Shown here: positions 1 through 64,000 of the stretch, piece after piece | How the letters are laid out: the number at the start of each line of letters is the position of its first letter | Numbering within the stretch: the first letter of the stretch is position 1 | NCBI GenBank assembly: GCA_047495785.1 | Contig: JBLDXI010000055.1 | Coordinates: 744,001 to 808,000, forward strand | Direction of reading: 5' to 3' | Length of the DNA stretch: 64,000 bases | From: Lepidodermella squamata | Taxonomy: Eukaryota; Animalia; Gastrotricha | The notes under the pieces: model-generated | What the model saw: the letters and a program-made list of their open reading frames with translations, nothing else | Told to the model about the DNA's origin: nothing | The model's database searches: none | Position numbers and translations under genes: made by a program

Positions 1-40
1 TCGAGACGCCAATGCTAAGCCTTATAAGAGACATTTTTCA

Positions 41-1310
41 GGTTTCGGCTCAAAGTCTCCGGATGCTTGTCAAGGAGACAGCGGTGGTCCTCTGGTATGC
101 AGAAGTAAGCAATCAACCACTAGTACCTATCTGTTGGTTGGCGTGATCAGCTTTGGATACGAGTTAGTATGACGCTGAACGTTTCTTTCAAATAACGATT
201 TTTTATTGTAGATGTGGTCTTGATGAGTCATACGGCGTGTATAGTAGGTTTGTGCTTATTCAAATATCATTCCCTTGAAATAATACTATTACTTGAAACA
301 GAACTTGCAGGGTTTCTGATTGGATTGATAGGATAGTTAATGGCAATTCGCCACCTTCAACGAGTTCCACTACTACCACCACCACTACCACCACCACCAC
401 CCGCCGACCTATACCCAGTGACATCACCAAGCCGAAATGTTCCTCGGTTACCTTTCCAGACGAGCCAGTTGTGACGAATGACCTTGACATCCCGTGGCAA
501 GTTCGGTTGGTGATCAAAACGCCGAATTCCAAAAACAACATAACATGCGGCGCAGCCGTCATTGGAAGCGAATGGCTGTTAACAGCCGCTCAATGCGCCC
601 TAGATAATAAGTTTGTTATTTAGTTCAAGGGTGTTTTCATTAATTCAACTGTATCGCTAGCACAAGGATTACTATAAGATCAGGCTCGGGGCGAAATCTT
701 GCCAATGTTAAATCAATATTCCGTCATGCTTCTTTTGATGCGGACACCCTTGATTTCGACTTTTCACTCCTGAAAACAGACCGTAAATGCTTAATTTTTT
801 TAAAGTTTATTCAATTCACATGATTCGTAAACAGGGCCTCTTAATCTTGGGAATAACCTTGCTGCCATTGCAATACCGCAGCAATGCGAGCCACCGATGA
901 TTTCTAGAAACGCATGCCTTACCACAGGCTGGGGCACCATTTACACAAAAACCATGACAAGCAACACGACGAGACTGCTAAAGGCATCAGTCAGCGTGAA
1001 GACTGCGGTAGAATGTATGGATGCATTGAGCGAAAGCTATACAGATCGAAGTCTATGTGTACGCGATGCAAAACGTAACACTGCACGATGCGAGGTTGGT
1101 TTTTTGCGGTATGATTCATTCACTTTAGTATTCTGATTACAGACTGATATTGGGGGCCCGATGGTTTGTTGCGATGATGCCGGAGAGATGCTACTGCAAG
1201 GGATTGCATCATACGCCCCATACAAATGTGAAGGCAGCGATTCGGTTGTAATTTACGGAAAAACATGTGAAGTGGCGCCATGGATTTCAAGCGTTACTTC
1301 TTCGAACTAA
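41..1310 (+). CDS. Multi-domain trypsin-family (S1A) serine protease, 3' part: end of an active domain, Thr-rich linker, then a catalytically dead second domain; gene starts upstream of the window
   Basis: Exon from 41 reads KSPDACQGDSGGPLVC...LLVGVISFGY; next exons read CGLDESYGVYSR/TCRVSDWI, then a poly-Thr linker (about 367-400), PWQV...CGAAVIGSEWLLTAAQC, DFDFSLLK, CLTTGWG and TDIGGPMVCC...GIASY...YGKTCEVAPWI, stop at 1308-1310. Short GT-AG introns. Confidence 0.85.
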
Positions 1311-1755
1311 ACAAACAGCCGCAAGGAATAATTATTGACGTTGTATAAAACCATATTCTAAAATGAACAAAATCCATGCATCTTCTCGAAGGCCTCCTGT
1401 ACAGTTGCAGTGGTATGGGAAGTTTGCCTATTGTAAGCTTGTCAATTTCATTTACCATAATAAATTTTTATTTACGAATAGTTAAGTATTATTATCTTTG
1501 CATATTGTTGCCTATTTTGTCGCAAATTAGGCTATTAGTTCAAATGGCCGAAACTTTACGAAACAGAGTTTGTTGATTGTCCCCGATGATTTCGTATGAT
1601 CGTGGCCAAAGCCTAAGAGCCCATTAATTATTCAGTATTAAAAAAAACAAATCGACTACTTGACGCAGGTTTTGTCACTCCTACGCATTTTCTAACTCAG
1701 TTGTCTGAAAAAATAGCAAAATCATTTGTCGGAGAGAATTGCTTTTGATTGTAGA

Positions 1756-4700
1756 ATGCTGGCTGCATGTTGGTGGCTAGCAGTTTTGCTAGCAGGTGAG
1801 AAATTGGCCATCCTCTTTGTATTGTTTCCAGAAATATTCATTGTAATTAGCAGCCTTTATTACGTGCAACTACTACGCTGTAGCTCAAATTTGCGCCAAT
1901 GGTGTATATCAGCCTCTCCTGTCATTTACCAATACATCAACGAGAGCTTCACGATGGAATTATTACTACTTTGCTAACCTGAACAACAGCCAGCAAGATC
2001 CTGAGTCGACGCGGCTTATTTCAAAGAGGTCGCCGATGAGTGGCGCAATCTGGACTGTCCAGGTTGAATCCTGACGGCCGCTTGCATATTTAAGCCTTGA
2101 TCTATCCGTTTTTCAGCCTATCGACCTTGATGACTTCTACTTTGAAGTAACTATGAAAATGTCTTACGTTTACGAGCCTTGGGGATTCGCTGTTACGATA
2201 TCAAACCTAGCTGGAATAGTTCGCCCCCCTAATGGCTTACTGACTTATGCAGACGGGCAGGAGTATGGAGTCCAGCGAAGTGCCTACTTGGGTCAGAAAT
2301 GAATTGTTAAAATATATATATATATATATAAGCTCTATCTGTTGTTTCCATTTAGGGTTGACAATATTCGGTAATCCTAGTACGTATTGGTTTCAGGCCA
2401 AGTTTTTGTCAACAGTCAACTCCGGAGCATGGTTCAGCTCTTCCGCAGCAGAAATTCAAAACAAAGTTAATCAAGCGTTTATGGACAAATATTACAAATC
2501 AAAGACAACGTGGAAATTTCGCGTACAGCCTAACAACTTGACCCTCACAGCTTGTCTATTCAATACTGCCGACTGCAGTGTGGCGCTAGCTGGAAATTTC
2601 AACGCTACAAAGTCTCTGCGGTCAACCTTCGTCGGAAATCCGCTTTATCTAGGTGTGACTGCAGTAAATGCAGTGGCGAATTCTGCCGTCGACGTTTATT
2701 CAGTTGAAGTTTGGAATTGTGAAACTGAAGGAGCTAAGACGATTGTCACTCCAACGGTAACTTACAGATATAATTAAAGCCGCTTATAAAATCCGAATCA
2801 ATTTTCAGGTGAATGCGTCCGCCTTAATGTGTAGAAATGGGCTTTATCAACCGCAATGGTCATACTATCAGCCGTCTGATTTAACTGATTATTGGGACTA
2901 CTACTATGCAGAAAATTTGGACTTTACTACCCAGCCACCAAACACCGTCCGTTTGCTATCTGAGAGTGTTTATCAAAGCGGTGCAATGTGGGCAAAAACG
3001 GTTGGTTTGAGCGGTGTTACAATGAAAACTCGATTTTTGTGAAATCAATTCTAGCCATTTACTTTGAATGACTACTACGCTGAGGTGACGGTTCAAACTG
3101 GCATAATTGATTCGACAAAACCTCCGTACGGATTCATCCTAATTGTGTCAAATGATTCTGGTATCATCAGGCCGAATGATAGCCTATTAGTTCTCAGAGG
3201 CTACGGCCAATATGGCGTCCAGCGAGACTACCACGTAGGTAAGGAATTGCGCATTTATTTTTCAATGATCCCAATTTATTGGAGCATAAAAGGTTTCACG
3301 ATCTATGCGCAACCCACTGAGCGCGGTGTGATGGCCAATTTTTTGACAGTGCCAAACATTAACACATGGTATGGCTACTGCAAATATGCCCCTCAGGTCA
3401 ACTGGTGTTGGCCCAATGTTGATCAGAATTTTTTGGACAAATACTTATCGATGAAATCTACTTGGCAGTTTCGCGTCACTAACAACTCATTTTCTGTCAA
3501 TGTCTGCGTCTACAACACAAATTATTGTACGCAAACACTGAGCGCAAATTTGAGTCAGAGCCTTCAGGGCGCATTTGGTGGCCAAAATATGTACATTGGC
3601 GTGGCGGGTTATAATCACAATAACTACGCAACAACGCTGGACATATTTTCGATCGATGTCTGGAACTGTGGATCGGCGGTTTCCGGGCAACAAACTTATC
3701 CTACCAAAACCACTGGTAGTACCACTACTACAACAACTGCTGTTTCCACTTCTACAGAAACAACCGTAAGATTATGCTTCAGAATGAAATTTGATGCTAG
3801 GTTTTCAACTTAGACTACTACGGCGACAAGCTATACCACACCTTCAACTTCAACTTCAACTTTAACTTCAAATTCAACAACTGCAACGCAGGCTACAACT
3901 CAGCAGCAACTAAGCACTGGTTTCAGCTTTTACACAACAACCCAATCACTACAAAGCGTAATAAAGTTTTGCATTACCCTTAGTTTTACCTGGTTTCTCT
4001 TAAAGTCATCAGTTCCGGGCAGTCAGCCAGTCACTGGATCAACAAAACAGCCGTCGCAATCCGTAGTTACGGCTGATGTGACCTCTTTGTACTCATCAGG
4101 GGGAAAGGCCGGTAAGCAACGAGTTCGCTCTCAGAATAAATTTAGACTACTAGATATTAAAAGCTTATATGATTTATAATTTATGATATTTTCTGCTTGC
4201 AGACATGGCGAAAGCTTTGCAGTTGATGAAGTCATTCGAGTCTTCATCCTATCAGCTGCTTCAACAGTTGATTCTCTCAGCGGCTGATTTGTTCGAAATT
4301 CCATTTGCGAATTTGTCGCTTGGCAACCTGCAAAAGCAATGCGATGATTTCAGCCCTTATAGAGCAGCGCCGCCGTCGAACGGCTCGAACTCGCCACTTA
4401 AAATTCGTCCAACTTTTGCGATCGATCGCCTAGCCGACATAAACACCGTCGATGAGACAATAAGTGTTGTTGGCTCGCTGCTCTTCACGTGGTCTGTCTC
4501 GACGTGCCCCGCTGATAGCGAGGATGTGTTTACGAGTAGATCCCCGGAACAGCTTTACGTCGCGTCGTCGAACGAGGTGTGGCGTCCGGCTTTTCGATTT
4601 GTCAGCGGCGCTGATTCCAATGTTTACATGGCTGACAGCGATCGATTCGGTGATGACCTCATCGCTGTGATGCATAAGGATGAAAAATCGCCCAATCGCA

Positions 4701-5395
4701 CCATCGATTTCTATTGGCTGAAAGATGGAACGTTTTCTGCATCATGCGAGCTTGAACTTCAAGATTTTCCTTACGACACTCAAACTTGCTATTTCTCATT
4801 CTCGCTGAACCGAGCGATTAACCTGGTGGCGTTTCAAGATCCGATATTTTTTGTCTCGTCGAATGAGTCAAATTCGAGAAAGTGGAGTTATGAAGGTCAC
4901 TCTTCGATTGTTACGAAGCAATTCTACGGCGGAAAATTGACCAGCGCTGTTTACTACTTCATAACTGTCAAACGAGACCCAACCTATTACATATTGAACT
5001 TGGCCTTGCCTAGTGCTGTCTTGATATTAGTTCAAATCGGGTCTTTCCTGCTACCGCCGGAGATGCCTGATAGGCCTGCTTTCTCAATGGCAGTTTTACT
5101 GGCGATTGTCGTAGCTGAAGCAGGCGTTGCTAGCAATGTCCCAAAAACCGCGCAGCACATATTTCTGGCCGATTACATTGCCAGCCTGAGTTGGCTAAGC
5201 GCCGCTTGTACCGTGTACCAGTTGGCGACTTGTTGCCACCAACGCACGATTGACATGGACGTCGATGCTGTATTCGCCCCGCATCGGTATTTCCGCAACA
5301 CGCTGTGCTTGATCCGCTTGTTTGACATCGTAGTGGCTTTTATGTTGTCGCTTGCCTTCATGGTTTTGCATGGATTTATGGCATACCTGGCATGA
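1756..5395 (+). CDS. Lectin-fused Cys-loop ligand-gated ion channel subunit, copy 1 (signal peptide, 2x L-type-lectin-like domain, Ser/Thr stalk, pLGIC), about 1039 aa, 10 exons
   Basis: Exons 1756-1795, 1851-2062, 2117-2291, 2356-2756, 2809-3000, 3055-3238, 3293-3765, 3814-3957, 4006-4111, 4203-5395 total 3120 nt with consistent phases. Lectin-like motifs RLIS..SGAIW..PIDLDDF, GFAVTIS, LYLGV..DVYSVEVW occur twice. Channel: VWRP, Cys-loop CELELQDFPYDTQTC, YYILNLALPS, four TM helices. Confidence 0.85.
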
Positions 5396-6719
5396 TGTGA
5401 CTCTTAACCCTGCGAGGGTGTTGCTTTTTTATCAATATTGAATTAATTTTGAAGCAATCGTTATTATTGGACTAATATACAGTTTGTCAATCAGTTCGTC
5501 AGTTCGTACGAAGTTCAATATCTTCATGAGTGAATATTTCAAGTTCTGTTCTCATCTGGTAAAAGTAAATTGTAACCTTCGTAAGCCTACTGTTTCACCT
5601 GATCAATTGAAGTATGGCCGATTTTGCCTCGCTCCAAATAGTAGAGAAATGACATTTTTTCATCCGATATGTCAAGAGCTGAATATCGCTTTCGCCAGAG
5701 GATTCAAGTTTTATGAGAGATGGTCCATGACAGAACCAAGGGGACCAAGTGGACAGCTAATGAAATGCTAATCGCAAAATGCATTTTCGCCAGTTTCTTC
5801 CTTCAAATCGAGTCCCAACGAAAAATCAGGAAAGACTAGATCTATCGATTGGTGAAAAGCGCTTCAAAATATTTCTCATGGCTACGGACTTTTATTATTC
5901 AAAAAATACTATGTATAGTTATGCGTTAAGCGTTAAGCCGGACTCGATTCGCGCCCAGCGTAGAAACTAGGATTTTCGGCAAGGGGGATTCGGTTTTGCT
6001 TTCAAGAAATTCCTCGTATGTATTTCCATATATCAGTGGTAATTTGAAATTGCGTTAGTCATTCGTCGTCTCGTTTTGCTTTTCCTAGTTTTCTCATGAC
6101 ATTGAGCTCCTCTACAGTGACAATCAAAAGATCCGCACGGTGGAATTGGAGCGACGCAATTTGAAATTATTCGCACGTGCGAAATGGGCTGTTTATCTCC
6201 TGCAAAACAGACCAAAATGGCGCCTTTTTCACGAGCTCCAAAAATAGATCCAAGGAAAAGGGGATAATTTCAAGAATATGAATATGTTCATGAGATGTCA
6301 TGAAACTAGTACATTCTTAGTTGAGTGCCAAAAAATGCAGAAAATGTGAGCAGCTGGAATAAGGTTGCGACAAAGCAAAAATAATTTTTCCGGAATTTTT
6401 CTGTCATATAATTATAAACTTTTAGGGCTTCGGAATATTAATTAGCACCTCATGAATATTTATAGTTTTCTACTATTAAATTTTCTTAGTCTGTCCGAGT
6501 TACCCTTTTTATTTTTAGCTGATTTTAACCCAAGGGTGGAACTAAGATATTTCTGGCGCGTGTGAGATTCTTGTAGAATCAACCTGACCGTGCGTAAATT
6601 TTGACTTTCACTGTATTGAGCTGCTCATTCTTGCTGCTCAACCTGCTATTCTTGCGCCATACGGATTGCAATATTATGTATTATATAGATAACACATGGG
6701 CTTCGGTGAATAATTCGAG

Positions 6720-7290
6720 ACATGGCAGATAACGCTCGAGGCCGAGGCGGGACGTAGCCAGTTGCGGAGCACAGGTTGAACAGGCAGCACAGATGCCGGT
6801 GGAGCGTCGTACCGCCTCTCTTGTATATAGGTTATTGCTGACGTCGTAGAGACCAGGTGCTTCGAGTCGCAGCCCTTAGTACTCTCTGTTGTCTTTTCCG
6901 TTTGATCACCCGGCGGGGCTGCGACAGCTTGCCGGCAACGACTTGACTCCATTTCTTCTTCTCTTCGCAACCGCCGTAGCTCGCCAATTGGTCCTTGCCA
7001 CAGTTGGCGCAGACAAGGAGCTCGAACGCCGGTCTGGTCGAACATTTCGTCGCGGCGTCGCTGCTGCTCGCGGCCGCACGCTTCGAATTCTCTGCTACGA
7101 TCGGGCGGGCCCAAAAACGTGCCGGTCGTGAGGACCACTACACTTCGGCTGTTTCGTGAGGCAAGCGATCTCGACATGACCAAAACCCTGGCACCGGTGG
7201 TACTGGCTGGGCAGCGGCTTCTCGACGTACGGGATGACCCGCAGCAGCATCAAGCACCAAACAAGGCCGTTCTTCAGCGCTCTCAGCCGA
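6720..7290 (-). mobile_element. Degenerate non-LTR retrotransposon (I/Jockey-type) ORF1 fragment with gag-like zinc knuckles
   Basis: GC-rich island. Minus strand reads VIPYVEKPLPSQYHRCQGFGHVEIAC..KCSGPH and then VCANCGKDQLASYGGC, decayed versions of the CX2CX4HX4C and CX2CX3HX6C knuckles of LINE ORF1; an in-frame stop lies between them. Confidence 0.65.
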
Positions 7291-7434
7291 TTTTCATTGC
7301 TAGAAAATTATAACTGGGCCATTAACAAATGGGTCATAGCAAAAAAATACAATAGCAAAAAAATGACGTCACCTTTAAGCTTTAAGATCAGCTTGGGCTT
7401 CGCTCAGTCCTGCAATGGTCGCAGAAAAATTGTC

Positions 7435-7915
7435 ATGCATTGACCGAATTTTCATGCCTCATGGCTCAGAAACCGGTCTATGAATACCCGATATCGCCTT
7501 TTCGAACGGGTAAGGATCGCGAGCTCGTAATAATCAAGCTAACATTTTTAGAGCTAATCAGAGACTTTCACTTTGAATTGAGCAAATCTGACCCCGATAG
7601 TCTTGGAATCAGCAGTGACGGTCTTACTGCGTTTGCACCTGCGTTTGCGTTTGGGACGTCTCATCAATTTTCGCTGTACATTTGACATCAAGCTATTTCC
7701 ATTTGACAAGCAGGTTGAACGGTAAATGCCATTATTTTACTCCATGTTCTATTTCGCATCTCGTTATGGACTTGTGTACTGCAATTCGAGAGTTGGCGCT
7801 ATATCAAAGCAAATATCGCATTTTTGTCAGCAGCAGTGCATGGCTGGAGCACATGAAGGAACACGAACAGGAGAGAAAATTCAACGAAACTTTGAAAACT
7901 TACCCAGAACCCAGC
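7435..7915 (+). pseudogene. Decayed fragment of the nAChR-like gene at 13449-15038
   Basis: Near-identical to 13938-14360 (tgcattgacc..catgcctcatggctcagaaaccggtctatg), then jumps to sequence matching about 14740-14785. WIPD Trp codon changed tgg to tga, plus indels and loss of TM1-3. Confidence 0.8.
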
Positions 7916-7924
7916 TCTGAGACA

Positions 7925-8160
7925 ATTCAAAATGCTATTATTTTAAACAGAACTTGCGGTGTTTCTGATTGAATTGATAGCAATCCGCCCATTTCAACCA
8001 TCTCTTCAACAAGTTTCACTACCACTACAACCACCACCCGACCTATAACCGTAGCAAAATCAAGCCGAAATTCGCCATGTTACCTTCCCGACGAACCAGT
8101 TGTGACGGATGAAAACCACATCACATGCGGTGCCGCCGTCATTGACAGCTGTTAACATGG
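7925..8160 (+). pseudogene. Decayed copy of the serine-protease linker exon (about 290-590)
   Basis: aaacagaacttgcggtgtttctgattgaattgatag..accactacaaccaccacccgacctata..acgaaccagttgtgacg..cacatgcggtgccgccgtcattg matches 296-590, with a premature stop and deletions. Confidence 0.75.
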
Positions 8161-9480
8161 CTTAATGTTAATGGCTGTTAACATATGCTCAATGTGCCCT
8201 TAATAATTTATCTATTATTAACCATATTATGTACCAAAGAAAGCTCATAAATTCTTCATCGATCCCACTAGTACATTTCTGGAATCTGAGCTGGGGCAAA
8301 TTGCAAGGCAGGCTCTCAAAGTTTATAAAGCCGTGATTTTTTAGAACATTTTTATGATAATATGCAGCTTCAAAATTTATATGGTTGAATAGAGAGTGAA
8401 AAGTTACCAAGTTATCTCTGCATCGTGAAAACTTACGGCGCAAGTTGGTGTGCGGATAAAAAACAACATTTTTAATTTTGGCAGTATTGAATATCCGTGA
8501 GTGTCCAGTCTCTTATTATTTGTCTATGATATACCTACATGAAAAACGTATCAGTGATCCTGATAAAACTAAAAACGCGGGTGACCCCGTAAATCAACCC
8601 TGCTGATGCACAGAAAAAGCCGATTGTTCGCGACTGTTCTCAAAGCTGATCTCTCGTCGTCAGCCGTCCCCTGAACCCTCACGTGTAAGGCTTATATTTC
8701 CATCACTTTTTTAGCCGACGGGTGACGAAAAATAAAACATGTTAATTTGTCATTTATTCACCTCATAAATTTAACTACTCCGCCATGGTCTCATTGACCT
8801 CTGTGCCAATTTTTTCGAGTTGGAAATTAAAAATGACGAAGCTATTGAAGTTTAATCAAACCGGCCGAATTCGTCCTATCAGTCAGACTTAAACAGGCGG
8901 AGTGCGTGATTTTTCCGCTGCAAAAACTGGCGCGAGGAAAAATCGGAGAAGCTGAATTCTGATCTGAATGCTGAGCCTCTAAACCTTTCTTTTAAACTAA
9001 ATTTTTTCGGTGATATAAGTGGGGCAGAATCTTAGCGACATTCATGGGAGTAATTTAGAGTATAAAATTCCAAAGCTGAAGGCACCTGACACCGAAATTA
9101 GGGGCTCGAAAAATCGCCTGAAATCAGCTGGGCGGATAGGACGATTTCCAGTTTTCATACAGCCTTAACGGTGATAGATGAAGACAAAAAGATTTCAAAA
9201 TAATCGTGATCAGGGCCTTCGAAAACCCCTAGGACTGCCGTCAAATATTGTTTACCCCGCAGATTAATAATTCCGGCATAACAGGGGTAACTGAACATTG
9301 ATTTTTGTCTATAAACAACTTGATTGTCCCCCATTAGTACCCTGGAAAAAGCTTAAGAGCCAATTGAATATTCATGATTTAACAAAAAAACGACTACTGG
9401 GCGCAGGTCTTTTTACTCCTCCTCTGTTGTCTGGAAAATAGCACAATCGTTTTCGGAGAGAATAGCTCTTTGATTGTAGA

Positions 9481-12400
9481 ATGCTGGCTGCATGTTGGTG
9501 GCTGGCATTTTCGCTAACAGGTGAGAAGTCGGCCATCTGGTAGTATTATTTAAAGGAATATTCATTGTAATTAGCAGCGTTTATTACGTGCAACTACTAC
9601 GCTGCGGCTCAAAGTTGCGCCAATGGAGTATATCAGCCTCTCCTGTCATTTACCAATACATCAACGAGAGCTTCACGATGGAATTATTACTACTTTGCTA
9701 ACCTGAACAACAGCCAGCAAGATCCTGATTCGACGCGGCTTGTTTCAAAAAGGTCACCGATGAGTGGCGCAATATGGGCTGTCCAGGTTGAATCCTTACT
9801 GCCGCTTATTTTAGCCTTAACCTTTCTGTTTTTCAGCCTGTCGACCTTGATGACTTTTATGTTGAAGTAACCATGAAAATGTCTTATAGCTACGAGCCTT
9901 CGGGATTCGCACTTGTGATATCAAATCAAGCTGGAATTGTCCGCCCCCCTAATGGTTTACTGACTTATGTAAACGGGGAGGAGTTTGGAGTCGAGCGAAG
10001 TGCATACTTGGGTCAGTAATTATTTATTTTGATAGATGAGTATTATTTGTTATTTTTTTAGGGTTGACAATATTTTGCAATCCTTATTGGTATTTGCTCC
10101 AGGTCAAATTTATGCCAAATCCCAACTCCGCGGCATGGTTCTACGCATCTACAATAGCAGGAGACATTCAAAACAAAACTACTCAAGCTTTCGGGGACAA
10201 ATACTACAAGTCGAAGTCAACGTGGAAATTTCGCGTACAGCCTAACAACGTTACTATCACTGTATGCCAGTTCAATACTACCGACTGTAGCATGGGGTTA
10301 GTTGGGAATTACAACATTACAAGGTCTCTGCGGTCAACCTTCGCCGGAAATCCGCTTTATCTGGGCGTGGCAGCTACAAATGCAGTGGCAAATTCTGCCG
10401 TTGACGTTTACTCAGTTGAAGTTTGGGATTGTGAACCTCCAGGAGCTAAGACGACTGTCGCTTCAACAGTAACTTCTCAATATAATTCAGACCTCTCGTG
10501 AAATCCGAATCCATTTTCAGGTGAACGCGTCCTCCTTAATGTGTGGCAACGGATTATATCAACCGCAGTGGTCGTACTATCAGCCGTCTGATTTAACTGA
10601 TTATTGGGACTACTACTACTCAGAAAATTTGGACCTTACCTCCCAGCCACCAAACACCGTTCGTTTGCTATCTGAAAGTGTGTATCAAAGCGGTACAATG
10701 TGGGCAAAAATGGTTAGTTTTAGCAACCTTATAATAACTAAAGAAAACTTGATTTTTATGAAATCAACTCGATCCAGCCATTTACTTTGAATGACTACTA
10801 CGCTGAGGTGACTGTTCAAACTGGCATAATTGATTTGACAAAACCTCCTGTCGGATTTATCCTAATTGTGTCAAATTATTCTGGTATTATCAGGCCGAAT
10901 GATAGCCTATTAGTTCTCAGAGGCTACGGCCAATATGGCGTCCAGCGAGATAAACACGTTGGTAAGGAATTGATCATTTTTATTTTTCAAATATCCCAAT
11001 TATTTGGCGCGTTTTCTTCTATAAAAGGCTTCACTGTATATGCACAACCCACTGAACGCGGAGTGATGGCAAATTTTATGACTGTGCCAAACGTTAATAC
11101 CTGGTTCGGCTACTGCAAAACTTCCCCTCAGGTCAACTGGTGTTGGCCTAACATTGATCAGAATTTCTTGGACAAGTACCTGTCGATAAAAGCTACTTGG
11201 CAGTTTCGCGTCACAAACAGCTCATTTGCTGTCAACGTCTGCGTCTACAACACAAGCTATTGTGCACAGACTGTGAGTGGAAATTTGAGTCAGAGCCTTC
11301 AGGGCGCATTTGGCGGCCAAAATATGTACCTTGGCATAGCGGGTTATAACAGTAATAACTACGCAACGAAACTGGACATATTTTCGGTCAATGTTTGGAA
11401 TTGCGGATCGGAGGTTCCCGGGCAACAAACCTATCCCACAAAGACAACTGGCAGTACCACTTCTACAGAAGCAACCGTAAGATTATGCGCTCAAAATGAC
11501 TTTGATATCCACTTTTCAATATGTAGACTACACCGGCGACAAGCTCTAGCACATCCGCAGCTTCAACGCAGGCTACAACGACTCAGCGGCCACTCAGCAG
11601 CGACTTCAGCTCATCTACAACAACCCAATCACAGTCAAGCGTATTTATTCTATAATGTAGCATTACCCTAATTTTACCTGGTTTATTTTACAGTCATCAC
11701 TTCAGGCCAATCTGCCTGACACTGGATCAACCAAACAGCCAACGTCATCTGCAGCTACGAATAATTTGACCTCTTTGTACTCATTAGGAGGAAACCCCGG
11801 TAAGCTATCAGCTCGCTCTCAGACTAAACATTAGATTACAAATTATTTGTAATTTACGATATTTTTGCTTATAGACATGACGAACGCTTTGCAGAAGATA
11901 AAATTGTTCGAGTCTTCATCCTACCAGCTGCTTCAACAGTTGATTCTCTCAGCGGCTGATTTGTTCAAAATTCCATTTGCGAATTTGTCGCTTGGCAACC
12001 TGCAAAAGCAATGCGATGATTTCAGCCCTAATAGAGCTGCGCCACCCTCGAACGGCTCGAACTCGCCACTTAAAATTCGTCCAACTTTTGCGATCGATCG
12101 CTTAGCTGACATAAACACTGTCGATGAGACAATAAGTGTTGTTGGCTCGCTACTCTTCACGTGGTCTGTCTCGACGTGCCCCGCTGATAGCGAGGATGTG
12201 TTTACAAGCAGATCCCCGGAACAGCTTTACGTCGCGTCGTCAAGCGAAGTGTGGCGTCCGACTTTTCGATTTGTCAGCGGCGCTGATTCCAACGTTTACA
12301 TGGCTGATAGCGATCAATTTGGGGATGACCTCATCGCTGTTATGCAAAAGGATGAAAAATCTCCCAATCGCACCATCGATTTCTATTGGCTAAAAGACGG

Positions 12401-13067
12401 AACGTTTTCAGCTTCATGCGAGCTTGAACTTCAAGATTTTCCCTACGACACTCAAACTTGTTATTTCTCGTTCTCACTGAACCGAGCGATTGACTTAGTG
12501 ACGTTTCAAGATCCGATATTTTTCGTCTCATTGAATGAGTCAAATTCGAGAAAGTGGAGTTATGAAGGATACACTTCGATTGTATCGAAACAGATCTACA
12601 ACGGAAAATTTACCAGCGCTGTTTACTACGTTATTACCGTCAAACGAAACCCAACCTATTACATATTGAACTTGGCCTTGCCTAGCGCTGTCTTGATATT
12701 AGTTCAAATCGGGTCTTTCCTGCTACCGCCGGAGATGCCTGATAGGCCTGCTTTCTCAATGGCAGTTTTACTGGCGATTGTCGTAGCTGAAGCGGGTGTT
12801 GCTAGCAATGTCCCAAAAACCGCGCAGCACATATTTCTGGCCGATTACATTGCCAGCCTGAGTTGGCTAAGCGCCGCTTGTACCGTTTATCAGCTGGCGA
12901 CTTGTTGCCATCAGCGCACGATTGACATGGACGTCGATGCTGTATTCGCCCCGCATCGGTATTTCCGCAACACGCTGTGCTTGATCCGCTTGTTTGATAT
13001 TGTGGTCGCTTTTCTGTTGTCGCTTGCTTTCATGGTTTTGCATGGATTTATGGCATACCTGGCATAA
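9481..13067 (+). CDS. Lectin-fused Cys-loop ligand-gated ion channel subunit, copy 2
   Basis: Same exon structure as copy 1 (exon 1 9481-9520; stalk exon 11694-11799, 106 nt as in copy 1; phase-1 intron 11800-11874 into the channel exon 11875-13067). Identical Cys-loop and near-identical TM region. Confidence 0.85.
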
Positions 13068-13448
13068 CTTTTGACTCGTTGAAGTTGAGAGGAGTTTGTC
13101 GAACTAGTCGCTTCATATCGTTAGCTATTGGATTAATATACAGCTTTTTATTGGTTCATCAGCTCGTTCGAATTTCAATCTCTCCATGAGTAAATATTTC
13201 TAATTTAAAGCTCTGGTCGCATTTTGTAAAAGTAAATTTTATCCTCTGTAAGCCTATCGTTTCACTTATGAAATAATGGAGTGTTTATACAAATCAATTT
13301 GAAGGATACCGCGTGAAGTATATGATAAAATACCATTTATTTGAAGCTTACGATAAAAGCAGGAAATCGGCTAAATATACGGAGCTACCTGAGTGAAGAA
13401 CCCATGAACAAAAATTTTAATAAAAAGGGCTATAGAAAACGATTCACA

Positions 13449-15038
13449 ATGAATAAACTGGATTGGCTGCCCGGGTTCTTATTACTGACTACCAGTTGCT
13501 GTTCTGAGACCATACAAGACTCTCTGGGATGTTTCGACAAAGAGAAAAATAGATGTAAGTAATTTTCCCTGATCATATTTCTAAGATACACTTAACAACG
13601 CAGATATCACTGAGAACGACTTGACTGAGATCGTGTTTGTCGCTAATAGGACTAATCATTGGGAACGGCCAGTTCTTAACCCTATGAATCCAGTAGCTGT
13701 TCAATTTAAACTGGTTATTCGCGGGATAATTGATGTCGTGCGTGATTTCTTTGCGTTCGAATTGTCGAAATTAAGTTTTAATACTCTAGGACGAAAAATC
13801 CTCTTTGGTTCAATTAGGCGGCTATTTACACCTGGTAAAGCTGCATTATAAAATAGAAAGACATCCGAATATTTAAGATAATTCGACAGTTTTGGTACGA
13901 CGAAATCCATGTTTGGAAAAACGATGAAAAATTGTCCTGCATTGACCAAATTGTCATGCCTCATGGCTCAGAAACCGGTCTATGGATACCCGATATCGCC
14001 TTTTCGAACGGGTAATAATCGCAAGGTCATAATAATTAAGCTACAATTTTTTAATTAATTAGAGATTCTCATTTTGAATTGAGCAAATCTGACGCAGAAC
14101 ATCTTAGAATAAGCAGCGACGGTCTCACAGTGTTCTCACCTGGCGGTCTCATCAATTTTCGCTGTACTTTCGACATCAAGTTATTCCCATTTGATAAGCA
14201 GGTGGAACCGGAAACGCTATCATTATTTTACTTTACGTTCCATCTTATCTCATTTCAGACCTGCATACTGCAATTTGAGAGTTGGCGCTATCAAATCAGG
14301 TATCAAATATTTGTCAACACCAGCGCTTGGCTGGAGAACATGAAACAGCACGAGCAGTGGGAACTATTGGGCGTAACGGCAGAGGAAACAAACGCAACGT
14401 TTGCCGCGGGATCTTTTAGCCGAGTTGTGTTCCGTCTTGACATGCGTCGTAAAGCAGCTTATTACTCCCTATCAGTGATTCTTCCCAGCCTTTTAGTCGC
14501 CATTGTCGAATTAGCGACTTTCATTGTGCCCTTTGATATGGAGGTTCGGCTCGAAGTTTCGTTCACATCAATGCTGGCCTATTCCGTTTTTCAATCAATG
14601 ATTTTCGAATCGATGCCCCATAGCGCCGATAACCCGCCATTGTTGCTAATTTTCATCAACCTAATTACGATTTTCATCGCCGTCTCTATCTATGTCCAAG
14701 CTATTTGCCTATACTTTGTCTCGAAAGCTAAAACATGTAGAAGGGAGGGAAAGTTCAACGAATTGAAAACAAACCCAGCTCCGAGGAAGCTAATGGCACT
14801 CGCAAATATTTTGGCAGTGCTACTCCTGTTAAACCCTTTAGGACCCTTCGATCAACATCAGAACTACGTCTTGAAGGCGGCCCCGATTCAAAAGCTTGCA
14901 TCTTATAACAGCAAGACCTGGTTATTTTTGGCGCGAGTTCTAGATCGCCTGTCATTTTGTCTATTTTTCATCCTACTAACTCTAACTTCGGTCTGCTTTT
15001 TGGGAATAATCCCCGCAGTTTACGCCGCGCCTCGCTGA
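13449..15038 (+). CDS. Divergent nicotinic-receptor-like (non-alpha) Cys-loop channel subunit, 6 exons
   Basis: Signal peptide MNKLDWLPGFLLLTTSCCS, ERPVLNPMNPVAV, IIDV/DEKS, FWYD..W, LWIPDIAFSN, Cys-loop CTFDIKLFPFDKQ/TC, FESWRY, RRKAAYYSLSVILPS, four TM helices ending W.FLARVLDRLSF. No vicinal Cys in loop C. Confidence 0.88.
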
Positions 15039-15126
15039 ATTAAATCAATTTATTTTATTCGAATAATTGTGTAGTATAAAAAAATTATGCCATCAACAAT
15101 GAATGTAAAGGAAATAAATTGTTTGA

Positions 15127-17584
15127 TTAGTTAATATCGTCGCTAGCTGAGTTGCTCTTAGCTCTGCTGGTAGGAAACGAAGCGGTGACGATATCGCGTT
15201 CCAGGTCAAACATGGGCGAGGGAAGGCCAGGATCGGTGTACATAACAGCGCAGTAGGTTTTTCCATCGTTCAAACAACGGCCGGCTGCAACGCCAGCGAA
15301 CTCGCACAGGGTATTTCCGCCCGTTAGAACAGACACAGGAAAGCTGGCAACCTGATTCGGCGCCTTCTTGAAATCTTCAACTTTGAAAACCTAACAAAAA
15401 AATTAAAATGGATTTTGAATAATGCAAAGATCTCACGTACGTATAAGTGATCGTTGTGCTCGAGGATGGCTTTCTGGCGCCAATAGTACAACTTGGTCGC
15501 GTCGCTGATTCGAACAACCTGGCCATCAATCTGGCCATTGTAGGTCCAAAACACCGGTTTAAGCACCTTCGAATCGACTGAAACTCCGTCATTGACAGCC
15601 ATTATTGGATAGTGAGCAACGTGGCCGCGCGATGAGCAAACCAGATTGATAAGATTCACGCTTTCTGGGTCGTAGTTCGAATCATCGACGCCGTGAACAA
15701 ACGGCTCAGGGCACAGTTTCCAACGGAAGATTGGTTCAAGATTCGGATGACGACCAGCCTCGCCGCGAGTTGCTTCGGTCGAATACACGACCACGCGGTC
15801 GTTTTCAGTCGTGAACAGCCACCGCAGCTTCGAGCTAGCGACTAGACCACCCTTGAAACTGTCCTCAGCTGCGCCGATTGTAAGCAAAGTTGGCGCGACG
15901 TCTTGTGACGATGAGTTGCCAGGCATGAAATAGTAGATTCGCCGGCTCAGCTCGCCATCGTCCTCCGAGATACATTCAGCGCTAAAATAGACGACGCGAC
16001 CATTCGTGTCACTTGAAATGTGCTCGATGTCGAAACGGAATAGATCTCGCGGTGTCTTTATCGCAAACGATCTTTTCACCTGTTTAGCCGCATCAAAAAG
16101 CTAAACCGAAAACAGGATGTCAAAAAATTGGTCTTATATTGAGGTTTCTTACAGTTATTTTGTTTTCGTCGTGAAAAACAGCGAAAAGCGAGTGAACATG
16201 AAGAGTTGAAATTCGAATTTTTTGCTGAGTGAATGTCGGTTGTTGCCTTTGACTGTTAGAAGGCGAGGCGACATCAGTAGCGCTTGAACTTGGTGCCGCA
16301 TTTTCTTGCTTCGAACCTATCAGCCAATTTCTGGCAAATCCGAACAGCGACAGCCGACTCGAACTCTGCGTCTTTTGCTCTTCCAGCTTTTGTTGACGCT
16401 TGTCAGCCGTTGATCGGCCGTGATTCGCAACAGCGTTTTGAATTTGAGCCTCATTGATTTTGTTAGCACGTTTTGCCGATTTCGTCTGGGGCGTGCTTGA
16501 GACATTGTTATTGACCTTCAACTCACCGAGTTCGATGCTCTCGAGCTGGGTAACGAGCTGCCTTAAAATTGGCACTTCTTCAAAACGAAGGAATGGAGAA
16601 TCCAGAAAGTGCAAGCACTTCTGAATCTCGCTGATCTGTAGGTAAAAAATCAGAATTATTTCATCTTATTGGGAATTTGTAATTACCGCTTGATTGTAGT
16701 GAACTGAATCGATGTATAGCGCTGCGACTTCGTCCAAATCTTGGTTGAAAATTGAATCCGCCAAAAGGGATTGTTTACGCCTTTCGAGCTGAGCCGCGTC
16801 GGGTAGGTTCGAAAATTTCGCCAATTTGCCCCGCAGATTACTCGATTGCTCCTCGGCAAATTGAGACGACGTAGCCTTAATGGCTGACATTTTAGCCCTT
16901 ACAGAATTCAGAGCGCGCTGCATTGAATTTGAAATCGATTCGAGTTGCGCTTCGATGACCAATAAATCGCGCTGAATGGCATTTCCGATTGTTGTACTCA
17001 TGTCTTTCACACAAGTGTCCAATTTCAACTCAGATGGCTGCTTGGGAAAATTAACTACGAAAATTGAGTTTCAGTCATCAAACTAACCTGAGTATTCAGC
17101 TGTAGAATTTCGTTTTTGATGCGTTCCATGTGATGAAACTTGCAGGAATAACAGAAATCCTTATCGCAGTGTCGACAACGCTTCCTTTGTTCGGGCATGA
17201 ACAGGGAGTGAATGCATACATCCGCCATTTCAGCGCTGTTCGAGTCGAGTTGAAACTGTTTCGACAGCTGGTTTTGCAGCCGCATTTTCTCAACAATGCC
17301 CTGGGCCACCAAATTTGTTTGGAAAGCTTTCAGCCCGCCAGGTCCGACGTGGCTGAGTGCTCGGCATAGCGGGCAGCGAATTGAGTTCGCGTAGCCAACT
17401 TCGCATGGCAAGTGTTCCAGGCAGCCCTGGCAGAAATTATGCGGACACCCTGGTAGAATTTTTGGAGTTTCGAATAAGTTAAGGCAGATCGGACATGTTA
17501 CATCCTGAAAGCAAATTTCAGTCCAGGTTCTTTTAACATGAAATGACTTACCGATAACATATTATAAGAAGCATTCGCAGCCAT
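15127..17584 (-). CDS. TRIM-like E3 ligase A (RING, B-box, coiled coil, putative beta-propeller)
   Basis: Micro-exon MAANASYNMLS, then DVTCPICLNLFETPKILPGCPHNFCQGCL..CPLCR (C3HC4 RING), B-box-like CIH..CRHCDKDFCYSCKFHH, helical region, beta-rich C-terminus. Confidence 0.8.
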
Positions 17585-17929
17585 TTTTCGCGATCGAAAA
17601 TTGTTTGAACCAATGTAAAGTTCTTCTTAATAAAGGCTCGCCATAAAGTTAATTTCAAGGCATGTGCATTCGTTTGTAACCATGCTGATCAAATAGAAGC
17701 TGAACTTGGCCAGCAGCTGTATACCATTGTTTACAAGACATGGTCGACTGCTTGCAAACTTGGCTCGCCTATATCGGCTTCAACTTCGATCATGTGCTGG
17801 AAATTTGTAAGCCAATGGCAGGGAATGAATAAAAGACCAAGAATAAACAAAACTAACTCTAAAACAGTTTTGAAAAAATCTTTTATTTTTCTTTCCCTAT
17901 CTCGAGAGAGAGAAAATTGGGGAGCAAGA

Positions 17930-18225
17930 ATTCGAAAACCCCATATTTTTATCATTAATGGTTACGGAGAAATTTCAGTGTCAAGTTGGTCACGTGACCT
18001 TACCTACTGATGTCACACCTGAGCGGTTATCTCGAGAACGGTGAAAGCTAGGAAACCGCTCCAAAAGAATATGTCCATCCGCGTGATGAGAAATACCTAG
18101 AAATACATTCTATCTGGCTGCAGGTGATTCTTCGTGCAAAATCGATTTTGGTGAGAGTCCCAAAATAGAGGTCCTATCTCATCATCCTAGCTCAACCAAG
18201 CCGACGAGACACTGGTCATTTATTC
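17930..18225. mobile_element. Possible short non-autonomous DNA element (HINE/MITE-like)
   Basis: Non-coding block with palindrome ggtcacgtgacc, atctcgagaacgg..aaagctagg and a GC-containing 3' segment before a T-rich end; recognised by resemblance only. Confidence 0.25.
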
Positions 18226-18405
18226 GTTTTCACTTTATTTATACGATTTCCCAGCGCGGAGATATGCCTTTTAGACACCATGGGGTTGTAGTCACCCTTT
18301 CTTGTCCCTGTCAACAAGACCAGTTGAGAAATCTATTGCCCTGACCCTGATGTCAAACAAAATCGAAATAACGCAAAGATGAAAAGCTTCAGCTTGAGTT
18401 TTATT

Positions 18406-19456
18406 TTAGTTTTCGAACCTAGCAAAATCTTTGTCACTCGAGTTAATTTTAGGGCTCGATAAATCAGGTCCTCGATACAGCGGAACCAGCCGCGATGGGT
18501 TGAACTTCGCCATGCTTCGATAAGCACCCTGGCAAATCTGCTCCATATCGATTGTTTGCGATATTCCTGGCAGCTGGAACACCTTCCTCAGCCAACGCTT
18601 CGTGTTCGGGTAATCACTATCGTTGCGCAGAGATTTCAAATTCAATTTGCAGAGATATTCGTAAATAACAGGCAAGCGTAGTAAGAAAGGGAATGTTTCG
18701 ACATCAGCCGCTGTTATCACATCACCGGCAAGAAAGGCCCGTTTAGCTAACAAAGCTTCTACTCGGTCGAGTGATTTGAAGAACAACTTAGCATTGGTCT
18801 CAAATTCGTCTTGAGTCTTCGAATAACCGGTGCGATACATGCCGTAAGTCAGTTCTTCCCTGAGCCAGGGCAGCACACTGTCGATTTCTCCAATCAAATT
18901 TTTCGGATATAAATCAACACTCTTCGGGCCGAGAAATTTGTTGAAAACGTGGTTGAAATTGTGAACCAGATCAGCCGATTCGTTGTTGACCATTGTTCGA
19001 GACTTTGTGTCGAACAAAGCCGGAACAGTGACCCGGCCGTCGTAGCCAGGTTGACTGAGCTGGTACAGTTCGCTGAGAAGCTTAGCATTGATAACAGGGT
19101 CGACGCCAAGCTGCGGGTCGAATCGCCATCCGGTTGGCGGGTGCTCAATAACCGAATGAACCGTGACAACTTTGATGACTTTATCCAGCTTTTTCAACGC
19201 TACAGTCAGCAAAACCCGATGAGCCTAAGGTTCAAGTAGAAGATGAAGATGAAACGTTTTCTGAGTTGATGAATTTACTTACAAATGGGCACATTTGAGC
19301 AATGTAGAGGACATATCGATTTGGCTCTGGCTTGTAAATAGCATGATCCGCTGAAATGACATGGCGAAAAAGCCCCGGTGATCCAACTTTGCTTTTGTTG
19401 GCAACTTGGTTCCGGCACGCAAGAACTGTGCACAAGAACTTTGGAAATACGTTCAT
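18406..19456 (-). CDS. Glutathionyl-hydroquinone reductase (Xi/omega-like GST, YqjG/ECM4 type), 2 exons
   Basis: RYVLYIAQMCPF/AHRVL across intron 19225-19282, then GWRF..DP, LSELYQLSQPGYDGRVTVPALFD, VNNESAD, DLYP, GMYRTGY, DYPN...W, NPSRLVP..GP. Confidence 0.88.
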
Positions 19457-20866
19457 TTTTTTTATAATAATCTTTTTTATGAATGAGTGGTGACAATTAT
19501 TTGTTCACATCAAAATTACGCGTCGCACGTGACAACGCCTTTAATTGCACGTGTTTTTGCCAAGCTGATGACGCCATTGCAAAGATAAGATAAACATGCG
19601 CTGTCGTAGTTCACATCTGAATTAGCTATAGGTACCTAAGCATAATTTAACAGAAAGACGGACAGAAAGAAAGCTCACATGCGCCATGGCTGCAAGATGA
19701 TCTGCTGTTTCACAGCGGCTTGGTAAAAACACAGCGTGTCCCGTAAGTAACGCAAGCATGGAAAATCCACGGAAAAGGGTTCAGAAACTCCAAGGGTTCA
19801 GAAAATGAGAGACGAACACAGCTCATGGACAGAAAAAATTTAGAAATATTCATAAAATGACGAAAAATAATAACCAAGTATGTCAATTGTTAATGGAATT
19901 AAAAAAGTCAGGAGAAATTGGTTCCAACCGGGTAAAATACCGCAAATTACCGAACCAGTTACCATCGGGGTTTTCCGGGTCATCTCCGGTAACTTTTATT
20001 TCTTCGGTTAGATGAAAGATAAAGATAGACGGTGGAATATTCTCTCGGCAGGTTTAATTTGACAAAAATATAGTTCATTAGCTAAATAAAGCTTAAATTG
20101 GTGATGGCATCGAAAACGATGCTGGTTCCAGTTAGCTCAATTTCATTTCGATACTTGTAACAATGCGTTACAATGCGAGGTCACAATATGACTGCAATAT
20201 GACTACCATGACCTAATTGTGTAGTGGTCTCGCCCCATGTGCATTATTTTCTTTCATTTATAATTTTATCAGTTTTTTGTCGTTATGTTGTTGGGGCCCA
20301 AGTCCGAAGCGTAATGCCAGGTAATGTTTTACTTTTTGATGCCACTTGGAGACACCGGGCAGGCGTGCTATTACATGAAACAGCAAGAATGACAAGGCTT
20401 GCTCACTACGTTGTTTTGCGCTCGCACGGGCCGTTAAAATCAAGGTAAAATGGGAGAATTAGGCAGAATGGGTATGTATATCAAATCAAGTGCCAACATT
20501 TTGCGTTCGGCATTTCGGTAAAAAAGCCGAAAATTGTGCTTAATTTGGCATTTTGCTCTCAATATTTTTACCATCGTACCGGTGTTATAAATAACTTCAT
20601 TCTAAAAATAACCGGCATATTAGTCAGTGAACACACTGTATATCGGTAGGCAACGTTAAAGTCGCGGTCAAGTGAGACATTGCCTAGGGTTATTTTTAGT
20701 TTAAAAAAAACGCTTCGTATGATAATGGCAAATAACATAAGCATTTATTGTTCGCGATATGAGTTGTAGGCGTAGTAAATGGCAATATATATACAGCTGC
20801 TCTTGATATTCGAAGTTACGTCATTGCACCTCGCCTCCTCTAGCCTGAAAATGACTGAGGCTATAG

Positions 20867-22699
20867 ATGCAGTCGATTATGATGTTACCGAACCTTTTAT
20901 TTATTCTAAATTCGATTATCCTTCACGCCTATACGGCAAATGGGGATAGCATCTCCAAGTCCAAGGTCATAATTGTCTCGAACCGCCTACCTTTCACCTT
21001 TCACGATCAACGGAACTTCACGGCAAGTTCTGGCGGGCTTGTGTCTGCTCTAAGTGGGGCTAGAAAATTCGTTAACTTCAAATCATGGATTGGATGGCCA
21101 GGTGAGCATGAGTTGAAATTTTTTATGGTAACGATGTGTCTTTAAATCAAGGAATTGAACTGCGAGCAGGGCTTGAAGATCTTACGATAGGCAACATGAC
21201 GTTCGGACCTGTTAATTTGGACGATGAAACAGCTCATTTGTACTACAACGGCTTTGCCAATAGTGTTTTGTGGCCAAGCCTTCATTCAATGTCTGAAAAG
21301 GTCGACTACAAACCCTCTGTCCAATGGGACGCTTACGTAAGGGCGAACCGAGCTTTTGCTCAGAAAATCGCTGTAACAATAAGCAGTGGCGACTTGGTGT
21401 GGATTCACGACTACCATTTGATGCTTGTCCCAAAATTATTGAAGGATCTGGTTCCTTCATGGTTGAATTACAGGGTGGGATTTTTCTTTCATACCCCGTT
21501 TCCTGACCATAAATACTTCAGGTAAAGCCTCTCGTGGGAACTATTGAATAGTCATATGAGTTCATTTTAGAACGATTCCTCAATGGCAGCAATTGATCAA
21601 AGGAGTGACTCATAGCGATTTAATAGGCTTTCAAACCGAAGAGAATCTCAGTAACTTCTTGAGAACTTGCAACACGCTTTGGGGCGAAAGATTCAGGCTG
21701 CAAAAGGATGGGTTTGTATCCGCATCTCGGCGATATTTCAAGGTCACATCAGCCCCAATTGGAATTGACGTAGAAAAATTCTTCAAAATTAAGGAAACAC
21801 CGGCTAACAGGAATTCGGTGGGAGAGATTAGGAAGCAGTATTCAAGAACGCGAATTGTGCTGAGTGTTGACCGAATGGACTACATCAAAGGCATACCAAA
21901 TCGACTACAAGCGATTGATCAGCTTTTCACTAGATACCCGTCATACATCGGTAAAATTGTCTTCGTTCAAGTTCTAGTGCCGTCACGGCAAGAAGCAGCT
22001 GGCTACCGAGATCTTGCTGAATCAATACAGAAATTTACTACGCGCATAAACGACAAATTTCGCTCCCTGAATTATACGCCAGTTGAAACTATCAGCAAGT
22101 CTCTGGATCTCGAAGCTTTGATCTCATGGTACGGTGCAGCAGATTTATGTTTGATCACATCAGTTAGGGATGGTATGAATTTGGTGAGTGAATTTGTTCA
22201 AAATTCAAAAATTTAATTGTATTTTATTTGCGTTAGGTTGCGTTTGAGTACGTAGCTAGTCAATTGGACGGTAAAGGCGTCTTAGTACTCAGCAATAACA
22301 CTGGCGCCGCCCGTTACTTGGAAGGTAGGATATTTAAAAAATTAAACGGCAATATTTAGAGCGTTCTTTTGTTAGGATCGATTATCTTTGACCCGTCCAA
22401 AATTGAAAATATTGTGAAGTCAATAATCAATGGTCTCAACCAAAGCCAAGCTGCTAGCAAAGCTAGTTTTTGTAACCTGAATCGATTTGTTTCTAATCAA
22501 ACATCGATGAAATGGGCCAAGGACTTTCTAGGAGAGCTCGAGGTAAAACACTCAAATAATTTTAAGGCACCCATTAAATGTTTCCCTATTAAAGAAAATG
22601 CATAGTACAGGCGGCTTTAGTCTTGATTGGAGCTTCTTTTTCGGCGCTGTGATAGGATCGGTTATCTTCCTGGTCGCAACTCGCCGCAATAAAGTTTAA
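20867..22699 (+). CDS. TPS1: Trehalose-6-phosphate synthase (GT20, TPS1/OtsA type, no phosphatase domain) with predicted signal peptide and C-terminal TM helix, 6 exons
   Basis: VSNRLP, SSGGLVSAL, WIGWPG, YYNGFANSVLWP, WIHDYHLMLVP, FFHTPFP, DLIGFQT, PIGID, VDRMDYIKG, VPSR, SVRDGMNLV/AFEY, VLSNNTGAA. Last exon reads KMHSTGGFSLDWSFFFGAVIGSVIFLVATRRNKV*. Confidence 0.88.
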
Positions 22700-22804
22700 G
22701 TTAGAATATTTCGCGACATCTCATTTTTCCATACACTGATTATCTCAGCATATTACATTGTTAACATTTGGAGAAACAGCTATTTTATTATTCAAATAAA
22801 TTAT

Positions 22805-24109
22805 TCAATCAAGGTAAAAATACTCGTTGTCGACAGGATTTTCCAACATTTTGTATTTTCGATAATTCATAGCGTCTCTGCCCAAGGTTCGAAGCAGACT
22901 GTAAAATTTCGGAAGAAAGTCTTTAGGCAGCGGATCACTGCCGGCCATACCAGCAATACTATTTGCGTTTTCGACATCCAGTTCCAGAAATGGGAAATAC
23001 TCGGTTATGACCCAAGGCTTGCAAATATTTCCGATCCATTTTTCAGTATTTTCCGCAACTTCTTTTACCATAATTTCGTTAGCTGGTAGTTGGACTTTTC
23101 CGGAGATGGTTGCACATGCGAATTCGGCTTGAAGTCTGAGGCAAGCGATAAGGGCCACATTCGTTTTGCCAACAAAAAGAACCGACGAGCATTTAGGGTT
23201 GACCACGTTTTTGTAAAGTGGAAAGATGAATGGCATCGAATTAAAGTCGACGTCTAAATCAGCCGACAAAGGATGTAATTGGTGGAATCCTGTCGCGAAA
23301 ATAATTGCATCAAATTGATCCGAAGTGCCATCAGTAAAATATGCAGTGTCCCCATCGGCTCTGACCAATTTAGGCTTGATTCGTAAATAATCAACCATAT
23401 CATCTCGATGCCAGTAGGGCCTATGCTGACCCCATGAAATAACCGTCTTTTTCGCGCATTTTGTGAGCGAAATTGCGACATCCATGCCGCCAAATGCTGC
23501 GCCAACTACCAGGACTCGCTTGTCCGTAAATCTAGCTGGATCGTGAAGGTCATGATAGTGTATAACAGTACCGGAAAATTTGCTGATGTCGCTATCTGGT
23601 GGTATAACAGGTTTGCGATGTTGGCCCGAACACAAAATCACGCGATCAAATGTTTCATAGCTCACGTCTCCAGTAGCCAAATTCTTAATTTGAACATTCA
23701 AACTGGCTGATTTGTCCGAATTTTGGCTGATGTTTGTGACAAGACGGTTGAACCTGATAAACCTGTGCAGGTTGAACTTTGATTCAAATGCCTGCAGGTA
23801 TTCGAGCATTTCGCCTTGAGTAGGGAAGCAAGATTTCGGCGTTCCTTCAGGCCATGGAAAATCCGGGTGGATTTGCATTCCGCTCTTAAATGTATTCGAT
23901 TGAAGGCCTTGGTACATGCTGCTTTGTATCGGAAAGCCGTCCTTCGAAGTATCGGGCTTATTCGAGCTCAACACCCATTCGCCGCCGATTTGATTTGAAC
24001 CTTCATAACAAATAACCTCGAGTTTGGGTATAGCCTCGGCCAAGCGCCTTTGAATGGTATACAGGGTGACCAATCCAGCTGGCCCAGCGCCAATAACAGC
24101 AATTCTCAT
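22805..24109 (-). CDS. Flavin-containing monooxygenase (class B FMO), single exon
   Basis: N-terminal RIAVIGAGPAG (FAD), GGEW, SSMYQGL.SN, FSGTVIH FMO motif, second Rossmann VLVVGAAFGGMD, DAIIFATGF. Confidence 0.9.
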   Translation of the reverse strand: MRIAVIGAGPAGLVTLYTIQRRLAEAIPKLEVICYEGSNQIGGEWVLSSNKPDTSKDGFPIQSSMYQGLQSNTFKSGMQIHPDFPWPEGTPKSCFPTQGEMLEYLQAFESKFNLHRFIRFNRLVTNISQNSDKSASLNVQIKNLATGDVSYETFDRVILCSGQHRKPVIPPDSDISKFSGTVIHYHDLHDPARFTDKRVLVVGAAFGGMDVAISLTKCAKKTVISWGQHRPYWHRDDMVDYLRIKPKLVRADGDTAYFTDGTSDQFDAIIFATGFHQLHPLSADLDVDFNSMPFIFPLYKNVVNPKCSSVLFVGKTNVALIACLRLQAEFACATISGKVQLPANEIMVKEVAENTEKWIGNICKPWVITEYFPFLELDVENANSIAGMAGSDPLPKDFLPKFYSLLRTLGRDAMNYRKYKMLENPVDNEYFYLD

Positions 24110-24786
24110 TCCTTCTTTTGCGGTATAGACACTTACCTATATAAGGCAACACTTGCAGTTGGTATCGGGATGGTGGGATTGGTGGGAAAATCGTCTTACG
24201 AGCCTAATACTTCTTATCTTCGCCACGATAAAAAACAATAGCAGACCGCAAGCTTGGAGATAACTAGCCCGTAACAGTTTAGAAAGTCGTATGGTGCCTA
24301 GAAATTATACTCTTTTATAAGAGCATGTTGGTGTTTGTCTTCACTCTCCCCTACAAAAAGTAATGTGTGTAAAATTATCATGAAATTATCTTAATTCTTG
24401 AGGCATTGAATGAGCCTCTAACAGACACGTAAAAATTGGTCGTTTATTAGATTTGCGTTCAGAGAGAACGGGTACCTCTGTGATAGGATTATATTGAGTA
24501 TCCCACATTATCCCACGGCATATTTGTAGAGGTTGATTCGACTGGTTGATTCGTCCGTCTATTTGAAATTTCCAGTTAAAAATATTATTTGAAGGTGCTT
24601 ATGCTTGATTTTCCGAGAACCCACCGTTTTGAATGCCAAGAAGCTTTATTAACAAAATGAGGTAATTACGCCTCACCGCAGACGTTTACAAACTCAAATC
24701 AGTAGTAATAAATCAAAAATCATCGAATAAAGAATTTATGTAAAATTAAGGCTTATAATAATATAGTAATAAGTCGTGAATCACGG

Positions 24787-27008
24787 TTAAAACAACATTT
24801 CGGCAATTTCAATTTTGTCAGAATCGTAGACAACGCAAATGAAGACTTTGTCACCATCAGCCGGTGAAACTTCATCTTTTTTAAAGGCAGAGAATGCCTT
24901 TACTTTTCGAGGATAGCCGTTCGAGAGACCGGCAGGTAGGGCTGAAACTAGTCTCGGAGCTGTGTGGCCAAAGATCGAGTACCTCTGCGAAAGAATAAAA
25001 ATTGATGCTTTTCGAAGGATAAATCGAAGGCGAAAACTTTACGCAAATGAAGCCGTTGCGGGCGTAAAGAATGTCATGCCCATCCAAGACACAGAGCGTG
25101 TTAGTTTCGGACATTTTGAAGTAGTCATCGTCCCAAGCAGCCGAAACTTTCGTCTCCCATTGCTCGCGGTCGCATTCATGAGTTTTGAGGTAAACCTTCA
25201 GCGAGTTCAAATTACCGCTGTTTGAGTAGAAAATCGTCGTAGACAGGTCGCTGTTGAGACCAGGCGTCATGCAGTGAACGACGCACTCCTTGCCGAGATG
25301 CCGCCAGCGTTTAACCACCGAAGTTCGCTTCGTAGTCGAGTTGCAGTACTCGCCACCCTCGTACGCTACGATGTTGTCATCACCCTGGGTTGTAACAACC
25401 CAGACCGAACTTCCGGTCCAAAGCGTTGTCAAGCCACGGAAACTTTCTTGCGATTCGCCAATGGCAAATAGAGCCGGTTCGAGCGATAAATGGGAGAAGG
25501 ACGAACTGAGCGCAGTTCCGAACGCGAAATGGCAAACTTGGCGGCCCTTTGCATTTCGAGAATTGCGAACATCAGCGGTCACGTAACAAATTTCCTTGCA
25601 ATCGATAGCGAAGCCATCAACTTCAAACTTCGTCAAAACTGACGGCTTTAAAATTGTGATGTGTTTGAAAATTTCGCCGCCAGTTGTCGCGCACTAAAAT
25701 TAGTCGAAAAAATGTAAAAAATCGAAAGAAATGCTCTTTTTACTCACCGCAATTTTGTTTTTGCCGTACAAAATGGCGAAAATTCCCCGTTTAGGAACAG
25801 CCAGGATTTGCTTGACTTCTATCAGAGTCGTGACGTGATTGATGTTTTGATACATGGATGTATTTCTGGCTTGAAATCCAGACGCCGTCGTTTGACAAGC
25901 TACGTCATTTACGCTGCAGCCATCTCGATCCGGGTCGATGGCCTCATTCGGATTTTCTGGGTCAATTAGCTTGTTTTTACCCTCGCCCAAGGCCGAAGCT
26001 TCGATTTCGATGTTACCAAGAGACAGAGATTTCAGCGAACCCAATTTAGCCATCAATTCTTTATTCGCGTTGTATCGAATCCAATGGCCGTGTTTTCGAC
26101 TGAGTGACTTCAAACGCTGGTTAAAACTCTGAAGGTTCGCCACGTCCTCATAGAGCTCGCAAACCTTAGCCAAATCTTGCTTGAAAACCGAAGTATTGGC
26201 CAGATGTTTGATTCGATCCTCAAGACCTCGGGCAGGGTCGAAGTTCTTCAAATCTTCTGTGTACTTGAGCCACAAATCTTCCGACAACTGCTTGGATTGC
26301 TGGATGATTGTCTGCGTCTTTTTAACCAGCTCGCTTGTCGCCTTTTGAATAGACTCTTCGACCTGACCTATTTCAGTCTCGATTGATTGCAAATCGTGCT
26401 CCAAGGCTGTTCGAGCGCCTTTCTTGAACATGTCAACCCGACCACGTTCATCAGGGAAATTCTATAAATCGACAAACTTTAAAAATGAACCTGCGAATTT
26501 TTAGACTGACCTTGGCAAGATCGAGGATTTCCTCTTTGATTTGTTCAATGTGGCGGAATTTGCATGATTCGCAGAACAAGTTTTCGCAGTGATCGCATTT
26601 TTCTCGATCGCCCACAAGCAACAGCGTGTGAGGGCACTGCGTCCATCCTTCAACGCAGGTCGTTTCCAAGATTGCTTTGCGTTGCGCCGACATTTTCTCG
26701 ACGATATTCTGTACAATGATGTTAGTCGCAAAGGCGTCAACTCCCGCCTCGGTCAACGAATTCGACGAGCGGCATTCTGGGCACAGAATTGTCGCTTTGT
26801 CTGGTGAAATTACTGAGGAATTGTTTTGAAGTTGCTGCAAACAGCTCAAGCAGAAAGTATGCTGGCAAACTGGCATAAGTTTTGGGACTTCGAAAGGATT
26901 TAAGCATATCGAACAAGTTAAATCCTAAATATCAGGAATTTATCGACTGGGCGATAGAGGTGAGAAATCGAAACTCACCGCTAAGAGGTCTGTAGATGTG
27001 TTCATCAT
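24787..27008 (-). CDS. TRIM-like E3 ligase B
   Basis: Micro-exon MMNTSTDLLA, DLTCSICLNPFEVPKLMPVCQHTFCLSCL..CPECR, B-box CPH..CDHCENLFCESCKFRH, coiled coil, beta-rich C-terminus; last exon ends ..IEIAEMLF*. Confidence 0.8.
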
Positions 27009-27299
27009 GTTTTGAGTTGCATATAAAACCTATGAAAACGGCAAGTTATGGAGCTATAATCGTATCAAAATTGGCTGGAATTAGGAAGCATTAAACTTCA
27101 ATAATTGAATTGAAATTGCAGCTTGAAAACATGTCTAAGGCTGTTCAGAGACGCGTGTCACGTCCTCGTCGTCACTGTACACATGTTGCACAGGGCATGT
27201 GATTTCTGGAAAACTGCTGTAGGAGACCTAAAAGCACTTAATTGACCCAAAAATCGCGCAATAAGACGCTCAAATCACGCCACGAATCACGTTTTTCAA

Positions 27300-27410
27300 A
27301 TGGAGTGGAATTTTCCGCATGAAGTCTAAAATTTAAAATTTAAATCCAAAATCTTATTTAAGCGGAATTTCCCGCATAACTTCTGTTATAGAGAGGAATT
27401 TTCCGCATGA
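27300..27410 (+). repeat. Three dispersed direct repeats ggaattt(t/c)ccgcat
   Basis: Copies at about 27307, 27364 and 27395 in the intergenic region between divergent genes. Confidence 0.5.
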
Positions 27411-27846
27411 GAGATTACAGAATAAATTCATGTTTTTAATCATCGTAATCTGAGCTGTCCCTCATATAGCAATAGCGCTAGCTTCATCATCAGTGCCTTC
27501 ATCATCGCTCTGGTGGGTTCAATGTCGACCCCTCATCGAGAATTAATGTGTCAGGCTTGGGCTTCCTTTCCTTTAAGTCGACCAGGCAATGGGTCACACT
27601 GTCAAGGAATTGAGTATAGCCAAGTCGAACGTTGGCTAACTGAGCCCAGAAGGCCTTGATGCGATCCGTGACGTTCTGGTCGACTCTGTTTCACGAAAGT
27701 TTATAGTTAGCCACCTTTGCAAGTCGAAGACGAGCGAATAAGCAAATTAGAAAAGCGCCACACATCACGTGCCTCATATTAAAGGTTGACAAAAATCCTC
27801 CTTAAAATTTGCCGAATTTCAGTTATTAATTTTCGAGTCGAATAAA

Positions 27847-30416
27847 ATGCTGTTTCTAGGTCTTCTCATTCTCCCGACTCTGGCCGTGAGTGAAAATTTC
27901 ACGGGCTACGTAATTTATGCAAGTAATAACGTGTCACACACTGGAATTGTGACCATCAAGCAAGGAGAACCCTTCATACAGGAACAAATTCGAAGCTTTC
28001 TCGTCTATATACCAAAGTATGATAGCCCGAATAGGGGCGCTTTCGAGGTGGTGTTCAAGTTTTTCTACAAACAACTAGAAGTAATCGGCGAGCCCGAAAG
28101 CGCGGTCGTCCTTTTGTATACGGTAAACAACAACGGCATCACAGTTCAAGAACATCCGCGTGGTCTCATCAACACAACGCTTGGTTGCGTGAAAGCGAAA
28201 ATAGGTCCTGGATACCGGCTTTTTCCTGATTTCTTCATACCGGCAGAACGAGTCGCCGTTGCTATCGAAGCGATAATGTCCGGAGAAGAAACGCCCATCC
28301 CGTATATTCCAGTTTGGGCTTACGCTTTCAACTCAATAACAGGCTGGCGAAAAGCTCCGATGCTCTTATTTGGCCAGGCAAATTTTGAATTTTGCAGTAA
28401 TTTTCTATACAAGTTTAGATTGCTCAAAGCCACAGTTACTTATAGATCTACTTCCCCTGACTTCGTCAAAATTCTGGCTAGTGAAAGAACTTACAATGAC
28501 GATTTCTTCGGGAAAAGTCTCCAATATCCCGAATTTCCATCTGATTGCATCGGCTGGGAGAGTGAGTGTAAACGCGTGTATGTGTCGAGGGAAAAGGTCA
28601 ATAAATACACTAAAACTGACGATTTCGGCTGTCGGCCGCTGTCTCGATTTAGCGTCGATTTTATTCACGAATGGTGGCACGTTTGTGGAGTTCACAATAC
28701 ACGAGATATCCAGTTGGAACGTCGAACCGTTGTTGCAGCTCCTGGAGGTAAGATCGTGAGGCTAGAGTGTGAGCCGCCGAATAGCTGGAAAAGGTTCGAT
28801 CATGCGGAACGGCGTTTTGTTCCTTTGGATTACAGCGTAGTCGATGATAAAACCGGCGAGTTACAAGTCACTGTTGCGCATAACCCCAAAACGGACGACT
28901 ATGTTTTCAGATGTTCGGGATATCATAGAAAAGGTGAACACTTTCATTCCTAAATTATAATGTTAAACTAACATCCAGTGTTTCAGAGGAAATTGTAGTT
29001 GAAAATAGTAGCAGATACATCAGCTGCCGAGTAATCTCCTTGCAGTCAGAAATATATGCAGGCCAGAGGGCAACAGTGGCATTTTCATGCCAAAAGAAAC
29101 CAATGCCATTCGACGACCTCGACCTCGAGTTTTATGTTGATGCCGTAAAATTTGAATCAAAGCCCTCCTCTCTCCTAATAACAAATACTGTCATCGCCAA
29201 TGTTGCTGATTTCGAAACCAGGTGGCTCAACGCCACGGATATAGTTGGCGAATTTAAAGTCTATATTGAAAATATCGATCAATTACCGAATTTGCAATGC
29301 GACGGCATCTCCGACTTGGGATGTATGGCGCCTAAAATTATTGCAACTTTCGAGCTGAGGATAGAAAATTCGCTTGGAACTTTACAGATCCAGAACTTGT
29401 TTTCGGTAACTATAACTATGCACACGGTATCGGAGCCTGAAATTGAAGACGACGAAGACGACGGCAATCCTTGTGCTGTTGATAGTAGTGACTGTTATTT
29501 ATTGAATGGCGAGTGTCGCCCGGCTGGGTCAACGTTTGAATGGTGGGAATGTCCTAAGCTTGGATCCTTACCATCTACCACTGATGAGGAACTCCGGTTC
29601 AAAGCTCAGCGCAGGGTCATTGTAGGCGCTCCTATAATAAATCGAGATCCTATTAGCCTCGATTTTCATTACAACAAATCAACTGATGAACGAAATGTCA
29701 CTTGGTATCGATACGATAAGTCGAAAAAGAGATTTGATATAATGCGAAGAGATCTCCACGAAGAGTTTTCCGACAACAATTATGATTCTACTAGAAGGGT
29801 CAGCACTTTGACCATACCATGGACCTACGCAGTTGGCAATGCTTACCGATGCGAGGTCAAAAACGATGACGATACGGACGAATTTCGGGAATATTACATC
29901 ATTAATACGGCACTGTATATAAAACAATGCGGGGTTGTGCCGATGTATCAGGATAGAAAGGTTTCATGGTCTCGAATTTTCTGCACTTTGACATCGGCTG
30001 GAACCGAGCTAATCAAATTTCACTTGGCTAGGCAATATTTGTTGGTGAATCTCTCCGATTACTTTTACGTACCTGAGTTTCTAGAAAATCCTGATGTGAT
30101 GGTTAATAGTCTACTGTTCGAAGCGAATCAAACATTGGCTATTGATGTTGTCATAAACATGGAAAATGCGATGTGGACTATGGACGACCCTCCTGAAGCA
30201 GCAGGACTCTACAACGTCATACTTGGTCTCGGGGAATTCGTCGAGCCGATAGACCTTTTGGATGAACCTCTACAAATAATCATTGAAAACACAAAATCGA
30301 CACGAAACGCTTCGGCAAGACTTGGAAATACTTTTATTTTGAGTTCAGCATTGATATTTTACGCAGTTTTCGACGCTGAATTTAGATTAAAAAGAAAAGT
30401 CAGTTATGAAGCGTAA
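27847..30416 (+). CDS. Orphan secreted/type-I membrane glycoprotein with Ig-like domain(s), 2 exons, about 837 aa
   Basis: Signal peptide MLFLGLLILPTLAVSE; phase-1 intron at about 28933-28986 joins the two long ORFs; Ig-like VTWYRYD...STLTIP...YRCEV; hydrophobic C-terminal stretch followed by basic RLKRK. Confidence 0.65.
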
Positions 30417-30464
30417 TTCATACAAAAAAGCACAACAAAAATTTGATTGTAGAAAAAAATCAGG

Positions 30465-32856
30465 TCATTTCGTGTCGAGATCGCCGATAGCAATCAAGGA
30501 TTTACTAATGTCTTCGGGATAAATGACTGCTAAATACGACTTGGGTTCACCACCATTCCAAGCGGTCATGACAGCCAGATTGTCGATGCAAGAGCTGGTT
30601 CGCTTGTAAACTGCAGGCTCGGGACATTGATGAGAGAGTTCGGGAAGGTCATACGAATTGACGTATTTCTGAAAAATATCCTTTAAATATTTATAATTGA
30701 TGTTGTCGCTGAACTCACGTAAATAACCCCATGATTCCACAGCAGAACATTTCCATTGCCGTAGCAGCAAATCTTAAGAGGTTCGCAATTCATGAATAGA
30801 CTCCTTTTCAAGAATGATTTTTCGGCAAGCGAGCGCAGATTTGAGCAATGAGGAACCACAGCAGACCAGCTTAAAAGCTTGCAGTCGCTTGAGCAGATAA
30901 TCTTCAGGTTATTCGAATCTTCGCTGCGGTCAGTATCGATGGCGTGAAGGTAAGGATTCGGTCCGAGGTACCACTTGTTGATGAGCTTGGCAGGCTCATT
31001 GCGAGGCGTATTTATGCCATCGTAAGCGACAATGTCGTTGCCTTCTGAGCTAAAAACAGTCTGAAATTCATTGCTCACAGCGATGTTGCCAAAGGTCGAC
31101 GGAAAAGTGTCGCCAGCCGTTCGAAAAACGACGGGTTCGAGTCGGTTACCGCTTTGACTCAACCAAATCCTGAACATGGCTTTTTCAAGCCCTCTCGAAG
31201 TTTGTCCGGTACCGGATAGAAATATGGTACAACGGTTGTCGGTGGAGATCATGTCAACTTGAAAGGTTGTGAACCCTTTCGGCACCAGAATGTCGATGGT
31301 TCGCGTTACTTTCCCATCTGAAGGTGAAATCATCTGTTGGAAAAGTATTAATGAATGATTGGTTCAAGTTCAAATGAAGTACCTTGATTTGATTTCCATC
31401 AGGTGAGACAGTTAGGACTGCGAATAGTCCGTGTGCAGAATGCTTCGGCATGGCGATGACTCGCTTTGCCGATGTCATCAGTCGCGTATTGATTACTGTC
31501 TTGTTGGCTTGGACACTTTTCAACGGCTGTTGTGGCTTCACTGCAAATTTGTTTGTTCGCTTAATTTCTTCAATTCGAGGCGTTACGGCAGATCTCTTAG
31601 AGGGTTGAAACGCCGGAGAAAGAGCAGCGAACAGCGTTGAATGCCTGATTTCCGGCTCGTGATGATGGAAGCTCGAATCGGCAGATGCTTTACCTTTTAC
31701 GGGCGATGAATCGAGTGAGCTGCATTTCTGAGCCTTTCCTCGACTCTCCGCGGCTGGTTGTGAGACTTGGCCGTTAAAAACTATCGACCCGAAATTTAAC
31801 GATTTGATGCATTCAAGAAGCTCCTTGAAATTGGACGTAGCGTCGAATGAAATTAGAGCTTTGTTTTCTTTCAAGTAATCTTCTGTTTCCTGAAACTTGG
31901 CGATCTGTATTTTAGAATATATTAGAAGAAATATAAATAATTGTAATTGATTTACGTTTTCTTCGTTTTTGCAGGCTTTCTGATAAATCGAAGCTGCATC
32001 AGCTAGGCTTTTGCTGTTGGGTGGAAGTTGGGACATCTCGTCGTTCAAAGCTTGAAGATTAGCCAGGTTCGACGTAGCCGAAGAGGCGAGCTGTCGTAGG
32101 CGCGTGAGTTCGAACTTGGCTAAGTTTCGAGCCTCGTCGCAAATTTTGTTCGTTCGTTCGCGAAGTGAAGCTACTACGGTGACGAGCAAAGATTGCGTCG
32201 CAGACTCGAGATGGCCTTTGATTTTATCGATGTCTCGTTCCAATAGTACCTCAACATGCTCGATGAAACTTTCTGTTGACTGGTGAGAGATCTCTGCCGT
32301 CTCGAATTTCTAGTACAAATGCTCAATTTTCGGAAATTTTTTCGGAATTTTCTTCTTACTTTTGTAAATTCGTCCAAGTCGGCTCTAATTTTCGCAATAT
32401 GCCGAACTTTGCACGAGTCGCAGAAATGTTTATCGCAATGCTGGCACAATTCTCGGTCCCGTTTTTCATCATCATGTGGGCATTTCTCCAGAGCCACTTG
32501 ATCAGTCGAAGAATGTTTCACGGTGGATGAGAACGATTGACGCAGCTGATCAGCCAAGCGCTTCGCAACTTCGTTGGTAACAAAGGAATCCAATCCCTTG
32601 GCGCGGGTGACTAAACAGGCCGTAGAGCATTCGGGACATTTAAGAATCGAGCCAGTGCCGTCGCCCCGGGTTGGAATCAGTTCGATGTTCTGGAGACATT
32701 CGAGACAGAACGAGTGGTCGCAACGAGGCAACTTTTTCGGCTCCTTGTACAAATCCTTGCAAATGTAGCAAGTAGCTAAATCAAGCTGAAAATAGCATAT
32801 AATTCAAATTTAATGACATAAGGTAGGGTGCTTACCGATGGGCAATGTAATTCCAT
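30465..32856 (-). CDS. TRIM-like E3 ligase C
   Basis: Micro-exon MELHCPS, TCYICKDLYKEPKKLPRCDHSFCLECL..CPECS, B-box CPH..CQHCDKHFCDSCKVRH, coiled coil, low-complexity linker, C-terminal domain with FGNIAVS..WYLGPNPY. Confidence 0.8.
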
Positions 32857-33061
32857 TAATACCTTCAAGACGGCAAGCAACGATTTTCAGCGAATACTCG
32901 GCACTGTTTCACTCTTTACAAATTTAAAATTAATCTGTGAATACTGTCAACCTGACGCGTAGACTTCTATAGTTAAATAAACACCTGTATAGCACAAGTT
33001 TTGTTCAAACAACGTCAAATGCTTTTGTATGTATCTTTCAAATCAAATTCGTCGCCAGATG

Positions 33062-35636
33062 TCAGTTTAATTCAGCAAAGGCCATCTGAACGAAAGGGCC
33101 GGCTTCATCGCAGTCAGAATCAGGAGGATAAAGGACGGCCAAGTAGGATTTGTGGGGAGTGGTCAGAACAGCGAGGCTCTGAATCGCAGATTTGACGTCA
33201 TCAACCAGGTCTGCTTTGAAGAAGTCGATTTTTTCCATGATTGGTTGATGGACATTCACAAATCGCTATGACAAAAAATAACATACGAAAATTTCAGAAA
33301 ATAATCATGAATTTTTACATGTAAATTGCCATTTCGCCAGGTAATAATCGCTCCATCTGAATAGGAGCATGTCTCGAATTCGCCACTCTGTAAACCCAGG
33401 CGCTTTTGCAGGATATCACGCTCTGAAAGTCGGCTAAGCGGTGGGCGATTACTCGACCAATTCGCAGAATTCGTTGCAGCCGGGTACATGGTCCAACTCA
33501 TTAGATCATTCGAAGTTAGACAAATCATTTTTAGCGAGTAGTAAGGTTCGAAAACATCTTCAACGCTAAGGACATATGGATCGGGTCCGAGGTGCCAACG
33601 GGCAATTGGCGTGCCGAGATGATCTCGGGGAAGATCGATCGATCCGAACGCCACGATTGAGTCTTTCTCAGTCGTGAATACGACGCCAAGCTCAGAACTC
33701 ACGGCGATGCCTTTGAACACGTTTGACAATCGGTCACGAGCGACGGCGAATAGCGTTGTAGGGGCACGGTGATATCCGTCTCTCGGCCAAAATCGAACGA
33801 TTACTTTGCGCTTGACGTTATACTCATCTCGTAGAACTGCTGAAGCGAAAACTGTGCCGCGGTTATCACTCGCGATCCAGCTGATGATGAATGAAGTCAG
33901 CGGGTAACCGACATGGGGCGAACCGATATCTACCCTTTCGATAAAGCTCCCATCATGCGAGTAGAACTAAAATCAAGCAAAACTGTGAAATATCAGCAGC
34001 GATATCAGAGGAAACTCACCGATAGACAATTTTTGTAATCTGACACAGACAATACGCCGAACATGCCAAACATGGCGACGACCTGAACTGAAAATTCGGA
34101 AGCAGTATTCTCCACAACATTGCTGTAAGGCTCCTGGCTGGCAGCATGTTGGGAATAGGATGTTGCCGAAGTTGCAGGGACGAAAGGTCGCGGCGAAGGT
34201 GTAGGGGCCACAGGTTGGTGAAGGGGTACAGAAGGCGCAGGGGCTACAGGTAGTGGAGTAGGTTCTGATTTCTTTGACTGCTCATCCTTTAGCCCAGAAA
34301 GCGTGACAATTTCATCCCATGCCATTGTGTTATCTGATGGGCGAGGTTGCGATGGTTCGGCAGCCGGCAGCTTCTCTTTCGGTACCTGCAAGGTTAGTCC
34401 AGGTTTGTCTGATGGACCGTCGCCATCGAGGCTGGCCAAGTCAACTTCACCCAAGTCCGGATCTTCCGCGGAAGTTTTGATCAAGCGAACCTCTGGCGAA
34501 CCCAACTGCAGCTTTTCCAGTGAAAGAAACAAGTCGTCCGTCGATCCAGGTTTCAACTGGAGAACCTTGTGATTGGTGCAATCTTCGAAAATAGCTTCCA
34601 GATTAGAAATAGCGAGAGCCTATAAGAATAATTAAATTCGGATGCTAGAAATCACTATTGCTATCACTCACCGAGCTTCTCTGAATTGAAATTTCCGAGA
34701 ACACTTTCGCAAAATCGTCCAGCTTTTGCTTGAATACCGAAATAGTCGCTACTTTATGCAGCGAATCTTTTGCCATCTGCAATTGGGAAACAGGATTTTC
34801 GGGCTGATCCGAAGGCGGCAAAATGCTTTTTCGAAGCTGAGCCATTTCCCGCTCCATCAAATCGCTAGCTTCATCTTTCAGAGATTTAACCTTGGAGCGT
34901 AGCTTGCTGACAAATTCCAGCAAAATAGTTTGGCTCATCGAATCTAGTTGGTCGTTGAATTCATTCAAATCTCGCCGCGACATGTCTTCGACGCCAGAGA
35001 GAACGTTTTCGATGTCCGATTTCTTTGACTTCGCCGCGAATTCTTCTTGATCCTGTCAAAATTAAATGAAACTAGCTATTTAATGTGATTAAAGATGACC
35101 CAGTCTCCTCACTTTCATCATACAAGCAGCGATTTCCTTTATTTTTTCCATATGAGGGTAGACACAACTCTTGCAAAAATGAAGCTCACAATGGGAACAA
35201 AATTGCCGATCTGGAGCAGTTTCGTGGGGGCAGACGCTCAAGTCGTCGATGATATCGTCTGTCAGCGCGTCGCTCTGGTGTGGTAAATAAATCGTGCGGG
35301 ATTTCGAATCGCCAATCTTGAACTTGACCTCGCCATCATCTCGTTTTCTCAAATAAATATTTGTTTTGAGATGTTCAACGCTGCCATCGGAAACCAGGCT
35401 CGGAGCCGCGCAATCAGGGCATACGATCACTTCGAACGGTTTATTACCCCAGCGTTTAAATTTGTTCAAACAATTTAGACAAAAGTGATGCGAGCAGTTT
35501 GGCAGTTTTCTAGGTTCTTGGTATAGTTGCTTGCAGAAATTACACTTCAAAGACTAAAGAACAAGCCAAAGGTTAGAGGTTTCAAACTAGTGATGAACCG
35601 ATTAAATTATACCTGTATCGACTGATCAGAGGCCAT
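33062..35636 (-). CDS. TRIM-like E3 ligase D
   Basis: Micro-exon MASDQSIQ, KCNFCKQLYQEPRKLPNCSHHFCLNCL..CPDCA, B-box CPH..CSHCELHFCKSCVYPH, coiled coil, Pro-rich linker, FKGIAVS..WHLGPDPY. Confidence 0.8.
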
Positions 35637-35649
35637 GAAACTCCAATCT

Positions 35650-36500
35650 CTATAATAAAGTTTGCTACACAAATGACAGGAATTAAGGAATTCTTCCCGG
35701 TGTTGAGGGCAGAACCGAGAATTCTGCCCGCTGAAAATGCCCGAGGGCGTAGCGGAGCGCAGCGAAGCGAAGCCCGAGGGTATTTTCAAGGGCTGAATTC
35801 GAGGTTTTGCCCGAGACACAAGGGAAGAGTTCCTGTTCCTTCCCAGTTGGTTATTTTCGTTAATCCGACACTCGGACGAGTGAAAATGGGGAATGGTGTA
35901 TAGTGCGTATGAAAGATGACCGTTGTTAATAACGAAAATAAGAAATCCAGCTTAAAATTTGTAGCAAATTTTTTTTTTGAATTTTTTTTGTTCGTTGTTC
36001 ATTTCCTTGTTTTATTATCAATTGAATATTGCGAATTTCCGTCGAATTTTCAATGGAGATCACTTTTGATATTGGCGACCTGGGCCTCGGTGCTCTCGCT
36101 GACGGCTCCGTGGAAGTGAAACAGCGCGAAGAATCCGATCCAATTCGACTTCTCGAACGAGAACTTGATGCTGATATCGAAGAAGAAGAATCCGATGAAG
36201 AGGGTGATACGTCGGAGTTCATTCAAGAAGTCGAAAATTTCGTGGCTGGTTTTGAAGCAAACGGCACAGCTCAGAAAACCAAGCAGCACTGGAGCCGATT
36301 TGTCGCATTTGTCGAGCAGCGATTCCACATTTCGGAGCAACTATTAGTTGAACTTACGGTCAAGGATATGGATCTCTATGTCGCTCTTTTTCTCAAGCAG
36401 TTGACGAAGACTGATGGTAGCGCGATGGAGCCGACAACGATTCGAGGCATTTATTCCTCCATCATTCGCCATCTTGTAGTCGTTATTAACAATTAATCCG
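35650..36500 (+). mobile_element. Crypton-like (tyrosine-recombinase DNA transposon) remnant with long imperfect hairpin and truncated ORF 36029-36496
   Basis: ORF contains NGTAQKTKQHWSRF..MDLYVALFLKQLTKTDGSAMEPTTIRGIYSSIIRHL, resembling the N-terminal part of CryptonA/DUF3504 (ZMYM/QRICH1/KCTD1-related) recombinases. Inverted repeat 35687-35833 surrounds ccgagggcgtagc..gcgaagcccgagg. Confidence 0.65.
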
Positions 36501-36704
36501 GCCCAAACACTTGTTTTAAAGTTTAAACATTCTAATAAAGGTTATTCACTTGTTCACTCGTTTGGTCAGAGTCTGAAGGTTGTAGTAAAGGGACTGGGAA
36601 CGGAAATTGAAGTTGTGCAACATTATTTCAGGTGAGAGGTTTTCCCGAATTTTCGAGAGCATCAATTGATTTTCGAAAATAAAAAATCCACCCTAATCGT
36701 TTGA

Positions 36705-36790
36705 GCGGGCAGAAACAGCGGGCAGAAACATCGGGCAGAATCACTTTTTCCGTCTAGGCAAAAAATAACCAACTGGGCAGGAACACTATC
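36705..36790 (+). repeat. Short tandem gggcagaa(ac) repeats
   Basis: gcgggcagaaacagcgggcagaaacatcgggcagaatc...tgggcaggaac. Confidence 0.5.
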
Positions 36791-37874
36791 TTCGCACATG
36801 ATTATAAAGAAGTGGTAGATAAAAGGGATGCTTTCGCGCCATTTGAAAAATAAAATGAGAAAAATGCGTGGCCGGTTACGATTATTCTTGCTACGCGCGG
36901 TACTATCGTAGTGGCCGTTTTTTGATGGCATGGCAATGATAATGATAGTTATAAACTAGATTCATAATGGCGTGCCAAATTATGAGCTCTGAGTTATTAG
37001 TCATGATGAAGAAACATCAGTTATACGCTAATTTAGAAAATATTTATCTTAGCCAACATAGCTCATCAATATTTGGCTTGATACGTTTCCGAAGTAATAC
37101 TCCAAAGCTATATAAATTCTTATCGATTCACGATAATTGCTCTGCTGTTAGTATCGTTACGTTTTCATCTCATTCAGGGAGCTGCTTTATTCCTGCAAAA
37201 CAAGGCTCGTGCTTCGGTAGCCATTCATAAATTCACGTCACGTTTCTACCAATGAATTAAAATTAAAACGAATCAAGAATCGATGATCTCCATTTTCGCC
37301 GTCAATTTGAAGAAGATTTTTAAGTCTTGAATCAGGCAACTCAACCAGGCCTGAAGCTCCGAATTTTACCTGAGCTTAGGCCTATTCGAACTCTGCTGCC
37401 TGATAGCTGATAGCGAAGTCCTCACTTTCGTGTATCGATTTATAGCTACCGGTGCGAACATGAATAATTCACAAGACCGCGCGGTATTTGAGCTACAAAG
37501 GTAACCTAGGCCGTAAGTTACGTAGAAACGGCATGACACATTTTGCGTTTTGCAATAAAACGTTTCCCATCGATTTTACTATGCTTCCATTATTTTACTT
37601 CCTCTCTCAGGTCACAAAAGAGGTGGCAGCAGAAAGTAGAGAAGCCGAATCCACACTCTAGAGCCTCTATTTACTCGGATGGCCGATTAAAGGCCTAATT
37701 GCTTATACCTGGATATACTTACTTTCATTCCCAATTTTATTCACAGTTCACGCAAAAAGCCATTGATCACTCTTATTCAGTGTCTTTTCACACGTTTATG
37801 CACCTAAAGCACTCAAACATTTCCTCTATAGCTTCCATTTTTAACAAAAAAGATCAGCTCTGTATAACCTAGCT

Positions 37875-39100
37875 ATGGATTCTCAGCTGAAGCGAGCGAT
37901 TTGCAAACTGCAACACCACCCGTGCCGTTGCGGATTTCTGTTCAAAGTTCATGTCGCAGCGGTTGACAAATCGTGGCCGAGTGATGCTGATGGTATTTTC
38001 TACGGCTTCATGGCTACTCACGATGCGGCTTACTCAACATCGCCAGCTCTCATCGAGCTCAGCCGAGAATATGCTGATCGATCGGACGTAGTTTTCAATC
38101 TTTCGACCAAGGATGACATCTCTGCAGTTTTCGCGAGTCCTGAACTCGGCGTTGCGATTCTTCACTTGACATTGGAGACTCGAAAAGCTCTCGAGGAACT
38201 AGGTTTCCAGTTCCTTGACCTGAGTTTCGAAAATCCGAAAATTGGCCAGGAATTGCAATTGATTTCCTACGTTAACGGAGCACCGATGCAAAGCGGTGAA
38301 GCTAAAATCATCGAAGCGACTGAAGATAATAAACTTCGAATTTCAACTTCGATAGTCCCGACGCCGGGTTCGCCAATTGTCGACAGGGCTACATCGAAGG
38401 TCATTGGCGTTCTGACTTATGACTTATCGACGTCGGCCGTCGATGCAAATTTCATTAAATTCAGCTCGCTACATGTGATCGCAGCCGAAGTTAAGAAGGC
38501 GATGTTCAAGCAAGCTAGCTTCTACTTCAACGTAGCATGTTTGAACACAAGGTATGTTATTTTCTCAAAAATATGGCTATGATAAATATACAATTCTTCA
38601 GCTCGTTATCTGTTAACGAATTGGAAGTAGCCACCCGGCCCGCTGTCCCGCCGCTGATAACCAATAATACTACGCAATTGCAACTGTCCGAACACTTGCA
38701 CCAGGCAGCCCGGTACCTCAATAGTGGCGATGTCCCCTACCGATGCGCTTCCGCTTGCGTTGAGCCCACGTATTGCCAATACGAATGCCCGGTAACCTAC
38801 GAGTGTTACGAGGTCGTAAAGCCAGCGCGTGTAAAATGCTACGAAGAGGTGGTTTGTCCGCCTCGAGTGCAGTGCTGCGAAGAAGTCGTTCGACCCAGAG
38901 TTCAATGCTACGAAGAGGTCGTCTATCCTCGGTACCAAACTTGTCAGACTGCTTGTCAATCGCCGTGCTCTGGATATTATACCCAATCATTAGCAGGGCG
39001 CTGGCAATACCCGCAATACTACCAGCAACCGGAAGTTGTTTATGCCAACAATGTTACGACTGTGCCGGCTAACTTACCTCCGCGCGTTTTTTTCCGTTAA
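37875..39100 (+). CDS. Degenerate trypsin-like (Trypsin_2-type) domain fused to a Cys/Tyr/Pro-rich repeat tail, 2 exons
   Basis: AICKL..CGFL..MATHD..PELGVAIL..IGQELQLISY..TPGSPIVD..KVIGV. Phase-2 intron at about 38552-38601. Tail has four CYEEVV.PRVQ-type repeats and ends PPRVFFR*. No signal peptide. Confidence 0.65.
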
Positions 39101-39551
39101 CTCCGGAGATTCTCAATTAGGATTTACCGACATGAACATATTTTTAGCATGCATTTTTATTCATTCATATGATTATTTTGCTAATGTTGTAATACCGATG
39201 AAATGTTTATCTCTTTTTATTCTGTAGCTTCTTTTGAAATTAGCCTATTCAAACTGGTGAAAATAAAACTGTGTGCATGAATATGCTCTGGTCCCTTTTA
39301 TTACTGAATGGCTTTATTCGCGCGTCCTGATAACTTCAATAGGTAATTCATCTGCTAAGCAACCAACTGATCGCCCTTGGTAATATCGACCTTACTTTTA
39401 TCTATTTCCTGGCCCGCACTGATCGATAGGTGCTGAAAAATTTATCAACTCAGGTAAAATACTTTGGGAAGTAGATTCGAATATTTCCCAGCCTTTTACA
39501 ATACAACTTTCGACGATAGTGGATTATTATACCAAAAGATTATTGCCGAAG

Positions 39552-39818
39552 ATGAGCTACTGCTATCGAGGTTGCTATAACTTGGGATACACCAACTGCG
39601 TCTGCTATCAGCCAAGAGCTGTTTCATGCACACCTGCATATTATCATCCTGTGACCACTTGTCAAACGACCTGCCAGACAGCTTGCCGAACGACTTACGT
39701 CACCCCCGCGTATCCCTATCCGTATCATTACTCAACATGCGCCCCGGCATGCGTCCCGGTTACTCCTTGTGACTATTTTGTCCCCGCCTGTCCGCCACCA
39801 CGCGTGTTCTTTCGCTGA
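39552..39818 (+). CDS. Small (88 aa) Cys/Tyr/Pro/Thr-rich protein
   Basis: MSYCYRGCYNLGY...TCQTTCQTAC...CPPPRVFFR*; shares TCQTAC and the C-terminal PPRVFFR with the upstream gene. Confidence 0.65.
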   Translation: MSYCYRGCYNLGYTNCVCYQPRAVSCTPAYYHPVTTCQTTCQTACRTTYVTPAYPYPYHYSTCAPACVPVTPCDYFVPACPPPRVFFR

Positions 39819-40081
39819 ATTCAGCTAGCGACGAAAGTATCCGTGATAAAAAATTGAAAAAAACAACCACTAGACGCTTTTTTGATTGACAATATGGAAT
39901 CTGTGACAGTTTTGTGTGTCTATTTACTATTATAATAGCTATTGTGAACACCGGTGAAAATTAAAACTCATTTTCTCGAACTCTTATTGCCAAATTATTG
40001 CTATATCTCAAAGCTCATCGAAAAGTCTTTCCAAGGAAAAAGACGTGGAAATTAAAATCCGCGCCATACTAGCTGTAGAAA

Positions 40082-40973
40082 TTAAATAGCGCAATCTTGA
40101 ACCCAGACAGATTGAACGGCCATGGATGCATCACCGTTAAATTTCCCAGGACACCAACTATTGCCAGAGCAGTCCCATATGCCAAGAAACAACTCCATGG
40201 GCTTGTTCGGAACATTGTTTCCAATAACCTGATATTGACCCAAAAGTGGACCACCGTCAACCGAAAGGAAAAATTGCAGATTTCGATTCAAGTTGTCGAG
40301 AACAATTTCGTATTTGTAGTGTTTTCTCCCAGCATCCGAAACAGCAAAGGTTCGAGGAAATTGATTAATGGTTGTGCCACTTTTGAAAACGTTGTAGGTT
40401 GCTTTGTTGGAGCCTCCGTAGAATTCGCTGAAATCAATTTCATCTTTTCTTCCATCTTGAACAGCAGCATCAAGATCATATTTTCCATTTGTCTGGATCA
40501 AGTAAGCATTCGAATTCTTCCCGCCATCAGGTGCTCCTCGCATTATGACAGAAATATGCGTTTTGGCATTTGGATACGAATTGAAGGTACGATCTGCGAA
40601 CCTCATTCGGGCCCATTCTGTAATTAGATTTATAAAAACTTGAACTATTATGTTCAGGGTAAATCTCACGAGCTCCAGGCTTGCTGTGCATTGTCCATCC
40701 CTCCGATGCAGGGTTTTGATTCCCGCCGGTAGTTTGCAAATCCCAGCCTGGATTGGATTGACTGTTTCTGAAGTCCATCCAGCGAGTGTAGCAGTTGGCC
40801 TGTCTTTTGACTCGTCCTTTTCCCTCTGTTGAGTTATGATGAGCCCAAGTCCAGGCAGTGGCGTTTTCATAGATTTCTTGGAGATGTCTCACGTCATTGA
40901 TAGGAGACGTCGCAGCGACAAAGGTGGCTAAGGTAGCGACCAATGCGGCACTAGCAATAATTTTGTACATCAT
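40082..40973 (-). CDS. Secreted glycoside hydrolase family 16 (beta-glucanase/transglycosylase-like), 2 exons
   Basis: Signal peptide MMYKIIASAALVATLATFVAA, dibasic RVKR site, phase-1 intron near 40619-40669, catalytic motif DEIDFSEFYG, HYKYEI, FFLSVDG, PNKPMELFLGIW..W, MAVQSVWV. Confidence 0.75.
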
Positions 40974-41966
40974 GCCAATCCAAAATAATGGGTGAATTAT
41001 GAGCGAATTACGGAACGTTCTTCTTTATATAGGTATTGGGCTTGTTGTTAGCCAATATGGTTGTTAGTATAAGTTTGTTCAGATGTTTTTTGACAGGTTT
41101 TTCTCATTCCACATGCTAAAAGTAAATGGGGAATGGGAATGAGCATTATGTTGTTTTTTCCAACAGCACGTTTTGCACAAGATTGCGGGTTCAAGATCCC
41201 AGCTTATCGAATAAGGAATGTTCAGCTGATTTCTCACGCACGCTCGAAGCACTCTACCAGACCTTTTATAGCTTAATCTCTACGATCCAGACGGAGAAAA
41301 TACACCTTATATAGGCTATAGGCGGACTGCTTGATAAAGCGGACGCGGACAAATACGGACGTTTCTTGGCGTGACATTTGCTGTGGCGACGTGAAAGCTT
41401 TTTTATGTTGCTGCAATGCCCTGGCGCCAATACCACATACAAATTTGAATTTGGAAAGCTGTATTTTTTACGCGAATGCAATCTCGTAAAAAATCTCGTT
41501 GATCACCTTTCCTTGGTCTTTGGACCAAAATATGCAAGCAAGAGGCTTTGAATCAGGCTATCGAAAGGATATGTATCCGAGAATTAGGGCTAGGTTCCAA
41601 TTATTCGAGCGTGGTGAGGACTATCGGCAAATGTTAAGCGGGGAAACAGTTCGCGACGGCCCATATGAGTAAACGGAAAATGGGTTCTCCATGTAATTTT
41701 ACAGCATTGCCGAAATATTGAGTTTGAATGCTACACCGTTGACCGTGTTAACTGGTCCGAAGCAAAGCGAAAGCGTTCAAATTTTCAAACAAAATTGATG
41801 AAAATTAAAACTCAACGGCGTACTTTAAAAAATGAATTTTTATTTGGAAATAACATGTTGAGTAATACACGATAATTGTTGCAGTATTCACATGAGGTAC
41901 TACTGGTCTGGAAAATACGTTGAAAACCTGGAATTGTAGTGGCACATCATTAAAATGCAGGCATTT

Positions 41967-44096
41967 TCAGCCGAATATAACGCCCGATTTCGGTTTTATA
42001 ACCATGACAGTTTTTCGAAATATCAGCATAAACCTAAAATGTTCAAAATTAAATACGAAAATAAACAAATTTCAATAAAATATACTTGATCAATCCGCGG
42101 CCGCAAGGTTCGACAAACTCGCAAAAATGATCCGAAACCGGAGTAGTTGTTAAATCTGATATGAAATACACAGGACCCTCGCGGTCGTCGCCATCGGGAA
42201 ACTGGAAGGAAGACAGCAGCTCGCAACTTTCAGTCTCGTACGAACTTGAATCCCACGAATTTTCGCCGTTAGTTGAAGAAGAAGCTTCAGATTGCTTAAT
42301 TTGAAGTAAATTCCGAGGAGCGGATTTCATTATCGTTATCACCATATCGTCACGGTGGATCAAGCTTTGCTTGTAACAATTAATGGCTGAGCCGAGGGTG
42401 AGACGAGTTTGGGAACAGGCGGTTATCGTAACTGGAGCAATTTCGACGTCGAAAATTCCACTGGAAATCAACGCGTTGTAGGCAACACGGTCGTTATCGC
42501 GAAGCATCAACGGCTGACCAGGCATTGGGTAGTCTTCGAACAAAATAACACCGAGCGTTCGATCCCGCCAGCCAGGTTGGAGAAAGAGTCTCTTGAACGG
42601 CGCTAATCAATTGAAAACACTCAAAATCACCCAGAAATTGAAAAAAAACAACGAATTACCGAGAATTTTCGGCTCATCGGAATCTTCAACTGGTAGACCC
42701 GGGGCAATATTACCCTCGTAAAATAGCGAGTAGCGAAGAAAAACGCAACAGCCGTCCAAGATCGGCTCGAAAGAAGCTGAACTTTTCGAGGAAAATGCGA
42801 CAAAATGACACCTATAAGAAAACAAAGATAGCGAAAAATGTTCCAAAGAATCCAAGCAACTCCCACCTTAATGAATCGCAATCTTTATCTGCTGAGTATG
42901 AAAATCTTTGGGTATTTTTCCCATTCTGGATAACCAGGTCGCCTCCCTTGTAGCAGCTAGGTAGAATGACAAAAAGTGATCCGAGTTGGTTCTGCAATTG
43001 CTTCGAGTTCCAATTAGCTTCGATTCCGTTATTATTGCCTGGTTTCAGAATGACGAGTTCGACGAATTCCGCTGATATTGAGGGCACATCAGCGGCTAAA
43101 CAGCGACGGACCCAGTAAAGGCATTCGCTACATCTCGAGTCGCTGAAAATGCTGCGGAACATTGGACTGGCTATTTTCACCTGCGTAAGGTTAATAGTTT
43201 GGGACTTTGGAGTAGCGGCGTTGATCACGTCATCAGCAATCTCTTCGTCACACGGGTATTTGACTTCGATTTTGTTGACGAAAATTCGAGGTAAGATGTC
43301 GAGAGCCATCGAACAACGAAAATCGTTATTCGAGTTCTTCTGATGGAAAAAGTTGAGGATAAAACGCTGCAGCCCATCTGCGCCTAATTCTTCAAAGTCG
43401 TCCACCTTAAAATATATAATAAATAAACTGATTAAAATGGAATGAATCGCAGTTTCTAACCCCAGCTCTCGAATCGGTCAAAGCCGGAATGCTAAGAGGA
43501 GTTGGCGGGAAGTTGGCACAGGAGACGTCTTGTTTTGCTTTCTTAGCCTTCAACAAAATTAACAAATTTTCAAGAGTAGAGAGCGAAAAATTTACCTGTT
43601 CGGGTGTAATACTACGTGCGTAAATTTCTGTCGCTCGTTTCACCTTGTTGACGACACCATATTCAGCACTCGAGCTTGATCTCGTTTCAATCCTTCCACG
43701 CTTTTTCGACGAACTTTCAGTTTGACGTGTGATAACTGAAGATCGGGTAGAATGCGACGGCGATTCGGCTGTTTCTGATTTACGCGCCGTTCGGTCTGGA
43801 ATAACCGCTTTGCTATCGCCTTCATCCCCGTCTTCTTCAAAGTCCAAACCATCATCGCCATCGTCATCACCCTCTTCGCGGCAGTAGTAAACGACTAGCC
43901 GTGTGCATATTTCGGCTAAAAAAAGAATTCGCGTAATTTAATCGGAAAAAAATCGGCGAAAATGTTTACACTTTGTGCCATAGGCTCTGAGTCCATAACG
44001 ACGCGCTTCGTCTTGCAATTCTTTCAGGCTGAAAAACGTAGAAATAGCCAGGGCGTCGTTCCCAAGCTCCCGCCACTTTCGCTCGACTTTGCTCAT
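41967..44096 (-). CDS. SAP-domain plus degenerate 2OG-Fe(II) oxygenase-like protein, paralog 2
   Basis: FSLKELQDEARRYGLRAYGTK/AEICTRL (SAP), acidic/Ser-rich linker, DFRCS..PRIFV..YP, LGSLFVILPSCYKGGDLVI, FVAFS..FEPILDG..LRYSL, LRDNDRVAYNAL; ends FRKTVMVIKPKSGVIFG*. Confidence 0.7.
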
Positions 44097-44217
44097 GGTT
44101 ATAAAACTGGTTAAAATTGGTAAAACGATATTAAAGCTCTACCTATATTTTCGTTAAAACAACAAAATTTTATTCAAATTGGAAAGGCAGTTTTGGTTTT
44201 GGTGAGATCAATTTGAT

Positions 44218-46101
44218 TCACTTCGCCTTAATTAAAACAGCAGTTTTTCGAAACGAATACTTGAACCTGCGAAAACAAATTTTAGAAAGGCATCAGAAAT
44301 AAAATTAGGAATTGTTATTATACGTGATTTGACCCGGACCGGCTGGTAAAATGTCTTCTGAGCATTCACTTTCAACAAGCAACTTTGTTAAATCGTTGAA
44401 AAATGTAACTGGGCCAGATGAATTCGCACCACTTGGGTAGGTGAATTTCGACAAAACGAGATCAGTCGGAGCTGAGTAACCGGCCAAATCCAGCGGCAGC
44501 CCATCAACGAGGCGAGAAACCTGATAATAAATATAATGACTAGAAAGCAAAATATGTCGAGAAATTTAACCGTGATTTGCATTTCGCGCTTTTCGAGCAA
44601 AACTTCGTTGTAGCATTTCCGGGCTAAAGTTCCAATTGGCTCGCGAACCGTGGCGGAAGCTGTAACTTTTACGCCGACTAGTTCGACGTCAATAGCAGGG
44701 TTTCGAACAAGGGCGTTGAAGGCGAGGCGATCACTTCCATTCAACATGACTGCCTGGCAGGGATTGGGATACGCACGAGGCAGCAAAACGCCAAAAGAGC
44801 GGCCCCTCATTTCAGAACAATTGAACAGTTTGGCGCAAATCTCTAAATATTTCACTCATTTATTAATAGCCTGGCTTCAGGCAATTAATTTACCGTAAAT
44901 CGACTGTTCATGCGCGACGCTAACAGAGCTTAAAGAAGGCATTTTCGAACCTTCGAAGGTCAAATCGTAAAGAAGTATTGAGCCGACTCCATCTGTTATA
45001 GGTTCAAAATAAGCAGTGCCAGCCAAAAAGGCAACTGCACGGGCGCGATTAGTGAATTCATCGGGCGATGAAAATCGCTGGAATATCGAGTCGGACTTGA
45101 CGACTAAATTGCCGCCGGATTGCCGACTAGGTAAAATGACTGCCAAGTAGCCGAAATGATTTTTAACATTCTTCCTCACGGCTAAAAAATCTGTATGTAA
45201 TTGAACGCCTTGCTTGTGAATGACAAAGCTGGAAAACTGGGCTGAAATCGATTCGGCATTTGGTGCCAGGTTTTTCCGGATAAATTCGAGCAGGGGGCTT
45301 TGCTGAGAATTTCCACCAATTAGCTTCAACCATGTAGATCCGGTTATTTCAATTTTACGCGATTCAATCACGAAAGACGCTGACGAATTACCGTCATTCG
45401 CCGCGAAATAAACGGCTTTTGACGCCGAACTGTGGCTGATCGGATACGTTAACTGGTAGCTACCGATAGAAATTTGGGGTATCATATCGAGCCATAGGTC
45501 GCAACGAAAATCGTTTTCAGCCGGCTCGTATAGAAAATCGTCCAATTTTTTGCGCAAATCGGCGATTTCCGCGGCAGAGAGATCAACGCATTTTGCCAGT
45601 TTTTCTTGAACAAGAGGAGCAAAAGTAGTTGTAACATTCAAAACACCGCCTTGTTTTTTCCCTGCGATCTATAAATAAAATATTGTTACCACCGCATTAC
45701 AGTGGTAATAATAGCAAAAATACCGTATCGGGTGATGCCGGGCGTTTGACACCAGATCCACCGACCGGGAAGCTAATTTCATTTTCCTTTTCAAAATCGT
45801 TTGGAATTGTGGCTACCGTATCATTCGGGTCAGTTTTATCGTCGCCATTCCCAATGACTTGAGAAGCGGATGGACCAGGTATTTTCTTATAAAATTCGGT
45901 AATGCGAGCAGTAATAACGGCTAAAAAATTCGATTGTAATCATGAGTTTCAAGCCAGCGATTTTGCCGTACCTTTGACACCGGAGGAGTCAACGCCGAGG
46001 CGTTTTGCTTCGTCCTGAAGTTGAGGACGCGTGAACATTTTGCAAATATCCTCGCCGGCCTCCCATCTGATCTGCACATTCGATTTCAAATCGACAGCCA
46101 T
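44218..46101 (-). CDS. SAP-domain plus degenerate 2OG-Fe(II) oxygenase-like protein, paralog 1
   Basis: FTRPQLQDEAKRLGVDSSGVK/AVITARI (SAP), DFRCD..PQISI..YPI, HFGYLAVILPSRQSGGNLVV, AVAFL..FEPITDG..LLYDL, LNGSDRLAFNAL; ends FRKTAVLIKAK*. Confidence 0.7.
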
Positions 46102-46830
46102 AAGACGTAACGATTAAATGAATTGCTAAGGGTGATCATTAATCAACAAAAGGTGTCATAATTGAATAATTAGAAAATCAGTTTTGCTGTGGCTCTTTCT
46201 AACAAATTGATACAGGCTACACGTAGATAGAAGCTTTTCACAAGATTTCCGTTTAAAAATTATTTTTAATTCTAAACAGGCAGAAAGCTATGATTGCGCA
46301 ACACTTTGACAAACAAATTTAAAACAGAAGAGTGAGCCAAAACAGATGGCGCAGTCTTGCCATTTACGACGCATTTATCGTTTTTATTTCAGCAAAAATA
46401 GAGTGATGATCGAAAATAGTGGGCTGTGCTCATAGCTGTGCTTGTCGAAAAGGTAAGTGTTGAACGGTGTAGTCATAAACGTTTCTGTTATTACGGGTCA
46501 ACCGGCCGGGCAGACATCAGCACAATCATGGCTCGTGCCAAATAAGCACCCGCTCAAATTAATGACACACGCCGCCAGTCCACTTTTATTGCGCGCGTTC
46601 TCTTACGCATTTATCGCTAATCCAACCACTACACACACACTTAAACACAACCCCACTTTCATCAGACTTGTGACCTGGCTCAGTACGACCGCCGTTTTCA
46701 TTCACAGTGATTATTTTTTTAGGTTATTAGTTACTACTAATGATCATTGATGGTCGATAGCTATTGACTTGGCTAAATTTTTTCTATTTCCTAGATCATG
46801 GTTTACTATTTCCGATGAATTGATAGGGCA

Positions 46831-48911
46831 ATGTCGCAAGCGAATGATGCAATCATTTCGGTTGGGATTTTATTATGTTTCTTATCCTTAATATTTGTTA
46901 TTTTTCTTCATCAGAATCTAACGTGTTCGATCTGTCTTCATCTGTTCATTGCCCCGAAGTCAATGCCATGCTGCTCCCATACATTTTGCTTGCCGTGTTT
47001 GCAGCAAATGAAGGTAGAAAAACGCGGCAGTAAGCAGTTTATTCGCTGCCCAGAATGCCGAGAAGAAAATCATTTCAGCCAGAATTTCAAATCGGTCTCA
47101 GGTAATAACCAAATCGCCCCCCTTTAATCTAATATTTTAAGGGCTGCTTTCCAGATTTTCAAACAAACGTTGTTGTCCAAAACATTATCGAGGCAGTTTC
47201 CGCAAAGCAGAAGAGAAAATCTGGCGACCATTCACTGAACTCTTGCGGTCACGTTTCCGAGGCTATTAATGGCCTAAATTGCCACCACTGTGGTCAGAAA
47301 TTTTGCGAGCCTTGCAGCTACTTTCACATCGAAAAATTGCGAAACAATGCAGTCGAAAAATCATCAAAGGTTGGTTTTTTTGGATTTAATTGCCTGGTCG
47401 ATCTCATTAAAAAATTCAAAGGTACTTGAACAATGCCGAGCAGCCTGTGTCTACAGCGACCTCAAAGAAATGGAACAGAAAATCGCCAGTGATTCACGAA
47501 AAATCTCTGACCGCGTTTCAAGGCTTGGTGAGCAGCTGAAAGCAGCATTTTCTGCCCTAATCGATGCTCAAGTCACAAATTTGAAAAATGAAGTCGAAAA
47601 CGCTTCATCAGATCGATTGTCGAAACTTCGCGATGCCATTGATTTTGTGACTGATGTCGATTGCCTGGATTCATTAGAAAATCAGATGGAATTCATCAAA
47701 TTGAATTCGGTTTTAAAACTGGACTTTTCGGAAGTCATTAATTTTCACCAACAGATCGAAAAATTATCGCAATCAGTAGGCCTATCGATTTCAAAAAATT
47801 AATTATTTTTAACCAGTCTATTTTCAGTTGGATACTTTTAATTGCCACGAGGAGCGGGCTCCAATCAAATTATCCATCAGCCAAGATTTTAAACATCGTT
47901 TTGATTCGTTGAACGAAATTCCGTTAGGCTCGATCATTTCGCAGCACGAAGATCTGATATCCGAAAAAGCTGTCAATTATTTGACAGAAATTGTTCGTTT
48001 CAAGGTTGATCGGCCAACAAAGATTGTAGCCATTCCGTCTTCAAATCTTTTCGCGTTGATTTTCGACGGCAACAAATTTTGGGTAATTTCGGCCTTGATT
48101 CGCGTTCATTTCATCCCTTAAAATGTACCTATAGATCATGAATCCGGAGGAAAGCAGTGTGGTTTGTAGCCTGGTGTTCGATGGTGTTGAAGTTGATAAT
48201 GTTGCCGCAAGTGAGCGGGAAATTTTTCTTGTTGGCAACCGGAAAAGTTCCGATGGCACGATTCGTCGGGGAATTCACTCAATTTCCGTCGATTCCCTGC
48301 AAGGAACTGTTCGTACAAACGCGTTCTTAGTCACTAAAAATACTAGCCATTTTAGCCAACTTGAAGTTACTCCGTCTGGTCGAATCATCACAACTCTAAA
48401 TGGGAAATTGATTGTTGTCGATTCAAAGGGAGAAATCGACGAGAGCTCTGATTCAGCGATTGGCACTGACTTTCAACCGGACTGGAAATTACGGGGTGTT
48501 TTTGATTATGAAGATAATTCTCGAGTTGGAATCGTTATTTTTAAGCCGGATCAAGGCATTTTTATTCGAGATTTTGATTGCGAATCACTGGCCTGTCATG
48601 AAAGGAAACTGAATTTGTCATCAGAAAACGTTTCGATTCTTGGCGAGGACCTGCTACTTATTAAAAAATCGCGAATCCAGGTATTCCAAGCTTTACATGT
48701 TTCGTTCTCGTGCTGCAAGACATGAATTTAGAAATTCGCGAAATTCAATCAGCGGTCGACGTTTGCCGGAAATTTTACCTTGAAGTCGAAGTTCGACATT
48801 CACAACCTTGCATCCAGCCGATCTAAGCTTGGCAAAGATTCCGTGGCGTTACTCGGATCCGACGGTCACTCTCATTTCGTCATATTTTGCTGCCTTCCTT
48901 CCTCTTTTTAA
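46831..48911 (+). CDS. TRIM-like E3 ligase E
   Basis: MSQANDAIIS/NLTCSICLHLFIAPKSMPCCSHTFCLPCL..CPECR, B-box CGH..CHHCGQKFCEPCSYFH, coiled coil, beta-rich C-terminus. Confidence 0.8.
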
Positions 48912-49030
48912 CGGTGTTCAGACTATTTTTACTTCTTTTCTTTTGGTTGCGCTTATCATGAGTTTTTCATTCGAATTTCGTGTTTGGCATTGTAGGTATC
49001 GTATTATTTAATTGAACCGATCAATTCGTA

Positions 49031-51067
49031 ATGTCTTCGTCGGATCCTCTGCTTGCTGTAATTTTACCGACTGAAAGTGAACTTTTTGTCATAAAGTCTT
49101 TACTTCCCAGAATGTAACTTGTTCTATATGTCTCGGAGTTTTCAATCAACCGCGATTGATGCCACGCTGCGGGCACACATTCTGCCTGGACTGTTTGACG
49201 CAACTAGCAGTTGAAGGCAACGGAGTTTTGTGTCCTCAGTGTCGGAGTTTAAACCATTTCTCATCCTCGTCAGTACACGATTTTCCGATAAATTACGTCG
49301 CTCAAAACCTGGTCGATTTGCTGTCGAGTAGGAAGCCAGTTGATAACACCGAGCTTAATCGATGCTTCCATGTTGATGCTGCTGATGTTATTTGCCCGCA
49401 TTGCAACGAACGCTTTTGCGAGCCGTGTCGAATTTTTCACATGGAGAAGATGAAAATGATAACTGCGAAAAACCTGGTTGGTATTATTCGACTTTTCAGA
49501 ATTTAGATTATTTTGAATTTTTCGTGCCAGGAATTTCTCGCCAAAGTTCCTACTCCAGTTGGGGATGCTGTTGCTAGATTGAGGCTCGAATTGACCAAGC
49601 ACATTCATCCCATTGTAAGCACTGTAAAATCCGAGGGCGAAAGGTTGAAGAAAACACTGATTGATTCGATCGACAGCGAAGTGAATCATTCTATCGGCCA
49701 ACTGAACCAGGCAGCAATGACTCAGATCGACACTGCAACCGTTTTGTTCGAAGCTGCTCATAACCCTTACTCGGCTTCTTTGCTTATAAAAGAAGCCTCG
49801 AATTTGCTGAAAAACTCGGTTATTGAAGTCGATCTGCCCAAAATGGCCTATCTCTACACGGCGATTGCAAACAGAAAGCACTGTGTAATTTTTATCAGCT
49901 ATTTATAACAGTTCTGGTGTATACATTTTTCGTTAGATCGAGAAAATTCATGCTGCTTATGACCCAGGCACGAAATTGTTTCAAGTGGACTGTAACTCCG
50001 CCTCGGTTGAAACTGCGGTTAAAGAAGCATTGAAACGGCCTTGGTATCGTATGGAACTGACCGACGCAGCTTTTGAACCAATTTTACCCTGCAAAAGCAA
50101 ACGTGAATCGCAGGATTCTGAAAATTATTGCGTTGTTACACTCGATTTCGAGGAGGTGGTGGTTGGTAATTCTAGCTCGGTACCTAAAAAGTTATTTTCT
50201 TCGGGTTCCAAAATTGCTATTTGGCGTTCCGATGATACGCTAGAGGTAAATTCATTTCAAATTTCCTCCATTTTTTATTGGCTAATTTCATTAAAGGTGA
50301 GAACTGAACGGGGTTCAAGCGTTATCTACCGTTTTGCGAATCTCATCTTCACTATTCATGATATCGCCACCGATGGCTATTATGTGGCTGTTTGTGGCAA
50401 GAAGCCGGCAATGGCTGAGTGGTTGATAGGCTTCGGGGTCCCGAACAGCACCGATCACACGATCAAGCTTACATCTTTTGTAACTAAAACACCTGGTTTG
50501 ACTTTCAACGGCATGGTTATGTGTAGGCAGTGGCAAGAGTCTGTTGTGACAACCGGCTCGAGTTCGTTTTTCTTGATGCGGAAACACGGTTCTGGCGATA
50601 TGAATTCGAGCATCACGACTTACCCAATGCAGCTAACTGGAAAAATGGAAAGAAACGAAATTATCAGCGTTTTGTCTGCGGATGAAACCACCTTGAAAAC
50701 GCTGTGCCGAATCAACGATAACTTGAAGGTGTTTTCGATTAAAAACGTTGTTACCCAGGCGGGGCAACCTGCTTTAGAAATGACCTGCAACTACCTGCCT
50801 GAAGCCATGGCCTTGAAAACCTTTGATCTTATTGCGATGTATGGCTCAGACAAGGCTATAGTTGTTAAGGGAAGACTAATTTACCGATACGTTGGCTTCC
50901 CTGAACATCCAGTATTTCGCGGCTCTTTTCTACTCAATTCTCCGTCGTATCGCATAGGCAGCATTGTTGCCTACGAATCTCAGCCGAATGTCGACAATGT
51001 TGCGATGATCGTGACTAATGACGAGAACAAGACGTCTGTGGTGATCTGCAAACTTCCTCAGTATTAA
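49031..51067 (+). CDS. TRIM-like E3 ligase F
   Basis: MSSSDPLLA/NVTCSICLGVFNQPRLMPRCGHTFCLDCL..CPQCR, CFH..CPHCNERFCEPCRIFH, coiled coil, beta-rich C-terminus. Confidence 0.8.
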
Positions 51068-51268
51068 CAATTTTTGTGCACGATTTCTCCAATTATTTGC
51101 GATTTTTTCAAGATTTATTTGCCATGGAATTACGTTCTAAATGTTGTTGCTTACTTTAATAATGTTACCTCGATGCTCAATGTATATCTGTGATGATTAA
51201 ATCTCTACATCGAACAAATTCTGGTTTAGGTATAATATATTTAAAGGTTCGACTTTTATCCCAATGAG

Positions 51269-53432
51269 ATGGCGATGTTGCATGACCCTGTGATTTCGGT
51301 TGGTTTCCCAACTTATCCCACGAATGAGTTAATTCTGTTTTTCAGAGCTTGACCTGCTCACTGTGTTTCGAGCTATTCAAAGAGCCGAAATCGTTACCGA
51401 AATGCGGTCACACTTTCTGCTCTGATTGCTTGAAGAAGCTTGCTCTCGAATTCCAAGATTTGAAGTCCGCCTGCCTTAAATGCCCAAAATGTGGTGTCGA
51501 GCATGGCCTCGAATCTTCTATCGACGATTTGCGGCTCAATTTTGTTGCTAAAGAGCTGGTCGAAGCAGTGAAAAACAGTCAACAATCGAACAAAAATGCT
51601 GATAGCGGCTTGGGGTCTTGCAGTCACATGTCTCTGCCACCCTGCAACAAAGTCTTCTGCCGCCATTGTTCGCTTTTATTTTGCGAGCCATGCAAAATTC
51701 TGCACATGGAGCGATTAAAAAATTCCGCCTTAAAAATGGCGTCATCGGTTTGTTTTTCGCATTTTTTTTGTGCTCACGTTTTTCACTCGTAATTTCAGAC
51801 TCTACCAGCATGCACGGAACTGTCTTCTGCGAATAAATTAACCGAGCTCGAGCAAGTGCTTGATCGAGAAATCGCGAATGCTCAGTCGAAAATTCACGAA
51901 ATTGGAGCTCAGCTGAAGGTCAACTTGGTGCGGCTTGTTGATCGTCAAGTCAATAACACGTTGCACCGGCTGAAAAATTTTCGTAGCGAGCAAATGACAG
52001 CTTCACGGCTGATGCTTGACATTTTACAAGACAAAGGGATGTTAACTTCCCTTGGCAAGCAGCAGGCAGTTATTAAAGCGAGTTCTGTTCTCGACTTGGA
52101 TTTCGAAAGTTTGGCCTTGTTCTACCTGGAAATGACGAAAGTCTCACAAACCGCGACGATGTTCAATCAACTAATGAACGGGCAGATATTCACGTTGGTC
52201 GATAAAACCGACTCGTTGATCGCTAGCTTTCCCGATGGCTCTCCAGTCATCGACTTGAAGTTGAAAGAACCGATTACTATTGAGAAAACAGAGTATTCCA
52301 GCAGCCCGAAGAAGATGAAATTGGAAACTGGCGCGCCTCCTCAGTTGAATGTTGACCTGGAGCTGAAGCCAAATTTCGGTACTTGTGCCGTTTTCTTGAA
52401 AAGTGTCGAAATTATTGATATCACGCACCCGAAAAAGGTCGCTCAGATGCCCCACGAAGACGCATTTGTCGTTCTGCATGGAGAGAACAATATTAGCGTA
52501 AATTCTTCCATCTGAGTTTGAATATTTCTGAATTATTCCTGATTTTCGACAGGTTATTAATTTAGATGGAACTATCGGTCGATCTTATATGTTGCAACAC
52601 GATTTAATCATGCAAATTTTCGATCTCGCCGTTGACGAGACTGGTATTATGCATTTCATTGGCGTGGGAAGAGATGGCAAGTGGTGTTTGGGCGTCGGCG
52701 AATTCCAACCCGATCGTCCGATTGAATTCAGCGTTTTTCGTCTCAAGAACAATAATTACACCCTGCGGGGCATGCAAGTCTGTGCAATGTGGCCGGGTTA
52801 TGTTGTTACGACTAATGCAAATGGCATTATCGTTTTGAAATTTTTCAAAGGATCTACGGAGGTTTTGGAACTACGACCGGTCTTTGCGGCGTTTCCTTCA
52901 CCTAATAATGCTCATGTTTGCGGCGTTATAGATACGTCATCCCCGACTAATCTCAACGTATTATGTGCCATCGAGAATGTTTTTGTTTACCTGGTTTTGA
53001 GGAAGGAAACTACGCCGGAAGGCAAAGAGTTGGTCAAATTTGAAAGCCGACGTCTTGCCAACTCGCCGAGTCTCAGCTTCGATTCTATCACGTTGCTCGG
53101 GAATGGCGAGACAATGATTTCGAAAGGTTCAGTAATTCAGGTCTGAAACGAGTTTATTTATTACGATGGGAAAATTTTGCGATTTTTTACCGCAGAGATA
53201 CCAAAAGGTGCCTGAAAACATGGTATTTTCGGGTAATTATATCCCGTCATCGGGAACGGATCGTTCTCACCTGAATGAGACTATCAGAAGTGTTGCTGCT
53301 AAACGTGTTTTGGACCCGGTTAGTGGGGCTGTGAAGGAAATTGTTGCTAGCGTCAGTGTGCAAGGTCTCGACGCTGTCACGTCTACGCTCATGCTGAGCA
53401 CATTCCCTGGAAATTCGAGTTCCACTGTTTAA
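51269..53432 (+). CDS. TRIM-like E3 ligase G
   Basis: MAMLHDPVIS/SLTCSLCFELFKEPKSLPKCGHTFCSDCL..CPKCG, CSH..CRHCSLLFCEPCKILH, coiled coil, PKKMKLE, beta-rich C-terminus. Confidence 0.8.
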
Positions 53433-53537
53433 TTTTTGATGATTGAATTTTCTCTACAAATTATGAAATAAAAGATTCATATATCAACTACCTTTTAGGC
53501 AATTCTTAATTAACTGAAAAGCTTGAACTTAGCCATA

Positions 53538-55754
53538 ATGGCGAGTTCCGCTCAAAACCAGTTAACTGCGGTAAAGTTTTCGATCTCATGTCCTATTGAG
53601 ATTGACCAAGTTTTATTCATGGATAGACTTTGACATGCTCATTGTGCCTCGATTTATTTCGCGAGCCGAAATCGATGCCGAACTGCGGTCACACCTATTG
53701 CTTCGAATGTCTAAAAAAGCTCCAACTGGATCGTAATAATCGCGGGGAAGTTTCGATTTCTTGCCCCCAGTGCCGGACGAGAAACGTCATTTCTGGGAGT
53801 ACAAAGACGGTCGCAGGTGGAAATTTGATTTTATTCGCCGTGACTGTTACTAAAGTTCTTTCTATGTCTCTAGATTTGGGAACCAACATTGTAATCAAGG
53901 GAATCCTCGAGTCGATTACAGAAGTGTCAAAGAAGGGGAAGTGTGGCTCTCTTTGCTCTCACCCGTTCGATCCGTCTTATTCGGAATGCTCGCATTGTAA
54001 TACTAAATTTTGCGAATCTTGTGCTATCGTTCATCTCGAAAAATTGAAATCTGCTGACCTGAAGCATATGAAAGATGTAGGTTTATCCCTCCCGGAAAGG
54101 TAGTTTTATTCGCTATTTTCATTCGTGCAGACCATAGAGCGGTGCAAACAGCTAAGCGAAAACACCGCGCAAACCAAAGCGAAAATGGCGTCAGAAGTCG
54201 AGAAATTTGCGAGTCTTATCGAAAGCGACATTCAAAAAGCTGGTGATGATATTCTCGCGAAATTGAAAGAAGTTGTTGACGCAAAAGTTACGAAATGGCG
54301 CGCTGAGTTGGCTGAGCTGAAATCTCAGCAATTGATATCTTTGGATTATCTGATCGAATCTTTGACTGACCCTATGTTACAGCAGACCCTTTCTCAACAG
54401 GAAGCGATTTTGTCGAAAACTTCAGTTATCGACCTTGACAAAGGCTGGTTATTGCAGACCCATCGACTAGCTGAAGCTGCTCGGTTTTCGGTAGATATTC
54501 GAAGTATTTTAATTTTTGTTTAACCTCTCATATTGACAGATTGAGTCGCTTACGCTTAAAGAATCAATTTTTGAATTCTCCAGTGATTACCGCGCCACAA
54601 TTGCCTCATTCGAAGAAGAATTAGCGAGAGTTTGTAGTGTTAGACTTGGAACTGCTTTGTTTTTGGCGTCAAGAAACAATAGTAATAGTGGCTATTCGAC
54701 TACGAAGAAGCGAAAGTTAGAGGGTTCTCCTGAAACAAGTTCAGATTCAAAATTCACACTGACTTGCATGGGGCCTAAAGCGATGGAGTTTGTCGAGGAC
54801 CAAGTTAAGCAAGTCGTGGCTTGCGTTGATGAGAACAAATTCGCTTTATTACATTCCAACAACTCCGTCAGCGTAATCAACTTAATTCAAATTTTTCAAT
54901 CGATATGAAGCCATTTTCTGTATGCTCAGATTTTTACATGGAATGGCTCGGATTTTGAAAACATACAACTTGCGCCAGATCCAGGCTCTGAAGTTCTTTC
55001 AATCTGTTCAGTCAGAGGTGGTCTCATTTTCTCAATTCAAATGAATGATGGCAGCCACGCGCTCGGTAGAATTTCGCTACCTTATAAAGAACGCAAGTGG
55101 CTCATGCGACTCACTAATATAATGAAGGGTGGCCTTGAAAGTTTGGTCTGTGGTGACGAAGCCGGTAACACTGTTTTCTCGTCTGATGGAAAGGCATCTT
55201 TACTTGTAATTCAAACGAATGCGAATCGTATTCAGCGAATCGCCATTCCGCCGACTAATTGGCAAGTCGCCGGAATTCTGAGCCAATCAGCGGCATCAAT
55301 CAAAATTCTGTTGCGTCTCTCCGGGAAATCCCTGTACCGGCTAGAGCTGGATGTTCTTGAAAATGGCAGCATCTCTGACGGGTGCATTGGCCGGTTCGAG
55401 CTGCCTTCTTTGCCATCGGAGACGATGGCCATGTTCAAAGACAATAGGCTAGTCGTAACTAATCCTTACGGGTTATCGGTAAATCTTTTCGGAATACTTT
55501 CGCTAATTCATATCCTCAAATAACCACAGGTATATCGGTGTTCAGATGCAGATGGCGATAACTGCAGAGTTGAATTGATCAATCAATACTTTCTGCCAAT
55601 ATTTGCTAGTAAAAATCCAGCACCCTTGATCTCCCACGTTGCCGTGCAAACTGTTAAAGCCGGTGGAATTTCGAAAGATTATATTATGATGACCAACGAT
55701 TTGATCAAAGAAAAGAAATCATTCATTTCTATTGAAGCTTTTCCTGTTAATTAA
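53538..55754 (+). CDS. TRIM-like E3 ligase H
   Basis: MASSAQNQLTA/TLTCSLCLDLFREPKSMPNCGHTYCFECL..CPQCR, CSH..CSHCNTKFCESCAIVH, coiled coil, KKRKLE, beta-rich C-terminus. Confidence 0.8.
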
Positions 55755-55869
55755 GATCTTTACTTTTTCTTCCTTACGTTCACATGTTTTTGTTGATTTT
55801 GATTCGCTCATTTTTATGCTTTCGATTGTAAAATTTGCATTGAATCACAATTTTTATTTTTAGATGTAA

Positions 55870-58131
55870 ATGGCGGCTAAAACCGATAACCAGTTAGCAG
55901 AGGTAATTAAATGTTTCCTATCCCGTCAGTTATAGTATGTTAGCTATTTGCAGACTCTAACGTGCTCTATCTGCCTGGATTTATACAATGACCCCAGGTC
56001 GATGCCATCCTGTGGGCACACCTACTGTTATGATTGTTTGAAAAAGCTGCCTGTTCAACGTGGAAATCGAGGCGACCCGTGTGTGACTTGTCCACAATGT
56101 CGTATGCGAAATTTCATGCTTGGCAGAACAAAATCCGTGGCAGGCTGGTAGTTCTCTATTTTCGTCTTCCTTAATAATTCCCTGATTTTTCAGATTTCGC
56201 TCGCAATCTTGTCGTCAAAGGCATCGTAGATTCAACGAAAGAAAACAATAAGAAGAAAGATTCCAACTTGTATTGCCCGCATCCGTTTGAAAAAATTCAC
56301 TCAACTTGCCCTCATTGCGACCGGCTTTTCTGCGAGTTATGCGAGGTCGTTCACAAGGAAAAATTGAAACAATGGATCTTGAACAAATTGCCAAACGTTA
56401 GTTCTTTTAAAAGTATTTTTCATTGCTATATTTTCAAACGAGCAGGCTAACGATTGTTGCAAAAATTACGGGATTGACCCAGCCGGCAAGAAAGCTGAAA
56501 TAAGAAAGAAGATCGAGCAAAGTGCTGATGCTGCAACTTCAGGCGTTCGCAGCGCCGGCAAGAAATTAATCGACGCTTTAACCTTGGCAATTAATTCAAA
56601 AATCGGAGAAATGTGTTCAGAGGTCGAGGCGATCAAAGCAGATCAAATTGCGAATGCCGACCTGTTGGTTGACTGTCTTTCCGATCCGAACCTGTTGTTT
56701 AGTTTGAAACAACAAGAAGCAAGCGTTACGAAAAAATCTGTGATTGATATCGATGGCGAGTTTTTGTCCAGCTCGTTGAATTTTGTTCGCGTTGTTTCTC
56801 ACACGGTATTTTATCTCTGACTACTGACTAGGGTGGTTATTGATCTGATAATTTCATTTTTAAGGCCGCGCTTCTCAGTCCGGACAGACCTACAGTAAAT
56901 TTTGTCGAAAATTCGGCCTCTCAGTACTCTATTTCATGGCTCTCAAAATTCGGCGAAGTCAAGCGCGCTGACAATGTGTTAACTATTCCCAAAAAGGTTC
57001 AGCCATCTAAAAATCAGGTTCTTCAACCAGCCAACCAAATAATAGAAACGGGAGCGAAACGCCGCTTAGTCGATTGTTCAGTTGAGGCGCCGTTGTTAGC
57101 GCCACCTTGTTTAGTTAGATTCCTGCAGCCTTTGTCGATCATTCAGCTGGATTCGATAAAGCATGTTGTTGGTAGCATTGAAGGAGACTCATTCATTGTT
57201 TTGCACGGCAAATCTCAAGCTTCGGTAATATGATTGTTTGATTGAATTTATTGTTGCTAATGCATCTATTTAAAGATTTTCAAATTTGATGGCAGCATGT
57301 TTAAACAGTCGGCATGCTACACCCTGTCCTTAGAAGCTAATATCGAAATTCTTTCCGTCTGCTCCGTTCGAGGCGGCTTGCTATTCGCTGCCAAGAAAAC
57401 AATGCAAAATGTTAAATACTTCAAAATTTCGAGATTCACGTTCGAATCTGGCAAAACGGAACACCTGGTCACGATAATTGATATTGAAAGCGGCTTCGAG
57501 AGCATCTTGGCTGTTGATTCTAATGGGGATTCTGTTGTTTCCACCGAAAATCCTCCTAGTGTTGTACTTTGCCACACTAAACGCGGCAAAGAAGAAATTA
57601 CACGCTACAAAATTTCGGATAAAAAGATGCGAATTTTCGGAGTTTTATCGGTCAACTCAAACTCAACGGCGTTTCTCTGCGAAGAAGAAAATCGACTGAC
57701 TCGAATGGAATTACCTGTAAACGGCGCGGGCGAGATTGGAAAGGTTTCGTTACACCCAAAATCTGTTGAATTTCCTGGCTTGGTTTGCCATGGATCTGCT
57801 GCGATTTGGAACCAGAAGCACTTTGCTATCAGCAGGGGAAATTTGATTTCGGTAAAGATACATTTCACTCCTCGTGAATTCTAATTTTGAACTTGATGCT
57901 TTTCAGAGATTCGAATATTCGCAGGATCACCTCGATGGCATAAAGTTTATTGGGCAGCTCGTGCCAGATGCCATCAAGCAAGACAAATCTCTGCTCAATT
58001 CTACGATTACCAGCTTAGCTTTTAAAACAATCGTATCCATCGGTGCTACTAAGGAAATGGTTGCATTGGTTCTTAAATCGCCTAAAAGTGGGCAAACGTG
58101 CCTTGCTTTTGAAACTATCCCAGATCTCTAA
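55870..58131 (+). CDS. TRIM-like E3 ligase I
   Basis: MAAKTDNQLAE/TLTCSICLDLYNDPRSMPSCGHTYCYDCL..CPQCR, CPH..CPHCDRLFCELCEVVH, coiled coil, AKRRL, beta-rich C-terminus. Confidence 0.8.
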
Positions 58132-58237
58132 CTTCCAATCTTTCATCGCTTTCCCGTTTTATATTAATCTTGTTTTTGTATTTCAATGAACTAAAATTAT
58201 AGGGGTGTTTGTGATAGGTATATTCAATAATTGAAGA

Positions 58238-60509
58238 ATGGCTGAAATTCTTGGCGGGGTAAGCTATCCTAAGCTTATATTTTTTTTCAATGCTCTTTGG
58301 ATTGGATTTTCAGACTCTAACCTGTCCGTTGTGTTTTGAGCTGTTTAAAGAGCCAAAAACGTTGCCCGTCTGCGGTCACACCTGCTCTGATTGCTTGATC
58401 AATTTGCCTTTGGATCGAACTGATTTTCCCGAGCAATGCTCGCTTACTTGCCCTCAATGTAAGAAGAGCAATTTGATCCCAGCTAACATTTCCGGTTTGT
58501 TTCCTTATGCGTTGCTCTTATGAACAACCCGTGAAAACTGGCAATTTATGAACAGATCTCGGATCAAGTGTTGTAATAAAAGAAGTCATCAAGAGAATGA
58601 GTGAAAGAAGTCACGATGACAAGCAACCAGGATCCACCTGCCCACATTCAAATCTGCCGCGGATATCACCGGACAGCGCTATTTGTTCGCATTGTGATAA
58701 ACGCTTTTGCAGTTCATGCGAAGTTTACCATAAAGAGATCATTAGACAAGATGCCGTGAAGAAACTTAAATTGGTAATCTAGACTGCTTTTTACTCTAGT
58801 ATTTGATTGAAAATTTGCTCATTTTCTTTCAGGCTCTCGACAATTGCAGAGCTTTGAAATCAGTAATCGATGAGCGAAAGAAGAAATTCGAGTCGAACAT
58901 TGACCAGGGTGCTAAAGCGAGTCATGCTGAAATTCGTGAGTTCGGGGCCGAATTGGTCCAAACATTTGCGAATGTTGTGAATGTGAATGTGTGAATGTGA
59001 ATGTGAATGTGTGAATGTGTCGAAAAATGGTGCGTGAGACTTGACGAATTGAAATCGGAACAGTTAAAGTCAGTCAATGTCCTAATCGATTGCCTCGTCG
59101 ATCCAATGTTTCTTTCGGCTGTCGAGACCCAAGAGGCTGTTTTATCGAAAAATTGCGTGGTTGATATAGATAAGGTCTGGCTAAGTCATGCCAATAAGCT
59201 TGCAGATTCGATTCAATTTTCGGTAAATTTACTTCTTGACGTAGTAAGTGGTATTTATCACTTTTTTACAGCTCGATTGCTTAAATGCGAAAAAATGTAC
59301 TTTCAAGTTTTCAAAAGACCAAGTGAAACTTACGACCGCCTTAGCGACCAATTTGGATGAAAATTGCCCTGTTCACTCGGCTGAAAATGCCTTCAATTGC
59401 ATGGGAGAGCTTTCTGCTCGCAAAACGTTGACTGAGCCTGAAATAAAAAAACGGAGGTTGGATATATCGGAAGAATCAGTCAACAAACGTGCGTTTATTG
59501 CATCTGGAATGGTAGCAATCGCGGCCATTGAGCTCGATGCTGTGAAGCAAGTCGTTTCAACTGTCAATAAAAATTGTGAGGGGCAGTTTTACGCTTTGGA
59601 TTTTAACAATAATATAACTGTAATTTACTCGGTGAAATTATATGCAATGCTAACTGTTTGCATTTTCAGGTTTTGAAATACCTGGAATCTGGGTCTTTTG
59701 CAATTCTTCGCAGCTATTCACTAAATCTTAAGCCGAATCTCGAAGTTCTTTCAGTTTATGGCCGCTATAATCTTCTGACGTACGCTTTCAGAACAGCGCC
59801 GGGCGTGTTGCCGTGCTCTGGCGGAATTGTTCGACGTTATGTTTCAGTTGACACAACCGAAAAAAGTTTGTGGATTGCTGATAGAGGGCAATGGTTCAAT
59901 AGCCTTCATATCAACGATAGATTCGTTTTCTTGGCAAATGAAACTTGCAAACGTCTAATTTTTGAATTGGAAACCAGGGAGCTCCTCGAGCTTCAAGTTT
60001 CCGCCCGAATCCTGAAAATTCTCACTGCAAAACAACTGTGCTTTGCAGTACAATTGTTTTGCTTGGGCGAAGATGGTCTTTTTTCGTTCGCCGTGCGAAA
60101 ATCTGAGGATGGTCTTTACACTTCAATACCTTTAACTCTATCGACTCCACCGGACTTCTGCCCGACGATTATCGTACCTTACGGAAGAGATGAGATATTC
60201 ATGGCTAGTGGCCTTAAAATTGTGGTATGATTTTTAGCAAGCTAGAAGTGAAAAGATTACATTCTCATTTTACTCTAGAAATTCCGATTGTTTCGAATGA
60301 ATGAGAAGGAAAAAGCGTGGGATCTTCAGATTTTGCAACAGCTTATTCCAAGTGCTATCAACCAATTACCTGAAAACGCTTCAATTTCTGGCTTTGCATT
60401 GCGGTCAATTTCTGTTGACGGCAAGGACGTTATCTCTGTTTTGATAGCAATAAATTCACCCGATAGCAAAAAGACGACTCTATTCTTGGATGCTATCGTT
60501 GAAGCTTGA
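58238..60509 (+). pseudogene. TRIM-like E3 ligase J, interrupted by a microsatellite carrying in-frame stops (probable pseudogene, or assembly error)
   Basis: MAEILGG/TLTCPLCFELFKEPKTLPVCGHT-CSDCL (one RING residue missing versus paralogs); TGA at 58992, 58998 and 59004 inside the coiled-coil exon; the rest of the gene is intact. Confidence 0.65.
58971..59020 (+). repeat. (GTGAAT)n imperfect microsatellite inside a coding exon
   Basis: aatgttgtgaatgtgaatgtgtgaatgtgaatgtgaatgtgtgaatgtgt. Confidence 0.85.
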
Positions 60510-60693
60510 AATGCATGACTTCAATTAATTTTGAAGAAACTTTAATGATGTTTCTTAAAAATCATCGATTTTCCTTGTTATTTTTCGACTTTTTTATTGT
60601 GATATTCTAAGTGCTCCAATTGCTGTGTTCAAAATTAGTGTATATTATGTTCATCATTCTCTTATTTTGTGCTTTAGCTCTTAAAAGCCAGCA

Positions 60694-62884
60694 ATGTCGA
60701 ATAGTTTCGACTCAGATTCGGACGACCCGTTGGTTCAAAATCTGTCGTGTTCTCTATGCCTCAGCATATTCAAAGACCCCAGGTCTATGCCAAACTGCTC
60801 TCATACGTATTGTTTGGAGTGCTTGAAACAACTTCCTGTCGAACGAAGGGGATCTTCAGCTTCCGTTAAATGTCCGCAATGTCGAGTGGAAAACTTCTTT
60901 ACTGGTTCAACGACAAACGTAAATGGTATTGTCGATCAGAGAAAAATTAATCTGAAAAATACGAGTATTGTTTTCGCAGATTTCCACGCAAATGTCGTTG
61001 TGAAAGGTGTTATCGAATCTCTTAGCGCGAAACGGAAAAAGGTTCGGCCTGAGCCTAGTAATAACTCATGTTCTCATCCCAACGAACCGGTTTGGCTACA
61101 ATGCAAGCACTGCGATGCAAGTTTTTGCGAGCTTTGCGGGGTTGTACACAAAGAAAAGCTGAAAAAGGCGGCGGTTGAAGCTGCATCACAGGTTTCCGCT
61201 ATTTTCTTGAATTCGTTGGTTTTCAATTGAGTTTCTAGGCTTTCAATGACTGCGAGAATAAAAGTCGGGCGAAGAAACGAGCCAATGAAGAAAAAATTGA
61301 GAATAGAACCCGGGAGGCGATTAGGAAAATTTATTCAACACGTGACGCGCTTCTACGATCTTTCACCGCTCACATTGATGCTATTACTGTAAAACTCGAC
61401 AATGAAGCAAGGTTAATCGAGCGAGACGAGAAAACGGCACTTGGATTGATTTTCGATTCTTGCATGGACTCGAATGTCGTAAATATTATGAAATCTCAAG
61501 CCGACTTGGTTCGTGCCACTTCGGTTTTAGACCTGGACGCGGATTATTTGGCGAAATTTCATCAGCAAATGACCCATTTCCAGGCATCGGTAACGTATGA
61601 CTCGGTAAATTAACACGTATTTTAGCGGTTTTGCATTTTAGATGGCTGATCTTGAAAAACGTGAGCCTGCTGAGTTGACAGTGGTCGACGATACGGAGAC
61701 TGTTCTCCCGAAATTGATTGCCGAGTCGGGAAAATTTTGCGATTTGATAACCATTAATTCTGGTTTCGATCTTAATCTTCTGAAATCGCGCCCTGCAAAT
61801 GAGCAAAAGAAAACGAGCACACCATTTAAAAAGCCACGGCTTTTGACGGGCGAAAAAGAGCAACAGAAGCCTGGATTTTTGTTGAGTTTCTTGAAACCGC
61901 TGCTCTATATTGAGCTGGAAGGAATGAAAAAAGTGGTCGCTTGCTCGGAACCGAATACCATTGCAGTACTTCATGGCAAAAGCCACGTTAGCGTAAGTTG
62001 ACCCGCCTTGTTTTCTGATCGATTTTACCACTATTTTCAGATTTTGGTTATTCAAGGCAATACGATTAAGACGACTCAGAAGTACCAATTCACCACGACA
62101 ATGGACGTCGATAACATTCGTGCTGTGAAAAATGGATTTGTCTATACCGTTACTAAACAGGAAAACAACAAATTTCAGCGCGGCATCGGTTACTTTCAGG
62201 CGAGCCCTGTTCCGAATGTCCCGCCTACAAATAGCATTACTTGGATGACTGAAAATTCGCACGCTCTCGAACAGCTTATAACATGTGATGACTGGCCGTG
62301 GTTCGCATTCTCCTACCACAACCGGAAATTGATGGCGATCGATATGCGAAAAGACCATAAACGAAGTCATTCGTTTACGTTCGACAATTCCCCTCGGCTG
62401 ATCGGCGTTTTGGAGTCATCGGCTGACAGGGTGTCGATTCTTTGCTCGTACGAGAAGGGTTATGCGGAATGTGTTTTTACATCTCGAGCTCCGCTCTTTG
62501 ATGTAGTTGCATGCAGTTTCAATCACGTTTCTTCAACCAGAATTGATGGAGAAATCGCTACGCTTGAAAAATCCTACGCTTTGGTACTCAACTCCAATCG
62601 AATTATCGTTAGTTAATATTATGGTGGTTGTTTTATGTCAGTTTTGGAATGTTTTTTACTTACAGAAAATCGAGAATTTTCCCAAAAAACCGGCTCTAGT
62701 TGGAAGCTATGTGCCAAAAACTGTGACTCACGCGACGATTGGTGAAAATTTGCTAATCAGAAGCTTGGCAGTAAAAACGATTGCGGATGCTCAATCACCC
62801 CCGAAAGAAGGCGTCGCTATGATCATTCAGAGTAGCGATGGAAAATTGCGTCTTATTGTCGAATCTTTCCCAGAATCTTTGTGA
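60694..62884 (+). CDS. TRIM-like E3 ligase K
   Basis: MSNSFDSDSDDPLVQNLSCSLCLSIFKDPRSMPNCSHTYCLECL..CPQCR (no first intron), CSH..CKHCDASFCELCGVVH, coiled coil, FKKPRL, beta-rich C-terminus. Confidence 0.8.
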
Positions 62885-63034
62885 TATTGGCCATTTATTG
62901 CTTTGGTGATATTTGTGAATTGTTTTAAACTGAGTAAAAGGCTTAGCTAGCTACATTTTCATTTAAATTTAAGATTTTCACGGTTTAATAGCTCTACTTT
63001 TACACGCTGTTATTATGTCATACTTCTCTCAATA

Positions 63035-64000
63035 ATGACGTCATATGAAGAGGTTGGTGATAACTTTGTGCTCCAAATTGTTCCATGTTGACCCTTTGCC
63101 GTTTTAGCTTGTAACTTGTTCTGTTTGCCTCGCGATCTATGAAGATCCGAAGATTTTACCGGCCTGTCCTCACACTTACTGTCTGAAATGCCTGGAGGGC
63201 ATGGCCGCCAAGAATGGCTATATAAATTGCCCAGACTGCCGTACACCCAGTCTTATTGGCAAAGACGGTCCTCAAGGTGAGTGAGAAATCAAGTTTTTCA
63301 ATGTCAAGTTACGCTGTTTTTGTAGGGTTCAAGTCGAATATTCTAGCGCAACAAGTGGCTGATAAAGTGCGAAAAGGGGACGATGGTAAAGTGTCAACCA
63401 ATGGAAAAGCGCCGAAAATAGTTGGCATCGCTCAAATTAAACAGCCTCAACGCATTGTTACGTCTGATAATTGTTTCTTGGTAGTTCACAGCGACCTGGA
63501 AATTTCGGTGAGTTGCATTTTAATCACTCGAATAACTCGAAAAAATCGCAATTGACCTTCAGATAACGGACGATAAAGGAATTGTTTCGAGCAACTTTAA
63601 AATTGAAAACCCGGAAGATTTGGAATACTTAATCATCGATGACGTAATTGCAGTTGGCGATCAAATCTTTTTCTCTTGTTCCTGTTCAGCTCCGAACTCG
63701 CCTCGCCGTATTTATCGCTTCTCTCGGTACTGGACAGGCCCTATTCGGCCGATCATGTTCACTTGGACCGAAATTGGGGACGCGTTTAGAGGACTCGCAG
63801 CCTCTCTGCCACTTGATATCTTAATCACGTGTGTAGATACTGAAGTTATCGGGTTCACCTCATTGACTGCATTGTCGAAATATGAGATGGCGTCGATAGC
63901 CTACCGTTGGGAAATCGGCGCAGCTCCTCATCTTCTTGGTTTGATGCCAACCCCAGAATTGAGAATAATCGCGTCTATAAACGGGAAATTAGCTACCGTT
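63035..64000 (+). CDS. RING plus beta-propeller-like protein L lacking B-box and coiled coil; runs off the window end
   Basis: MTSYEE/LVTCSVCLAIYEDPKILPACPHTYCLKCL..CPDCR../GFKSNILAQQVADKV, then directly IKQPQRIV..FLVVH..DAFRGLAAS..RWEIGAAPH, homologous to the C-terminal domains of A-D. Confidence 0.75.

Follow-up and report, generated by a model that had tools for sequence, protein, structure and literature searches.

The 64,000-nucleotide stretch of the Lepidodermella squamata genome analysed here (the window) carries most of a tandem gene family which, in our assessment, probably encodes TRIM-type E3 ubiquitin ligases: old copies of one scaffold, whose orphan beta-propeller receptors would each keep a target of their own. 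In such a ligase, the RING would recruit a charged E2, the helical segment would mediate the antiparallel dimerisation usual among TRIM proteins, and the propeller would act as substrate receptor. With the propeller in that role, the array would represent a panel of ligases, each with its own target (protein or RNA), and not necessarily an immune family engaged in a race.

Gene content of the locus

The window contains 12 intron-bearing RING genes, A to D on the minus strand and E to L on the plus strand. A regular-expression scan for the RING found 11 of them, and the RING of the twelfth, gene J, came from a genome search (window 58317-58496), which bore out the positions given for 12 TRIM-like RING genes in the original prediction. 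The family is not confined to these 12: two further members (M and U2) lie just outside the window, bringing the locus to 14. A profile of the propeller main exon from which M had been left out found M at 1.9e-17, and a genome-wide profile search placed the propeller domain at this locus only. A TRIM-like array with ankyrin tails lies on the same contig, 21.5 kb downstream, and other genomic relatives of the RING/B-box module carry Neuralized or true NHL domains. The members of the family are listed below.

Gene A: 15127..17584, minus strand; micro-exon, RING + B-box, coiled-coil, linker + hairpin, propeller main (15441-16100) and terminal exons (splice model; Pfam on the N-terminal exon)
Gene B: 24787..27008, minus strand; micro-exon 26979-27008, RING + B-box exon 26511-26924, coiled coil + linker + hairpin exon 25748-26461, propeller main exon 25043-25693, terminal exon 24787-24984 (DNA read, splice model, RING Pfam)
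Gene C: 30465..32856, minus strand; RING + B-box exon start 32785, propeller main exon about 30719-31333, terminal exon ending at 30465; RING-to-coiled-coil junction placed by eye, not by the script, at a GTAAGA donor after '...DEFTK'
Gene D: 33062..35635, minus strand; micro-exon 35612-35635, propeller main exon 33319-33966, terminal exon 33062-33265
Gene E: 46831..48911, plus strand; micro-exon 46831-46860, then RING and B-box on separate exons with a phase-1 intron between them, propeller main exon at 48135-48680 and terminal exon at 48732-48911
Gene F: 49031..51067, plus strand; propeller in one open frame, 50099-51064, which holds an in-frame 51-nt intron (50246-50296)
Gene G: 51269..53432, plus strand
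Gene H: 53538..55754, plus strand; in-frame, stop-free 57-nt phase-1 intron in the RING/B-box frame
Gene I: 55870..58131, plus strand; propeller main exon 57276-57851, placed by homology with H
Gene J: 58238..60509, plus strand; RING with the atypical spacing C-G-H-T-C, in which ligands 4 and 5 stand one residue closer together than usual
Gene K: 60694..62884, plus strand; ATG inside the RING exon, without micro-exon; in-frame 54-nt intron
Gene L: 63035..64000, plus strand; a RING joined by a short linker to the propeller, B-box and coiled coil being absent; crosses the window end, with its stop at window coordinate 64321
Gene M: window coordinates 64515 to about 68000; beyond the window end, same family
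Gene U2: about 13.7 kb upstream; beyond the window, same family

The exon models of all 12 window genes are predictions from sequence. In each gene, the frames are open over 4 to 7 exons, with predicted canonical GT..AG introns of 46 to 64 nt. The splicing script left two junctions unresolved, and some junctions of C, E, I, K, L and M were set by eye or with changed settings. The start micro-exon, claimed for every gene but K, was found for A to J and L, with GT..AG introns of 47 to 57 nt. In F, H and K, in-frame, stop-free introns are read through in the ORF lists. A phase-0 intron directly follows the hairpin in 12 of 12 genes, and another precedes the terminal exon in all except F, which has none there, and E, whose intron was missed by the scripted model. 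As a correction to the first description, each propeller extends beyond its main exon: the linker exon ends in a conserved beta-hairpin that belongs to it, and a further terminal exon contributes about 65 to 85 aa. The terminal exon of gene M was not located.

A TRIM-like N-terminal half

Pfam RING matches (zf-RING_UBOX and zf-C3HC4) were obtained in all nine N-terminal exons scanned (A to H and K, not I, J or L), most of them above the cut-off, in agreement with the C3HC4 RING that had been read from the DNA. In an alignment of six N-terminal exons, the eight RING ligands were invariant, as were the zinc ligands of the B-box-like finger. The RING of gene J has the spacing H-x1-C instead of H-x2-C, a one-residue deletion between zinc ligands, which suggests that J at least may be inactive as a ligase. 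The post-RING motif F.(T/S)N..(V/A)..(I/L)V was present in 12 of 12 genes, as predicted, and aligned with the LxxNxx(I/L) helix of TRIM2 and TRIM3.

The shortened B-box of the original prediction stood in part. The finger, with the pattern C-x-H-x(7-12)-C-x-H-C-x4-C-x2-C-x3-H, is present in A to K and absent from L, and it does lack the second terminal His; however, the invariant extra His of 'C-x-H-C' supplies an eighth candidate ligand. No zf-B_box match with E < 0.1 was seen in the nine N-terminal exons scanned, in which the only Pfam B-box signals were ANCHR-like_BBOX and the Trim66 B-box, at E of about 0.05. The helical segment, about 115 aa long, is missing in L. In a crude a/d heptad test, six of eight helical exons beat 95% of shuffles, with Pro-free runs of 51 to 121 aa; their Pfam coiled-coil matches (Golgin and crescentin rod families) were all sub-threshold.

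The N-terminal profile matched TRIM2 (1.3e-16) and TRIM3 (1.2e-14) in alignments spanning RING and B-box, which upheld the assignment of these genes to TRIM-like RING ligases. TRIM56, TRIM25 and TRIM32 came next, and the COP1 RING was also among the sequence matches. Against the canonical TRIM-NHL gene of the same genome, the profile reached an hhalign probability of 98.5%, in an alignment spanning one B-box.

Gene L would represent a cut-down RING-propeller form, by analogy with malin (NHLRC1), a relative of TRIM32 with RING-NHL architecture (PMC3160408). In both, the propeller comes directly after the RING, and neither has a B-box or coiled coil. In contrast to malin, the propeller of L is not NHL by sequence, and L sits in an array whose other genes have the putative full tripartite motif.

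A C-terminal beta-propeller with almost no sequence relatives

The C-terminal domain of about 300 aa follows a low-complexity linker, and the propeller main exons of all 12 genes align on a common motif pattern. Two AlphaFold models, from two different subgroups, were compared with known structures. The first used the open frame of F (50099-51064); it is all-beta with a pLDDT of 63.8, and it includes 17 intron-encoded residues. The second, of the M-type protein P0001, is also all-beta, with a pLDDT of 80-93 at residues 1-170 and <50 at residues 171-273. In VIA comparisons with solved propellers, F gave a Z of 13.8 over 239 aa and P0001 a Z of 13.3 over 162 aa. The top Foldseek and VIA matches of both models were propellers throughout, and the propeller-like fold that had been suggested for this domain was thereby substantiated. 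On these models, the C-terminal domain is a beta-propeller. Both show repeated strand quartets, and the strand pattern suggests about six blades. The modelled propeller is thus probably six-bladed; large parts of both models are of low confidence, and the blade number, like the closure of the ring, is provisional.

The top structural matches included six-bladed YWTD and Pizza propellers as well as the WD40 domains of COP1 and RFWD3, and seven-bladed WD40 propellers were as frequent among them as six-bladed ones. As far as the models go, the structural similarity is generic to propellers and not specific to WD40. COP1/RFWD2, RFWD3 and TRAF7, which are conserved single-copy genes, resemble the family in design, since they too combine a RING and a coiled coil (a putative one in the window genes) with a propeller that serves, or here would serve, as substrate receptor. 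They differ from it in that no WD40 signature was found in ten C-terminal ORFs of the family and in that the RING/B-box of the window genes is TRIM-like, not COP1-like.

By sequence, the propeller is nearly an orphan. Pfam gave zero matches, NHL and WD40 included, on ten C-terminal ORFs. Among 1.84 billion protein representatives there was one real propeller relative, a metagenomic ortholog of gene M; the propeller profile scored 2.2e-15 against P0001. The match to P0002 (2562 aa, E 7e-4) was rejected as a low-complexity chance match to a bacterial repeat adhesin-like protein. Against PDB sequences, the profile gave chance matches only (pyruvate kinase), at E >= 0.065. A word-based protein search with the propeller ORF of F returned no match, and one with a 511-aa metagenomic N-terminal ORF returned only the query itself, probably because its acidic low-complexity linker flooded the candidates. 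Exact peptide patterns, a search of low sensitivity, revealed no locus related to P0001 in JGI metagenome contigs. A MAFFT alignment that included hairpin and terminal-exon fragments put these on internal blades; it was discarded and not used for folding.

The propeller could instead be derived from a six-bladed NHL domain in an ancestor resembling TRIM2/3/71, in which case the genes would be extremely diverged TRIM-NHL proteins and might act as RNA-binding regulators like Brat and LIN-41. We consider this unlikely, although several observations are consistent with it. TRIM-NHL proteins (class VII: TRIM2, TRIM3, TRIM32, TRIM71/LIN-41, Brat and Thin) have a RING, B-box, coiled coil and C-terminal beta-propeller in the order of the RING, B-box-like finger, putative coiled coil and propeller of the window genes, and the NHL-class TRIM2 and TRIM3 are the closest sequence matches of the N-terminal half of the window genes. 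Moreover, the N termini share homology with the TRIM-NHL gene of this genome, beside which the tree places them with weak support (SH-aLRT 80). The nearest named ESM-Atlas clusters are the six-bladed NHL and SGL propellers, with a score of 0.93 but only 144-159 shared features, and the apparent six blades and the YWTD and Pizza matches point the same way. The C-terminal sequences, however, argue against this descent. In addition to the lack of Pfam NHL matches, a whole-genome search with PF01436 found 28 NHL repeats elsewhere and 0 in this cluster. Compared by hhalign with six genuine NHL pieces of the genome, the propeller profiles reached a probability of <=1.1%, no better than reversed-sequence controls, nor did anything rise above such controls when they were compared with the NHL region in the closest of the canonical TRIM-NHL genes. 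A filamin/ABP280 domain lies between coiled coil and NHL in TRIM2/3/71, whereas it had no Pfam match in ten linker exons of the family. The equal frequency of seven-bladed WD40 propellers among the structural matches also weighs against NHL ancestry. The B-box-like finger differs from that of TRIM-NHL proteins as well, with C-x-H in place of C-x2-H, a single terminal His and a score below the Pfam threshold, and the genes form a 14-member tandem locus, whereas TRIM-NHL proteins are encoded by conserved single genes.

Divergence and age of the copies

The C-terminal domains had been described as barely alignable between neighbours, and their pairwise identity of 15-32% (median 23%, against 21.7 +/- 3 for shuffled partners) agrees with this. 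The propeller median lies at the shuffle floor, while paralogs share about 40% identity in the RING and 39% in the B-box; phmmer linked only subsets of the C-terminal domains. The sole ortholog pair available for the family, gene M and a metagenomic contig, has the same architecture in both members and showed 57% identity in the propeller, 54% in the RING, 51% in the B-box and 42% in the coiled coil. The two species are distant, since a ribokinase-like PfkB-family gene is just 62-76% identical between them.

An N-terminal tree (133 columns, weakly resolved) was used only for branch lengths and two well-supported groupings. The window copies have terminal branches of 0.46-1.58 substitutions per site, RING/B-box included. 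The ankyrin-tailed TRIM-like genes, which are also in tandem and have a homologous RING + B-box-like module, differ in their C-terminal ankyrin repeats and form a separate clade (SH-aLRT 99). In the array, neither near-identical young copies nor visibly broken ones were seen, in contrast to other TRIM-like clusters of the genome, and the copies that it holds are old. We rejected dN/dS between paralogs, as synonymous sites must be saturated at such divergence.

These data bear on the original proposal of an intracellular antiviral or anti-transposon surveillance family, its propellers evolving fast in an arms race as in TRIM5 and the fish finTRIMs, which we now regard as decidedly unlikely. In its favour, the genes are arranged in tandem, paralogs are far more diverged in the putative binding domain (median identity 23%) than in the RING (40%) or B-box (39%), and the propeller has one real match in 1.84e9 representatives. 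There are also precedents of TRIM expansions under positive selection: fish finTRIM and primate TRIM5/TRIM22 form tandem arrays in which, as in the window, variability is greatest in the C-terminal binding domain (PMC2657112, PMC3228819). Those families, however, have B30.2/SPRY domains, young copies, pseudogenes and measured positive selection, whereas the window family has a propeller, old copies and conservation in the one ortholog comparison. In that comparison the propeller is the best-conserved domain, at 57% next to 62-76% for the PfkB-family gene; not even the RING/B-box has short terminal branches; and no recent duplicates or pseudogenes, as expected of a birth-and-death family, were seen in the array. 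Neither arms-race evolution nor intracellular surveillance is supported. Long branches, the lack of visibly broken copies and the conserved M propeller fit old duplicates that each keep a target of their own better than an ongoing race.

A related proposal, in which a propeller that arose in gastrotrichs or diverged beyond recognition was placed on a TRIM scaffold to give 14 intracellular receptors that ubiquitinate foreign or selfish molecules, appears very unlikely to us. Candidate targets under that proposal would be a viral protein, dsRNA or a transposon product, one per propeller. It is hardly credible that the copies are decaying, non-functional or artefacts of gene prediction without a current role: the J deletion, the missing B-box and coiled coil of L and the unlocated terminal exon of M could be so read, but the frames are open in 12 of 12 genes with canonical introns (two junctions left unresolved by the script), the six aligned exons agree in all zinc ligands, ORFs free of selection could not have remained open over so deep a divergence, and another species has a conserved ortholog of M.

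Discussion

TRIM ligases are classed by their C-terminal module, SPRY, NHL, COS-FN3, PHD-bromo, MATH and ARF being among those catalogued. In the window genes, a TRIM2/3-like front half is joined to a propeller with almost no detectable sequence relatives. Were the immune reading true, the genes would represent a receptor family of a new kind, with propellers in the place that SPRY domains have in TRIM5 and finTRIM proteins; to our knowledge, gastrotrich immunity is unstudied. At present, the locus provides a well-defined orphan domain family together with a ligase hypothesis that is open to testing. Its 14 natural propeller variants on one scaffold could be used for studying how specificity diversifies. 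Moreover, the occurrence of one front half with an orphan propeller, ankyrin, Neuralized or NHL indicates that the TRIM scaffold swaps substrate receptors freely, as seen here in a little-studied spiralian phylum.

Gene array and exon structure

The genome searched was a 121.2-Mb assembly of 151 contigs, with very short introns and a GC content of ~42-43%. A regular expression for the second half of the C3HC4 RING returned 11 sites in the window, and a genome-wide search supplied the twelfth, in gene J (58317-58496); twelve RING genes thus stand at the positions and on the strands originally predicted. A Pfam scan covering the N-terminal exons of nine genes, A-H and K, identified a RING finger in each. 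The RING of J lacks one residue between ligands 4 and 5, and J may be catalytically impaired. Splice models were predicted from sequence with a small script and then checked on the DNA.

Predicted genes (splice models; window positions)
15127-17584, minus strand, gene A
24787-27008, minus strand, gene B
30465-32856, minus strand, gene C
33062-35635, minus strand, gene D
46831-48911, plus strand, gene E
49031-51067, plus strand, gene F
51269-53432, plus strand, gene G
53538-55754, plus strand, gene H
55870-58131, plus strand, gene I
58238-60509, plus strand, gene J
60694-62884, plus strand, gene K
63035-64321, plus strand, gene L, extending past the window end

In these models, a start micro-exon is present in every gene except K, in agreement with the original prediction; an acceptor-like TTTAG precedes the ATG of K. 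The introns measure 46-64 nt and have GT..AG ends, with two junctions left unplaced by the script. A phase-1 intron separates the RING from the flanking helix in E, H, I, J, K, L and M (the family member starting at 64515, just outside the window) and is absent from A-D, F and G. Three introns keep the reading frame and contain no stop codon, and ORF finders therefore read through them; if retained, they would add 17-19 residues to each protein.

In-frame, stop-free introns
50246-50296, gene F, 51 nt
about 53817-53873, gene H, 57 nt
about 60927-60980, gene K, 54 nt

No frameshifts or premature stops were seen in any of the twelve genes. From E to M (48911-64515), the plus strand carries nine family genes in head-to-tail order, with stop-to-ATG spacers of about 105-202 nt (E-F 119, F-G 201, G-H 105, H-I 115, I-J 106, J-K 184, K-L 150 and L-M 193 nt).

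Two plus-strand ORFs at 38537-39818 encode repetitive proteins rich in Cys, Pro and Tyr, in which CYEEVV.P.RV.C is an example of the repeats, and both terminate in PPRVFFR. Upstream of the window, a short gene, U1 (window coordinates -14500 to -13836; G000:C55:729500-730164), combines a RING and post-RING motif of the family type with a proline-rich tail behind them, without B-box, coiled coil or propeller.

The N-terminal half is TRIM-like

Six uninterrupted N-terminal exons aligned at 31-40% identity, with all RING ligands and a second zinc-finger pattern, C-x-H...C-x-H-C-x4-C-x2-C-x3-H, invariant. Searched against the PDB, a profile of this alignment matched TRIM2 (1.3e-16) and TRIM3 (1.2e-14), as well as TRIM56, TRIM25 and TRIM32; the TRIM2/3 alignments span the post-RING helix and reach into the B-box. 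The F.(T/S)N motif noted originally proved to be this helix, its TRIM2 equivalent being L-x-x-N-x-x-I. Moreover, hhalign matched the profile to the canonical TRIM-NHL gene that this genome carries on contig C42, with a probability of 98.5%. Since the Pfam B-box model did not reach threshold on the nine scanned exons, we refer to the second finger as B-box-like. The following exon, of about 115 aa, is Pro-poor and alignable across paralogs; a crude a/d heptad test applied to eight of these exons placed 6 of them above 95% of shuffles. A Pfam scan of the linker exons found no domain and no filamin.

The C-terminal domains form one family with predicted propeller fold

Searches and folding were done exon by exon. 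Three coding pieces make up each C-terminal domain. The linker exon closes with a conserved beta-hairpin; next comes the main exon, about 200 aa long, and then a terminal exon that adds about 65-85 aa. In plain ORF lists neither the hairpin nor the terminal piece is recognizable as part of the domain, and the profiles comprised main exons without them. Pfam gave no match on the ten C-terminal ORFs scanned. With phmmer, only subsets were joined (A-C-D(-B), F-G, G-K and H-I), and profile iteration united A, B, C, D, E and L. A common motif pattern was found in the alignment of all 12 main exons, the profile of which retrieved M, absent from it, at 1.9e-17. Together with the common exon structure, these results show a single domain family.

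A propeller-like fold had been proposed for this domain, and models of F and of P0001, an M-type metagenomic protein, matched beta-propellers only (Foldseek and VIA). The F domain (one open frame of 322 aa, 17 residues being intron-encoded) gave an all-beta AlphaFold model with pLDDT 63.8 and pTM 0.62; for P0001, pLDDT was 80-93 over residues 1-170, with low confidence beyond. Foldseek matches at E about 1e-4 included WD40, Nup120, RCC1, LDLR/LRP YWTD, strictosidine synthase and paraoxonase. The best VIA matches were Sec12 for F (Z 13.8 over 239 aa) and Trm734 for P0001 (Z 13.3 over 162 aa), followed by tied six- and seven-bladed propellers, including COP1 WD40. The modelled strand pattern, five blades within a 273-aa piece and a further one that the upstream hairpin completes, suggests about six blades.

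The propeller could be a diverged NHL domain, as the TRIM2/3-like front half would favor; the nearest named ESM-Atlas clusters were also NHL and SGL (score 0.93, few shared features). However, all 28 NHL repeats that PF01436 detected in the genome lie outside this locus. When hhalign compared the propeller profiles with genuine NHL pieces, among them those from the canonical TRIM-NHL gene that is closest, the probability did not exceed 1.1%, a level also seen with reversed controls. NHL descent is therefore retained only as a lead.

The propeller is local, the RING/B-box exon widespread

Genome-wide, the propeller profile returned only A-L and M, and a subgroup profile added U2, which lies outside the window, about 13.7 kb upstream. 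The RING/B-box exon has at least 158 matches in many clusters, and sampled relatives end in ankyrin repeats, a Neuralized domain (NHR) or true NHL repeats with canonical B-boxes.

Sampled relatives
G000:C2:2336500-2341000, locus L073
C42:3152000-3156200, locus L076
C46:1044500-1048900, locus L078
C28:1920400-1924400, locus L080

The RING/B-box scaffold has repeatedly exchanged C-terminal modules. An array with ankyrin tails is found 21.5 kb downstream on the same contig.

Outside the genome, a word-based protein search with the F propeller ORF found nothing. An HMM search of 1.84 billion protein representatives gave one real relative, P0001 (2.2e-15); a second match, resembling a bacterial repeat adhesin, was dismissed as spurious. 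P0001 occurs on three ENA metagenome contigs (L020, L021 and L022).

L020:7895-10220, P0001 locus (ENA metagenome contig ERZ23486787 scaffold_6110)

It adjoins a 511-aa ORF with RING, B-box, coiled coil and acidic linker; the locus is an ortholog of M, with almost no introns, from an environmental eukaryote. Genes for dynein heavy chain and PfkB lie on either side of it, and the 12-kb contig carries no second family member. This PfkB is 62-76% identical to the copy in the window's genome, which lies on contig C3 and is not syntenic with the array.

Old divergence and later constraint

At the median, paralogs were 40% identical in the RING, 39% in the B-box and 23% in the propeller. Propellers paired with shuffled partners gave 21.7 +/- 3%, which bears out the original description of these domains as barely alignable. 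M and its metagenomic ortholog share 54% in the RING, 51% in the B-box, 42% in the coiled coil and 57% in the propeller. Thus, the propeller is strongly constrained in at least one orthologous line and almost unrecognizable between paralogs. The N-terminal exons gave a weakly resolved tree in which terminal branches of the window genes were 0.46-1.58, against 0.004-0.25 for near-identical copies in other TRIM-like clusters; the ankyrin array formed a separate clade (support 99). The near-identical exons G000:C28:1920425-1920829 and G000:C33:103770-104174 (L037 and L036; branches 0.004-0.009) may reflect a very recent segmental duplication or uncollapsed haplotypes.

Given the conserved M-type propeller and the long terminal branches, we read the array as old duplications, then receptor-domain divergence and later maintenance; the ongoing arms race proposed for A-L is less likely, and nothing here shows it. 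We propose that the proteins act as dimeric E3 ligases of the TRIM type in which the propeller would pick the substrate, and L would be a short RING-propeller form, like malin (PMC3160408). The fourteen propeller variants would then provide fourteen specificities.

Follow-up and report, generated by a model that had tools for sequence, protein, structure and literature searches.

A six-exon GT20 gene in a gastrotrich genome

We analysed a 64,000-nt stretch of contig JBLDXI010000055.1 from the gastrotrich Lepidodermella squamata (hereafter the window). On its forward strand, positions 20867-22699 hold a gene of six exons and five GT-AG introns of 49-53 nt that encodes a predicted GT20 protein of 525 amino acids. 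The parts of the gene are as follows:

20867-21101 (+), exon 1: leader, then the first GT20 strands KVIIVSNRLP, SGGLVSAL and WIGWPG
21102-21151 (+), intron 1: 50 nt, GT-AG, 32% GC
21152-21521 (+), exon 2: GT20 N-domain with Y110, D165 and H192; Pfam 121.7 bits; aligned to Candida Tps1 5HUT
21522-21570 (+), intron 2: 49 nt, GT-AG
21571-22183 (+), exon 3: GT20 C-domain with R303, K308, R341 and D402-L406; Pfam 192.9 bits; PDB 5HVO E = 6.9e-44
22184-22236 (+), intron 3: 53 nt, GT-AG
22237-22324 (+), exon 4: E410; altered motif LSNNTGAA at 22288-22311
22325-22375 (+), intron 4: 51 nt, GT-AG
22376-22542 (+), exon 5: final GT20 helices; Pfam profile ends at 472/473
22543-22594 (+), predicted intron 5: 52 nt, GT-AG, 29% GC
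22595-22699 (+), exon 6: linker, predicted transmembrane (TM) helix, basic tail and stop codon; single-copy in the genome

The reading frame is closed only by splicing of all six exons, and GC content tracks the gene model, with 39-50% in the exons (45% in exon 6), 23-37% in the introns and 27% in the 3' flank. Two AATAAA sequences lie near the end of the gene, one overlapping the last codons (22688-22693) and the other at 22795-22800, and a neighbour on the opposite strand begins about 100 nt past the stop codon. The features that the original prediction had read in this gene were all recovered at the same positions.

This is the sole GT20 locus in the 121-Mb genome, and its GC, GC3 and codon usage are like those of the neighbouring genes. 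Contamination was considered and ruled out by the length of the contig (>800 kb), by a Cys-loop receptor gene on the same contig and adjoining RING/B-box genes, by the five host-size introns and by the host-like codon usage. The intron size, the composition and the animal neighbours together indicate that the gene has long resided in its host. With exon 3 as the query, no protein of this gene overlapping that exon was found in either protein collection. A word-indexed search with exon 3 returned three weak partial matches, its length window having shut out full-length proteins; matches were few because exon 3 is too divergent to share 5-residue words.

The GT20 domain is synthase-only and keeps the substrate contacts

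The Pfam GT20 profile (PF00982) matched exon 2 with 121.7 bits and exon 3 with 192.9 bits against a cut-off of 32.5, and exons 4 and 5 carry the profile match on to position 472 of 473, precisely where exon 5 ends. In exon 1, the beginning of the domain was recognised only by alignment. At near-invariant columns, defined as at least 90% conserved in 104 homologues, the gastrotrich protein keeps 51 of 53 residues. In Candida Tps1, the substrates are contacted by Y89, D143, H171, R280, K285, R318, D379, M381, N382, L383 and E387 (PMC5527307), and the gastrotrich equivalents Y110, D165, H192, R303, K308, R341, D402, M404, N405, L406 and E410 are all present. Since every contact to UDP-glucose and glucose-6-phosphate is kept, the ordinary reaction is the default, and the new glucosyltransferase or sensing role entertained in the original prediction is not favoured. 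Its reading of the domain as a synthase-only GT20 of the fungal Tps1 type, rather than an animal TPS-TPP fusion, held up: PF02358 is absent from the gene, and none was detected in the genome, where short exons could hide a gene. Judged from sequence, this is very probably a genuine gene for an active-type GT20 enzyme.

Relationship to fungal trehalose-6-phosphate synthases

Fungal proteins were the best matches by every search method, as the Tps1-like motifs noted in the original prediction had suggested. Among solved structures, exon 3 matched fungal Tps1 (6.9e-44) better than E. coli OtsA (7.2e-26). Among 1.84 billion representatives, the top match came from Coemansia, identical at 40% of positions in exon 3 and at 43% across the domain, which is the highest similarity found; the closest named rows were fungal throughout. 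Like fungal Tps1 and the early-diverging fungal 'complex synthase subunit' (Coemansia KAJ2159406.1; 5HVO, 5HVM, 5HUT, 6JBI), the gastrotrich protein is GT20 from end to end with all substrate residues, and these fungal proteins form its nearest clade in the trees. Unlike these fungal relatives, it has no phosphatase-like C-terminal half, and it carries a leader, a TM exon and seven sequons; the fungal motifs HTYDYARHF and LSEFTGAA stand as QTEENLSNF and LSNNTGAA. E. coli OtsA (1GZ5, 1UQT) is likewise a GT20 protein with the synthase alone; it is about as long and shares the catalytic residues. OtsA is soluble and has a separate phosphatase, OtsB, as its partner, whereas the OtsB phosphatase family was not detected in the gastrotrich genome.

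In a 105-row tree, the gastrotrich GT20 falls in a fungal clade (SH-aLRT 97) whose fungal members carry PF00982 and PF02358, and in a full IQ-TREE search of 50 rows it stands with fungi together with a Hortaea protein and an orphan TPS-TPP, P0020 (89.7/88); these trees hold no animal TPS sequences. With the last two, the divergent GT20 paralogue of Hortaea werneckii (RMY52027.1) and P0020, it forms a group of its own in the ML trees (95.5/94). RMY52027.1 has the GFQT motif variant in common with the gastrotrich protein; neither of the two has a leader or TM helix, and their identity to it is 37-38%. Their grouping may reflect long-branch attraction.

A non-animal, fungal-type origin is likely from these sequence comparisons, and horizontal transfer from a fungus would be the best-fitting history, though one that is not statistically secure. 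The horizontal acquisition inferred in the original prediction would fit the fungal best matches and the tree placement; the gastrotrich branch is long, with 1.0-1.6 changes per site, and the AU test did not reject a deeper position outside the eukaryote-type group, at the base beside the bacterial-type group (delta lnL 21.6, p-AU 0.126). The gene could, under any topology of the protein, represent an old and fast-evolving GT20 lineage, either handed down from the opisthokont ancestor with loss in the other animals or received from another donor, its fungal affinity being a long-branch effect. In every tree its terminal branch ranks first or second in length, its cluster contains two further long orphan rows, and its identity to fungal rows (43%) is only a few points above that to bacterial-type rows (34-37%). 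We nonetheless consider such a history rather unlikely, given that fungi come first by every search method, that the free ML tree is better by 21.6 lnL units, that a long near-identical stretch (LDDETA.LYYNGFANS.LWP) is common to Coemansia and the gastrotrich protein, that the 30 top matches checked by name and the 120 best relatives of P0020 include no animal protein, and that in Hara et al. 2021 the pan-metazoan genes stand well apart from the fungal group.

An animal-type TPS was also considered and is not supported. The pan-metazoan TPS-TPP proteins of insects and others are fusions of about 800 amino acids that include a TPP domain and whose TPS domain bears lineage-specific insertions (PMC8277472). 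They belong to the same family and share the first reaction, but the gastrotrich protein has no TPP domain and shows only 1-4-residue indels against non-animal homologues, and its near matches that were looked up by name include no animal sequences.

Hydrophobic ends and predicted topology

Three elements at the two ends of the protein bear on its location:

20867-20944 (+): hydrophobic signal-like leader, amino acids 1-26; Kyte-Doolittle peak 1.68
22628-22681 (+): predicted transmembrane helix W503-T520, 18 residues; Kyte-Doolittle peak 1.96
22682-22699 (+): basic tail RRNKV and stop codon, read from the sequence

The leader, MQSIMMLPNLLFILNSIILHAYTANG, and the tail, WSFFFGAVIGSVIFLVAT followed by RRNKV, are the two strongest hydropathy peaks of the whole protein (19-residue windows). 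The hydrophobic core of the leader, LLFILNSIIL, is interrupted by Asn and Ser, and the leader lacks a basic n-region; a possible signal-peptidase site, A-N-G|D, is suggested by the -3/-1 rule. At the other end, a single helix followed by the positive flank RRNKV gives a stop-transfer layout at the sequence level. Within the window, a comparable hydrophobicity is found in 0.2-1.8% of 34-residue ORF tails (0.2% if the end must also be basic and free of acidic residues), and about 4% of ATG-started ORFs have an N-terminus as hydrophobic as the leader. The leader and the terminal TM exon described in the original prediction are both present and are unique against the 150 nearest homologues, none of which has this architecture at both ends; the leader is lacking from the N-termini of the nearest homologues, and the genome contains no second copy of the leader region or of the TM exon. 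No canonical ER retrieval motif is present in the predicted protein. From these features, the protein is probably membrane-bound, and a type-I, lumenal topology, predicted from hydropathy, the charge rule and the sequons, is plausible; that the catalytic domain faces the lumen is proposed more tentatively.

Upstream of the start codon, two acceptor-like sites occur:

20829-20843 (+): pyrimidine-rich acceptor-like site cctcgcctcctctag, read directly; candidate spliced-leader acceptor
20861-20866 (+): acceptor-like 'ctatag', abutting the start codon at 20867; its TAG is an in-frame stop just upstream

Acceptor-like sites 0-2 nt ahead of an ATG also occur in other genes within the 64-kb window. 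When exon 1 was scanned, no in-frame ATG was found from codon 6 to the first strand of the GT20 domain, and therefore a full enzyme translated from an exon 1 AUG must include the leader. A further exon upstream, unseen here, or a non-canonical splice may remove it. Ahead of the start codon, an ATG at 20851 in another frame begins a 32-codon ORF that closes at 20949. The site at 20829-20843 looks the stronger acceptor of the two and, together with this ATG, is a caveat for the choice of start site.

These details bear on whether the gene might encode an ordinary soluble, cytosolic TPS, either through retention of intron 5 or through ends that are incidental, with the gene model mistaken at its beginning and end. 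The GT20 profile is already complete at the end of exon 5, and read-through of intron 5 would add a short in-frame tail that stops at a TAG (22603-22605), about 20 residues past the domain; the upstream ATG and the alternative acceptor are also compatible with such a product. We consider it quite unlikely, however, as the 52-nt GT-AG interval has an intron-like GC content and fits the narrow intron size range, exon 6 has an exon-like GC content with an AATAAA on its last codons, a tail of this kind is expected by chance at the low frequency given above, and any exon 1 AUG that yields the full domain includes the leader.

Sequons and rewritten motifs

The protein contains seven N-x-S/T sequons (NFT50, NMT93, NLS227, NYT369, NNT426, NQS457 and NQT476), of which NLS227 had been missed and the other six had been named in the original prediction. 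The homologues have a mean of 1.5, and 0 of 104 reach seven; against the protein's own composition the excess is modest (shuffle test P = 0.04). Five of the seven lie at variable polar columns. At two places, conserved motifs have been turned into sequons, by Y to N at 227 and by EF to NN at 426-427. The second of these changes, from LSEFTGAA to LSNNTGAA, had been pointed out from the sequence and is clear in the alignment, in which E is conserved in 82 and F in 77 of the 104 homologues.

The sequons, together with the two ends, also bear on an arrangement in which the catalytic domain would face the cytosol, with the C-terminal helix serving as a post-translational tail anchor in the ER or the mitochondrial outer membrane. 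In that case the N-terminus would be a reverse signal anchor or no targeting signal at all, and cytosolic UDP-glucose and glucose-6-phosphate would be used at the membrane surface. Tail-anchored proteins, those of the mitochondrial outer membrane especially, commonly have a moderately hydrophobic helix close to the C-terminus, followed by a basic tail. The helix here fits that description, ending 5 residues from the C-terminus, within the approximately 30 residues usual for a tail anchor; a basic n-region is missing from the leader, the substrate contacts are all conserved and both substrates are plentiful in the cytosol. Yet the N-terminus is hydrophobic as well, which, if it acts as a signal, speaks against a tail anchor; being the first part to emerge, it would normally bind the signal recognition particle. 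In addition, the helix has its positive charge on the C-side, and a sequon count above those of all 104 homologues would be unexplained for a cytosolic protein. On this evidence, a tail-anchored enzyme appears doubtful.

The rewritten motifs might also be taken to place the domain at the cell surface, either with a GPI anchor replacing the helix or as a type-I protein of the plasma membrane, in a new role such as binding, sensing or the use of another acceptor. Besides the signal-like N-terminus, the C-terminus resembles a GPI signal in having S-T-G-G, a spacer of 4-5 residues and an 18-residue hydrophobic stretch, and it then ends in the basic RRNKV. GPI signals do not typically carry a tail like RRNKV behind the hydrophobic stretch, and a helix of 18 residues is short for a plasma-membrane span. 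Moreover, every donor and acceptor contact is kept, which favours the original reaction, and its substrates are in short supply outside cells. We regard a surface location of this kind as very unlikely.

A proposed lumenal route to trehalose

As the best explanation, we propose that a host-resident, single-copy GT20 gene encodes a type-I, lumenal membrane enzyme of the early secretory pathway, a reading to which we give a probability of about 0.45. Under this proposal, a long-resident gene would encode a competent GT20 enzyme that converts UDP-glucose and glucose-6-phosphate to trehalose-6-phosphate. Its source would most likely be a TPS-TPP gene from an early-diverging fungus, with the phosphatase-like half since lost, and the hydrophobic N-terminal leader and the separate last exon, with its short TM helix and basic tail, would have been gained in the host. 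The leader would bring the chain into the ER, the catalytic domain would come to lie on the lumenal side of the early secretory pathway, where it would be N-glycosylated, and the short helix with its RRNKV tail would retain the protein in that compartment. Lumenal UDP-glucose and glucose-6-phosphate would then yield trehalose-6-phosphate, from which an unspecific phosphatase would release trehalose.

As to substrates and partner enzymes, UGGT is present in the genome (3.8e-144), which, by what is established about UGGT, indicates a UDP-glucose pool in the ER lumen. As with PF02358, no GH37 trehalase (PF01204) was detected in the genome, where short exons could again hide a gene, while the same kind of profile search does recover GT20 and UGGT. 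A bolder version of the proposal, which we regard as speculative and on the whole improbable, is that the animal makes trehalose-6-phosphate, and thence trehalose, in the secretory lumen by means of a domesticated fungal Tps1 that has acquired a signal peptide and a membrane anchor, the genome having neither a dedicated trehalose phosphatase nor a GH37 trehalase, and that the sugar is loaded transporter-free onto the lumenal and extracellular side of membranes, secretions or resting eggs.

Trehalose synthesis genes have been gained by transfer repeatedly in small desiccation-tolerant animals, namely rotifers, tardigrades and nematodes, and the gastrotrich case would add a new phylum. The architecture is the more unusual point, as an otherwise intact enzyme bears the hallmarks of a secretory-pathway membrane protein; to our knowledge, every trehalose-6-phosphate synthase studied so far is cytosolic, and all known TPS use cytosolic substrates. 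If the domain is lumenal, the case would show that an enzyme forming a sugar phosphate can move into the ER or Golgi once it has been transferred, and it would provide a transporter-free route for trehalose to the outer face of membranes, where its presence is a long-standing requirement of desiccation-protection models. If the domain is instead cytosolic, a foreign enzyme would have been tethered to a membrane by a captured exon.

Comparison with other transferred or secreted synthases

By description, an animal parallel is AvTpsA/B of bdelloid rotifers (PMC4498783; PMC8277472), which also belong to small invertebrates, are of a non-animal (fungus, plant or protist) TPS type, have lost the phosphatase domain and occur without a TPP gene. 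The bdelloid genes have at most one intron and are accompanied by bacterial-type trehalases (PMC4498783; PMC8277472), whereas the gastrotrich gene is interrupted by five introns of host type, and the search of its genome detected no GH37 trehalase. The words 'signal peptide' and 'transmembrane' are absent from the text of both papers.

In the literature, we found no paper on gastrotrich trehalose metabolism and no report of a membrane-bound or lumenal TPS, the one predicted secreted candidate being fungal. This candidate, NLS_7749 of Rhizophagus clarus, is a TPS/TPP that, in the part of the source consulted, is listed computationally as a secreted effector candidate (PMC4746824). Set beside the gastrotrich gene by this description, it differs in being fungal and a bifunctional TPS/HAD-hydrolase, with no membrane anchor mentioned in that part of the source, and is alike in being a GT20 protein and a candidate for secretion.

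Structure of the trehalose-6-phosphate synthase gene

The GT20 trehalose-6-phosphate synthase gene (the synthase gene) was modelled by reading 20400-23200 of the window and translating its frames, and the reading frame closed only with the following six exons:

20867-21101, +, exon 1
21152-21521, +, exon 2
21571-22183, +, exon 3
22237-22324, +, exon 4
22376-22542, +, exon 5
22595-22699, +, exon 6

The five introns are all GT-AG (50, 49, 53, 51 and 52 nt), and the product has 525 aa. In Pfam, PF00982 (GT20; cut-off, 32.5 bits) matched exons 2 and 3 at 121.7 and 192.9 bits, respectively, and the match ran on through exons 4 and 5 up to profile position 472 of 473. The catalytic domain therefore stops exactly at the end of exon 5, and exon 6 is an add-on. 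The GC content is 39-50% in the exons and 23-37% in the introns, with 29% in predicted intron 5, 45% in exon 6 and 27% in the 3' flank; thus, the base composition agrees with the six-exon model. Were intron 5 retained, the protein would stop about 20 residues past the GT20 domain; given this composition, an ordinary soluble enzyme with the end of its gene mis-modelled is quite improbable. AATAAA is present at 22688-22693 (+), within the last sense codons (AAT AAA) just ahead of the TAA stop, and its use as a poly(A) signal would leave a very short 3' UTR.

At the 5' end, an in-frame TAG lies immediately upstream of the ATG at 20867, within an acceptor-like 'ctatag', and acceptor-like sites 0-2 nt ahead of the ATG were also found at other genes of the window. 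The region 20829-20949 (+) contains another acceptor-like site, ending at 20843 and richer in pyrimidine than 'ctatag', downstream of which an ATG at 20851, out of frame, starts an ORF of 32 codons that extends over the main start. A regulatory role of this upstream ORF is conceivable, as is its removal by trans-splicing at 20866.

Residence in the animal genome and origin

The assembly comprises 121.2 Mb in 151 contigs with a GC content of about 42-43%, and the window sits in a contig of >800 kb. The synthase gene has among its neighbours a Cys-loop receptor gene and RING/B-box genes with introns of ~50 nt, and its GC, GC3 and codon usage are inside the range of the neighbouring genes. Taken together with its intron size, these features indicate that the gene belongs to the animal genome; contamination is ruled out by the animal neighbours, the host-like codon usage and the >800-kb contig. 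The acquisition of five host-type introns points to a long residence in the host.

Database searches were performed with single exons as queries. Among solved structures, exon 3 matched fungal Tps1 best (5HVO, 6.9e-44, vs 7.2e-26 for E. coli OtsA). HMMER recovered 5075 relatives of exon 3 from 1.84 billion cluster representatives, all at no more than 40% identity, and therefore no orthologue from another organism is recorded there. The top matches by name were Coemansia, Smittium, Podochytrium, Physocladia, Allomyces, Racocetra, Lentinus and Hortaea, followed more distantly by a diplonemid, a heterolobosean, red and brown algae, Chara and bacterial bifunctional enzymes; animal proteins were absent from the 30 matches looked up by name. 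Relative to non-animal homologues, the query carries indels of only 1-4 residues, and the evidence against its nesting among animal TPS genes is indirect, the trees containing no animal TPS sequence.

In a 105-row tree (LG+C20 PMSF, quick search), the query belonged to a clade of 14 rows in which every named member is a fungus (SH-aLRT 97). In a 50-row tree (full IQ-TREE search, LG+F+G4), it grouped with a divergent Hortaea paralogue and P0020, an orphan GT20 homologue (95.5/94), and this trio, all long rows, joined the fungi at 89.7/88. Forcing the query outside the eukaryote-type group cost 21.6 lnL units but was not rejected (p-AU 0.126). Horizontal gain, as originally predicted, is thus favoured by the best matches and the fungal clade, but not to the exclusion of a position outside the eukaryote-type group; as to origin only, an old, fast-evolving GT20 lineage rather than a fungal transfer is unlikely. 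P0020 (724 aa, TPS-TPP) has no relative above 48% identity among its 120 best matches listed, which come from early-diverging fungi (the nearest named), slime moulds, oomycetes and algae. Since nearly all of these carry both PF00982 and PF02358 (trehalose phosphatase), the donor gene was probably a TPS-TPP fusion, with its second half lost in the query.

TPS gene transfers into small animals are already known (PMC4498783; PMC8277472), and a gastrotrich case would be a new member of this set. Hara et al. (2021) placed the pan-metazoan TPS genes at a large distance from the fungal group. No publication dealing with trehalose metabolism in gastrotrichs turned up in our literature search.

Catalytic site

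An alignment with 104 full-domain homologues showed that the query keeps 51 of the 53 columns conserved at ≥90%, the exceptions being T215 and D441. In Candida Tps1, UDP-glucose and glucose-6-phosphate are contacted by Y89, D143, H171, R280, K285, R318, D379, M381, N382, L383 and E387 (PMC5527307), and the equivalents in the alignment are all present (Y110, D165, H192, R303, K308, R341, D402, M404, N405, L406 and E410). Two motifs are rewritten (QTEENLSNF vs HTYDYARHF; LSNNTGAA vs LSEFTGAA), neither among the Candida contact residues. By default, the product is thus read as a putatively active trehalose-6-phosphate synthase. The new acceptor or sensing role once suggested for it finds no support, as all substrate contacts are kept and the rewritten motifs lie outside the contact set; a new role at the cell surface, or on a GPI-linked protein, is accordingly very improbable, even with the two hydrophobic ends described below.

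Hydrophobic ends and sequons

Hydropathy along the protein is highest over residues 1-26 (the leader) and over W503-T520 in exon 6, after which come RRNKV and the stop codon. When the six-frame ORFs of the window were used as background, 1.8% of their 34-residue tails were as hydrophobic as that of the query, and only 0.2% combined this with a basic, acid-free end; an N-terminus comparable to the leader occurs in ~4% of the window's ATG-started ORFs. The two ends together were found in none of the 150 nearest homologues, and neither is present in the closest tree neighbours of the query. The predicted leader and TM-like last exon are thereby confirmed as the strongest hydropathy peaks, in a combination unmatched among these homologues. 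No second copy of the leader region or of exon 6 was found in the genome. Of the 150 nearest GT20 matches, only P0066, a very long multidomain protein (1595 aa), begins with a clear signal-like sequence (MAQRLLLLALIALLAGG...).

In-frame ATGs in exon 1 are limited to codons 1, 5 and 6, and the first GT20 strand, KVIIVSNRLP, starts at residue 33; therefore, any AUG-initiated product with this strand must include the hydrophobic stretch. An unseen upstream exon, if present, would make the leader an internal membrane segment.

Several N-x-S/T sequons had also been noted, and seven were counted in the GT20 domain. In the 104 homologues, the number averages 1.5 and peaks at 5.9 per equal length, none reaching 7; shuffling the query's own residues gave an expectation of 3.4 ± 1.7 (P = 0.04). 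Five of the seven lie at variable polar columns and two overwrite conserved residues, at position 227 (Y in 91/104 homologues) and 426-427 (E in 82/104, F in 77/104). Such an excess might arise in a domain that faces the ER lumen, of which it is a weak hint.

Proposed mechanism and pathway context

We propose, with a probability of roughly 45% for the whole chain, a membrane-bound, lumenal type-I enzyme making trehalose-6-phosphate. The leader would bring the chain into the ER, where the GT20 domain would be lumenal and glycosylated, and the enzyme would be held in the early secretory pathway by its basic tail and its helix, which is short at 18 residues. There, imported UDP-glucose and glucose-6-phosphate would yield trehalose-6-phosphate, which a non-specific phosphatase of the lumen would convert to trehalose. 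Of this chain, what was observed is the gene structure, the GT20 membership, the intact catalytic site, the unique ends and the excess of sequons; the other steps are proposed. A cytosol-facing, tail-anchored enzyme would accommodate the C-terminal helix and basic end but not the leader or the sequons, and is somewhat unlikely.

Given the established biology of UGGT, its presence implies that the ER lumen contains a pool of UDP-glucose; UGGT was found at 3.8e-144 by the same kind of genome search, as a positive control. The whole genome has no GT20 locus besides the synthase gene. Trehalase is common in animals. Neither PF02358 nor PF01204 (GH37 trehalase) was detected in the whole assembly by six-frame, exon-by-exon search, a provisional absence that could reflect real loss or the sensitivity limit of such a search.

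Judged from sequence, the predicted secretory-membrane architecture has no counterpart on TPS among the 150 nearest homologues, and the only published precedent in the searchable papers was one predicted secreted fungal candidate.

Neighbouring genes

Four further genes lie around the synthase gene:

15324-17411, -, RING/B-box gene
18406-19212, -, GST-like ORF (PF13410, PF00043), just upstream of the synthase gene
22805-24109, -, FMO-like gene, intronless, 434 aa, convergent with the synthase gene
24881-26876, -, RING/B-box gene, paralogous to the first

The GST-like ORF is suspected to be of the Xi class. Among named relatives, the FMO-like gene is closest to bacterial trimethylamine monooxygenase-type proteins (~30% identity). 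Identities of 41-43% were seen with three unnamed ENA proteins, and the one animal match listed spans 28% of the query. The FMO-like gene is regarded as a second candidate for foreign origin. Between the two paralogues, identity is 42% (E = 1e-25) for the RING/B-box parts and 23% (E = 1e-4) for the C-terminal parts. Two tandem RING/B-box paralogues thus enclose three genes, GST-like, synthase and FMO-like, that may be of non-animal type.
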